Shown here in pieces: positions 1 through 58,069 of a stretch of DNA of 58,069 nucleotides (position 1 is its first letter; each line of letters begins with the position of its first letter). The position numbers and the translations under genes were made by a program. Below the pieces are notes generated by a model. That model made no database searches and was not told where the DNA came from. It saw nothing but the letters and a program-made list of their open reading frames with translations. The DNA is from Perkinsus olseni (Eukaryota), in the NCBI GenBank assembly GCA_013115125.1, contig JABANN010000170.1, positions 1 through 58,069 of the forward strand. The letters run 5' to 3'.

Positions 1-700
1 ACAGGGTTGCGTTCGGGCCGAAAATTGGGACAGGGGGACAGTGACACACAATGGTCTAGCCATTGGTACAACAATGCGCTTTCCGGTGGCTGTCACAAGA
101 CCCTGGTTCGAATCTCGCGCCCGCCGATTCTCCACCTTCATGTGGACCAAACCCAAAATAGGGGACTTATGTGCTAGATGGGATGATACCATCCGGTATC
201 TCCGGATGCGACCGAACGTTAATAGTGAGCGGAGCGTGATGGCGTGGAAACATCCTTAGTCAATCACTCACTGTCACAATGAAAGACTCATTGTCACAGT
301 GAAACTGTACGAGCTGGCCGCAGCTCTACGAGCCTGGCTGATTCATTCGTCAATAACCCTCCCTCCGCGAAGTACTGGGATATACGATAACCTATTTTAC
401 CGAGCCGATAGTTGACATGATGAGAACTAGCATGCCTGAGGAGAGGTCTTTTCAGCGGGCCATCCATGACTCCTTTCATAGTAGTTTTCAATCTGATCCA
501 CTCGGGTCGGTGCGGAGCTAGCTGCGCTCGAGGAAGCGATATCACTATCACTCATTCCCACACCCTCTGCTGGGTCGGAGGCCTCATAAAGCGATGTTTG
601 TGACAGCGTTCTTGGGCCGTCTTTCATGGACACTGCTTCACCCGGCTCGGCTAGCAGCGAAGCGTCTTCCGCAGTGCCAGAGCGGTCAGGAGAATTGCCA
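1..700 (-). CDS. Partial hypothetical protein, probably spliced and running off the left end
   Basis: Overlapping minus-strand ORFs 427..762 and 294..551 with Ser/acidic composition; no recognisable domain. Confidence 0.25.
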
Positions 701-1041
701 AGGTTATAGAGGGGGAGGGGTGTTAGTTGAGATGAGAAATTCCTAACATAGAAGCGCAACAATTTTTGAACTTGAGAAGCATGTGGCTAGGTCGGATGAT
801 CTTTGATGTAACTTGCATCTTACGGCAGCTCTCTGAAACCAATAAAAATAACACCTTGGACGGAAATTTCGCGATAGGCAATGAGATAATCCCTAGGGAA
901 TTCGCTGGGGATTTTTGGACTGCAGTTGGTTTATCGGTCAATAGAGAAGCTAATTACTGTAGTACAAGGCTTTGCTCGGTCGTCCGCAAGTGTGAGTGTG
1001 TTAAGTGCATACTCGTTCCAGAGCAGTAGTCGTTCAGGCCA

Positions 1042-4000
1042 TTGTCGGCTTTGGCAAGCCGTCTTCACTCCCTGTTCGCGAGCTTCCAACAGCGGGCGGC
1101 CGCGGTCACTGCTATGGCGGAGGAGGGCCATGAGCTAGAAGTGTCAGATAGGGAGTTGGAAGGATATGCCATGGGCTTCAAGACTGCACTGGAACGAGCT
1201 CGCCGGGAGGTAGCTGGACCCGCTTCAAAGGATGCTTATGGGAGGCTATCTTAGGTTGAAGATGCTCTAGAGGAGTCAGCGCTGTTGGACTGGCCGGAGA
1301 TCGACACAGATTACGAGTCTCTTTGCCGGGCCATGGCCTGTGTGGACATAGTTGGAATATGCTTTGTACTGAGGGAGGCTGTGTCGCGGTTTGAGCCCTA
1401 CCACTCGATTGGAGCTTTCTCTTGCGCGAAGCTGAGCTGTCAGAGTTGAAAGTTTCATTTCATCACCAGTGGATTTCAAAGGAGGTGGTGTAGGTTTACG
1501 AGTCCGCGACTCGATCGTTCGGCACAGCATCACGGCTATTGAACTGGTATGTAGCTCATCATGATATGGACCAAGAAATCACTGAGGTACTATCAATTTA
1601 GGGGAATTCGTGCTGGTGAACGCACGTGAGCGCATACTCCTATTGTTGTTGACGAACTCGAGAGGCTGATCAAAACCCGGCTCTCATCGTAGCGAGGAAT
1701 GACGTTCTCTCTCATGAGAAAGTCGAATCAGTTGAATAATGGGAAGTGGCTAGGTGTGACCCAGAGAGCATGGCGATTCGCCAGGGAAATATTGTAACGG
1801 GGCCGTCTACGGTGGTTGAACGGTTCACCTTAAAGTTGGATCTCTACGTAGCCTGGTTGTCTCAGATATCGTCCCGAGCTCATGACTTGCTCATGCATGG
1901 AGACGGGGAGTCGGATGGCGAGGAGGAGTTTTGGGAGTGTGTGCAATTCCTAGCTTGCATGGATATGTCAAAGCACGTGGCACTACTGTTGACGCACTGG
2001 CTGCAAGAGAAGAGCGAGGATCATGAAGTGGATCAGGGGTAGTGGGGAGGGGCATCGGGGATTATTGTTATCGACGGAGTTTCTTTCGGAGAACTGAGGA
2101 AATTGTTACACGGTTTATCGAGTCTACCTGGCGCCTGGCGATACTCCTCGTGACGCTAATCGAGGAGTGGTGGAGTGCAATGAGAGCTGCGGGCATTGCA
2201 GTACCAGTATTCCTAACGCCTGTTGTATCTGTCGAGTTGACTGTTGTCATATGATCGTTGTGTGGCATACCCTCGCTTGAGACTATTCATGACAGCTTAC
2301 TATGCTCCTGCTCTTCCAGCGATCGTACTGATAACTTGTTGATATTGAGATACTGCTCTGAGCCTCGGATCGTACCACATCATCAGGTTGTTCGATGATG
2401 TGAGGCTCTTGGCTACTTTCTATGCGGATATACCATCGATGAATGACATCACTACGCACAGCAGAACAGTGGCGGAGTTCGAGAAGAGGATGGACAACCG
2501 AATGTACCTACGCAAGCCTAGGCGACTGGACGTGCATGGCCGTAATGTGGTCAGGAATCTGGCATACTCTGGCTGGAGCAAGGTCTGTGCTACGGGTAAG
2601 CAGCACAAGGAGACAGCGTTTATCTGGCAACTGAATGCCGGCAGTGAGGAGGTGAGTTGGCCGCTCGCCCGCTATGATATCATCGTCACGAGCAATAGTG
2701 GAATTACGTTGCAAGAGGGGCCGTGCGTGAATCATAGCAAACCTAAGACTTTAGTTTGAGCGAGTCGATATTATGGGTTTGCGGTAGCCGTTATTGCGTT
2801 ATTGCAGTCGTCTCGTCTTAGGGCATGGAATCCCTTATCAAGAGGATGTGCGAGCTCACCTCGCCTGAGACCGGCCCAGTAGAATCGGAGACTGCATGGT
2901 GAGAGGGCTGCTCATCAGCTTGGCAGGCGCAGAGTGGTCGCTGAGCTTCTTACAGGTATTTGAAAGTGATTCTAGAGTACTTCTGGTTCTACCCCAACCT
3001 CAATGTTACGGGTGGTGCCGTGAGTTCCATTGTAGAATCGGCGGCAAAGTTGCTCTCAACTGAGAAGGATGCTTCGGTGGGTGGTCCTCCTCCTATCCTC
3101 GTGGTGACCCCTATTTGCCTCTCCTAGGTTACTCCAATGGACGTGGTTGTGCATGCGTGCCTGACTGGGAACGTCAATGAGCTGCTCACCACTCTATCGG
3201 CTGATGGCAAGGAGTAATACTGGATCGTAGCTGCCTCTTAGTGCCTCCTCGATAACCATACTACTACTTATGTATTGAGCATGCACCATGCACATCTACT
3301 ATGGACTGCCGTATTTATGTAGAAAAGTGTGTTGAAGAACGGAGTGGTTTCTCTCGAGTCCATCATCGAGTCTCTCGCAGGTTCGGCGGTTCGATGACTG
3401 TCTGTCACATAGTGGATTTGCTTTATTACACGGGAAGTCTGTCAGAGGCCCTTCCAGCGGAGAGGGATGTGGAGCAATACAGGGACGGGTAATAGGGAGG
3501 TCTAAGTCGCCAATTCCCTCGCCCGGCCGAGCGTCCCAGTGTATCCCCCTGTTCAATAACCTAACTCTGAATCGCTTCTGGAATTGATTTTTTACAAGGA
3601 AGATTTTTCTCGGCGGTTCCAGAATCGATTCTGAGTTTCAGAATCTGTTTTTTGAAAGACATCTATATGTAGTCCCCATCCGCGACAAGTGCTATGAGCC
3701 GTGGCAGTGGTCATCGTTGGTAGGCATCTCGGTGACTACATCGATCTTCTCACGTCCCGGGCCCTGCACAAGGCGCTGGGATATCGGCTCGCGGAGGACT
3801 ACGCTGCGGCCTCGCATGAGGAGAAACTTCGCCGTCGGAAGCTCTCCAAGATACTCCTCGAAACAGCAGGTAGAGAATCTTCGCTGTGCGTCGTAGGGGC
3901 ATTGAAGTGGTCAGTAGATCCAGTCATCTTCTGCTGCTTCCTACGCTAGTGTGTTCATTCTTCAGAGGAGATAAGTCCGACTGATAATGACTTGATGGCG

Positions 4001-4582
4001 GTTATCAAGCGCAGCTTGGATCATCGCTTGCCCGATGTAGCCCTGAGAATATGCTTTGCCCGCTATGAGGCTCTCAGCGATAAGGACGTGCTCTCGGCGA
4101 TTCGGTGGCTTGAGAGATCACAGGACATCAGTACTTCTCGGAAGCCCCTTATTTCGGACTACCTTGACGCTCTATCGATGAAAGAGGGTGGGGTAGGGCA
4201 CTTGGTTGATATCTTCAAGGCAGCCAACCGTCTCAATGGTGGAGAGGCCTTGGGCCGGGGCAGACTGGGTTTCTACTCACGGCTGGCGGCAGCGACCGAG
4301 CGTCCAGAGGGTGGGACTATCGCTAAGCTCATCGTTAGTGACGACTGCCCACCGGAGGCGTTACCGGTATTGCTGAGTGAATTGAGGAGGGCTAAGGGCT
4401 GCGGAGTGCAGGGTGATGAGGCTATGGGGGTGTTGGGCAGATTACAGGACTGTGACTTGAACGAAGAGGAGGCCGACTTGGTGGAGTCTTTGTTGGTGGA
4501 GGTAGGGAAGGAGGCCGCTCATCGCCGCATTCAGAATCGTTTTTGGGGGGTGAGGGATAGCTTTCGCAGTAGTGTTTTGTGA
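1042..4582 (+). CDS. NUP85: Nucleoporin Nup85-like protein (multi-exon, start approximate)
   Basis: Exon peptides follow the order of Nup85 motifs as I recall them: LDLYVAWL, EEFWECVQFLACMDMSKHVALLL, VVVHACLTGNVNELL...HHAHLLMDC, LGDYIDLL...LAEDY, LMAVIKRSLDHRLPDVALRICFARYEALSDKDVLSAIRWLERSQD. GT-AG introns lie between them. Judged by eye. Confidence 0.55.
3563..3637. repeat. Intronic inverted repeat (21-bp arms, 2 mismatches), MITE-like
   Basis: aactctgaatcgcttctggaa (3563-3583) vs ttccagaatcgattctgagtt (3617-3637); AT-rich context. Confidence 0.75.
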
Positions 4583-5127
4583 AGGATTGGGATGAGCTTA
4601 TTGGTGTCCTCCTTTATTCAGTCATTCCTAAACTCCTCCACAGCTGGATCTCCGCAGCCATCTTCCGTGCTCGGTGAGCAGCAGCAGCAGAATGCCGGGC
4701 AATGGGTATTCGTCTAGACGTCCGTCGGTGATGGCGGCGCTACTGTTGCAACCGTTTCAATATGCTACGTATAACAAGATGACAAAATGTGGTGTTGTTG
4801 AGGTCCTTAATTAGCCGGGAGTCAATAGGCACGTCAGTGTAACACGGCGGCTTAAAGAAGGCGGCTGGCTGCTTCCACTGTATTGGTGGGTCGCCTCGAG
4901 GATGCGGAACGGTCTGACCTTCTCCCTATATGAACTGTGAGCATCAATTTTTCCGCTCTTACGTAATGCATAACGCGATCGTGCGCATGCTACTCACGAG
5001 GCTTGTAGTAAGGCAGTGCACAGAGGGGGACTGGTGGTGATGCTGGGGAGACTAGGCAGTGGTCTAGCCGACGCTTCCGAGGCCTTCGAGGTGCTGTCGG
5101 CAGTAGCGTTTCTAATTAGTGCATAGT

Positions 5128-7920
5128 ATGGCGCATGCTGTCCGATCGCTCGCGAGGCAGGAGGCCACAGTGAGAGCGATGCCGTCTCTGTTGCGGTATA
5201 CCACACCATTCCGAGCTTCGGACCCTTCGCACCGTCACATCACCGACATCCAGGCCTTGGTCGGTGCGGTGCACACAGACTTCTACGGCAACTCTCGGGA
5301 AAGGATGGTCTCTCGAGCGCCTGAGCTGATGCATTTTATGGCGGCGATGCGGCCTGGGGAGCTGGGGTTGGTCTCACATCACTTCGCGAAGATGGGGTAC
5401 CGGGAGAAAGGCTTCTGGTGAGGTTTCCTCGAGTGCGAAAACGTCATTGTGTGGTTCCTGTGCAGGGCGGAGGTATCCCGCGCGGTGATGGAGTACGGCA
5501 TGGTAGACCCTGTAGCGTGGGATGTTGCTTGCATAGTTAATGCCTTCGCCACCATCGACTACTATGATGAAAAGGTGATGGCTCTTCTACTAAGATACTC
5601 CGCCACGTTTTCGCGTATCTTGCTTGGGAATTTGAGAGAGTATCGTACGGTTCGGTGGTCGTCATAAATCTATCTCTCGCCTCGCCGACGTTTCCAGGGC
5701 AGCAGCATATTACAGGATGCTGACTTTTTCATGACGAGTGGGCTCTTCTTAAGTCGACACTCTGTAGGTTATTCAGCATTGCCTGGTGATAGTGCTTGTC
5801 CTTCAGTGCATTCTATTCCTAGCGGACCAGCTCCGTACTGTGGTTGGCACCATAGACCACATTACGATATCTGTGCTACTACATGGCCTAGGGAGGCTCA
5901 ACGAGCCCAGAAAGGGTGAGTTTCTGCCTGGTGATGGTGATCTCGCGGCCTTATAGTTTACCCTTGCTACTGTGTCACTTCGATTATCAGAACGTTATCG
6001 AGGAGTCCCTTTATCAGAGCATCGCTCTCGTTTGTCTTACTTTGAGCTTCCAGCGGGTCCTGAAAACGCTATGCCATCAGCAGTTCTCGGGGAGCTGCCG
6101 TATGAGACTGTCATTTCTCGTGGAACCAGTCGGCCAACATCGTTTCGGAGTCTGTCTGTTCATTCCTCTGGGGAGCAACGGGCTTCGAATGGACATGTTC
6201 TGGAAGATGAAGGTTTCCGAGTCAGCGAGAACAGCGTGCATGAATGCCTCTTGGTTGAATCACTCACTATTCAGTTGGAGAGCATAGGGGTCGATCGTCC
6301 CATCGGATTCCCAAGGAGGCCCTCGATTCCTTTCTGGATACCTGTGGGGACTGGATCATGGCTAATCGTGGCAATCTGAAGGTCTGTGCCATGGGACAGT
6401 CCATGCAGGGCTTTGCCAAGTTGAAATACTATCGCGATGATCTGTTCACGGTGAGTTCGGGCGGTGCGGCATGCGCTTGTCGAGCTGGTCTCCTTTACTG
6501 ATGCGAATCGGCATGGTCGTGGCGCTTCTCCTGCGTGGAATATGGTCGCGCCTGTGAGCTTGATAGCGTTGTTTGCAGGCACTCGCGGAGAAGGTCCGCG
6601 AAATGGCGAAGGACTTCAACTTGGCGCAGCTGTCCATGGTCATCAATGCCATGGCGAGAAGTCTGACTCACGATTGGGAGGCGGTAGAGGCTCCGCTACT
6701 CGCGCAGGCAGGAACGGCTACTGTCAGGAGGAGGCGGTTTGCCTTCGACTGGAGACAATCCTAGCTGAGATGGACGATTCACAACTACCCGAAGCGTCTA
6801 ACTTCATCGCTGGCATCCTCACAGCGTTTTTGAAGCTGGAAGCGGACTGTAATTTCGTGGCGCGCGAAATAACGCGCGACAGGTAGCGTCATGGTTGACA
6901 GGCCATCCGACTTTGGAAGAAACCATATTACGGCATCTACCTCGATTCATGCCCCTGCTGAGCATGACCGATATCGTCCTTACGGTTCCCTCTCTGGCGC
7001 GGCTGGTCCAAGTTGTCCCACAGAGGGAATTCCTGGAGGCTATCTTTAACGGAAAATGTCGACAGTACATTGCAGCCTACGAGAAGGAGGGGTTGGGAGG
7101 GATTATGCTCACAGCGTAGGCGAGGGCGCTCCACTGGCAACGTGCTCGAACTTCGATCCCTTATGGTCTACTGTAGCGGCGAGGCCTCGTGGAAAGCTCA
7201 CCTCCCCGAGTCATCTCGTGTCATCAGATGCGCGTATCCAACCATGTTTTGTGATCAGACAGCGTCTGGGTTTCACTTATGACATCTGCTGGTGGGAGGA
7301 AGCAGTTGAGCAGGCGATTACTACGATCAACAGAGGCCGATGGAAAGGTCTCACAGCGGCATCCGTCATCTATGCTGTCGCCAGGTCGGGGTGCTACTGG
7401 CCTTGTTGTATTACGTCATTACAAGTCAGAGTATGCCTTCTTCAGATTGGGAGTGACATCGGAGAACTCCAACGTTTCAACCGAGATTCTCACGCAATTC
7501 AAAAATATGAGAAAAAGACTTTTCGAGAGCGTCAGTCCAGTGCTACCGGACCAGGTCACTGATTGGTAGGCAGCGCGGCAGCTAGTTGGCGTTTTGCTGA
7601 TGGCGATTGTCCTCCCCAGGCATCCTAGGGCGGTCACAACGTTACTGACGGCGTGCGTCAAGACAGACTATTGCGACAAAGAACTTGCCCGGGCTCTGTT
7701 CGACCGGGCCTACGCGACACTGCATCAGTACAACGCGAAAGATATATCGCAGCTGATCTCAGCGATGGGAGTATTCGAAGTGGCACATGGGAATCTCATT
7801 CGAGTTGTAGAACAGCGGTTCGAGACGAAGGCCTTGGTGATGGACCCAGGCCTGATGGCTGTGTTCCAGACTGCTTATTCGAGACTTGGAAGAGAGTGGC
7901 TGTTTCTGCATCGGAGATGA
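5128..7920 (+). CDS. Alpha-helical repeat protein (HPR/FASTK/RAP-associated type), likely organellar RNA-binding; paralog 1
   Basis: N-terminus MAHAVRSLAR...LLRYTTPFRAS resembles a targeting peptide. Recurring units: MRPGELGLVSHHFAKMGYREKGFW, DVACIVNAFATIDYYDE, FNLAQLSMVINAMAR, YNAKDISQLISAMG. Confidence 0.6.
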
Positions 7921-8093
7921 CATGAGTTTCTGACCGGTTACTTGTGTTGGTTTATAAATAGGTGGGATGGATTAAGTTCGTTATCCTGACTCTGATTTTG
8001 GTTCGAGTGACAGCTCGGTTGCCAATTCGGTTCTTCTAGACATACGAATCGTGCTCGCACCAGCGGCGACAAAGCCACGTCGGATGTCTGATA

Positions 8094-8166
8094 AGCCTTC
8101 TGCCGGAGTCGAACCGACGACCTCCCGCTTACTAAGCGGGTGCTCTACCAACTAAGCTAAGAAGGC
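8094..8166 (-). tRNA. tRNA-Thr(AGT)
   Basis: GCCTTCTTAGCTTAGTTGGTAGAGCACCCGCTTAGTAAGCGGGAGGTCGTCGGTTCGACTCCGGCAGAAGGCT; full cloverleaf, anticodon stem CCCGC/GCGGG, loop TTAGTAA. Confidence 0.97.
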
Positions 8167-8548
8167 TTGATAGGGGAGTTTGTTTTTACTTTTCATTGGA
8201 CGTCAGCTGACTCCTTTGTTCTATGAAATGCGTGGGCTAGCTGCCGCTTCCAACTCACCGGACCTCAGAATGTATGTTCTGGTTCTCGTTGCTACGTGAG
8301 AGTCGGCAATGAAGGTTAGTAGTGGTCCGGTGTGGATCACCCAGTGGAAACTATAAGTCCGTGATAATCTAAGACTACGAGTCCGAGGAACTAACTAGGC
8401 TCAACCTTATCGACCTCAGTTGATTATGAGGAACTGCGTGTCGTCTCTCCACAAGGGATGGGTAACGTCTCTTCCGTGTGAGCACTTCTGGGTGTTCGGG
8501 CGAGGTCACTGCCCGTCCAGATAGGCTTGTCAGCATCAAGTCCATATA

Positions 8549-11146
8549 ATGCACGCCTCGATCGGCCGTGGAGGTCTCAAGGTTGCGGCTGAGGGGATTT
8601 CAGTCGACCGGATTGCGTCGCTGGGTAGCTGGGTGAAGGAGTGCCATGAGTTGTATCTCAAGAAGGACGCGCAAGCCGTAAGCTACCTTCATCCGTCGGG
8701 CAGTATACGGACTAGAACTCATTCGTCATTTGACACTGACAAACGGTGTATCGCTGCCTTCCCTTCAGCTGGCTCGACGGGCTCCTGAGTTTCTCGAGCT
8801 GACTCCCTTCCTTCGCGGCTACGAGCTTTCGATGCTAGCGAATCATTTCGCCATGATCAAGCTGCAGAGGGAGGAGTTTTGGTGGGCAGCTTTCTTCTGT
8901 TACCTTCCATTGCGAGTACTCCGCCGCCAGTCACGCAGTGCTGCTGGTCTGTTTCCCAGCTCAAGGCTCACCTGTAGGCACGCTTTGGCCAGAAAGTTGA
9001 TAGAAAACGGGTTGCCAGATCCGACACCAGACGATGTCGCGCTGATATCAGATGCATATGGCAAAGCTCAGTGCTTTAGCACCGAGGTCTGCTCCGTATC
9101 AGTCCCCACTATGGCGAGGAGCACACGATCTTACACTCAGGTCATGAGGCTGCTGGCCCAACAGCTTTCTGTGATAGAGAGCCGGTTGGAGGCCTATCCT
9201 CTGAGTGTTCTGATGATGTCCTTGGCGAATATGGTTGAGCATCGCGAGGATAGTAAGCAGCTGCTCGCTCCTGGGTTGCGGTCTGATGCGTTTTAGCGTT
9301 CCCATCATTGAACTTGAAGGGGGAGAGCGAATGTTCGATTCGCGAATTGGCAGATGCTGCATCCGCTGTCCCTCTCAACCTACAAGCGCTCAACGTTTTC
9401 AGATCGGCTCGCCCCGCGACCTCGTCAGGGATTTCGTTCGGCTGCTCGGGCAGACGCAGACGACATGATTGACCTGTTGGAACCGGTCGCCGCGTGGGTG
9501 ATCAGAAATGATCACACACTCTCAGCCTTAACATTAACCTCGATCCTGCAGGGCTTCACGAAGCTGAGATACACTAATACAGCCTTGTACCGTGTGAGTG
9601 ATGGTGCAATCTGTCATGACTGATCGGAAGTGATTGTCCTCTCAGAGTTTGGCCGCAGCCACCCGGCTGTTGGCCCCACAGATGTCGTTTGAACAAGTGT
9701 GCGCGAATTTAGCATCCTTCAACAGGCTGGAGAGGCACGACCGACGGGCTGTAGGTTCTTCAACGAGATCTAGACACTGCTATGTTTACACTGTGGCTGC
9801 CGCTACGTTTCTGAAATTCACTCGCTGATTAAAATGAAATCTGTATTGCAAAGCCTTCTGCTGGAGTTGAACCGACGACCTCCCGCTTACTAAGCGGGTG
9901 CTCTACCAACTAAGCTAAGAAGGCTGAACCTTCGGAACATGTATGTACCCTCGCTGTGCCCAGATAATAGCTCTACTTGATCGGCTTGACGAGCTGCCCG
10001 AAGATGAGATGATGGACAATGCTTTCTTGCCATCGTTAGTTCATGTGGTTGGGAAGTTGGGATTGAAAAGTAGGTCTGTTGTCACCGACCAAGTTGCCGC
10101 TCTCCCATGTCTTCCAACAATGAACAGCTCGAATATTATTGCGCGATACCAGCGAAACTCCTCACTAGGTGTGAGTCGTCCAGGGAATCCCCGAAATTCG
10201 AGTATGTGGTCGGAGCGTTCAGCCGTACTTTGGTCTCAGACCAGAGCGTGCAGAGAACCATATCGAGGAGGCTGCCGGGTTGCATGACTGACATGAAGAT
10301 CGGCGAGCTGATCCGTGTGCTCAGCATGTTGCCAACAGTCGTGCATCGACCCTCTGCGACGTTCCTCCACGAACTTTTTGCTCCGAGCGCGAGATGCCAA
10401 CGCGAACTCAGGCATAGTCATGACCAGACCATCATCAGCGTCATCGTTGAGGCAGCGTAACGGAATATATCGCCAGTGCTGCTGCTTTTACACTTCATCC
10501 TCAGTAATCGCCTCGGCTATGATTCCGAGCCAGAATTCTGGAAGCTTGTGATGGAGACTGTGCCAGGGGAAGTGGCAGCCAACCAGTGGCTCGCAGAGCC
10601 CTTTGTAAAGTGCTTTGTGGCTGTGGCGAAGCTCGAGGTTGAGAATTACCCGGTGGAAGTCCCTCAGTTCTTCGAAGTGATGGAACCAATGATCGTGAGG
10701 GAAATTCCCGGATGGTAAGCTCCTAGTTGTAACGTGGTACAAAACAACTCTGCGGATCCGTGCGCCCTCATTTGATCCGAACGCGCTCGAATTCTAAGAT
10801 CGAGCGAGACAGCTGTTGCTGGTGCTTCAGGAACACCACCATAGTCACGGCTCTGACATGGGGACTTCTATGGCGAAAACAAGCATTGGACCCTACCGTC
10901 ACGGCCGTCCTCCAGTTCGCGCGAGAGAACATCACCGCCTACGACAAGGCCGACGTATACCGGTTGATACGGCTATTGGCTTCCCTCGGCGACCGTCCTC
11001 CATGTGAACTGGCACCGCTCATCGAGATGGTCAACCAGCGAATAGACCAGGGGCAGTTCTTTTACTCAGAATACCAGTGCAAATTAGTGAAAACCTTTTG
11101 TGACAGATTTGATTTATATGTTCGTTGCGATGTTTCTCAGAGATAG
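8549..11146 (+). CDS. Alpha-helical repeat protein (HPR/FASTK/RAP-associated type); paralog 2 (start may lie near 8425)
   Basis: RRAPEFLELTPFLRGYELSMLANHFAMIKLQREEFW aligns with paralog 1, with the same intron position in the FW codon. Further units: LSALTLTSILQGFTKLRYTN, MSFEQVCANLASFNRL, YDKADVYRLIRLLA. Confidence 0.6.
9852..9924 (-). tRNA. tRNA-Thr(AGT), second copy, intronic, with a T-stem mismatch (possible pseudogene)
   Basis: 71/73 identical to 8094..8166; T-arm GTCGG TTCAACT CCAGC has a C-A mismatch; antisense within intron 9751..9963. Confidence 0.88.
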
Positions 11147-11303
11147 TAGTTTCTGAAAGTGGGTTGAGTCGAGTTTGGAGTGGTATTAAGGCGAGCGAGG
11201 TTTTTTCTTCGCTGGAATTCCGAAAGCGCAAGTTGTTTAGCGCTCGCCCTCAATGCTTCGAGGGCTGTTCCACGTGAGCACTTCTACTCGCACTGTCTTT
11301 TAG

Positions 11304-12866
11304 ATGAGTTTTGTATCAACTGAACTCAATGGGGACATAGACGAAGGCCATCTTCATAGCAAGTGCTGGCTTCAGGGCCTGGCGGGCTGGCTCATGGTAG
11401 GAAGTCGTCCACAGCCACCTGCTCTTCGCTGCTACGAGGGGCGAGACGGCACCGTCAGGCCGTCTTCTCTCCTACCGGCGGACTCATTAGCGACCCTTGT
11501 GCTGTCTCAGATCATCGGGCTTGTCTTCGGTGCTGTATTCAATTGCTTCAGCTCGGCCAGGGCGTATACCCACCCCTTCGCTCAGTTGAATTTGGAGGCT
11601 TTTGAGGTACCAATTAGCTTCACTCATCATTATAGTCATAAATGTAGCACATTTACCGTAGGACTTTGCTGACTTTACTAACGTCAGCATCAAGCACATA
11701 GAGTGCGCCGGCTTAGCGGCGACTGCCCTTTACATCACAGCCTTCGGTAGGCCACGGGTCAGCTTCCCCTCGCCGGACTGCTGCCGTTTGATCTCAGCCG
11801 TGCTCTTCCGAGCTGTGAACTCTGTCTCCTCTTCCTGGAGGGTCTCTCTCATCGCCATCACCGGCCTTGCGTTGGCGGTGCATGCCTTCGGTGGATGGTG
11901 TTTGTATGAAACAGCAGATGCCTTGCTGAGGATTGGTAATGCGATGGAGACGACGCTATCGGATCTGCGCGATCGACCCTGTCGTGATGTGGTCGTGCGC
12001 ACAGCGGTCAAAAGAAATAACGAGAGCTCTGGCTCGATCTTGTTTCCAATTCTCATTTCTTGTCAGAGGAAAGCAAGAGCGTCGAGGTCGGCAACCTCAT
12101 CCAGGACCCCGCCTTCAACCTTACCAACGTCACGACGTCACTGCAGTCCTTCGCGTGCACTTGGGAAACTGGCTCCTGCCAGCTAGGCTCTTCACGCGTC
12201 CTCAATTCAGCTTGCTATATGGGGACAGCCACGGCGCGGCCGGTACGCCTACCTACCGGTCAGCAGACACTGGATCGAATCCCTGTTCAGATAGCGTGCC
12301 CTGCCCTCGCGCTAGACAGAGGCAATGCTACGGGCAGCTTCGACGGTGTCCTCGGACAACTCTGCGGGCCCCAGAGTATCTTCGCTGTTAACGGCGGTCT
12401 GCTTCCTGAGCCCTCAACTCATTGTGTCCAGTGTGATGCTGCAGCTGTTCGACAGGGTATAATGGACCCTGAGGTCACGGCGGCTGCATGTGGTTGCTTG
12501 GCGGGTGAGAGTCTACTCGAATAGCGTCCGGGAATTGTGGTGATCGTCTCACGAGGCTGTTTCAGGTGTTGGTGACTTCTTCACGTTATACGGTTACAAC
12601 TACTTCCTTGCCATGTTCAGCATAGGAGCTGTCGGCTTCTTTATCGCCTTCACCGCCCTTGTAGTTTACTTGCTGGTGTTGATCATAATGAAGTAAGTCT
12701 GGGCTAAACACTCTCCATATTCTGAGTTGTTTCGGGAATTTCTTCCTGTGTTCTGAAGAAATCCGCAACAGCGTGATTTTGTCTCAGGTCATACGGAGGC
12801 TGGCACTTCCATGAGTGGTTCCGAGAAAGTTCCGATGATAGCGATTCGGCCGAGGATGAGTTCTGA
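11304..12866 (+). CDS. Tetraspanin-like membrane protein with a large Cys-rich loop (multi-exon)
   Basis: N-terminal hydrophobic segments (IIGLVFGAVF, LAATALYITAFG, LIAITGLALAVHAFGG), Cys-rich loop with NLT/NVT/NAT sequons, final TM YFLAMFSIGAVGFFIAFTALVVYLLVLI, acidic tail ...SAEDEF*. Confidence 0.5.
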
Positions 12867-14556
12867 GCTGTGAATTTACCGATAGAAATTTACGACGTTG
12901 TTGACATGCTCATGTGCGAAGGGTGGATAGAAGATCATATCAAAAATTTATCAGTTTTTTCTATCACGTGTTGGTGGCTTTGGACCGTGTTATGACCCAA
13001 CTAGCTGGCGTTGAGTTTTCTGAGTACTCCAGAGTGGGCTATCATTTGCTGTCATTATGATTGTGCGAAGCGAGGGTAGAATAATCGTTCATTCACAAGT
13101 GGAGCCGGGAGATCTCCTCGGCCAGTGTGCATCGCTCCTATGACGCCACACGTATACCCAGTCGATGGGCACGTTGGCAGAGTCATCCTCCCGTCGGAAC
13201 TTCCGCACCACATGGGACCGTCGTTAGAGAGCTATGAAGGGCTACGAAACAGCTTGGAAGACCGATACGCGAATACTGCCGCGGGGGTGAGTGCTCGCTG
13301 CCGTTTTTAGAAGGTGGGGCCTACGGTGCCTTGCTGTCAGGAAATGCCCATACCAATGCACAAGATTGACAACCGTGCTGAGCTCCTCGACAGACTCCCT
13401 CATTACTTGGCGGTTCAGTTCACCCGAGACGACCAGCACAGGTTGAACAGTGTAGCCACAAGTACCACTACAGTACTGAAGCTGTTCAGAGTTGCAACTG
13501 AACTCAGATTGTCTCTGACAAACTCGAAGCGGCTGTGAACCAACTTCCGGACAACCGCATGCGAGTGGACCGTATGCAATGCATTGACGAGTACGACGAT
13601 CTTCAGTCCGATCGGCAACGAACCTCCTCAGGGACGGAGTGTCAGGGAGAGATTTCCCAATGTGCACGGCACATCGAATTGGAAACAACTTCCCAGTCAT
13701 CAGAGTTTACAGAGTCGATTGGGACAATCGTATGGTATCTGACTGGACTGAGTACGGTGGGTGGTCTCGGCTGCGATGAACCACCTAACAGGGTAGTCGA
13801 GTCGACTGCCGTGTTAGGGAGTCCACTAAGTCGATGCCAGGCCGTGTCTCTCGGGAATTTTAGGATCCCTCGAAGTGCTGTTCCCTTGGCTCCGGCGTCG
13901 GAGCTAGCGAAGCTACTTGGCGACTTTGAGGGCCTAGCTGATGCGCGTGGGCAACTTCATTGCTCACACCGTGAGTCGTTTGTTCGCGGCTGCGCTTCGC
14001 ACTTGCATGAGCAATGCAACCGTAACTTGCAACTAGTCGTCTAGCATGTTGAGGTAAGATTGGACCATTCCCAGCCGGCAGGGATGGCCTGAGATGTTTC
14101 TTGGGTTTTAGCCGGGATTATCGTGCGATTTGGCAGGTTCACACCATGATGCTGTGTGCCATCCCGTACGGATGCACTTCGAGAAGCTTGACGTTGGGCA
14201 GCTACTGAGCAACACAATTCTCTGCCACTCACTGACTCGGAAATTGGCTCCTGGGCCTCGCAGACTGCGGAAAGGAATCACTGCCTCATGATATCATACG
14301 GTAAAGTTATTCTCTCTTATTCATGAGTTGGGTTCGACATTTGCATTGGGTGACCCGACGAGCAGTGACAGCCATAGATTGCAGTTTGAAGCCAAGGTGC
14401 CAACCTCTCAGCAGAGACGAACAGTACTGAGTCCCAAGTTATTTTACGGTTTACTAAGTTCGGGTTTCTCACTGGTTCTGATCATGGTTTATCATGGTTT
14501 GCTCGCACTCCCACCGTGGGAAGTCGAGCAAACCCGGGGACAGACTTCCAAACAAG

Positions 14557-14643
14557 ATGGCGACTGAGATGGCGTCTGACATGGCAGCCGAGATGGCAGC
14601 CCGGAAGGCCTCTGAAGTGGCAGCTGAAGTGGCTTCCGAAATG
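14557..14643 (+). repeat. Degenerate 12-bp tandem repeat (about 7 units, RTGGCNNCNGAR)
   Basis: atggcgactgag atggcgtctgac atggcagccgag atggcagcccgg aaggcctctgaa gtggcagctgaa gtggcttccgaa; reads MATEMASDMAAEMAARKASEVAAEVASE. Confidence 0.7.
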
Positions 14644-16180
14644 CTATGGGTACCTAAGGTGCCACTCATAGTCTGTGTATGACATACAGTAGTTAGGGTT
14701 GAACAATCCACAATATTATGGTCATCATTATGATGGCATCATAATATCGTGACCATAAACCGCTACCGGGTTTAGTCGGAAGAGATCGAGTGTCGTCGTC
14801 TTTTGTGCCCTTTCGTTATCATAGTAGTATCCTGCGGGTCGCGCGCAGCATCTTGCCTCAATGCAACTTGCAAATTGCAACCTGCTGATGGATTTTGGAC
14901 CAGTGATGCAGGATACGGAAACGCTTGAAATGCAGTAAAGCACATTCCAGAACCTTCACTTGAGTAGCTCAAGCTGAGCTGCCCGCGGCAAAAACCAAAA
15001 TCGATGAATTGACAACGAAGCTCAAAAAGCCCGAGGGTGGAGTTTTCGAGGGTGTATAGTATTGTCACAAGAATTGGTACCAAATGAACGACTCGTGTCT
15101 GTTAGACAGTAACTCCGCAGTGGAATGACATCATGATGATGTCATCATCAGTGGTCATCGTCATCATCACCTCGTTGATGATGATTCAACACCAACGAGC
15201 TCAGGTTTAAGCCCCTCAAGAGGGCATATAGGCACACTCTCGTTCCCTTGAAGGGGGTCCCTTCCTGTCGGCTATAAATTATAGCTTATATTCGACGAAG
15301 AGTCAGTGTACCAACGAAGACGAAGTGTACAGCTTCATGTTGGGGAAACTGGATTCTCTGGTCCAAGTGTTAACATCGAGCGATCGGAGTCGCGACCTCA
15401 GGGACGCCGTGAACTCTTGCTTTCACGACGCTCACCGAGGAGCTCTCTCGGCATGCAGTGAAAAACTACCTGGAGTTCGTAATGGTGAAAACGAGCATGA
15501 GCATCCATTTATGACCCATAAATAACCACAAATAAGCATATTATCGTTTAACCGATAATGAAGCTGACCGTCCCAGAGGTCCCCAACAATAAGGGTGGAG
15601 AAGAGCTCCGATGAGGCGCAACGTTTTCAGGATACCCCGGTCTCAGCCACGGATGAGGAGGATTCACTCGCTCAACTTGACGAAGAACTCGGTCAGTGGC
15701 ATTACGGCTCGTCGATAGGCTATAATAAAAATGGGGGAAGGGAAGAGCAAGTGGAGAGAGACATGATGCTGAGGCTTGACCCAAAAGACTACCTGTTTTG
15801 TTCGATGTCTCTGTGAACTTGTAGGGGGTCACAGTTCTCACCGAGAACAGAATACGCCTGTCTTCTCCTTATGGACTCTGCGTGCGGCAATCTGAGCTCT
15901 CTCCGGTTGCTCGCCTGGTGAGAACACTAAGAGATGAGCACGCGAGGTGGTTCCAGAAAAATGGCCGGATTTGTCCATCGTCTCTTACAGTAAGAAATAA
16001 TTTCAGCCACGGAACTTCTCGGCGACCGGAGACAACTCAGATTGCTGCAGAAGGAAGAGAATTGTTGCAGGATAAAGATTATAGGGTTCTTGCGTATTTT
16101 TCGAGTTATGAAATCCCATCGAATACGGGAGTGCGGAGGGAACCGTAATTAGCGCCGTCGGCCCGTTCGTTTTCTGGCCA

Positions 16181-16246
16181 TGATAACCCCAAAAGTTTTG
16201 GGGTTATCAGGTCAAGTTGGGGGAAGGCGTTTTGGGCCAAAACGCC
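16181..16246. repeat. Two adjacent perfect palindromes
   Basis: tgataaccccaaaa-g-ttttggggttatca (14-bp arms) and ggcgttttgg-g-ccaaaacgcc (10-bp arms). Confidence 0.85.
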
Positions 16247-17003
16247 GTCCGACCAAACTCGGTGCCACCAATGCCTCCGTCGTTGATCCGTTGACCCTCA
16301 GAAATTATCGGCCCGTCGAGAAGAACCACTCGACAATCGCAGTCGGCCTCAGCTTCACAGCCTTACCCGTGCCACGTCTTAGGCACCATCGTGTTGATTT
16401 ACGACTGCTATAGCTACAGCTACGTCTTAGCTTTGCAGTACTCGAGACTGTCGGCATGGCGCCCGCGCCCGCATTGTGTCGCATGTCTTTTACCGGGGGC
16501 ATCCCTTCTTACGCGGCATTTCACTCGTGCTACAGTACTAACGTCCTTCCGCTACACAAGAACGTCGCAGGAATAGCTTCCGAGTCAGAAATTCCGTATT
16601 TCGCGCCCGCTTCGACCTCGTGCTTTAGATTATTTAGGTACACCACCCCCTGGTTTCAATGTCGGACCGTGGTGTGGTTACCACGTGGTCTGGCCAGTAC
16701 TTTCCTGATCGCAACTAGGGCCCGCCTGACCGTTGACTCCACAAGTGTGACCGCGGATGACTCGACGGCTTGCGCCCCTTCCACGCTTGTGGCCTGGACA
16801 GCGGCCTAGATTGGAAGTACGTCAGCGTCTTGACGACATTCTCGATCAGCGATGGAAGCTATGTGATCGAACTGAGTCCAGTCGCGCCGCGTCGGTTGCT
16901 ACGCTAGCCGGACAACGGTACTCAGAAGAACGCAATAGTCATGTTGATCATCATCCACGGGATGAGGTTGATCGCATCATGCACAGCATGGCTGGACAGC
17001 CGG

Positions 17004-18675
17004 TTAGCCGACCTCGACATCAGTCCCATGTGGGGCGATCCCGCGAAGGGAGGGCGTCCTCTCCATCTCCTTCGAGGTCAACTCCATCATCTCCAGGATG
17101 TTCCTCGTCCATGTTTGCAGCACCTCCGTGTATCTGCCATAAGAAATTCCGAGGCCATCCTAATAACAATAACGACCCTCTACTCGTCCTCAGCAATAGG
17201 GTTGAAGTATTCGAGGCACTTCTCCCCCTCGATCGCTCCGAAGTCGGAAGACGACATAGTCGTCAGATAAGTGACGGGAGAGGCCCTCTCCTGCTTCCGC
17301 TCCCGGTATCTAAGCCAAAGCAAACCATCGACGCTGAGAGTGTCGACGCAGAGCTCTACTCTTCATGGAAGACCCCACGATGGGTTGGGTCGGAGTAAAC
17401 CTCAATCGCATAAGCGAACTTAGCACCACGACCGTCCTTGAAAGCATAGTCCAGGCTGGAGCCTGGGGCGCCGTGGCCGATCTCCAGAGAGGCTTGCCCT
17501 GACCACACGAAGAGATTATGTGGTACAGAGCGAAGCGATGGACACTACCGGAGGGGCATTGGCAACCGTCATCGGCCACCCTGTCAAGAACGCTTTCGAG
17601 AGCACCCGCGGCCCTAGGGTGAGCGGATGGGCTGTAGGCGAAGGGATAGAAGAGGCCGAGCATTCCGGAGTGGACGGATAGGAAGAAGTCGGGAGAGGTC
17701 TTGTCAATCAACGAGCGAAGTATCTGATGGAAAGATACCCAACCAACTCATGTGACGACCCCTGCCTTGGTTTCGGGCTCGCTGAATTGAGCAGGTCCTG
17801 AGTTTTCCTCGACGGAGCGAAGCTTCGATGACCAATGGGCGGGGCCGCCGAAATTCCTATTGAGATCCACGCCGTTCTCGTTGCCTATGAAGCGATAACA
17901 AGCAGACGCAAGGGCCTTCTCCTGCCGCACCTCGCCAGCACCACTGCTCTTCCTCCATAACCAACCCTCTGCCGGCCTCGTTCGCCACCGGCACAATCGC
18001 CATTGCTCTCAGCGCCGCCTGATGAGCAGTGATGACCAGAGCTGGGAGGATGACCCTCTCCCCACCTCAGTGAATGGCTCTCCAGCGGACGCCCTACCCG
18101 AGCGAACCTCGCAGACTTTTCTGATGAATTGCAAGGCTATCTCGGAGGATATCAGTTCCCTGCAAGGGAGGCATCAAGACGAAGAGAGCTCGAGAGGACC
18201 TCACCGGGCATGCTCTCCGAACACGAGAAGGGACTCTCTAGCGCTCTTTTCCTGATGCTTTCCAACATCCTCGAACCGTACTACCGTCATGACGGTACCT
18301 GAGAGCGTACGGTACGTCATGGTCGAGGTAGCTGACGAGTGCTTCACTCCGGTATGGGAGACTTCGAGAGCGTTCTCACGGGCGATAAGTTATCGCCGAG
18401 GAATGAGTGTTTTGGCGACGAACTCGGGCCAGACAGAATCATAAAAGATTGAACTACTCGTAAGTTCGTCTGTGCAAGAGGTCGGGCGACTCACCGTGCA
18501 GATGCTCCTGTCCAATGGTCATGCCAGGACAGACACTGAGGAGGCTCTTTAAGCTCGAAATGATATCAGTAGTGCTGTGATAGAAGGGCGGCAAGGGAGA
18601 GGCTTCGACGACAGCCGCTACGGCGGTGCTGAGTAGTGCGAGACTAACGACGAGGAATTGGGCCCATGGAGGCAT
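17004..18675 (-). CDS. Secreted M14 zinc carboxypeptidase (multi-exon)
   Basis: Signal peptide MPPWAQFLVVSLALLSTAVAA; HxxE motif VFGEHAR/ELIS; NENGVDLNRNF; GPAQFSEPET; FLSVHSG; GSSLDYAF; YAIEVY; stop TAA 17004-17006. Confidence 0.9.
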
Positions 18676-18759
18676 ACTGATGGCTGAGGCAGGAGGAGGT
18701 TGAGGAAGTATTACCATTGACCAACACGATCCGCCGCTTGATAGGAAAAGTGCACGCTA

Positions 18760-19350
18760 GAAGTGATAACAGTAGGAGTGATGGCAGCAGTAGCTTGTAC
18801 TGTACTACGTATGGCAGTAGCAGCAGGACACAGTTGGGACGATGACGATGACGTAAAGCAGAAGACGTTGACTGTGAGCATGCACGGAGACGACGAGCGT
18901 GAGGGGGAGCATCAGAAGATATAAGCACACAGGTTGATGATGATGACAACCCTCGAGTCTTTCTTCTCACGCCAAGTTACTGGAGTAATGATAAAGGGAC
19001 TTATCTACAGCACATGCTACATAGTGAACGCCCATGGGCCGCAGGAGCGGACATGAGACACATCGGGAGAAGAAGGAGCAGTTGAGAGTGACGATGATGC
19101 TATTATTAATGTTATGGTATAGCGAGAAACAGCAATGCTACAATAGCAATAAGGGATAAGATGATGAAGCACAGTTCCGTGAAGTAGTCTTGTTATTCAT
19201 CGTACAGTGGACACTGCCGCTAAGCGTATCTTAGGTTGATGATGGTAGCTCACAGAAGTACTGTAATAGCGGCAAGTATCAGTAGGATTGGGAATTACCA
19301 GGAAGAAGGAGGAACCTGGCAGTAGCCATGGTAATGGCGATGACAAAGTC
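18760..19350. repeat. Low-complexity trinucleotide-rich intergenic/UTR tract
   Basis: Mixed gat/gac/agc/agt runs; no coherent ORF. Confidence 0.5.
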
Positions 19351-19406
19351 CCTTCCGGCTCACACGCTGAGTGAATGAATCCTTATTTCACCGTTTTTGT
19401 TCCCGG

Positions 19407-22400
19407 TCACCCAACGCTGCTGACACTACTAGGTCCTGTTGTTTCGGTCTTCTCCGACAATTCTCCTGACACAGTCCAGACTTTGCTACGGAACCCTGAG
19501 AGGATGAGCCTGCTACCTGTCTTGGAAGCAGTAGCGGAGGCAGTCGCGCTCGCCCCAGGCTCGTTTGAGGCACTGGCAGGCGACGAGGGAAATCCTGCTC
19601 GGCGTGCCGCGACCCATACAGTAGGGGTAGCCAAACCATATCTAAACATAGTAGACAGGCACTACGCGCGCGCCCGAGCGATCGATATCGGTTATTACTT
19701 CTGTCCCCACCAGCCACCACACTCGAAGCTCCTTCGGGCATTACGGAACGCTGCGGCAACTGCTGGCCACCGCCATACCGACTGCCCTAGGTTGACGTAG
19801 TCGCCTGATGAGAGACAGTAGCGGCCGCAGCAGGGGGAAGGGGGCTAACGAGAAAGGCAGCCGACTAGCAGCTGTTTCAAATAGAAGAATAATAACACAA
19901 ATCCGGATACTCATAGTCATTGCCTCATAGATATATGCTTTTGGCGACATGCCAGTTCGCAAGGGGCTCTATCTATCATAAATGATCCACAGGTTGATTT
20001 CCCTTTATTACCGTTAAGGGCGAGAGGGTCGAGGATGACCATCATGTCAGTAGCGAAGCGTGAGCTCAGTATCGGGTCCTCCGACCTCTCACAGAAGTGC
20101 GAGTGTGCCTCCGCCGCCACCGGCCGGATCGCCAGTCTACTCGCCGAGAATGACCGCATGCAAGTGCCTGTGAGAGTAGCGTGACGAGTGGTACTAGCGT
20201 TCGAGCGACCTACCATCAGACAGTATTAAATTAACTCTATCCCGGAATTGCCGGCTAGGTTCGACATAAGATTCCTCCACGCTGGGGTCCTCCTCGCCAC
20301 CATACCAATATAACATACTCAGCAATAGTTGACCCAAAGATACGTTGCGGTGAGAAGCATTATTACCATAGAATTGATTAAGGAAGGATACTACCATGAG
20401 TACCTGATGGTGTGGTATGAGCACCGCAAGGAAGCCTCAAAACTCTCACCAAAGTGTAGCTGCTCATCCCACCGTCATAAGGGGTGACGAGGCCGTCACA
20501 GACCAAAACGTGTTTAATTACCAACACTAATGGCCGAAGGCAATCATAGTGTTGGCACAGCATCGCTACGTAAGCGGACGTTTCGATACCTTGGACACAC
20601 ACAGCGTCAGCGAGTCGTCTCAGGAATTCCCTTATTACCACTATGCGCTGGTCCCGTGACCGAGATCTGTATCTTCACCGAGGAATGCAGAGGACAGCAC
20701 TCGGAGAATCCACCCTCACAAGTTGAACACCTGTGGTCCATATACCCTAATACCACACCATCCACAAATACTACCATTTCTTCTCGCTTGCCGACTGGGA
20801 TGGTCCTTTACACTGGAGAGTGAGTAGTGGTATCCGAGATGATGCGATAACCACAGGCGTACTCACGAGGGTACCTGGAGCGGAGAGAGCCATCATCACC
20901 AGCCGGTAAGGCCCTTAGGTTGACGGAGAAGATTTCCAACCAAGTCTGCCGCAGCCGAGCAGAGCTCGACAAGACCGCCCGTTCAGCACGCTCAAGATCC
21001 GATCCAAACCGATTGAATGCCCGGTAAGTGCTCGTGCCTCTTGAAAAGATTCGCGATTGATGGTATGGTGAAATTGAACAATGGAAGCGCTCTTAGAGAT
21101 AGCAGGAAAGCTAAAATGGAGAGTCTAACCCGACCTCAGTGCGGGGTCCGATCGCTATTGCTTGTGACGTTTCAAAGCAGCAGCTGAGATCCTCGGAACG
21201 CTGCCAGCTACGATAATAGAAAGCCATCGCATCGGTCCGTGTAAGGAAGCTCGAAGTTGAGGAACGGCAGGGTGGCATGGAGAAGGGTGGAAAGATATTT
21301 CATAGTGGACGTCGGCGACACCGCTCCGTTTTGGAACACTGTAAGACAAGATGCTACCGAGCGAGACAAACCCAGAAGTCCTCTCGCTCATGTGCCGTTC
21401 CCTATGAGCTCTGCTGGCGTTGGCCCTCACTTAGCATCATTCCTAGCGCATCCACGCCCTCCTGATCCCCCCTCTTCTACCTTGGCCCAGTCTCCTCTCC
21501 AAGTGCTGCGCCACCAGATAGAGCAGCTTCAGTCGTTCCTCAGGAGTCGAGGGGGTCTCGTGATTCTGGGACCCTCCACAAGCACTCGAGCTCACCTGTC
21601 GAAGGAACTGAACCAGACGTCTTTGATTTTCCCATACGCCAGAATCGACCTAAGATACCGTCACATCTAGCGCACAGTCTGTGACAAAAAGTATGCCACT
21701 TGCAAAAATGAGGACGCCATGCCACGTGACAGCAGCTGTTTTTGCGATGTGAAGCAGCGCTCGGTCCTTGCAGCTCCCGCCGCTCGAACGCCGTTCTCAC
21801 GTGAAAACCTTTTGCATCTAGCATAGCGGCTCAATTTTTTAATCCAGCATTTTTCCATTACAGACTCCATGAACTGCCTCGACGAAGAGGGTCGCATCGA
21901 AAGAAAAACACAGGCAACTCCTCCCCAAGGCCGCCACCTACTCTGCGACACTCAACGTCACAGAAGGTAGAGGCTGGATATGCCGTAACCTTCCTACTAC
22001 CACCCTGTCACTCACCGAGCTGGGGGAGGAACCTCCGCCCCCACCGCTCCCCCGAGAGCTGCGTCTCGTTGGTATCAACACGAAATCTAGATCACTAGCC
22101 CAGGGAAGATGCAGGTTGTAAGCGTACCTGATGGTGGTGATGCACCGCCTAGCTCCTTACCAGCTCACCAGCGTGAGACTTACGAGCCGAAAACGATCGT
22201 CTTTATCCGGGAGTGGGGGAAATGGTAGGGGTGGAAATTGCCTATCGCATGTTCAATCTGGAAGGCACGGAAATGACCCCAACCGCCTTCAATGATACCG
22301 ATCCCACCTCGTTTGACAGAGTGATGCGCTTCAGGTTGTCACCGCTGATGCTGTAGGAGTCTACAAAGTGCATGAAGAGACCTACGTCAACTGTTACCTA

Positions 22401-23760
22401 AAGGATGGGTCATACTCCGACCGCGCGCCACGAAATTATACCCGCGTTATTACCCTATCGGCCACACTATCAGTTTCAGCGCTCGCGATGCCGCGGAAGA
22501 CTGCATCCACCTTCGCTGACGGAGTTCCCTAAGATTCGGCGAAATCCTTGACCGCGCGCCACTTAATTGCCCACCTCATGGGGACTGGGGCCCTCGGATT
22601 GTGGAGTAGCATCTCCTTCGTGGACGGATCCCTTCCGCTCCTCAATAGAGACAGCGTCACCACCCGTCACCACAGCCACGGACTGCTTCTCATCGGCGTG
22701 AGCAGAGGGAAGAGAGTCTACGATGAAGCCATCAAACCCCCAAGTTCGCCAAAGCCGAACGATCACCGCATTCGGGCACCCGAAGCCTAAGCCCGGCACG
22801 ACCGTTCTTTTACCTTCGCCAGTTAGCCGTGCCGGAGACGACTCCGAAACTACATTACGACTTCCTCCTCTACTACTCGGTCGGCCCGATCTGACAGGGA
22901 GAAACACTCTCCAAAGCCCGGCAGGAAGCACCCACGAGGCCTGAATTAGCGTACCTGTCGCTGTTATTCGCGTCGCTAGCGGCGTCCTCCTGCCCGGTCG
23001 TCTGCTCGGTCTCCGAGCACGACTCCCTCATCGGTGACGGAGAACGGGACACAGACTTCTCGTCTCGGGTGGGGGAAGAGTCACCCTTGTTTCCGAACTG
23101 GGCAGGGGCCGGAAGCATCCCTAATCGGACCTGAGCCAACGCCCGATGAGTATCTAGAGGTCGACCCGCGGAAGATATGATAACCTTGATTGACGCTTCA
23201 ACCTCAGCACGATCTTCCTTAGTCAATTCCCTTCGCTCGTAGGTCGGCGTGTGAGACCCTGAAAGGTGCACTACGAAAGTGAACCCCAGCGAACCCTAGC
23301 AGTACTCTGAAAGCGGTGATTTCGATGGTGGTGGTGATGGTGATGATGATACTGGTGCGACCGCCCTCCGCCGCCTTTCCGGTGCTGGTCCTTAGGGCTG
23401 AGCTCGGGCGTTGAGGAGCCTGCCAGACACTTCGTCTATACCAAACCTCCCCCAACTATTCCCTTCCGAACTAGCAACAACCAATTTTCCCCCGCGGCCC
23501 TCTTAGGGTCTCCAAGGGCCACCATCCGCCTCGAGCCCGCAAGGAGAGGCCCCAGCGTACTGCTACTGCCTCCACGCTATCATCATCGTCTAAACCATCG
23601 TCTCCCGTCTATTATAGTGAAGTAAAGCTACCCCCCTTCCTACCACTGCGATCGTCGCCTCGGTGGGGACGGTTGGGTCGTCGGTGGACGGCGTTATTGC
23701 TGCTGGTGCTGCTGGCCTCGGTCGCAGCGGGAGGAGGGCCTCGGTGGCCGTGGTACGTAC
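19407..23760 (-). CDS. Non-canonical poly(A) polymerase / terminal nucleotidyltransferase, Trf4/TENT4-like (multi-exon, start approximate)
   Basis: Spliced signature IVFGS|YAYNLHLPWASDLDFVL (about 22070-22200); LRPLVLVIKHVLVCDGLVTPYDGGMSSYTL; SLGQLLLSMLYWYG; MVILDPL; NLGQSVWRWPAVAAAFRNA; N-terminal low-complexity region with a poly-His run near 23320-23350. Confidence 0.8.
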
Positions 23761-23952
23761 GCTGCCGCGGGATAGAAATTGTGGACGACGTATTAAATGA
23801 AATGCACTACTACAATGGATGGGATCCAATCGCAACGATGACAAGAACAAATTTGAGAATCGTGCTGACAAATTTAAGCGGAGCGAAGCTCATTTTGAAA
23901 ATTTCGCATCGCGCGTCACCGGTATCCGACTTCAACCTTCTTTCTCGGAGAG

Positions 23953-26900
23953 ATGACTGACAACAGCGTGAGCACTCAGATCGTCTATGCCGCTTCAGTG
24001 CAGGCCCCTTCAGGTCGAACCCGGCGCTTCGGACGAGGGGTCGAAGGAGGTAGTAGAGGAGGTATCTTCGGAGGGGGCGGGTCCGGCTGACTGCGAGGAG
24101 GTTACGAAGTCACCTAAGGAAGGGAGGAAGGCGGCAAAGCCTACGCCGAAGTTGGTAGGGTCTGGTGCGTGGTGAATTGATGAGAGTGACCGTCGGTCAG
24201 CCCCTGGCCCCGATGTTCCTGCCGCCACAAGAAAGGCGTGCTGCGATGAAGAAGAGGGCGGCTGAGCTGGAGGCGGCCAAGGTGGTGGCGGTGGCGGAGA
24301 TAAGTGTTAGTGATAAGCCTCGACGGGATAGGAAGGCAAAGAAAGTAACTGGTAGTGGTCGTGGGGCCGGATGAGGTCATCTCAGAAGTCTATGAAGGCG
24401 GAGGAAGAGGGGCCGCAGGAAGGGAATCAGGAGGGTCCTTTGAAAGGAGCGAAGGACTCCGTGCGAGATAAGAAAGATATAGTAGGGGTTGATGAGTTGG
24501 TTAAGAGGTGGTATCAAAAAGTTGTCATTTCAGAAGTCGAAGAAAGCTGAGGATGAGGGGCCGCAGGAGGGTCCCTTGAGAGGAGCGAAGAAGGGCCCCT
24601 TGGCAGATAAGAGAAATATAGTAGGGGTTGATGAGTTGGTGAAGAGGTGGTATTAAAAGGTAGTAAATTTAGGAGCCGATGGAGGCGGAGGATGAGGGAC
24701 CGCGGGACGGAAAGGAGGAGGATTCTTCGAAGGATGCAGCGAAGAAGGACCCTCTTGGAGAGAAGAAAAATATAGTACCGGATGACGAGTTGCGGGAAAT
24801 GTGGTATCGGTTGTGTGCCAGCCTCTTGCTCCTATGTTCGCTCCAAAGAGCGAACGATTGCGCATCGCGGCGGAGAAGAAACGTGAAAGCGAAGCTGCAA
24901 GGAAGGAAGCAGAAGAGAAGGTCGGGCGGAGGCGCCGGACCACGCGGGTGGGTTTTCTCGCGTGCCGTGTAAATTCGATTTGTCTATCATTTCCGGCGTT
25001 GCCCTTAAGGTGTCGTACGTCTCCGACGACGCATCGGTCGAGGACGATTCTCCACCGCCTCCCCCCAGGCGGAGGAAGCAGGTCGTAGCCAGGGGTGACC
25101 AGCCGTGGGTGACCTCAGGCTGCTTCAGGTGGCCCGAGCAAAGCCCAAGGCCCGCAAGAAGGCCCGGCCGGAGTCAGAGTCTGAGTATTCAGTCTCCGAG
25201 GAATCCACCACGTCCAAGCCCCCACCCCCGCCCAAGGTGGTCTTGACTGAGTACAGCGCCGCCCCCTTGAAGGTGGCCGGCTGGGCTAAGTCCTCGGGCC
25301 CGGTCTTCGGCATCTTCTCTGGCCGCACTAATGGTGAGCTTCAGGACTCAACTCCCAGAGTAGCTAATCTAGGGTCGACTCAAGGAACACCCACAAAATA
25401 TAGTATCTAGGGTCGACCCTGGGATGATTGGGGAAATATGGTATCCAGGGCCCACTCACTCAATCACCCAACTGCTTTTTCAGCCTCTTCCCGGCCACCG
25501 CGGTCGGAAGCCCTAGTGGAAGTCAAGGGCGTCGAGCCCTCCCCCTTCTGTGGCTCTGTTAATTACGATGAGGACGAGGGCCCATCCGAGACTCTACTCT
25601 GGCCAAGACGGCCCAGCCGCTCCCTCCTGGAGGCACCCGAGATGACGACCGCTCACTCGTCCGTAGAGGTACATCTTAAACGGAATCTTCATGTTCATTC
25701 TAGTAAACGATAGGTTGCAAGTAAAACCCCCATACCACCCCTCCCGGTCATCGGTGATGATGAGAGTGCTAACCCTTGCTCGGGCGAGCGGCAGCTGCCC
25801 TGGCCAAAGACGCGACGAGTTGATATCAAAGAGGCCGTGGAAGCGATGATGGTCCCACGGGATGGTCGGCCGTGGTCCGCCCCACTCGAACCGCAAGATA
25901 CTCATCAGTGGCTGGCAGCTCGGGTTTCCCCGGGTACTGTGTTCTGTCTGATGCATGCTTGAACCTTGGATACTCCCTCAGATCGCAGGAGTGCGCATGA
26001 TGATTGCAAGCATTACCATAAGAATTGGAATCGTCATCATCTCCTGCCGCCCTCGGCCCGCCACAAGCACGCCTTGGCGAAGTGGCTCAAGCTGTGGGTC
26101 AAACGGGCGGATACTGCACGAGATCGGCGTCTAATGGAAGCAGCGCCGGCACCGGCAGCAGCGGGAGCACCGAAGCGCTTGCGCAAGGCTAGTGTGAGCC
26201 GGCACGTGTCCTCGCTGGGATTTGAACCGGGGACCTTTTCTTAGGAGGCTGCATCGGCGAGCACGAATGCCGTGGGAGCACCAGAGTAGGCCCGGGTCTC
26301 TATTCTATCTAGTAACAGATGGACCGCGTCAGGGCCGATGAAGCGGGTTGGGTCCAAAAGAAGGGCAGCAGGGCGAGGACCACCGGCAGGCGAGGGCTTA
26401 GACGTCGTAGGGGGGCGGCGGCCTCTAGGGGTGGGCCAGTCTTCCTCATCGCAGAGATGTGCTACGGCTGCGATGGCTCTGTGCTGGTCTTCGAGCCTCC
26501 TAGCAGGAGCCGAGGGAAGAGGGGGCGGCATCAGTCGGATACCTCGGATGCTGAGGGGATTCTCAACGGCCCCACCTACACCCCTTTCGGCTGCAGCGTC
26601 GTCATCACTGGTGACACTGGCTCTGGCAAGACCAGCTTGGTCTACGCTACTGCTCGAGAGGTACTGCCGGTCGTCGGTGGGCTTTGCGCTTGCCTTCATA
26701 GGAGGTCCCCGGTTCAATACCGGGGTCTACCACTATTTCTATGCCCTCTTTTGCTCTCTGACTGCCATGCCATCCCGCAAGGCTTCACCACTGTTGTTGC
26801 TGTGCTTCTCTCAGGCAGGCGTAGCGGTGATTGAGCTATCAGTGGATTCCTGTCCCCCTGGCCACACAACGCAGGTCGGCCTCAGGATCGAGGAGGCCAT

Positions 26901-28852
26901 CAAAAGCGGGTACCTTCACACTTGTCTGCTCCCTACCTTCAAGCCCCTTCAGCTCGGTCACAGTCCGCGGCAGCCAATCGAGCGTCGCCTCTTCCGCCTC
27001 GGCTGAGCTGCTACCTTCGCCGAGCCCCCCAGAGGAGTCCTCGACCACCACCGGTGTGCTGCAGCTGCTGCTGGTCGATGATGTTGATGCCATCATCGCC
27101 AATGATCGGAGGTATTTCGCGCGTGTCTCTCCCGAGGCGTCGTCCATGGCCCTGGGGTCCCGAGAGTACCGACGGCTCGCTCGCTCTCGTTCGCATCCTC
27201 TGTTATTGATAGCTGCTCGAGTCTTGTTCCGTACATCGCTCAACGCGGCTCACTCCATCCCAAACTTTCGGACGCCCTGTGTCGTGCTCTCTATCTCCTT
27301 CTTGCGCAGCACCCCTTCGACCAGGCAGGTGATAGCCACTATGGGGTATAGCTGCGGGCTCAGTCGCTGCCTGAACCCTGCCTCTCTCTTGGTCACAGCA
27401 TCTACTACTGCTCTCCCTTCCTTCCTAGTAGTCGACCGTTATGATATTCTGACCACTCGGCCGGGCTCTCAATCACCCTCCCTGTCGCTCAGTTACGGGT
27501 CCCTCTTCGGGCAGCTGATAGCGGCTTCCCGTCGCCCAGTGGTCTTCACGGCGCGATCCGCGGATGAGCTTCCGAGGCAGCTCAGACCCCAGCCCATACG
27601 GCGTCGAGAAATCATAGAATTCTGGGATGACTTAGACACATCCCCGTAAGTTCACAACCCCTCCTCCTCATCCACCTGCCATTCCCTGGCTTCAGCCTCC
27701 TCGTGCAGTCGAGTCCGCAGCAGCTGGCCATCCCTCGCCCGACCCAACAGGCGGTCATGGCCGTGGCCCTTCAGCTCGCCGAGGCGCTTCATGGCACGGA
27801 CCTTGGCGTAGGGTGTGGTCGTTCTCTGAGCATCACGCTTGCCCAGACGATCGGTATTGGGCTCATAAGCTATATAAGGACTGCGAGGGTTTGACCACTC
27901 TCGGTACTTGGCAAAACGTTTGGGGAATGCTCGGGACACACTCCGGACCAACCAACCGAGTATAGGAGCATCGGTAGTAGGCAATCTGCACCCACAACAA
28001 GCGTCACGCGCCTACGTGCGCTAAGCTACGCGCCGCGCGTAGCGTAGCTCTTGTGCGTGCAACCTTCGAGACTAAACCCATCGGAAAAGCGTTCGATGCG
28101 TATTGGTAGATTCCCATTCCTCCACCCCCGGCCAGCCTACGACGGCGCATCCTCTCTTTTTAGGCCTCCGCCCTGCCATCGCCCTCTAGCTGTACGGACT
28201 TCCGGCGGGCCGCTTTGGAAGTGGAAGCCGCTAGAAAAATCCCGAACCCCGCCGCCGACGCTGAAGGCGGCACCAGTACATTATTGTCTAGTTCACAACT
28301 ACAGGAGCAGCAACCGACCTTGGAAGACCTCTGCTCGCTGACCAGGCTGCAAAGTGCCCTCGCTGTCGCTGCCACACCGACAGTGCCTCAGCAACGGCAG
28401 GAGTCGGAGGTTGTCGAAGCACTGCGATGCCTAGGGGGGAATCTCAGAGTGCCAAATAGAGAATGTCAAGCTACGGTGATACCGTTAGCCATGCAAATGC
28501 TAGGCGAAAGGGATGCCACTGGGGCCACAACCACGCGGCGGAGCACTCGGGAGAATGCCACTGAACTCTTCAAAATGTGATGCCTTTGGTGTTTCGCTCC
28601 GCCGGGATTATAGCCAACTTTAGGTGGACGGAGAGGCAACGCGTGCGGATGGGGCCGGTGGCCAATTTGAAGAGATGTATCGCGCAGGAGGCCATCGGGG
28701 TTCTGCTCGAACTTCGGGATCGGTACCCCGGCCTGGCCGTGCAAGACAGCAGTGCCGAGACCACCAGCAGTTGCCCTTCCGACACCGAAATGGAGACCGT
28801 CAATTCTCAGGCCACCGCCGCCAATGATGACTACCCTCCTTCAGGGGACTGA
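23953..28852 (+). CDS. ELG1/ATAD5-like RFC large subunit (AAA+ clamp unloader family), multi-exon
   Basis: Long K/E-rich N-terminus; LAKWLKLW; Walker A VVITGDTGSGKTSLVYATARE; VAVIEL; Walker B LLLVDDVD; ASRRPVVFT. RFC1 or CTF18 cannot be excluded. Confidence 0.7.
24386..24821 (+). repeat. Three tandem exon+intron duplication units
   Basis: Phase-0 exons 24386-24481, 24534-24620 and 24673-24774, each followed by a similar intron (gtaggggttgatgagttgg..aagaggtggtat). Confidence 0.85.
26206..26240 (-). pseudogene. tRNA 3'-half relic inside intron 26194..26244
   Basis: Minus strand AAAGGTCCCCGGTTCAAATCCCAGCGAGGACA = variable loop + T-arm + acceptor strand; resembles eukaryotic tRNA-Val 3' ends. 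Confidence 0.5.
26676..26732 (+). pseudogene. Internally deleted tRNA-like element inside intron 26661..26814
   Basis: Acceptor GGTGGGC/GTCTACC (7 bp, 2 G-U), AGGTC variable loop, perfect T-arm CCCGG TTCAATA CCGGG, ends ACCA; D-arm absent. Confidence 0.6.
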
Positions 28853-28952
28853 ATCTGCCAATGAATTTATGCACGTTTCAAATCATGGTTGTTGCTGCTA
28901 GTTTGAGTTGAAGTACCGCAGAGGCTCCTTATGTGCTAGGTTTGCTGCTAAC

Positions 28953-29237
28953 ATGTCGACTGGGCCGTCGGAGATGAAGCAGCCGGCCGACGGCAATCCT
29001 TCTCGTCTAGCAGTTCCCCCACCTGTCATGTTTGGCACGAAGAGCCCCGGGACACAAGAGATTGATGACGAGCAAATCTACTGGCAGAGACGAGGACCGC
29101 GTTTTGCGTTTATTGCTCAGCTGAATGATACGGCGTCTCCGCGGCGACGGCGATGCATCATATTCTGGGTGGCTCTGGTCGCGGCCCTCCTCCTCGTGGT
29201 CGGCATTTCGATCCTTGTACACTTGTTTGCTAGTTGA
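28953..29237 (+). CDS. Small protein with a single C-terminal TM helix
   Basis: 94-aa ORF from MSTGPSE; RRRR followed by CIIFWVALVAALLLVVGISILVHLF. Confidence 0.6.
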   Translation: MSTGPSEMKQPADGNPSRLAVPPPVMFGTKSPGTQEIDDEQIYWQRRGPRFAFIAQLNDTASPRRRRCIIFWVALVAALLLVVGISILVHLFAS

Positions 29238-29591
29238 TCCTCGGGGGCAGGCGTCTAGTGACTCTAAGACTTCTCAATTATCATTGCCGTAGTGGAGCGA
29301 TTTAATAACTTCGGGAATGTCAAACAGATTACTCAGATTCACTTATTCCATTGATATTAATCACTGTGATTGGGTTGGTGTCTAGCAAGTGCTGAATAGT
29401 CCCTCCGATGAATTCCGATTGTAGACCAACGGAACTCCTTATCATGCACACTGATTGAGGATAAATGATATGCTCCAATGATGACCCGAAAGGCGTAGGG
29501 ATTTCACAATAGCGAAAGAAAGCACTCCGTGCCATACTCCGAACACGAAGCAGAAAGATTGTGAGACATCGAAGTTCACGGCGTGTCCCCG

Positions 29592-32500
29592 CTAGAGGCT
29601 GGTGGCTGTGATTCTCGCAGCCTCGCCCTGTAAAAAGAGCGGGGTAACATGCTGAGTGAGATATTCGTCCATCTGCTGGGCGTAATCAGCATGCTGCGCT
29701 CGGTACTTTCGGCAGGCCTCCTCCAGGCTTTCGACCCTGAAAGATGGCTGTTCACGATAGAATCGCTCATCACTCGTATGTTGAGAAACCGGACGGAAGC
29801 AAAAGGGCTCAGCCGCCAACGACTGAAACTAGTTGAGCAAGCTATCGCAAAAAAGGTGATTCGCATATCGATTTGGATCACACTGTAAGAGAAGGCGAAG
29901 TTCAAGAATGAATGAGAGAACTGAACTGCTCGAATGGTGTCGAGAAACGCTGCCGCTGTCTTTGGCATTGGGGTGATGCCCAGGCCTACCACTGGACAGG
30001 CACGCGACCAGCAGCGGTGTTGACGATCCATTTCGGAATGAGGCCCTTGATGTCAGTCTGAGAGAGTATGAACAGTGAAGTGTCGTTGGAATCCGCCGCT
30101 TGCTCAATGATGTAGCCCGAGATGATGGTCTCGGCTCTGATATACTGAGGGATCTGGCCAAATACATTGCTGCTTCGCTCCGCCCTACTGATGACAGAAT
30201 TAGCTGTACCTCGGGCATTTCTGCGCGAGATGCACTGCGCATGAGGATCAAGTAGCGCTTGTCGCCCTGGTTCTTGGGAGGCTGGACGAAGACTCTACGA
30301 TACTGCAGGAAGTCTCTCGCCTGCACCCCGAAGGGGGCCTGAAAAAACCTGTAAAAGCAAGAGAGGTGGTGAAATCGTACCCGTAGGACGCAGTAGAGAG
30401 TGTCGCATAACTCATCGCCTTTGGACGGTTTGAGCAACCTCATTTCGCTGAACGTCTTGTCCCACTCGACCCGCCTCCTGACGAGATTTTCCAAACGGGA
30501 AAGTGCTGGAGATATTCCCACTCGAAGTCGTGGATGTGGTAGAGCACGAGCTCGGCGGGAGTGTCCGTCACGGTAGCCCAGGCACGCACGAGCACCGACG
30601 GCGACACGTCGCTCTTCAGCTTAACCACCTGCGAGAATTCCACCCTCTCGCAGCGTCAGCGGCAGCACTGCGCCCACCTTAATTTTCGTCTTATCAACGC
30701 AAACATCCCAGCCAGTGTACGACGCCCTCTCTTTCTCTTCAAGGAAACGGAATTCTCCCTGTCAGAGACGCCGTAAGGACCCCGGGTTAACTCCGGAAAG
30801 CTCACCAAGCCGATGGGCAACTTGTGCTTGAGGTCGAGGTCGAAATTGAGGAAGTCATCAAAGTCTTTGAAGAAGACTTCACGATTGGCCTGAACAAGAC
30901 GGCCACTTCGTCGTGGAGCTTGCAGACAGATGTCCGAGACTGCACGCCAGGTAGCTACAGCGACTCGGGAATCGTTTCTCGCTGCATCGTCTGTCTCGGT
31001 GGCGGCTCCCTTCGAGAGGACCTGCGCCATGGGAACGATGGGCCAGCGGATTTGCGTGAGGGTGGTGTACGAAAAGATCTGTCTCGCGAATAGCGTCGTC
31101 GAGGTTCGCTGGTGATTCACCCCTGAGAGAGGTCGAGTAGCCACGATTGGCTCCCTGTGCGTCAAACCTTGAGCTAGAGGCCGGCGAGACGTAGGGCGTG
31201 TCGACTTCACCGTTTTCGACTGAAAGTGAGGGCAGTGACCGCGACAGTAGTGGACGGACCGACCTTCGGTAGAGAGAGCTTCTGTTGTCTTTCTCCAAGG
31301 CTTGTTGATCTGTGATGTTGCCTTGCGTAACTAGTCATCACGGACCTTGGGAAGCACGACCACTCAACCCGGGAGTCCACCGTACCGCCTCGCGGATGAT
31401 GCCTCCTTGCTCGGAGTCCTCCCGACCTCCTCGCTCTAAGGCGTCCTTATACCTGCGCTCAGCGAACCAGGCTGATGCAACTCTGCTCTCACATGAGGCT
31501 CTCGATGACTTTCTGTGTCGATGGCGGCGGGTGCCATTGCGAATGCTCGTAAATGGGCTGAGAATATGCTGGTAGGCATCGTCAGCGTGAGTGTGTGTGT
31601 CAGTTCAAAGCCCAACGCCGCAGCCGGCTCAGCTAGACTCAAAGCTCATGCGCGAGCAACCAAACGACGAGCTCTGTGTACTCGCGTTTATTCAGTCCGC
31701 GGAATGCTGTTCCAAGGAGCGGAAGAAACAGGCCAGAGCATCCCATCCTTCAGCGTGAGTCGCGACCTTGATATTGGGGTGCTCGATGAAGGCCTTCATC
31801 CGTTTAACCACTTCGAACTGAGGCTTGGACGACAGAGCCTCGTCCATCGACACCAGTGTTCTCAATATGTCGACACAGATGCGGAGGAAGTCTATGCTGG
31901 ACAGGGTTCGCCAGTTCTGCGAGAAGGGCTACCAAAGTCCGGAGTGGATAATTCACCTTTAGAAAGTCGTCTGTATAGATCCAAAGGCACTGGTGGACGT
32001 CATCGCGGCAGAGGAAGCTGTAAAGGAGGGTCTGAAGACAGGCTGCTGGTGCACGCCCAAGCGTCGGTGCCGAGCCGGACTTCACTCAGTCGGAGTCCAC
32101 TGAGAAAGCGAACTGCCGCCTTGTCCGAAGTACGTCGTAAGCAACGATGATGCATTGCGCGCCAATTATTCCCACCAGTTCTTTCTTGGCCGTGTTGGAT
32201 ATTGTCCCTATCTCGGCGACGGGCTTGAACTCAGTGATAACCTTATAGCAAGCCACACTCCGTATCTTTCCTTCGCTGCCTGTACCAACACGTTTCGAGA
32301 GTTCGAAGGCTCTTACACTTTCGAGGAACCCGGCTGGGTCATCACTACGAGGGAACCTATCCGAAGCGTACCGTATCAAATACTTCAGTCGACGATGCTC
32401 TCGCGACGCCAACAGCCGGCCCGTCCTTCTCTGAGACAACACGATAACGTACTCGTTGACACTCGCGGAAATACACACCTCTCTTCGATCCAACACCACC

Positions 32501-32900
32501 CCCACCAAGGAGCCCAGCCCAGCACCCACGGCGCCGAGGACGACCATTCCCATGGGGCCGAAGGGCAGCGCCAGGAGACCGAGGAAGGCTCCTATTCACA
32601 GTGTCTCGCTCTTGTGTGTTATTAGTGGAGGCCTGACCTCCGACCCACGCCCCTGTTTCTTTCTTCCGAGTGTACGGTCTATTCTGTAAGCGTGATGTCC
32701 AATGCTGATCAAATAGCGTCATGTCAACGGCCTCGCGAGGGCTCACAGGGACCTGGCCAAGTGCATGCTGGTTCAGCCACGGTGGGAGCCGCGTTCGATG
32801 CCACCGAAGGCATCAGAACGTCGCATCGCCTCCGATGCAAAACCGATACAAGAACACCAGGGCCGCGTGAATATCTCGTTCGGGTGTGCGAGGGCATCTT
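29592..32900 (-). CDS. START-domain lipid-transfer protein with an N-terminal TM/GxxxG segment (multi-exon, start approximate)
   Basis: RRVEWDKTF, APFGVQARDFLQYR, YLILMRS, YIRAETIISGYII, TDIKGLIPKWIVN, QW|VESLEEAC; upstream VVLGAVGAGLGSLVGVVL. Confidence 0.85.
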
Positions 32901-33482
32901 ACATCTGTGGAAGACCGCCGCAGAGAGAGGGAGCGTCGAAGCCGCGTTGGGCTCTTCACATCAAACCTTTCGGCACTCCTCTGGGTCTCGATCGTCACGT
33001 GTCTTGCGCTTGGACTAGTATTCATGTAAGAGCAACACTCGACCCTGTGGCAATCTCCGCAGAAAACAGAGATCCTCCACGGAGAGCTCCAGCCCAGGGA
33101 AACTCCGTACAATGCAATTATGAGCTCTAACCGGAGGGTTTCAACCAGACCAGGAAGATGTGGCTATGCTTAGCCGATCGAGAATCGGCACGGAATTGCA
33201 TCGTCTTCTGATCTCGCGTCTCACTTATGAGAGCTCAGACGCGTCAAGGTAAAGTGGGTCGATTCGGCCATAGGTCGTGTGCTCCCATAAACCGCGCTCG
33301 TTACTTCAGTGGCAAAATGATTTCGCCTGCTCTCGGGCTCAGAACGAGGAGACAACCGAGGGAGATTGCGGACCGTAACCAAACAGAGCTGTCCTGGGCA
33401 CTAAACCTCTGAGATATAATGGTAGATAACTAAATGTAAAGGACCTGAGGCGCTGTAACCAGGAGTAAGAGGGACTGGCGAA

Positions 33483-34921
33483 CTATGGAAAAAGAGCGCC
33501 CAAAGGGGAATGACAAACCCCATCAATGGCTATTGTCATTCGGGAGCGTTCGCATCCACGCCGATTCTTTCGCAAAACCATAGGGTTCGAAGAGAAACTT
33601 CTGAACTCGACCTCGGTGAGTCTAATACTACTAACGGCCAGGACTAGAGCAAAGTCTTTGACAGTGGCCATTGGACTGAAGGGGGTAAGATAAAAGCCAT
33701 CGTACCCTTTTCGCGAGTGCGTGAACTTAGAAAATCGGTCGTCCGTGTGCCAGCAGTGGACATGCTTTATCTTAAGATTGGAGACCGAGTCAGGATTGGT
33801 TGATGTGGCGTCGAGAAGGCCGTGACCGTCGTCCGGCTTGGCAAAATTTCCGATGTGATTGAGTGCCAGATGACCGCTGTACATGGAAACAACACCCCAA
33901 TGCCAATGGGGCCATCCATAGGAGCCCGCACAGCACTTCTCGAATTCTGAATACTCCTCCGCGATCAGCCATCTCGCCGAGGCCGCACTAAGACGAGCAG
34001 CGGCCCGAGCAAGCCCCAGGTTGCCGAACCAAGTACTGCCCACGTTCGGGTGGTTGAACTCGTTTCGTAGGCCGAGGGTCTTCGATACATAAGACAAGTG
34101 AGCAGCTGCGTTCTCCACAGTATACCCACCTTGGCCGGCGAGAAGGGTGACGTTTTCCGGCAAAGTCCAGTTGTAGAAGCCGGGCGCCAAGAAGACGTCA
34201 GTATCCGTTCGAAGCACCAGATGGTAGTCAAAGCCGTCGTACTCGGCAAAACTAACGATGCTGTTTATATAACCAGAGTACCGCAGGAGAGGGTCCTCTG
34301 GCTGATTGGCTGGGCGGCTACGATCTTCGATAGGGGTGTAGGGACTGATGACACATCGCGATGGACTGGTGGAATCACGACGCAGATCCTCGACGCAGCC
34401 GAGGCTTCTGGCGAGATTAGCACCGTTGCCATCAGTAAAGATGAGGAGGTCCGTACGCAGATCTGGAGGCTGCTGGGAGAGGGCTAGCAGCCAGGAGAGG
34501 TACAGGGCCCTCAACTCCCGGACTCGGTTCTCCACATCCTTGCCCGGAAGGCATATCATAACCCCACGCACAGTCGTCGAGTTCGTGGTTGCCGAGGAAG
34601 ATTTCAATGCCAGACAGCGTCAACCTCCTCGGCAGCCTTGGTAACATCGCCCTTCAGGCGCGCCTGGCCTTGAGGTGTCTTCCAAAAGGCCTCACTGCCG
34701 ATGGTCACCCACAGAGGTGGAGTTCGACTGACGTTGCGCCGGGTCGCTGGCATTATGGACGGGCTTCTCGTAGGTCGGTTGTTTTCCCGTCCATCCTCGG
34801 CGGTTCGGAATGACGACGGCCCAGGCCGTTGGCGTTGAGCAGAGGGCGAAAGCCAGAAACCAATCTGTACCCCAAGGGCAAGTAGTACAAACCCTGCCAT
34901 GATGGTGATGAGCGCAGACAT
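33483..34921 (-). CDS. Type II membrane DUF7164-like (putative glycosyltransferase-like) protein, apparently intronless, with a frameshift near 34610
   Basis: Signal anchor in ORF 34604..34921; domain in ORF 33483..34607 with YINSI, LRTDTDVFLAP (DxD), GQGGY, NVGSTWFG, WPHWHWGVVSMY, HVHCWH. Family name recalled from motifs. Confidence 0.6.
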
Positions 34922-35088
34922 GGTGCTCAGAGGTGAACTATAAAATCAAGAACATTGATGGAGCAGATGATCACCGTGTTGAGATTGTGACACGGTCACG
35001 CGTGCGCCGAAAGCTGACGTGGAGCGCTGCGGCACGAAAGTTCGTAGGTTCTATCCCAAGGCATGTCGTTTTTAACGACATTTTTCAT

Positions 35089-36267
35089 CGGGCAAAGTAC
35101 AAAATCCAAGGCACCTGACCAAAATCCAAGGCACCTGACCAAAATCCAAGGCACTGTCCCAGGAGACAGCGCGGGGCGAGCGAAATGTGCTCCTTGTCTT
35201 TTGGCCTGTGCGCGTTTTGACAACCGTTGCGTTGCGTTGCTGGTCGTCACGCAACGACGCAGCGGCAAAAAAAAGAAAACCAAGACCTAGCAGAGTACTG
35301 ACCGTAACCCCCGTGAACCAGAAACCCGACTCAGGTCGCCCGAAGGGCGACTTTCACCCCAAACCCGAAGGCCTTGCGTTCTAGGTAATAGGTCACCCGA
35401 GGGTTGGAAGTGTAGTAACGGCCCTGGACACCCGAATAGAAGTAGCTCGGGACTCCAGAGTCTGGGGAAAAGGTGGTACAATATAGGAAACTGTGATAAA
35501 GGGGTTAAAACTGTCGCAGAAGGAAGAGAATTGTTGTGAAAAAGAGAATGTAGGAAAAAAGCCCTTCCCGGGGTTCGGACCTGGGGATCATGCGTCGAGC
35601 TCCTGTTTTTCATTGCGAACTTCTCCTCTTCCAACGTTAAGGCTGGTAGAAGTCGACCAAGACCTAGTGGAGTGCTTACCGTAACCTCCATGAGCCCAAA
35701 CCCCATGAAAAGTGCTGGCCGCCCTGTAAAACGCTCACTCGCCTTGGATTTTGGTCGAAAGCCTTGGATTTCGGTCAGATGCCTTGGAAATCGGTCAGGT
35801 GCCTTGGATTTTGGTCGGTTTGTGAGGGTTTCAACACAACAACGTTTATTATCCGATATACGTTAACAGATAATAGTCCAGAGTCTGAGCCAAACCAATG
35901 CCACCAGAATACCCAAAGTCCAAGTGGTACGATACCCACAGAAGAGAAGAGAGAGAAAGGCTACTCTCCTAGACGGTCTGTCTGTCTGGCCTCAGCCACG
36001 CAAGGCACCTCACGCTATGCGCATGCGTGCTGGCCGAAAAGGGGACAGCGAAGCACAATAAGAGCACTGGCCTCGAATGAGTAGACGGGAAGAGACTATA
36101 GAGACTCAGTCTGATAATTATAGAGATGGTAGAACTGGCCCTGGCGTGCGCGCAATACACCAAGGGAGTGACTGCCATCACAGGTTGCCTTGGATTTTGG
36201 CCAGCGCGGGCGAGCGAGATTGTGCCTTGGATTTTGGTCAGGTGCCTTGGATTTTGGGAATTGCCCG
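35089..36267. mobile_element. Non-autonomous TIR DNA element with 20-bp repeat arrays
   Basis: Left end cgggcaaagtacaaaatccaaggcacctgaccaaaatccaaggcac matches the reverse complement of the right end at 42/46. Arrays at 35100-35154 (+), 35741-35816 (-), 36186-36256 (-). No transposase ORF and no clear TSD. Confidence 0.65.
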
Positions 36268-36430
36268 GCACCATATTCACCATAATTCAGAGTGTTCGAA
36301 GGGTTCTAATTCCTCGACTTGCGTCCACGTAGAGTAGCCCACGGACGCACACGAGTTGGTGGACTCTCGCAGATTTTATTTTGTCATATCCAGCTTGCTG
36401 GCCCTCTCCTGCAGCGACCGTCCAACGCAC

Positions 36431-38039
36431 ATGTGGGTTGTCTTCCTGTACGACTTTTTATGGAGCCGCTCTGGTCAGGACCAAAACAGCGTTGATAGTC
36501 GTCGACGTCCAGAATGACTTCTGTAAGGGCGGGTCCCTGGAGGTCCCCGATGGTGATGCTGTTGTCCCTGTCATCAACAGCCTTCGAGAGGAGTAAGAAT
36601 AAATCAGCGCCGTTTTCTCTCGTTCGTGCTGCACGGGAATATCCAAGGGACGCGACCGGAGCAGCTCCGGCGGAGCTTATGATGTCCCTGACTCTTATAA
36701 CATGGAAACTGTATTAATCGTCAGTCGAAATTGCGTGAACACCAACGTGGCTAGGCAGCCCATGAGCTGGCAGTTCTGGAACGCTCGAGGCACAGCCGGT
36801 CTACGTGGTTCCTCATGATTTCTGTGTCAGGCTATCCCCAGTCACCTCCCTGGTCTGTTTAACACAAGACTGGCATCCTCCAGGACATACGAGCTTCCAA
36901 TCGACTCATGCATCCGAGGGGGCTAAGTTATTTCAACCTTTCAAGTTAGAGGATGGCACGGAACAGATGATGTGGCCCGACCATTGTGTAGGGCAATACT
37001 ACACCAAGGCAGCCGTGAGTGTTATCGCCCATCCAGGTCCAGGGGACGAGGGGTGCTCAGTTCAACGATGGACTCATTATAAAGAGTACGGACAAGATCA
37101 TCAAGAAGGGAACTGATCTCAAAGTAGGTCCCTTGCCTACCTCCTCGCGCAATTAACTCCCGAAGTGGCACCAATGATAGACGGCGGGAGTTGCAATTTA
37201 TACAGACACCTTACATCACTTGCAATGAGTTGGTCGTCTCCACAGGTGGACAGCTACTCTGGTTTCTTCGATAACAACAAGATTTGCCAGACCGATCTGG
37301 ATCCGATTCTGAAGTACCTTCCCGCTCTTGTGAACTTCTCCAGCCGCGGTCTTATCGCTTCTCCCTTCCCAGAGCCGCCCAGATAGGCCGAGTGATCGTA
37401 GTCGGTCTTGCCTTCGACTATTGTGTTGGGTTCACCGCTCTCGATGCCGTTGGACTCGGATACGACGTCATTGTGGTAGAGGACGCTACAAGGTGGGCAT
37501 CCCCTCACCAGCCTCCCCTCCTGTCATCTGTCTCCCTCAGACCCGTAGCATCCGACTCCGCTGCTGCAATGCGGACACGACTCGAGAAGGCCGGTGTTAA
37601 GTTGATGACCGCTGAGGAGGCTGTCGTGAGTTAATGGGTAGCCACCTGTGGGCTGCGCCACCCACCTCCCTTTCTTTCACGGTCAAAGTTCGACCGCTTT
37701 GCCGCCTCGGTTGCGTGCAACTGAGGCCTCGCGCGACTTGCTCGGGCCACGACCATCTTTTTCGTATTTCGAGAGTCTGAGTCGTAGAAGGCTCCGTTTT
37801 CACCTTCTGGCCTATGCCGTAGCAGTTAGTTATTCATGGAATCTTCCGAGTCGCGTTCATGAAGCGGCACCAGACCGGAATCTCACCAAGAGGAGTTGCT
37901 ATATCAGCTCTAGTCCTTGTCTCCTCAGCGGTGCTTTTCTGTACAGGTTGGAAGTGCCGCCGCCAAGGGAGGCAACATAAGACGAATCGTTCGCACGATT
38001 TCATACTTGTGCATTTTCGTGATTTCTGAGGTACACTAG
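36431..38039 (+). CDS. pncA: Nicotinamidase/pyrazinamidase, copy 1 (multi-exon)
   Basis: TALIVVDVQNDFCKGGSL, TQDWHPPGHTSF, WPDHCVQGT, KKGTD..VDSYSGFFDN, GLAFDYCVGFTALDA; catalytic D/K/C and metal-binding D/H/H present. Confidence 0.95.
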
Positions 38040-38115
38040 CGCGCGGGTTTCGTCGTCAATTTCAAGTCGCAAGGGCCCGACCCTTGTACCGTCCCTTCGT
38101 GTTTTCCCTTCCATT

Positions 38116-39531
38116 ATGGGACGACCGCAAGGCGAAACGGTCCTAGGCGGTAGGACTGACCATCGCTGGTTCCTTGCTGCCTTCGGCGTATGTTCCCTTT
38201 GGGGGTTCTACATGGTTTGGGCCAGTCTTATCATAGACCATCCACCAAATAGGTGGAGGAAAATTCAAAGTCGTCTGGCATCTCCCCAAGACTTGCGGTC
38301 CATCGCAACGGCACCTCGGAAAGCTTCCAGGCTCGAACGGTATATTACCAATCAGGAGCCCGGCGCCAACTGCGGCGACCTCACCGGCTTCCAGCGTATT
38401 CTCGACTATCGGGAGAAGTGGCGCAGTCTGTCCCGTTCTTTCTGTGAGGGTGGATCGAGCTCCTTGAAGTGCCTCGTTAATGGCATCGTCTCGAATGTCA
38501 CCCGGGACTACATCTGCACGGGCCGAGACGTGCACGTTAGAATGGCCGACCTTGGGAATATCACCAAGCATGATAGGCTGCGGATCTACGGAGACTGCCG
38601 GGCGACGGAGGAGTTTCGGCGGCTCACGTTCATTGACTGCGAAAATGATGTCAGCAAGCAGATACACGACTTTCGGGACGTCCTCGGGACGACGCCTCCG
38701 CGCTGCGATCGGAGGGTCGACACCGCCGTGATTATGAGAATCCGGGAGAGGGTCGGAAGGAACCCGTGGCATACCCATGAAGAGATCATCGCACTTTTCA
38801 TGACTATGGTGGCGATGGAGATCGATCCTGGCAAGGTGACGCTGATAATAAACAGACCACGCCCCGACCCGCGGCAGTCGTATCCGCTGCTGGCGATCCA
38901 TGATGGCCTCTTCGGTGTCAATGAAACTGTGTTCGCCGATGAGCTGGCGGGAATGAATGACACTGTGTGCTTCGGGGAGATTATCATACCCGTTCCACCG
39001 GCGCAGGCGTTCTACGCTAGACGATTACGAGAGGGCTGTGGGAAGTCCTCGATTCTGCGGGGCTATAGGGCATATCTTTTGGACGCCTATGGAGTTGTGA
39101 CGAGGAGCTCTCGAGTCGTGAGAATAACGATTATTTCACGTACCGCTCAATTTATGCGGAGATTCGTCAACGAAGATGAAGTCACGGCTGCCTTGCAGCA
39201 GGGAGACGGGCGAGAGGTTCGCACTGTTGTTCTGAGCGAGATGAACCTCACTGCTCAGTTCGAGACGATGGCAAACACCGACGTCCTTCTGGGCGCCCAT
39301 GGGGCCGGCCTTTTCTGGCTCATCTTGCTCCCGGAATGCAGCCAGGTGCTCGAGCTGGGCACTGGTGTTGACCATCACTATCGCAGTTTGGCACAGTACT
39401 CCGGTATCGGCCACAGATACCTCAGTCAAAGTGTGGGTCATGGTACCCCAGACATTCATGTTGACATTGAAGGCCTCTTGGAGTCTGTTGAAGAGGCTGA
39501 GAAGCAGTGGAGAGAGTGCCACCTTATGTGA
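38116..39531 (+). CDS. GT61-family glycosyltransferase (EOGT/DUF563-like), intronless, 471 aa
   Basis: N-terminal signal anchor; NPWHTHEE; ITIISR...RRFVNEDEV; QFETMANTDVLLGAHGAGLFWLILLPECSQVLEL; HYRSLA. Confidence 0.9.
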   Translation: MGRPQGETVLGGRTDHRWFLAAFGVCSLWGFYMVWASLIIDHPPNRWRKIQSRLASPQDLRSIATAPRKASRLERYITNQEPGANCGDLTGFQRILDYREKWRSLSRSFCEGGSSSLKCLVNGIVSNVTRDYICTGRDVHVRMADLGNITKHDRLRIYGDCRATEEFRRLTFIDCENDVSKQIHDFRDVLGTTPPRCDRRVDTAVIMRIRERVGRNPWHTHEEIIALFMTMVAMEIDPGKVTLIINRPRPDPRQSYPLLAIHDGLFGVNETVFADELAGMNDTVCFGEIIIPVPPAQAFYARRLREGCGKSSILRGYRAYLLDAYGVVTRSSRVVRITIISRTAQFMRRFVNEDEVTAALQQGDGREVRTVVLSEMNLTAQFETMANTDVLLGAHGAGLFWLILLPECSQVLELGTGVDHHYRSLAQYSGIGHRYLSQSVGHGTPDIHVDIEGLLESVEEAEKQWRECHLM

Positions 39532-40180
39532 CTACGCTTTACGTGACACAGCCGGTATTGTGTTCCTAGTGGACGGGAGTGCAGCAGACTCGCTACGGAA
39601 GGGCGTATGAGGCCTTGCCACCTTTGAAAGTACGTGCGAGCCCGTGTCCTGGCGGCACTCGTTTAACGCACGGCCATTCACGGGCTGCCAGGATTTCCAT
39701 CCCATTGTCGCGTGAGCCGTATGTCCTCAGTCCTGAGTAGCTGGGAGTGATCAGTCTTCCCGAGGCAAAAGGAACGACATGGAAGATCGTCACTAGGGGT
39801 AACTCCGCTGTTGAGAGGCGCGAGTGTCGTAGCAAATAAGCTGAGCCGGACTGAGGTTGTCAGCCAAAAAATCATCTCGCAGATCACCAATGCATCTTCA
39901 TAGTAGCCGGACCGCACTCCGCGTGCCTTCTGAGCACCTCTGCCAAATGGCCTCCCGAAGCACAACGTCGCGGCCGAACGCCACCCTAGGTGGATCACCC
40001 ACGACTGCGTGACGCGGCATGCTCGCTCAGCCCGCGTCACAGCAGGTGACAGAATTGCCTGCTAAGCGGTGAGTCATGCTACGACAGCTGTTCGGTCTGG
40101 TTTCAATCCTTGAGAAGGAGAGATTTTGCATCAGCTTTCGCCGGGGAACGGTCGGCTGTTCTTGGTTGTTCATCAGAATA

Positions 40181-41438
40181 ATGCTCTTTGCCCTGCACTT
40201 CATCCTCTCTTATTTGGCAGTCGCCCTCTCCTGCCTCGACCATCCAACACACATGTGGGTCGTCTTCCTGTCCGACTTTCTATGAAGCCGCTCTGATCAG
40301 GACCAAAACAGCGTTGATAGTCGTCGATGTCCAGAATGACTTCTGTAAGGGCGGCTCCCTGGAGGTCCCCGATGGTGATGCTGTTGTCCCTGTCATCAAC
40401 AGCCTACGAGAGCAGTAGGTCCATTCCCTCATCCAGTGCCGTCACGAGACCATCGTAGCCTTGTCTATGATGGGGTTGCATTGGACTTACCGTCATTAAT
40501 GAGTCGTCCTTCCGCCGTTATTGGAAAGCTCAGCGATGCACTCAACCGGTTTTTAACACCTTAAAACGGGAGGAAATATTGGTCTACGTTGTTCTCGACG
40601 TTCTCTGTGTCAGACTATCCCCGGTCACCTCCCTGGTCTGTTTAACACAAGACTGGCATCCTCCAGGACATACGAGCTTCCAATCGACTCATGCATCCGA
40701 GGGGGCTAAGTTATTTCAATCATTCAAGTTAGAGGATGGCACGGAACAGATGATGTGGCCCGACCATTGTGTAGGGCAATACTACACCAAGGCAGCCGTG
40801 AGTGTTATCGCCCATCCAGGTACAGGGGACGAGGGGTGCTCAGTTCAACGATGGACTCATTATAAAGAGTACGGACAAGATCATCAAGAAGGGAACTGAT
40901 CCCAAGGTGGACCAGCTTGTGACCTTGCGATCTTCTCGTCGCTCCATCCGTCCTTCCATGGGAGACCTTTTTCAGGTGGACAGCTACTCCGGATTCTACG
41001 ATAACAACAGGAAGCATCACACAGATCTTGATGCAATTCTGGAGTACTTTCCCTTTCTTCTGCCCTTCTCCAGCCGCGGTCTTATCGCTTTTCCCTTCCC
41101 AGAGCCGCCCAGATAGGCCGAGTAATCGCAGTCGGTCTTGCCTTCGACTACTGTGTTGGGTTCACTGCTCTCGATGCCGTTGGACTCGGATACGACGTCA
41201 TTGTGGTAGAGGACGCTACAAGGTGGGCATCCCCTCGCCAGCCTCCCCTCCTGTCATCTGTCTCCCTCAGACCCGTAGCATCCGACTCCGCTGCTGCAAT
41301 GCGGACACGACTCGAGAAGGCCGGTGTTAAGTTGATGACGGCTGAGGAGGTAAAATGGTACATCATCTCTATGCCCTAGCTTTCTCGTAACTTTCCTGTC
41401 AGGTTGAAAGTGCCGCCGCCAAATGGAGCATCCGATAA
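40181..41438 (+). CDS. pncA: Nicotinamidase/pyrazinamidase, copy 2 (multi-exon) with a signal-peptide-like leader
   Basis: Same motifs as copy 1 with near-identical exons; leader MLFALHFILSYLAVALSCLDHPTH in frame with MTKTALIVVD; last exon VESAAAKWSIR*. Confidence 0.95.
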
Positions 41439-41892
41439 GTCACTTCAGCGGCCTAATTTTCAGAGGTTCATCAACGCACAGCAGTTTCTTCATTGTTTAT
41501 AAAGTCACCCCAAGCGACGCTCTCAGAGCGCGGGTGGGGGCAGCAGTCCAAGCATTCATTTTCTTTTCGTGTTGCCAAGTGCTCCCGAGTCAATGCCTAT
41601 CCTGTAGTAGTTCTATCTCGTGCAGCTCCACGACCACCGCCAGGCCGTAAATGGCCTTGGGAGGGCCGAGCCTCTTCCCACCGGCTCGAAACGACCTCTC
41701 ACGATGTGTTAGCCGCATAGTTTCCTACGGCGAACAGCCCCCGGCGAACCCGCGAGACTTTCCGTTATGACATCCAATCCTGCCTAACATGATTGTTATG
41801 ATCGTACCACTGTCACAGCAGTCGCGTCCCTCCCCCCATCTAACTGCAGTTTCACGCAACAGAAAAGCCCATCAGAAAAAAGGTCATGGTGT

Positions 41893-43848
41893 TCATGCTC
41901 GGGCAGTTCCCATTCTCCCTAGCCGGGCCTCACAGACCCTCAGCGTCCCCCTTATTGTACCCGAACTGTCTTCCGGCTGCCGTCGCAACAGGTCAAGCAA
42001 GTCGGGTTTGGGGTCGCATAATGCTACCTCGCAGATCATGCGAACTGCATCTGAGTTACACTTCCTAGCGAACAGTAATTTGGCGACCTCCAGAGGGGCC
42101 TCCCAGAGCAGACATTCTAACACCTCTAGCTGTCTTCTTTCAATCAATGCTTCCACCGCCAGAGCCAGCACCTCCGGGTCCCCCCCTTCCAGTATGCCCC
42201 GCGGGCACGACCGGATCGCCCTCCCTGCCAGGCTCTCCACTACCACAGGGAGAGTGTCCTGCTGCAGGGCGAAAACTGCAGCTGTGGGGAGCTCCGCGAA
42301 CAAGTAGTGGAGAGCAGTCAGCGCGCTCTTCTCCCCTCCCTCTACCGGAGGGCTACCGAGTAGTAGAATGGCAAGGTCGGCCAGGCCAGCCTCCGCCAGG
42401 GACACTGGTACTGACTCCTGAGCTTCCTTGAGCGAGGCGGACGCTCGGGAGACAGCTTTCCAGTGTATCAGCTGCCGCGAGCAGAGGGCAATCACGGTAG
42501 CGAGACAGCGACCAAGGCTCGCGTCGTGAACGCTATTTAGTGGCTCGAGCAAATCCGACAATATACTTACGATCATGGTTGAGATGTCAGTGCGCGGCAG
42601 TAGCTTGTCGGACAGCTCAGGGAGGCAGTGTGTAACTATAGCTGTCAAGAGGTCTCCGGATCGACCCCCAGCGAGGGCACCGCTTGTTTTAACGTTCTCT
42701 AGGTCAGCTCTCCGCTCCACGAGAATAACCTCTAAAACATCCTTGAGCAAACTGCAAGAGGCCGCGCACAAATCCACAGCAAGAAGAGAATCTTTCAAAC
42801 CCATGGTGTACACGAGCCTACCCAACCTCGAAGGTATCTTGGTCCCATCCTCCGTTCGCCGAAGAGCCTCTTTCAGACAAGGAGTGACGAGCTTCGGATA
42901 AGCCTCCAAAAGGCAACAACAGCTGACAAGGTTCCCTTCACAGACCCTCTCTACCAGCTCTGCCGAGGGAACACCTTCAACCTTCTCCAGCAAACTCTCG
43001 GCGCAATCCGTTTGTACTTGGGGGGGCATCTCAAGAGATGAAACAATTACCGTCTTCAAGTCTTCCACGCATTGCACCGAGCCCAGAATCTCCCCCTGTT
43101 CCGAGTCATCCAGCCGGCGACCAAGTAACGGTACTACCAGTCCCACCACCCTGTGCCAACACTCCCTCTTCGCCCGCTCCAAAATCATTTCCGCCACCCT
43201 CGGGCAAATCGACAGCCGCAGTTCATCCCTTTTCAGAATCATCTCGAGAATCTCCTTTCCCACCACGGACCCTTGCAACAAATTCGACACGACTCCCGCT
43301 ATGACTGGTTCGACCGACCCCTTGGGTTGATCTGTGGTCAGAATCCTTCTAAGATCAGCACAAACCCGAGGGTGACTGGCCTCGTCCAGGCTGAGCACCA
43401 CTAGCTCCCTCATCCCTCCAGAGCCTGCTGGGAGCTTCCCGGAGAACTCGTCGGCCCTCTCAGCTTGATCACGGCATTCCGCGGATGCAAAGATACTCCT
43501 TCTAGCCTCGACGTATCCCGTGGTTGCGTCAATGGTGACAAAGGACACATCCTGGCCGCTGCCTCTGGAGCTGCTGGGTCCAGAGTAAACATTGAGGAGG
43601 TCGAACTCCTGCTCAGAACCGTCACTGAAGAACTCGCTAGGGCTAGGGGAGACCTTATCACCCCTCACCAATTCCACTCGTCCCCTCTCCAGTATTACGC
43701 TATCTCCTATAAGCTCATCATACACCATCAGACCCATTCCTGGGCCTCGATCGAGGCGGATGCAGCCCTCGCCCGTCAGAAGAATACTGCCGGGAGGTCC
43801 CTCTGCGTCGATGAGAATTCGGAAAACAGTCGTCTGGGAGTCAACCAT
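41893..43848 (-). CDS. 651-aa intronless protein; EVH1/PH-like N-terminus plus helical repeats, possibly divergent PP4R3/SMEK-like
   Basis: Long ORF; TGEGCIRL...GMGLMVYDELIGDSVILE resembles the PP4R3 EVH1 strand pattern; Leu-rich ARM/HEAT-like remainder. Confidence 0.5.
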   Translation of the reverse strand: MVDSQTTVFRILIDAEGPPGSILLTGEGCIRLDRGPGMGLMVYDELIGDSVILERGRVELVRGDKVSPSPSEFFSDGSEQEFDLLNVYSGPSSSRGSGQDVSFVTIDATTGYVEARRSIFASAECRDQAERADEFSGKLPAGSGGMRELVVLSLDEASHPRVCADLRRILTTDQPKGSVEPVIAGVVSNLLQGSVVGKEILEMILKRDELRLSICPRVAEMILERAKRECWHRVVGLVVPLLGRRLDDSEQGEILGSVQCVEDLKTVIVSSLEMPPQVQTDCAESLLEKVEGVPSAELVERVCEGNLVSCCCLLEAYPKLVTPCLKEALRRTEDGTKIPSRLGRLVYTMGLKDSLLAVDLCAASCSLLKDVLEVILVERRADLENVKTSGALAGGRSGDLLTAIVTHCLPELSDKLLPRTDISTMIVSILSDLLEPLNSVHDASLGRCLATVIALCSRQLIHWKAVSRASASLKEAQESVPVSLAEAGLADLAILLLGSPPVEGGEKSALTALHYLFAELPTAAVFALQQDTLPVVVESLAGRAIRSCPRGILEGGDPEVLALAVEALIERRQLEVLECLLWEAPLEVAKLLFARKCNSDAVRMICEVALCDPKPDLLDLLRRQPEDSSGTIRGTLRVCEARLGRMGTARA

Positions 43849-44115
43849 ACCGTTAAATCTGCAAAGGTGATGAATAAGAAGGAGGACGAGGCGTCAACGC
43901 AAAGCCTCTGCAATAGGTCAATGGTAAAGGGCTTGCGAGACGAAGTCGACCTGTTCTACAGGAAGGGAAACTGAAGTCATTGTTACGGACTTCGAGATAA
44001 ACTTTCTGACACCTCTAGCGATCGCCTGTGGCATCGGCTCCTCTTACGGACCCACGGCCAGAAACGAATATTCTAATTTCTACTGTGACAAAATACAAGT
44101 CGTTGACAGGTGGCG

Positions 44116-44900
44116 TCAGACCGGCAGTGGAGAAGGCTGCTGCTCGGCCTCTGCTGTCTTCTCGGCAACCTGCCGCCCTGCATGACTGGCCTCGCTAAGG
44201 AGGATAATACAGAGCAGAACGACCGGACAGAGAGGGACGTAGGTGAGGGCGGCGAGGTCGTATATACCATGGCACAAGGCTGCTACTGGCAGCGACCATC
44301 GGCGAAAATCTGAGTCGGGATCGACGGCGATAGCAGTACAGAAGAGGTGCACTAGTGGAGGGAAAGTAAGAGCACCAAAGGCAACCCAGGGGGAGTCTGT
44401 GAGGAGAGTGTCCACCCGAGTGATGTTCTCCCAGACTGCGAAGGCTAGAGCAGACCAGACCCCCAGACGACGCAGAGACTGCGAAGATCTCGACACACTG
44501 GTCACAGACAGGCACTTGACGGACTCCTCTGCAAGGCCCGCTTTAATAAAGGAGAATGCAAAAATCCCGAGCCGCGCCGTATCGAGAAGCGCGGAGACTC
44601 TCTGAAGAAGATGAGCGAGGATAACGGTGATGACACCAACGCGGACGTCTTCCATAGTGAAGGTCGGCAGGGAGAGGCAAAGCAGCAGGACCAGAGGGTA
44701 GCCGGGTCGGACCAGGGAGGAGGGAAGGAGGTCCTGCTGGGTGGCCAAGACTCCCAGAGTGAAAGAGCACAGAACTGCCTGCACTGCGAGGTTGTGTAGC
44801 AGAGGCTTGAGAGAGGGATAGACTGACATCACATCGGACTGAGAGAGGTGGAAGATAACGACGAGAGCGATGAACTCAACAAGAGAGATCGTAGAAGTAG
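44116..44900 (-). CDS. Multi-pass membrane protein of unknown function (start uncertain)
   Basis: 238-aa ORF with about 7 hydrophobic segments; the frame stays open upstream (STISLVEFIALVVIFHLSQSD). Confidence 0.6.
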
Positions 44901-44949
44901 TAAAGGGGTGGCGGACCCGCCCCGGCTTTTAATGTATCAGGCGATCAGA

Positions 44950-45420
44950 GTTATTATGTTGATGATGATGATGCAGGAGAGTCTCATCATCTGCCTCTGA
45001 GAAATGTTACAATATATCATGATGATGATCATCGCCTTTAGAAGGAGCAGCAGTAGTAGCGTACTTATCAACTTCACTCAAGAGTTTGACACCCAACAGC
45101 TGCTGTAGAAGTAGTAGTACTCGACTTTGAATAATAACAGAGAGAATGATGATGAAGAGGAGGAGGAGGAACAGCAGCAGTGATGGTGATAATAAGTAGT
45201 ACAGGGAGAAACTACGACGACGACCATCACCGCCGGTACAACCACGGTAGTGAGAGTGGACTTGGGCTAGGGCGTGACGTTGTAGTGGTCTGCTTGATGC
45301 GGTAGTAGTAGTACTGAGAGTTCTTGCTGTTGTTGTTAGTGATCATGATAATGGTGATGTTAAGCAATCGTGGTAAATAGTAACGTCGAGTGTGGTGTAT
45401 AACCATCATCGGCGTTAAGG
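44950..45420. repeat. Low-complexity microsatellite-rich tract
   Basis: (gat)n, (gga)n, (agt)n, (gtt)n, (cga)n runs. Confidence 0.6.
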
Positions 45421-45449
45421 AGCATCTTACAATACAGTCTACGGTCTAC

Positions 45450-46082
45450 TCAAGTCGAGAAATCGGAGCCATCCGAAGAGCTGCCAGCCTCAGTGCTCCT
45501 CTCCCAGTCACTACTACCACCTCTAGCCGATGATCCAGTGCAGCCACGCCCCCTGCCACCAGCCTTCTGGCCACGGCAGCTCGGCAACGGAGGTTCTTCC
45601 ATGGTGTCAAGCTCGAGGCAGGCCAGGACTCCGAAGGGTATCATAGAGATCTCGTCCCTGCCTTGAGGACTGCCACTGCTACCAGGTCCTCCAGGAGAGC
45701 GGCCCCGGTTCACCTCAACTGCATCGGGCCTCCGCACGACCTTATAACAGCCTCCTCTTCTGGGGTAGGGACTGTAGGGCGGCGGGGAACACTCCCGGAA
45801 GTAACAGCCCTCAGTGCCATGGTTAATGCCTTTCTTCGAGACGGGGCCTTCAGCCTGCCGCCACAGTGCTCGATCGTGAGCGTCTAAATTCAGCAAGACC
45901 TGGTTACGCATTCTCTCGGTCAGCTTGACTCGGTGAGAGAAGTCCCGACTGCTGGCCAGCATGGAGACGCTGGGCTGCTGGTCACAAAGGGGCGGCGGCG
46001 CTGCTGCCACAGGTAAGTGATGCCTTGAACCGGAGGTGAGGCAGTAGGGCGGAGGGGGTGGGGGTATCGGAACTCGATGCAT
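45450..46082 (-). CDS. Hypothetical Pro/Gly/Ser-rich protein
   Basis: Open frame of about 210 codons from MHRVPIPPPPPP; no recognised domain. Confidence 0.4.
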   Translation of the reverse strand: MHRVPIPPPPPPYCLTSGSRHHLPVAAAPPPLCDQQPSVSMLASSRDFSHRVKLTERMRNQVLLNLDAHDRALWRQAEGPVSKKGINHGTEGCYFRECSPPPYSPYPRRGGCYKVVRRPDAVEVNRGRSPGGPGSSGSPQGRDEISMIPFGVLACLELDTMEEPPLPSCRGQKAGGRGRGCTGSSARGGSSDWERSTEAGSSSDGSDFST

Positions 46083-46353
46083 GGCAATGGTACGGAGAAA
46101 TAAAACAAGAAGAAGCCAACTGAATCCCAGTCGCTGATGGGATTCGGATTCTGTTGCTCGAAGAACAGACTCAACTTCGCCCTTCCTCGTGGTGCAGGAC
46201 TTCTGCGTCACGCGCCACGAAATTGTCGTGTCGATCGGCGGACCCGAGAAGTTTGGGGGATATGTTTAGTCACTTGTGATCGCGTCGAGTTGGCCTCCTT
46301 TACAAAGTCTGCAGCTTACTGCCTTCGACCTAAGATATCTGTTCAGCAACTGA

Positions 46354-46803
46354 ATGTCGGACTCTTCCTCCACCACCGGCGCGGGGCCACCGAGGGCTAC
46401 GGGTGTGCTCATAGCGGGCATGTGTCCTCCTGATGCTCCTCTGACTGAAGGGCAGAAGAAGGAACTGCAAGCGAAACAGGTCATGCGGGATACCCTCGGC
46501 GTATCATTAGGTCGACTCTGGCAAGATACGTGATAGGTCAGGATGGGATCACTCAGGTATCTATGTTCCTGTCGAATGAACGATACATTCGAGCCCATCC
46601 CGAATTACGGCATCTAATCAGCGCATTTGTGCAGCGTGCCTTAGAGGACCGCCCCGAGGACGCTGTGGCTTACGCTGGGGACTTCTTCACTAGGTGGTAG
46701 TAAGTGAGTTCAGCCAAGTGGATGGCCTTCCCTCAGGGACGACCTGTACGCCTTAGTCAAGGCAGAAAGGGAAGCGGCCTTGACGCCTGATGCGATTAAT
46801 TAG
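46354..46803 (+). CDS. RIIAD1: RIIa dimerisation/docking domain protein (RIIAD1-like)
   Basis: Spliced LTEGQKKELQAKQ|VSMFLSNERYIRAHPELRHLISAFVQRALEDRPEDAVAYAGDFFTR|DDLY...AIN*. Confidence 0.8.
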
Positions 46804-46908
46804 CTCTGTAACATGCAGACTGCAGCCTTGTCGTGTTGTTAGTTTTCACTATTACTTCGACGGTGGCGGGGATATCGCAGTGACCCTTAGGAGTGTCTTT
46901 TCTTCTCC

Positions 46909-48422
46909 ATGTTTGCAACTCGGAAAGTCTCACGAGCACACCGGCGCAAGAGGCCTGCGGAGCAGGAGGATGATGACCAGGCCAGCTCCTCTGTTGAAGC
47001 CGACAGCCCGGAGAGCCTCTCACTAGACGACCTCAAGTGAGCCTGGGGAAACAGTCTGTCTCAAACAGACCTTTCGCAGTGCGACGCAATAATGGGCGAT
47101 TTTTCTCAAGGGAGCTTCAACGTGAACGGTCTCGCACGAAGGGCGTCGCCGCGGATCGGCACGCCGCTGTTGAAGCGGAAGAAGTCGAATCGCAGCCTGA
47201 AGAGAAGGATGAGGAAGAGTGGGGGCTACTGAAGAGTAAATGACCGGTGAAGCTAGGGTGGCGTATCATAGCTCGACTCAGGGACCTTCCAGGACACTGG
47301 GGCCAGATTGGGGACGGAGCATGAAGCTGACAAGCACATGGAGGAATGGGTTAATAAGAAGCTTGCGGCGATGGGACACAAGGTAGCGGCAGGAGCGGTT
47401 GATGAGGAGACTCACAGGGCCCCTGAGGGTAGTAGGGCAGGGTTGCAGCCATTCCTTAGGATTCCTATTCCATAGGATTTGATTCTGCCGGTCTGGTTGA
47501 CTTCGCCAGAATTCTTGTTCTCCCCTGGGGAGTGTGGTAGTCCTTCATTGCTAGCTCCGTTGCCGGCTTTGAAATTACCGCTATCAGTCTGCTCATCGCT
47601 CGTGTAGTCTCGTTGGTTGGATCGACCGCCCGCGCAGAATTCTTTCGTTAGCTAGTCGCGCTGCGGTCTGGCATTTAGCGAGTGAAACAGTCGGGAATCG
47701 TAGCGGCTAACGACGGACGCCTGAGTCCTTAGGGTGACGGTGTGCGGCACTTCATGCGTGTGTCGCTCTGGGATCTAGTCACCTTCGGGCGGGTCAATAC
47801 ATGAGTATGTCAGATACGGCACCGGCTTCTCGTATGACCAAGGTGTTCGGCGCCATACCTGAACGATTGCAGCACCAGCCGACGACGGAGCAGCGGCTGT
47901 TGGAGCAGGCGAACTCTAATTGGTCGATGGGGTTGGTGGAAGTGGAGACTAACCGATTGTGAGTGATGGCTGTGGTCTGTGGAGTGGCTTTAGAAGCAGC
48001 GGAGTAGTGGGCGCTAGGTTCTGGCCGAATCCGGGCTCGTTGCTTGCGGTTAGAGAGTAGATCGCATTTGGCATTCTGAAAAGAGGGTGGTTAATGTTGT
48101 TGTTTCCTAGGGAAGAGCTGCGGGCTATTGAACGGGCAGAGGAGGCCAAGATGCGATTTTTGGAGGAGGCCTCGAGGAAGAAGACAAGCAATGACAATGT
48201 AGTTGCTCTTTTCAGCGGGGGAGATCGACGTTCAGTGGGTCGTTCAACGATCGTCCCTCTCACTCGTGAACGCCCGAAGTTGCGGGAGAGTAGTTGTCCT
48301 TGTGAACTGGAGAGCTTCCCTTTTGTCAGGGCGATGCGGTAGCTGGAAAAGGGAAGGATCGAGCTAAGGCAGCTGCGAATGTGGCGATGTCGGAGATAGT
48401 CAAACGACAGCGAACTAAATGA
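46909..48422 (+). CDS. C9orf78/HCA59/Tls1-like splicing factor (multi-exon)
   Basis: MFATRKVSRAHRRKR; ELQRERSRTKGV; ADKHMEEWVNKKL; AIPERL...WSMGLVEVE; ELRAIERAEEAKMRFL. Confidence 0.65.
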
Positions 48423-48549
48423 CTTGAGGATGAACCTCTTGCGTTATCATAGAGTATGGAGGGTGGAACTAGTCGGGCATGTTTAGCCTGGTGGGATTGT
48501 CTAAGAGGAGCGCCTAGCGAGACCCGATTTGCCCTGATCGCTTTTCGTC

Positions 48550-50476
48550 ATGTTGGCTCGCCGAGCTCCACGGCTGGGGCTGATGGGTTCACCTCAAGTC
48601 TGCAGGACACGGGCTTTCTGCGCTACCGCCGAGGAGGCAGGGCAGAGTCCGGAGAGGAAGATTGAAGGAGGGAAGGAGCCTGCTGGGAAGGTTGAGAGAC
48701 CGTGGCTGGATGCGGAGCCACTGAGTCTGAACCAAGCTCTTTACCTGACCACTGAGATGGGCATTTATACGACACGGGAAATGCAACTGCGAGTCATGAA
48801 GTCGCCATCGTTCTCGACGGACACGAAGGCTCCCTTCGTAGTGGAGGACTTCTTCAACTCTATGGATGAGGGTTTTAAGAAGCAGGAGGAAGACTTTGAG
48901 GTCCTGCATGTACCGGAGGAGGCGCAAGGAACTGTTGAGAAGGAGGTGGATGAAGAAAAGGTCGATACGGTAGTGCTGCTGAGGGAGGCATCTTTTTTGT
49001 AACTCGACGAGGTTTTGAGAGAAGCGGAGACTCGCGTGATTAGCGTCGCCGAAGCGTCTTCTGTCGAGCTAGAACGTGCCCAGTGAGACGATTCGATTTC
49101 GCACGAGGCTCGACCCGCAAGGAGGGCTCCGGCACAGGGTTGTCGTTTAGTTGCGGAGAATGTGGTATACTACGTTGCCCACCGCGGATCAGGCTAACGA
49201 CTTGGCACCTGTGGTGATCAGGTTAACCCAGTGATACACAACAAGCTCGTGAGAGCGTTCACGTCGAATCCTCGGGACACCCGATCGTTCATCTATAACG
49301 GTCAAGAATGGAAGGAGAGAGCGGAGGGCCGAGGGTTGCGGAAAAGGGCTACAGCGCATGTAGGCCACTTAGCGAAATCGGTGACTGGTGGGGGCTGACA
49401 GGTCTCGTAGGCGGACGATTCTCGATGAACTCTCGGCTATGGATGTCCCGTTCCATCGGAGATGTCTTGTCTCCCAGGTGGTGCTCCAGCGAGGTAGTGG
49501 TGTTATCAAAGTGAACGGTGATGAGGACTTTTATGTACGGTTCCCGCTCTATTACAATAGGTAGTAATTAACAGCCATCATTTGGTTCGCCAGTAGTCCG
49601 AGCTGCTGGGCGCCAGAATGCGATGTTGGTGCAGGTTCGACGTTGTGCAGCCTCTGCTTCTCTGTGGTGTCTGTGGCGTCTACGATGTCTTCATCGCCGT
49701 CGCAGGAGGAGGAACGTCGGGTAGTACTCTTGCCTGCGAGTGCCCGGCTCACGAGTCGTGCATTCGTTTGTCCTCGCTCGATGTGCGCATAAGCGTAATT
49801 ATTTTGACGGCGCTTGTCGAGTTTTCTGTATCATCTACCTTTAAGCCACCCACTGGGCGCCACTAACGGCTGCCAGATTGACCTTTCCCTAGCCTCCATC
49901 ACGCGTTCGATAATCCTGGACGGCCTGTGTCCGCTGCAAGCTCTTATTAGGGCAGGAAGGCCGTACGATGACTAGAGACAACCCAGAGTCTTCTAACAAG
50001 TTCACGTCGGTGTCAGCTAGCCAGCATTACCATCCACTCTCTTTTCAATGAGCTCTCGCAGATTTGTTTCTCTACTTCGGGTTTCGGTCCAGTCTGCTCA
50101 GAGATGGGATACCAAATTAATTTGTATTACATAAGGATTCTCCCGGAGTCGATTTTTTTCGAGCTCGACCATATACAAATTTGTTGTCGAATTCTATACT
50201 CGAAATTACGTGAGTGTCCTCACGCGCCTCCCATTTTTCGCCGTCGCTCCGCTGTAGCGATTCGAGGGGGATTGGAGGCCTTAGTTCGTTCTCTTCTCAG
50301 GGCAGAGTGGAGCGATTCGGCTTGCTATCGGACGCGCTCTGCTTGCCGCAAACCCGGCATGCGAGGAGATCCTTGAGGAGAACTGTGCGCTATTCCAGGA
50401 TCTAAGACAGACGATATCGAAAATCCCGGGTCACAAGGGACCCCGGAGTCGAGCCACGCGGTGGCACAAGCGGTAG
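48550..50476 (+). CDS. MRPS9: Mitochondrial ribosomal protein uS9m (multi-exon)
   Basis: Arg-rich presequence; EGRGLRKRATAH|VVLQRGSGVIKVNG; YDVFIAVAGGGTSG|QSGAIRLAIGRAL; C-terminal ...RWHKR*. Confidence 0.9.
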
Positions 50477-50777
50477 TGAAGATGTCACATGTCAATGGGG
50501 GGTGTTATTGTGACCTACGTTTCTGGTTTATGGATGGTGATGCTTTCATGGGGCTTGGTAGTGACTAGGAGGAAAGTGTATTCAGCAGGCTCCTGACTTC
50601 AATAGATGAGAGGTCGTTATTGGGCATTATAGGAAGTAAATGCGCGACGCTGTCTGCGAAGCATAACGCTTCAAGCATTCCTAATGGCAATCTCTTCAAT
50701 GGTTTTTCTTGTTATCAGAGGCTTGTTCCTTCTGGTGTATTCGCTCAGTTGTAGTTTGTACCGTTCATTCATGCCCA

Positions 50778-51545
50778 ATGGCCACAGAAGCGAATAATGC
50801 TAACGAAATTGTCTCCTCGCCGGTGCTGATTCTCATTATAGTGGCTATGACACTGTTCTTCACTTTTGGAGCACTGATGGCTCTGAGGGCCCCTTCAGGC
50901 AGCAAATGGCGGGCGATAATCCTGCCTAAAATGGGTGTCATTTTCGCTAGTCTTCTCGTGTGGTTTGTATTCACGGGCTCTGACGTCTACACCGTGCTCA
51001 TCCTCTGCATCCCTGTTGCTGGCCCAATGCTTGCCGCGCTTTGGCTGTGGTACCGGGACCGAAGACGAGCACGACGGAATAGGAAGGCTGCGGAGCAGCT
51101 GGCTCAGGCGGCGAGGCAGCAGTCTCTGTTCATCGATGTTGAGGAGGGGGAGGGGTTTCGTCTGATGGATCGGACGGTGAGTTCGCACATGGCGTGCTGC
51201 GAATTGCGATTGTTGTGGTATTCAGCGCGACTATCCCCGACCCCCGGCGAGGTCTTCGAGCTCAGGTTCCTCCTGCGCGAGTGAGATACGCATGAGAGTG
51301 AGCTTACAGTTTATCGGGCGTGGTCATCTGTATGATGATTCTTTCAGACACTATCGGAAGAGTCCGACGAGGAGGAAGGAAGGTTTGTGTCGATGGACGA
51401 GCAGTTCGAGGATCCTGACGACGGCTCTGAGGTGGGGCACAGTTCGGTCTCAGTCGAACATAATGGAACTCGCAAATGCCGCTCGGAGCAGTTTCCTTCT
51501 ATTTCTACCTTTTCTTATACCATCCGTTACGTCAGACTGGAATAG
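50778..51545 (+). CDS. 3-TM membrane protein of an unrecognised family, paralog 1 (3' end approximate)
   Basis: APSGSKWRAIILP...GSDVYTVLILCIPVAGPMLAA motif shared with two neighbours. Confidence 0.75.
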
Positions 51546-52437
51546 TCGATCAGCAGTGGTGCTTCTTCCATGGGCAGCCTCCTCAGTCATTTCAGCCCTT
51601 CGGCCTGCTGGGCTGTGCACTTGACAGTCGCATTGTGCCGCTCAGGTCAGCGCGTCATCGTCGCCTAAGAGTAAGCAAGTACGATTTGCGGACTCTGCAG
51701 ATCTTAGCGACACTTGCGCTGGTCACGAGGTAGGACGTCTCGATTTTGTGTATTCCGTCATCATCCTGTGCGCTCTTTAGTGGGCAACGTTCACTCTGCA
51801 CTCTGTAACGCAGTGTGTCTCAGGAGCAGAGGACAAAGAGGCTGTGGGATGGTTATTATGTTAAGAAGAGACCCTGGGGTGCTTATCCCAGCCAGCGAGT
51901 CAATTTCACTGTACGCCTCGCCGTGTAGATTCTCAGCGGCTTGAGCTGCTCCCATTTCGGAATGTAAAGGCAAACCTCGACAGCCAGGCTGCTGTTGTTG
52001 TTATCAAGTTTGCCTCCTCCTCTTGCGGACGATACTGTTATGTTGATTGTTAGCTCTTCTGAGACCACACTGTACCAAGAGATGGCCGACGACTTCTGAC
52101 GCATTATTAGATTGCCACTATTATGTTGTTTCTTGTCCCTTGGAGTGTGGTGTGGAGTGGTGGCACAATTCGAAGGAAGGCGGTTATTACTGTAGAGTCG
52201 ACGGAGCACAAGTCTTTTCTCTTTGGGTGATGAGGTGGCCTTCTTTCTCGTATCTTCAAACTCGCAGGCACGTCGGACCTGTTGGCCTCCAGCGCCTGAT
52301 AGGGACTCCAGCGGTGGCAGAATAGCGGAGCATGATTTTCGATCTCTTACTCTGACGTGCCACTTCTCGTCGCATGAGCTCACGGTGGAGGACTCATTCA
52401 GCGTCTGATTGTTCTTCCGCCTGGTAGTTAGCGCCGT

Positions 52438-53591
52438 ATGGCAATTCACACACTCGGTCCGTATAATGCTGACGACATAGCTGACTCTCCCGCCCTCATC
52501 TTTACAATAATATTCTTCATCCTCGCCTTCGTGGGGTTCTCCTTGATGGCGCTACTGGCCCCAGCAGGCAGCCGATGGCGCAGCATTATCCTGCCGCAGT
52601 TGGCGTCGGGTGTGCTCTATGTGCTCATGTGGTTCATCTTCAACGGCTCCAACGTCTTCTCGGTACTCCTTTTGACGGTACCAGCGGCTGGTCCGGTCAT
52701 TGCGGCTATTTACCTGTCTGTTCGGGAATGCGTCCAGGCGAGGAAGAGAGCGAGAGTTCGGGCACTAACACGAGCGCGGACGGAAATGGGAGAGGTAATG
52801 TGGCCCAGGGCGTTGACTTCTCATTTGCCCACCAAGAGGTCGCCAGTTCGATTCTCTCTGGGATAATTTCTTTTGTCTGTGTGATGTGCAGATTGACGAA
52901 GCCGACACTGATGGAGGAGAAGGTGAAGTCGTGGATAAGCCGCCCAAGCTGCGGGTATGTAGGAAGGGGGATGCAATCAAAACAGCGGGGGTATGCAGTA
53001 GCTTGTTTCTTGGGTCTTGGGCCGAGCGTGTCACTTATCACATTTGGACTTTTACAGACTATTGCCTCGTTCCTGACTTCCCCTCACTTCAAAGTGCCCC
53101 CTGGACGCTCGCTGCGGAGTGGGCACTCGATCTCGTATCTTTGAGCGCGAAGTATCTTTGTTGTTCGTTGTAGCTGAGGTCGATGTCCACTTTGGCTCCT
53201 TTTGGAGAGCCCTCCGCTGTCCTGGGCAACCTGCAAAGAGGAACGACGCAGCGCTTTTACTCAATCTACGCTGACACGGTCGCGCCTGAGGTAAGAGTGG
53301 ACGGCTGGCTTCTTTCCGGGCTTAGTCACTCGGGAAGGCCAGAAGGACCGACGTGGTGTTGTAGGATGATGGGCAGACGGTGTTAAATATATGTCCGGTC
53401 CAAGACTGCACAGTTACCGTGCTGGAACCTGAGTCGTCCAGTGAAGATGATGTAGAGGAAGGCACGCGACTGCCCGCGGGCTCCTCGCCAGGTCATGGAA
53501 AGGTGATGATCGTCGTGCCAGCTGAGTGGTAGGGAATGAGCGAATCGATGCTCAGGCTATGGTCACGCCGATTGACGACACTCACGGTCTG
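52438..53591 (+). CDS. 3-TM membrane protein of an unrecognised family, paralog 2 (3' end approximate)
   Basis: APAGSRWRSIILP...GSNVFSVLLLTVPAAGPVIAA; basic cluster then spliced acidic tail. Confidence 0.75.
52800..52862 (+). pseudogene. Degenerate tRNA-like relic inside intron 52795..52891
   Basis: A-box-like TGGCCCAGGG, then AGAGGTCGCCAGTTCGATTCT (variable loop + T-arm start, B-box). Confidence 0.4.
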
Positions 53592-53965
53592 AGGCTTGCG
53601 GTGTGCGAGACGGCAGACAAGTCCTTGGCTTTTACAGTACAGTTACACAGAAGAAGGGCTCAGAGGAAGGAGACGGGTGCCGACTTCCTATAGTCTCGCT
53701 GCCCAGAGCAGCATTGTATCGATTTTCCTTCGTGTTAATTTCAAGATCGGCGGACACGGCCGTTCTCACCTTCGGCCTTTGTAGTAGTCCGTCTAGATTA
53801 TGCCATAGTGGAGCATTCCATCCGTCCTGTAAGTACGGTCGCCGCTACAGCCGTCGGCTCTTTCTCTCGTTCCTTGCGTAGTCGTTGTTTTCGCCATCGC
53901 TGCTTGTTTGCTACGGTGTACAGTTCCCCCTCATCATTCTCTGTATTGTGTTTGAGTCTACTATA

Positions 53966-54776
53966 ATGAATCCTGCAGTAGTAGGCCTGCCTATGTTACC
54001 TGGCCCATACACACCGTCAGACATCGCTCATACATGGTGGCTCATCGTGGTCATCATCGCCCTCATCATCGCCTTTGCCGTGGCCTCCTTCCTGGGGTTC
54101 ATGGCGCCTCTCACCAGCAAGTGGCGCAGGATAGTCCTCCCACAGTCAGCTACCGCGGCCCTCAGTGTCCTGGTCTGGGTCGTCTTCGGCAAGTCGGGTA
54201 GCGTCTACTCGGTCCTCATTCTCACCCTACCTGTACTTGGTCCGGTTGTGGCGGCGATAGCTCTGTGGGTGATGGACTGGCGGAGAGAACGGAAGAGAGA
54301 CAGGATGGTGAAGAAGGGCAACTTTATGGTGGAAGTTGATGGTTTTGGAGACAACCGGCGGATGACACTTCGGGTGGGTTGCGGCAGCCGAAAGTGGTTT
54401 GGCGTTCATGTGTGACCTTCTGGCAGATTGGCGATGACACAGAGCACGACGGCGGCTTCCTCTCGCCCTGTTCAAGCTCCGAAGCTGATGTTCCCCGAGT
54501 GAGCCGCGATAAAAAAATCTCGACTTTTCCGGTGATTTTTCTATTTGTCAGAGTCGGGCTATTTCCTCATGGACGGTGGAGGGTTTGCCGGATAACTTCC
54601 AAGCCACCTTGGATGCGGTCAGAAACCCGCGGTTCTATTCAATAGGCCGGGGGTATAGCCGCGTCGATGACCAAGATGTAGGTTACTCCACTAGATTTGT
54701 GCTGAAGGCACTTAACGAGACAGGCTCAATATTTACCACAGCCTTGTGGTCCTGGTTCAAAGCCAGTGGTTTTTGA
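53966..54776 (+). CDS. 3-TM membrane protein of an unrecognised family, paralog 3
   Basis: APLTSKWRRIVLP...GSVYSVLILTLPVLGPVVAA; downstream exons end ...WSWFKASGF*. Confidence 0.75.
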
Positions 54777-54891
54777 GGTCCCGGCGTGATTTTGTCGACA
54801 GATGAGGGGCACTTCAAGTGTGAACTGTCTGTTTTTTGGAAAATTCTTCAATCGTGGCAAAGCCAAGTGAAACTATTCATTCCATTTTGGT

Positions 54892-55215
54892 TTACTTATG
54901 TGAACTAGTGTGAAGTGGCGTTTTATGGCTCGTCATCAGCAGGAGGTAGAGAACTGGGCGAGTGAGGTCAGCAGCGCCCCTGTGCATCCATCGATCTCCC
55001 GATGCGAGAAAGTCACCAAGACGACCCAGTCGCCGCTCACGCTGAGCACAATTGAAGAGGGTCGAGTTTACAAAGTAGGTTGGGTGTAGTTGTGCATGCG
55101 TGCGGGATTCTTGTGTCAGGATGAGCATATACCTCTCGGAGATGGATACTCGTTGAAGGTCCACGTCGGCTCGGCACCCGAGCATAAGATACACTTCACA
55201 GTTCATCGAGAGCAA
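54892..55215 (-). CDS. Possible small spliced hypothetical protein
   Basis: 107-aa ORF only; no motif. Confidence 0.2.
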   Translation of the reverse strand: MLSMNCEVYLMLGCRADVDLQRVSISERYMLILTQESRTHAQLHPTYFVNSTLFNCAQRERRLGRLGDFLASGDRWMHRGAADLTRPVLYLLLMTSHKTPLHTSSHK

Positions 55216-55449
55216 TCCTGAACCGGGATCTGTCCAGGGGAGATTATAAGCCCCTCCGTCGCTGTTTAATTTTCAGCCTTACTGGCGCTGTGTAGTTATT
55301 CATCCCTATCATATTATTACCATTGAAGCTTGGCCAAGGACAGGTGGTTCCTTGTAGTAGTCTTTTGTCTCTCTTGCGTTGACCCGTACTTGCGTTGAGG
55401 TCACGGTCCTTGAGGATGAGACCGCTAGGGCCACCACTGGTGGTCTATG

Positions 55450-58069
55450 TCGTCTCTCTGACAGAAGGTTCATCATGATTGTAGTCGGTTGTTGAGGGTG
55501 GTTAGTGCGAGACATAGTGTCTCCACTTCGTACGAGGGGGCGAGGCCCACATCAACGCACTCGGCCAGCAAGTCGGGCTGCCAAAGGAGCGTAGCGTATA
55601 ACGTACTGATGATGCCAGCGAGGTGGTAGGCGTTTATTTCCGGTGATGGCTCGGCGAGGGGCTAAAGGCGAACCGCATTCCCGGAATGAGATTACCGTGA
55701 CGGTCGAGTGCATCTTGGAGGAGGCGAAGGTCCGAGGGGAGAAGGAGTTTACGATAAGCCGGTGAGACGAGAGGCGCAGAAACTGTCCGGAGGCCTCGAA
55801 CTGTGGAGAGGGTGAAGTCATTGATCAGGAACCAAAACGCGAGCAAACTTGTGGCTTACGCCAGATCTCACTTTGGCCTTTATTACGACCGGGGTAGCAT
55901 CCCAGGGTCGATCAAGGGCAGGGATTGGCGTCTTCTGCGCATAGGAGGGAAACTGGATGGAGAATACGTACAGAAGAGACTGCCCTCGGTGAGCCCTCTA
56001 TGGCTGCTCGTCCGTCTATGCAGCCAGCTGTAGGTCACCGCGGCGGGGATAGAGGACGGCGCGCGGCTGAGGCTCGTCTACATCCACGATGACGCTGATA
56101 CGCGCTCACAGACTCCTCAGACGAGCCCAGGGTGCGGAGACCTCGAGGCCGCCTCGTCGGAGCTGACGGGAAGCGCGAAGGGCGAGGAAGGGGGAGAGGG
56201 AGAGGGTCATCACCATAGCCACCATCATCATCACCATCATAAGGGTGCTGTTCCGTTGCTGCACTCATGTGGAGCTTGTTATTGTCGTTCAGGCCAGAAG
56301 CGGCACAGACAGCACGATAGCCATCCCCAGTCCAGCAGCCCCTCCGAGCCCTCGGAAGAGGGAACCACACCCTCAGTGACGAGAAATGAGCTTGAAAATG
56401 TTGTAGAGGACGTCTTGGACGAGGAAGGGAATGCCGACGGGCATGAGATGAAGGAGGGAAAGGCAAAGGAAGAGCAACCAAAGGAAAGCAGTGAGTGCTT
56501 CTGTTCTCTCGCTGATGGCGCCACTTCTGAGTGAGTGGATCTTCTGAGTGAATTGCAGCTTGCCGGGAACCAGAATCGTTCTTCTATCAGAAATATTCGT
56601 TATAAACTCTTCATGAGACACCGTAGTTGTTCGTGTAGCTCATGGTGCTTTCAACAGGACTAGAGCTGGAATATCCCCAGGGCATCTGACCCGTCTTCGC
56701 TCTAGCACTTTGTGTGTAACCTAGCTGCGGTAGTACCGTCATCGTCGTCCAGGTACCAGCAGTCCATCGAAACCGCGTCCTAAGCGGACGAGAGTATCCA
56801 TGGCCCCGGAAACACCCATCAGACGCTCGGCCAGAGTTCGGGGTATTGAACCTGACTTCAACAGCGAGCCGCCCGCCGCGGGGAGTCCTCGGTCGCCGAG
56901 CCGAACGACGGAGATGGAGACGTCCATTGTTGCTGAGGATGGGAAGAGGGATGATCCGGGCGAAGGTGAGAGAAGTGAGATGACGTGAACGCCTTGACCG
57001 GGGATCGAACCTGTGCCTCGATTGGTTGGCTCAAGCCGCTGCTCCAAGCCGCCATTTCATCTTTCACTAAGTCTACATTACTCGCGCCTCTCAGTTGATC
57101 CGGCTAGTCCTGATTCCGGCCACGCGCCGTCAGCAGCAGCAGCCATTCCGAAGAGCTCTTCTGCCTCCGCCGACGAGCTGCCCCAGGGCGTGGAGGAGGT
57201 CTCAAAGGATGTAGACAAGGAGGAGGGGAAGAAGGCTGACGAAGATGGCGAGGATGCAAGAGGGAAGCAGCTGCCGAGCAGCTCATCCGCAGGTGTGCCT
57301 GCGTTGAGTGGGCGACGAGAACGCCCCTCAAGCCGTGGGTTCACCCACCTGTTTTCTTCAGTGGCACCTCGAAGTGCGAGAGGTCGTCGTGGCAGCTCAT
57401 CGAGGACGGTTCCATCTGCGAAGCCTGCAAAGTCTCAGAGAGTCCATGCGGACTCGTCGGAGAGTATGAGGACGGATGAGGGGAATCAGGCTGATTCTTC
57501 CGGAGTACTGAGTCAGCCTAGCGACTCGCGGGGCTCCCTGGAGGGCATCAGAGGTGAGGAGGCGATCGGGCGGGAGCGACACTTAAGTGCTTCGAAACTC
57601 GTTTCACCTCCCGGGTTCATCCCCATGCACCTTCAATTTTCTAAATCGCCATGGCATTCGTACGGAAGTCGAGGCTCGCCCAGTGACCTCTAAGACACAA
57701 TAGGTTGGGGCAGATTAGCATTAGTAAGAATCAAATTATACCAAGCGATCTCAACATTCAAATTTGAACCAAACCGCCGCGTGTTGTGCAATGGTCGAGG
57801 CAATGGTGCGTGCCCTGCGAGAGAAGGTGGGCTCGGTACTCTCCCCTCCTCAGTGTCCTCATCTCTGCCAGTGGCTTCGGGAGGGAAGTATCCACCGGCC
57901 TCTTCTGGCTCAGCTTCCGGCGGATCCTCGGCGGACAGCGGTCCCGATAATCGGCCTCCGGCGCCTGACTGGCTACTTGCGACTCCCCATGGTGAGTAGA
58001 GCTGGGCAACCGTACTGGGGTCGAGGAAAGTACGGTACGGAGTACGTTCCAAACTGTCAACTTAGTACG
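55450..58069 (+). CDS. Hypothetical multi-exon protein: folded N-terminal part then long Ser/Glu/Arg-rich region, probably continuing beyond the window
   Basis: Exons ERVKSLIRNQNASKLVAYARSHFGLYY..., AGIEDGARLRLVYIH, and ORFs 56256, 56800, 57013, 57781 joined by GT-AG introns. Confidence 0.5.
56990..57053 (-). pseudogene. Degenerate tRNA-like relic inside intron 56966..57094
   Basis: Minus strand GGCGGCTTGGAGCAGCGG...GAGGCACAGGTTCGATCCCCGGTCAAGGCG; A-box-like TGGAGCAGCGG and canonical B-box GGTTCGATCCC. Confidence 0.45.

Follow-up and report, generated by a model that had tools for sequence, protein, structure and literature searches.

How do tRNA-like sequences come to lie inside the introns of protein genes, and why does so little of each remain recognisable? 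These questions are raised by a contig of Perkinsus olseni, a parasite of clams, the entire length of which (58,069 bp) forms the window analysed here. A first-pass annotation of this DNA had listed a near-intact tRNA-Thr and four more degraded tRNA-derived pieces, all of them in introns. The cores of these sequences are tRNA-like far beyond chance, they sit in real introns, and they are unrelated to one another outside the core.

Two tRNA-Thr(AGU) genes, both on the minus strand, are recognised in the window by ARAGORN and by the Rfam model RF00005 at its gathering score of 29 bits. The first (8094..8166) is intact, scoring 67.2 bits with RF00005 and 73.7 bits with our own covariance model, which was built from unrelated tRNAs and in which every stem is paired. 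It is flanked by two protein genes. This gene had not been listed previously. The second (9852..9924) differs from it at two of 73 bases (repeat family D7, 97% identity), scores 59.9 bits with RF00005, above the gathering score, and 65.4 bits with our own model, and has all four stems. With those two differences and a single C-A mismatch in the T stem, it was fairly described as near-intact. The two genes are uninterrupted in our covariance model and stand 1,758 bp apart, and their likeness does not extend beyond the 75 nt of the gene. About 20 nt downstream of the second copy there is a TTTT run. The whole of this copy is contained, antisense, within a single intron, and it is probably still a working Pol III gene inside the intron of a Pol II gene.

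The evidence also bears out the claim that the tRNA sequences sit in genuine introns. All five host introns, each on the plus strand, begin with GT, end with AG and preserve the reading frame, and four of the five have exon junctions that Perkinsus protein models show as contiguous. The intron hosting the tRNA-Thr gene (9751..9963; 213 nt, GTAGGT..CCCAG, phase 0) has junctions that agree with the piece ends and length of a spliced RNA contig, a support that consists of length arithmetic and a loose end, the joint not being among the 15 of 57 joints listed. An AAA+ ATPase gene intron (26194..26244; 51 nt, GTGAGC..CTTAG) carries relic R1; RNA contig pieces end at 26193, and the residues KAS and EAA on its two sides directly follow one another in models from P. 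olseni and P. marinus. A second AAA+ ATPase gene intron (26661..26814; 154 nt, GTACTG..CTCAG) carries R2; here RNA contig pieces start at 26813, and ARE runs directly into AGVAV in three Perkinsus models. R3 lies in an intron of a membrane-protein gene (52795..52891; 97 nt, GTAATG..TGCAG, phase 0), whose junction of EMGE with IDEAD is found in relatives as well as in the model for the window itself. The intron with R5 (56966..57094; 129 nt, GTGAGA..CTCAG, phase 1) has a junction contiguous in relative P0021. Four of the five host introns thus measure 97-213 nt and the fifth 51 nt; of the 15 introns of a neighbouring gene verified by RNA, 11 measure 46-64 nt. Three of the five intronic tRNA-like sites are antisense to the host gene.

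A PWM covering tRNA positions 44-65, trained on 31 unrelated phage tRNAs and used with a cut-off of 16 bits, has seven matches of at least 16 bits in the window: the two genes, the four listed relics and a site at 97-118, here called R0. The corresponding expectations are 0.22 in dinucleotide shuffles, 0.17 under an order-3 Markov model, 0.18 with column-permuted PWMs and 0 in the reversed window. Relic cores score 18.5-21.3 bits, against 19.3 and 23.1 bits for the tRNA-Thr genes. No site falls between 13.7 and 18.5 bits, and below 14 bits the counts equal those in shuffles. The 15-nt tRNA pattern AGGTCNNNNGTTCRA has five matches in the window, at the two genes, 26222-26236 (-), 26703-26717 (+) and 52837-52851 (+), against 0.04 expected. 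Together with the covariance-model match of R2, these counts uphold the view that the pieces are tRNA-derived.

We consider it very unlikely that the four listed relics match a short and familiar motif by chance and were chosen by eye. Such an explanation could draw on the 1.21 chance occurrences of a looser B-box pattern expected per window, on the expectation of about 0.095 per window for a T arm with a 7-bp acceptor stem (the structure seen at R2), and on the lack of support from Rfam and ARAGORN. It is opposed by the five PWM matches outside genes, where about 0.2 are expected under four nulls with a matrix from unrelated tRNAs, and by the three extra exact matches to the 15-nt pattern. 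Further, none of the five cores lies in the exons identified, four being intronic and R0 lying near the contig edge.

The relics differ in what they have kept. R2 (26676..26733, +) scores 24.6 bits (E 3.4e-5) with our own covariance model and 19.9 bits with the PWM; its 7-bp acceptor stem, with two G-U pairs, is stacked on a perfect T arm, and only 18-25 nt stand in place of the D and anticodon arms. The D-armless tRNA-like fold proposed at 26676-26732 is therefore backed by the covariance model, but it is not the minimum-energy fold, which consists of two hairpins. R1 (26215..26236, -) had been called a 3' half; its core of variable loop, T stem and T loop is strong (PWM 21.3 bits), although just three of five T-stem pairs form, and our own covariance model gives a marginal 13.1 bits (E 0.093) over 26206-26281. 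R3 (52837..52858, +; PWM 20.1 bits) and R5 (56998..57019, -; PWM 18.5 bits) had been presented as A-box/B-box relics. Both do have B-box cores. Of the two, only the R5 relic (56990-57053) has a significant A-box-like segment: a D-arm/A-box-like segment at 57029..57046 (-; PWM 12.0, empirical p 0.003) lies 27 nt upstream of position 44, the canonical spacing being 36; in the R3 relic (52800-52862), a weak A-box-like segment exactly 36 nt upstream is not significant (p 0.13). R0 (97..118, +; PWM 18.5 bits), a B-box core at the contig edge that was absent from the earlier list, has a weak D-arm-like segment upstream (A-box p 0.045) and no convincing ORF around it. Combined by hand with Fisher's method, the D-arm-like segment p-values of the five relics give about 0.007. 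R0, R1, R3 and R5 each have three of five T-stem pairs and no good acceptor partner, while R2 has acceptor and T arms only.

No relic is a cloverleaf, since neither RF00005 nor relaxed ARAGORN picks one out. At E up to 10, none of R0, R1, R2, R3 and R5 is among the RF00005 matches in the whole window, and none of the four listed relics is matched in stretches of 121-701 bases (26150-26850, 52780-52900 and 56960-57100). Relaxed ARAGORN finds no cloverleaf excess (36 against 37.4 in shuffles at ps80, and 8 against 6.8 at ps85), and R3, R5 and R0 are missing from the 14 matches of our own covariance model at E up to 10. All relics fall short of the RF00005 gathering score and of four paired stems. 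Within this window, an excess over shuffles is absent with relaxed ARAGORN and strong with the PWM. Relic flanks are no closer to the local tRNA-Thr than chance.

Could the relics instead be copies of a dispersed repeat, whether a tRNA-derived SINE, a MITE or an introner? We judge this improbable. One 15-mer occurs identically in R1 and R2, inverted and some 470 bp apart, and a relative, Amoebophrya, has introner elements (PMC7789003, available portion). Against a shared repeat, 30 pairwise comparisons of the 70 nt flanking the cores on each side revealed no similarity (lowest uncorrected p 0.015), and a repeat search of this contig, to which these tests are confined, finds no family that joins the host introns. 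Because the relics share nothing beyond the 22-nt core, they are not one SINE or introner family; two orientations, unrelated flanks and unrelated acceptor strands agree with what the first-pass annotation had said on this point. On this one contig, a tRNA-derived SINE was rejected, there being no common body or tail, no flank similarity and no linking repeat family. An introner element was likewise rejected, as the host introns have just the 22-nt core in common and are not near-identical whole introns. The portion of the Amoebophrya account available describes sequence of mobile origin in short introns of a Perkinsus relative, as here, but an introner is a whole intron present in repeated copies, with terminal repeats both inverted and direct (PMC7789003), whereas the Perkinsus host introns share no sequence beyond the core.

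The further suggestion that tRNA pieces help create introns is not supported. Under this explanation, new introns arose when fragments of tRNA genes or of tRNA cDNA were taken up as filler DNA. The R1 core does occupy 22 of the 51 nt of its intron, and in canonical tRNA numbering position 1 of R3 is the last exon base, so that the 5' splice site GTAATG corresponds to acceptor positions 2-7. However, the exons flanking all four introns checked encode conserved protein in P. marinus or P. chesapeaki, and the excess length of four of the five host introns is about what one insert would add. Both the placement and the direction of the relics vary with respect to the splice sites, and no target-site duplication was seen by eye, in an unscored inspection. 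Intron creation is, in our view, highly doubtful.

We favour, with moderate confidence, birth-and-death turnover of a much-amplified nuclear tRNA gene family in Perkinsus, with copies surviving only in non-coding DNA. Fresh tRNA gene copies would land genome-wide and persist only where the DNA tolerates them, which in a compact and intron-rich genome would largely mean introns. The copy at 9852..9924 would be young, and substitutions and internal deletions would have destroyed the cloverleaf of the five others, until they were recognisable only by a 22-nt core of variable loop, 5' T-stem strand and T loop, including the B box. The relics presumably began as whole tRNA genes, were produced by some mechanism that copies such genes, and arrived by insertion into pre-existing introns. 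The length of four host introns, against the usual 46-64 nt, agrees with insertion into short introns that were already there. An inserted gene would not fit into the 51-nt intron, which remains an oddity under this explanation, and the sample is five relics from a single contig.

Repeated arrival and decay, as first proposed, is in line with the tRNA gene amplification published for P. marinus, where the available part of the account gives 9, 46, 116, 23 and 349 near-consensus copies of five tRNA types, 543 in all (Kojima and Jurka 2013, PMC3706591). This is the same genus, with hundreds of near-identical copies; the part available mentions neither introns nor tRNA relics. It also describes Dada transposons, which target P. 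marinus tRNA genes and leave insertions of 4.7-11 kb inside them (PMC3706591). Nothing of that size interrupts any site in the P. olseni window. Dada insertion at these sites was rejected, both tRNA genes being uninterrupted and the relic introns being 51-154 nt long, against an element of 4.7-11 kb that occupies a fixed site within the tRNA gene and duplicates its target.

Decay alone does not account well for the form of the relics. In a neutral-decay simulation, a full-strength core with only three of five T-stem pairs has a probability of at most 3.4% at any divergence, and this state is seen in four of the five relics. The class between 14 and 18.5 bits, expected to be commoner under neutral decay, is empty. 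Plain neutral decay thus fits the relics badly. The claim that the T-arm/B-box core outlasts the rest is supported, and the core is retained beyond what the simulation allows.

Since retention of the cores exceeds what is expected under neutral decay, a role as TFIIIC sites is possible. The cores would then be held by selection as candidate TFIIIC-binding B boxes that make no tRNA, like the extra TFIIIC (ETC) sites of yeasts; seeded by tRNA gene insertions, they would today influence chromatin or the host gene. The origin is the same as under birth-and-death turnover, and the two explanations differ on why just the core survives. Cores as strong as those of the genes, in relics whose other arms are unrecognisable and four of which have incomplete T stems, speak for a conserved DNA motif and not an RNA helix, as do the empty score range and the result of the simulation. 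The motif GGTTCRANNCC is matched at R1, R2 and R5, which carry the B-box consensus without a working tRNA gene. Conversely, there are only five sites, and our search detects only relics that keep the core, so that the pattern is partly one of ascertainment. An AGGTC variable loop, common to three relics and the local tRNA genes and barely weighted by the PWM (0.1-0.6 bits per column), is not within the B box, and the R3 core departs at two positions from what we take to be the B-box consensus. We therefore hold selection on these cores to be possible but rather unlikely.

Intron-nested tRNA genes and their decaying copies are already known from animals and plants. The ETC sites of yeasts lie mostly between genes, and what defines them is measured TFIIIC binding. 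Like the Perkinsus relics, they are isolated B boxes that are no longer tRNA genes (PMC3395662, in its available part); the Perkinsus sites, in contrast, are intronic and known from sequence alone. In Caenorhabditis, whole tRNA genes also lie in introns of protein genes (264 of 608 in C. elegans), and a large family with fast copy death leaves decayed pseudogenes, according to the available text of Wang and Ruvinsky (2012, PMC3342880). Perkinsus differs in being an alveolate parasite with introns mostly of about 50 nt, in having more relics than live genes (five to two) in 58 kb, and in having relics reduced to a narrow B-box core rather than whole genes that have diverged. The tRNA-like element in the last intron of Arabidopsis GUT15 likewise lies in a spliceosomal intron, but it is in sense orientation and is processed from a Pol II transcript to a stable RNA (Plewka et al. 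2018, PMC6152437, available sections), whereas three of the five intronic Perkinsus sites are antisense and all are recognised from their bases only. Canonical tRNA genes nested in introns leave splicing undisturbed, the same sections report (PMC6152437). In the literature, supplements aside, we found no account of intronic tRNA genes or relics in Perkinsus or its relatives.

Should a density of two genes and five relics per 58 kb prove typical of the genome, much of the intron sequence in Perkinsus olseni, and much of the variation in intron length, would stem from the turnover of tRNA genes. We speculate, as a less probable extension, that thousands of B-box cores left in Perkinsus nuclear genomes by tRNA gene insertions, many of them intronic, may be selected as dense intragenic ETC-like TFIIIC sites, the figure being an extrapolation from five per 58 kb. 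The tRNA body would decay while the DNA motif is held, possibly with a role in chromatin or transcription control. The core pattern poses a cheap question, namely whether intragenic B boxes are conserved through TFIIIC binding. Its answer matters for understanding how Pol III promoters inside Pol II genes are tolerated and reused in compact protist genomes.

Two tRNA-Thr(AGT) genes lie on the reverse strand of the window, each recovered by both ARAGORN and Rfam at its gathering score. One, at 8094-8166 (67.2 bits), is intergenic and flanked by two genes; the other, at 9852-9924 (59.9 bits), sits within the interval 9751-9963. A repeat search of the window found them to be 97% identical across exactly 75 nt, with the similarity ending where the gene ends. 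The intergenic copy was absent from the first-pass annotation. RNA and DNA contigs of public sequencing runs end within it, between 8091 and 8156, with loose ends that differ, as would be expected if many copies of the gene exist elsewhere in the genome.

The first-pass annotation had also named four decayed tRNA sequences in introns, here called R1, R2, R3 and R5. Each carries a 22-nt core equivalent to tRNA positions 44-65, which span the variable loop, a T stem strand and the T loop with its B box. The window contains 7 matches to the B-box pattern GGTTCRANNCC, against 1.21 expected. A longer tRNA pattern, AGGTCNNNNGTTCRA, covering variable loop, T stem and T loop, has 5 matches where 0.04 would be expected: the two tRNA-Thr genes and three of the relics. 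As both patterns were chosen after the sites had been seen, an independent position weight matrix (PWM) of tRNA positions 44-65 was built from 31 distinct tRNAs of two phage records. Seven sites in the window scored at least 16 bits, the next best reaching 13.7 bits. They are the cores of the genes at 8094-8166 (8123, reverse strand; 23.1 bits) and 9852-9924 (9881, reverse; 19.3 bits), those of R1 (26236, reverse; 21.3 bits), R3 (52837, forward; 20.1 bits), R2 (26703, forward; 19.9 bits) and R5 (57019, reverse; 18.5 bits), and a new relic, R0, at 97-118 on the forward strand (18.5 bits). The number of matches expected at or above 16 bits was 0.22 from 200 dinucleotide shuffles, 0.17 from 60 order-3 Markov simulations and 0.18 from 300 column-permuted PWMs run on the real window, and the reversed window gave 0. 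Below 14 bits, counts were the same as in shuffles. The tRNA-like cores are thus real and well above chance. No gene could be assigned to the contig edge, where R0 lies with a weak D-arm-like segment upstream at 52-72.

The placement of the tRNA sequences in five introns of four genes proved correct. All five intervals have GT..AG ends and their removal restores a continuous frame. Spliced contigs came from four public sequencing runs, none recorded as RNA, mapped on 8000-27900; among the 15 of 57 contig joints listed, none falls at the five host introns. For the intron at 9751-9963 (213 nt, phase 0), a 450-nt spliced contig has one piece ending at 9593, and a 9-letter loose end joins 10069 to 10240. 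By hand arithmetic, this contig fits exactly, with exons of 105 and 106 nt, if 9594-9645, 9751-9963 and 10070-10239 are removed. The introns hosting R1 (26194-26244, 51 nt) and R2 (26661-26814, 154 nt) both belong to a single AAA+ ATPase gene, in which run-contig pieces end at 26193 and begin at 26813, and both junctions are contiguous in protein models of P. olseni, P. marinus and P. chesapeaki. We rejected the possibility that 26245-26660 is the border of two adjacent genes, because in the relatives this region belongs to a single gene, with two additional introns, of 47 and 48 nt, at 26286-26332 and 26407-26454. A metagenome search with an exon of this gene found no relatives. At 24376-24710, in the gene's low-complexity N-terminal part, a coding unit of 139-148 nt is repeated three times in tandem. 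For R3, the junction EMGE|IDEAD across 52795-52891 (97 nt) is present both in the protein annotated for the window itself and in relatives; for R5, the junction across 56966-57094 (129 nt, phase 1) is contiguous in P0021, the sole relative found. A codon-usage map of coding potential failed to tell introns apart from known exons in the window, and consequently no statistic was based on intronic versus intergenic location.

In a different P. olseni isolate, the gene model P0015 translates the 3' portion of the R3 intron (52842-52891) into protein. This model seems to use an AG inside the R3 T stem as splice acceptor. With 2 differing residues over 15 relative to the window, it places the R3 relic in that isolate also.

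A cloverleaf is absent from every relic. The phage tRNAs behind the PWM also served to train a covariance model, which was run unfiltered and returned 14 matches in the window at E up to 10; the tool itself describes these E-values as approximate. The genes at 8094-8166 and 9852-9924 scored 73.7 and 65.4 bits, the latter with a single non-standard pair, C-A, in its T stem. R2, at 26676-26733, scored 24.6 bits (E 3.4e-5), aligning a 7-bp acceptor stem and the T arm with 18 nt in place of 34 model positions. R1 scored 13.1 bits (E 0.093) over 26206-26281 on the reverse strand; its alignment over 26245-26281 is spurious, that stretch being the next exon, which encodes conserved protein in P. marinus. 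R3, R5 and R0 were missing from the 14 matches. A D-arm/A-box PWM, set at the expected distance upstream of each core, gave empirical p values of 0.003 for R5, 0.045 for R0, 0.13 for R3, 0.40 for R1 and 0.81 for R2. Rfam RF00005 found nothing in the whole window beyond the two tRNA-Thr genes at E up to 10, and zero matches on the short stretches 26150-26850, 52780-52900 and 56960-57100. As Rfam E-values are scaled up by its 4,227 families, we read this as low sensitivity to partial relics, not as disproof. Relaxed ARAGORN at ps80 found 36 sites, two of them relics already named, against an average of 37.4 in 25 dinucleotide shuffles; there were 8 against 6.8 at ps85 and 3 against 1.4 at ps90. 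Relaxed runs including mitochondrial mode gave hundreds of noise matches in the window, no more than in shuffles. Folded as single strands, the host introns were unremarkable (z from -1.0 to +0.4). R2 (26676-26733; z -3.25) is the exception, but it folds best into two hairpins rather than a tRNA shape.

In the 70 nt on either side of their cores, the relics resemble neither each other nor the Thr gene (30 comparisons; lowest uncorrected p 0.015), and a repeat search of the window found no link among the host introns. Within this contig, the relics therefore do not derive from a single SINE, MITE or introner. The sole longer identity is a 15-mer common to R1 and R2, which forms a perfect 15-nt inverted repeat (26222-26236, reverse; 26703-26717, forward), so that the two cores are complementary in the pre-mRNA. 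Three exons, totalling 321 nt and in frame, lie between their introns, and the AAA+ ATPase's Walker A motif is encoded there. From this arrangement, R1-R2 pairing might favour exon skipping or back-splicing.

Reading frames translated from the window resemble Perkinsus proteins: a DUF7164 frame shares 92% identity with one of P. olseni, and the membrane protein from about 52.4-53.3 kb matches one of that species at 100% identity. A P. marinus contig with PMAR026022, 026023 and 026027 is syntenic. At 35089-35175, 35720-35816 and 36201-36267, a 20-nt unit, CAAAATCCAAGGCACCTGAC, is repeated in arrays that lie in inverted orientation at distances of 0.6-1.1 kb and resemble the termini of a foldback or terminal-inverted-repeat element. 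A segmental duplication (36401-37542 and 40223-41272; 91-96% identity, about 3.8 kb apart) flanks a glycosyltransferase-61 gene at 38023-39531.

Four of the five relics (R0, R1, R3 and R5) combine a core as strong as that of a working gene with a T stem in which only 3 of 5 positions are paired and with loss of the other arms. When the local Thr core was decayed by random substitution across divergences, the probability of keeping at least 18.5 bits with at most 3 stem pairs was 3.4% or less at any divergence. An intermediate class, at 14-18.5 bits, was several times commoner in the simulations than this strong-core, weak-stem state, and the window has none. What has been retained is thus a motif in DNA, rather than an RNA helix, exactly as TFIIIC binding to the B box, suggested in the first-pass annotation, would predict. 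However, there are five relics in the sample, and the method detects only those with a retained core; selection of the cores as TFIIIC-binding B boxes, seeded by tRNA gene insertions, strikes us as unlikely, if worth keeping in view. Possibly, the pieces were short fragments from the outset.

The broader proposal, of tRNA origin followed by decay, is upheld by cores that exceed all PWM nulls and by tRNA amplification in the genus. In P. marinus, Kojima and Jurka counted five tRNA types with 9, 46, 116, 23 and 349 near-consensus copies, and describe such copy number as unusually high for a parasitic protist (PMC3706591), indicating that tRNA genes multiply in Perkinsus. The C. elegans genome is reported to have 264 of its 608 tRNA genes nested in introns, with single copies dying quickly and pseudogenes present (PMC3342880). 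Perkinsus introns are described as mostly shorter than 100 bp (PMC3101222), and 11 of 15 introns in an RNA-verified gene at 18.7-23.8 kb measure 46-64 nt. Four of the five host introns, at 97-213 nt, exceed the usual length by about one insert, and the exons flanking the host introns that were checked encode conserved protein in sister species. The suggestion that tRNA sequences help to create introns is unsupported on both counts. The 51-nt intron at 26194-26244 is at odds with simple insertion, and we have no good account of it. Taken together, tRNA turnover in P. marinus and C. elegans, host-intron lengths and conserved flanking exons lead us to read the series as tRNA gene copies that inserted into already existing introns and then decayed. 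It is probably an instance, in a new lineage, of the already known nested-gene, birth-and-death pattern.
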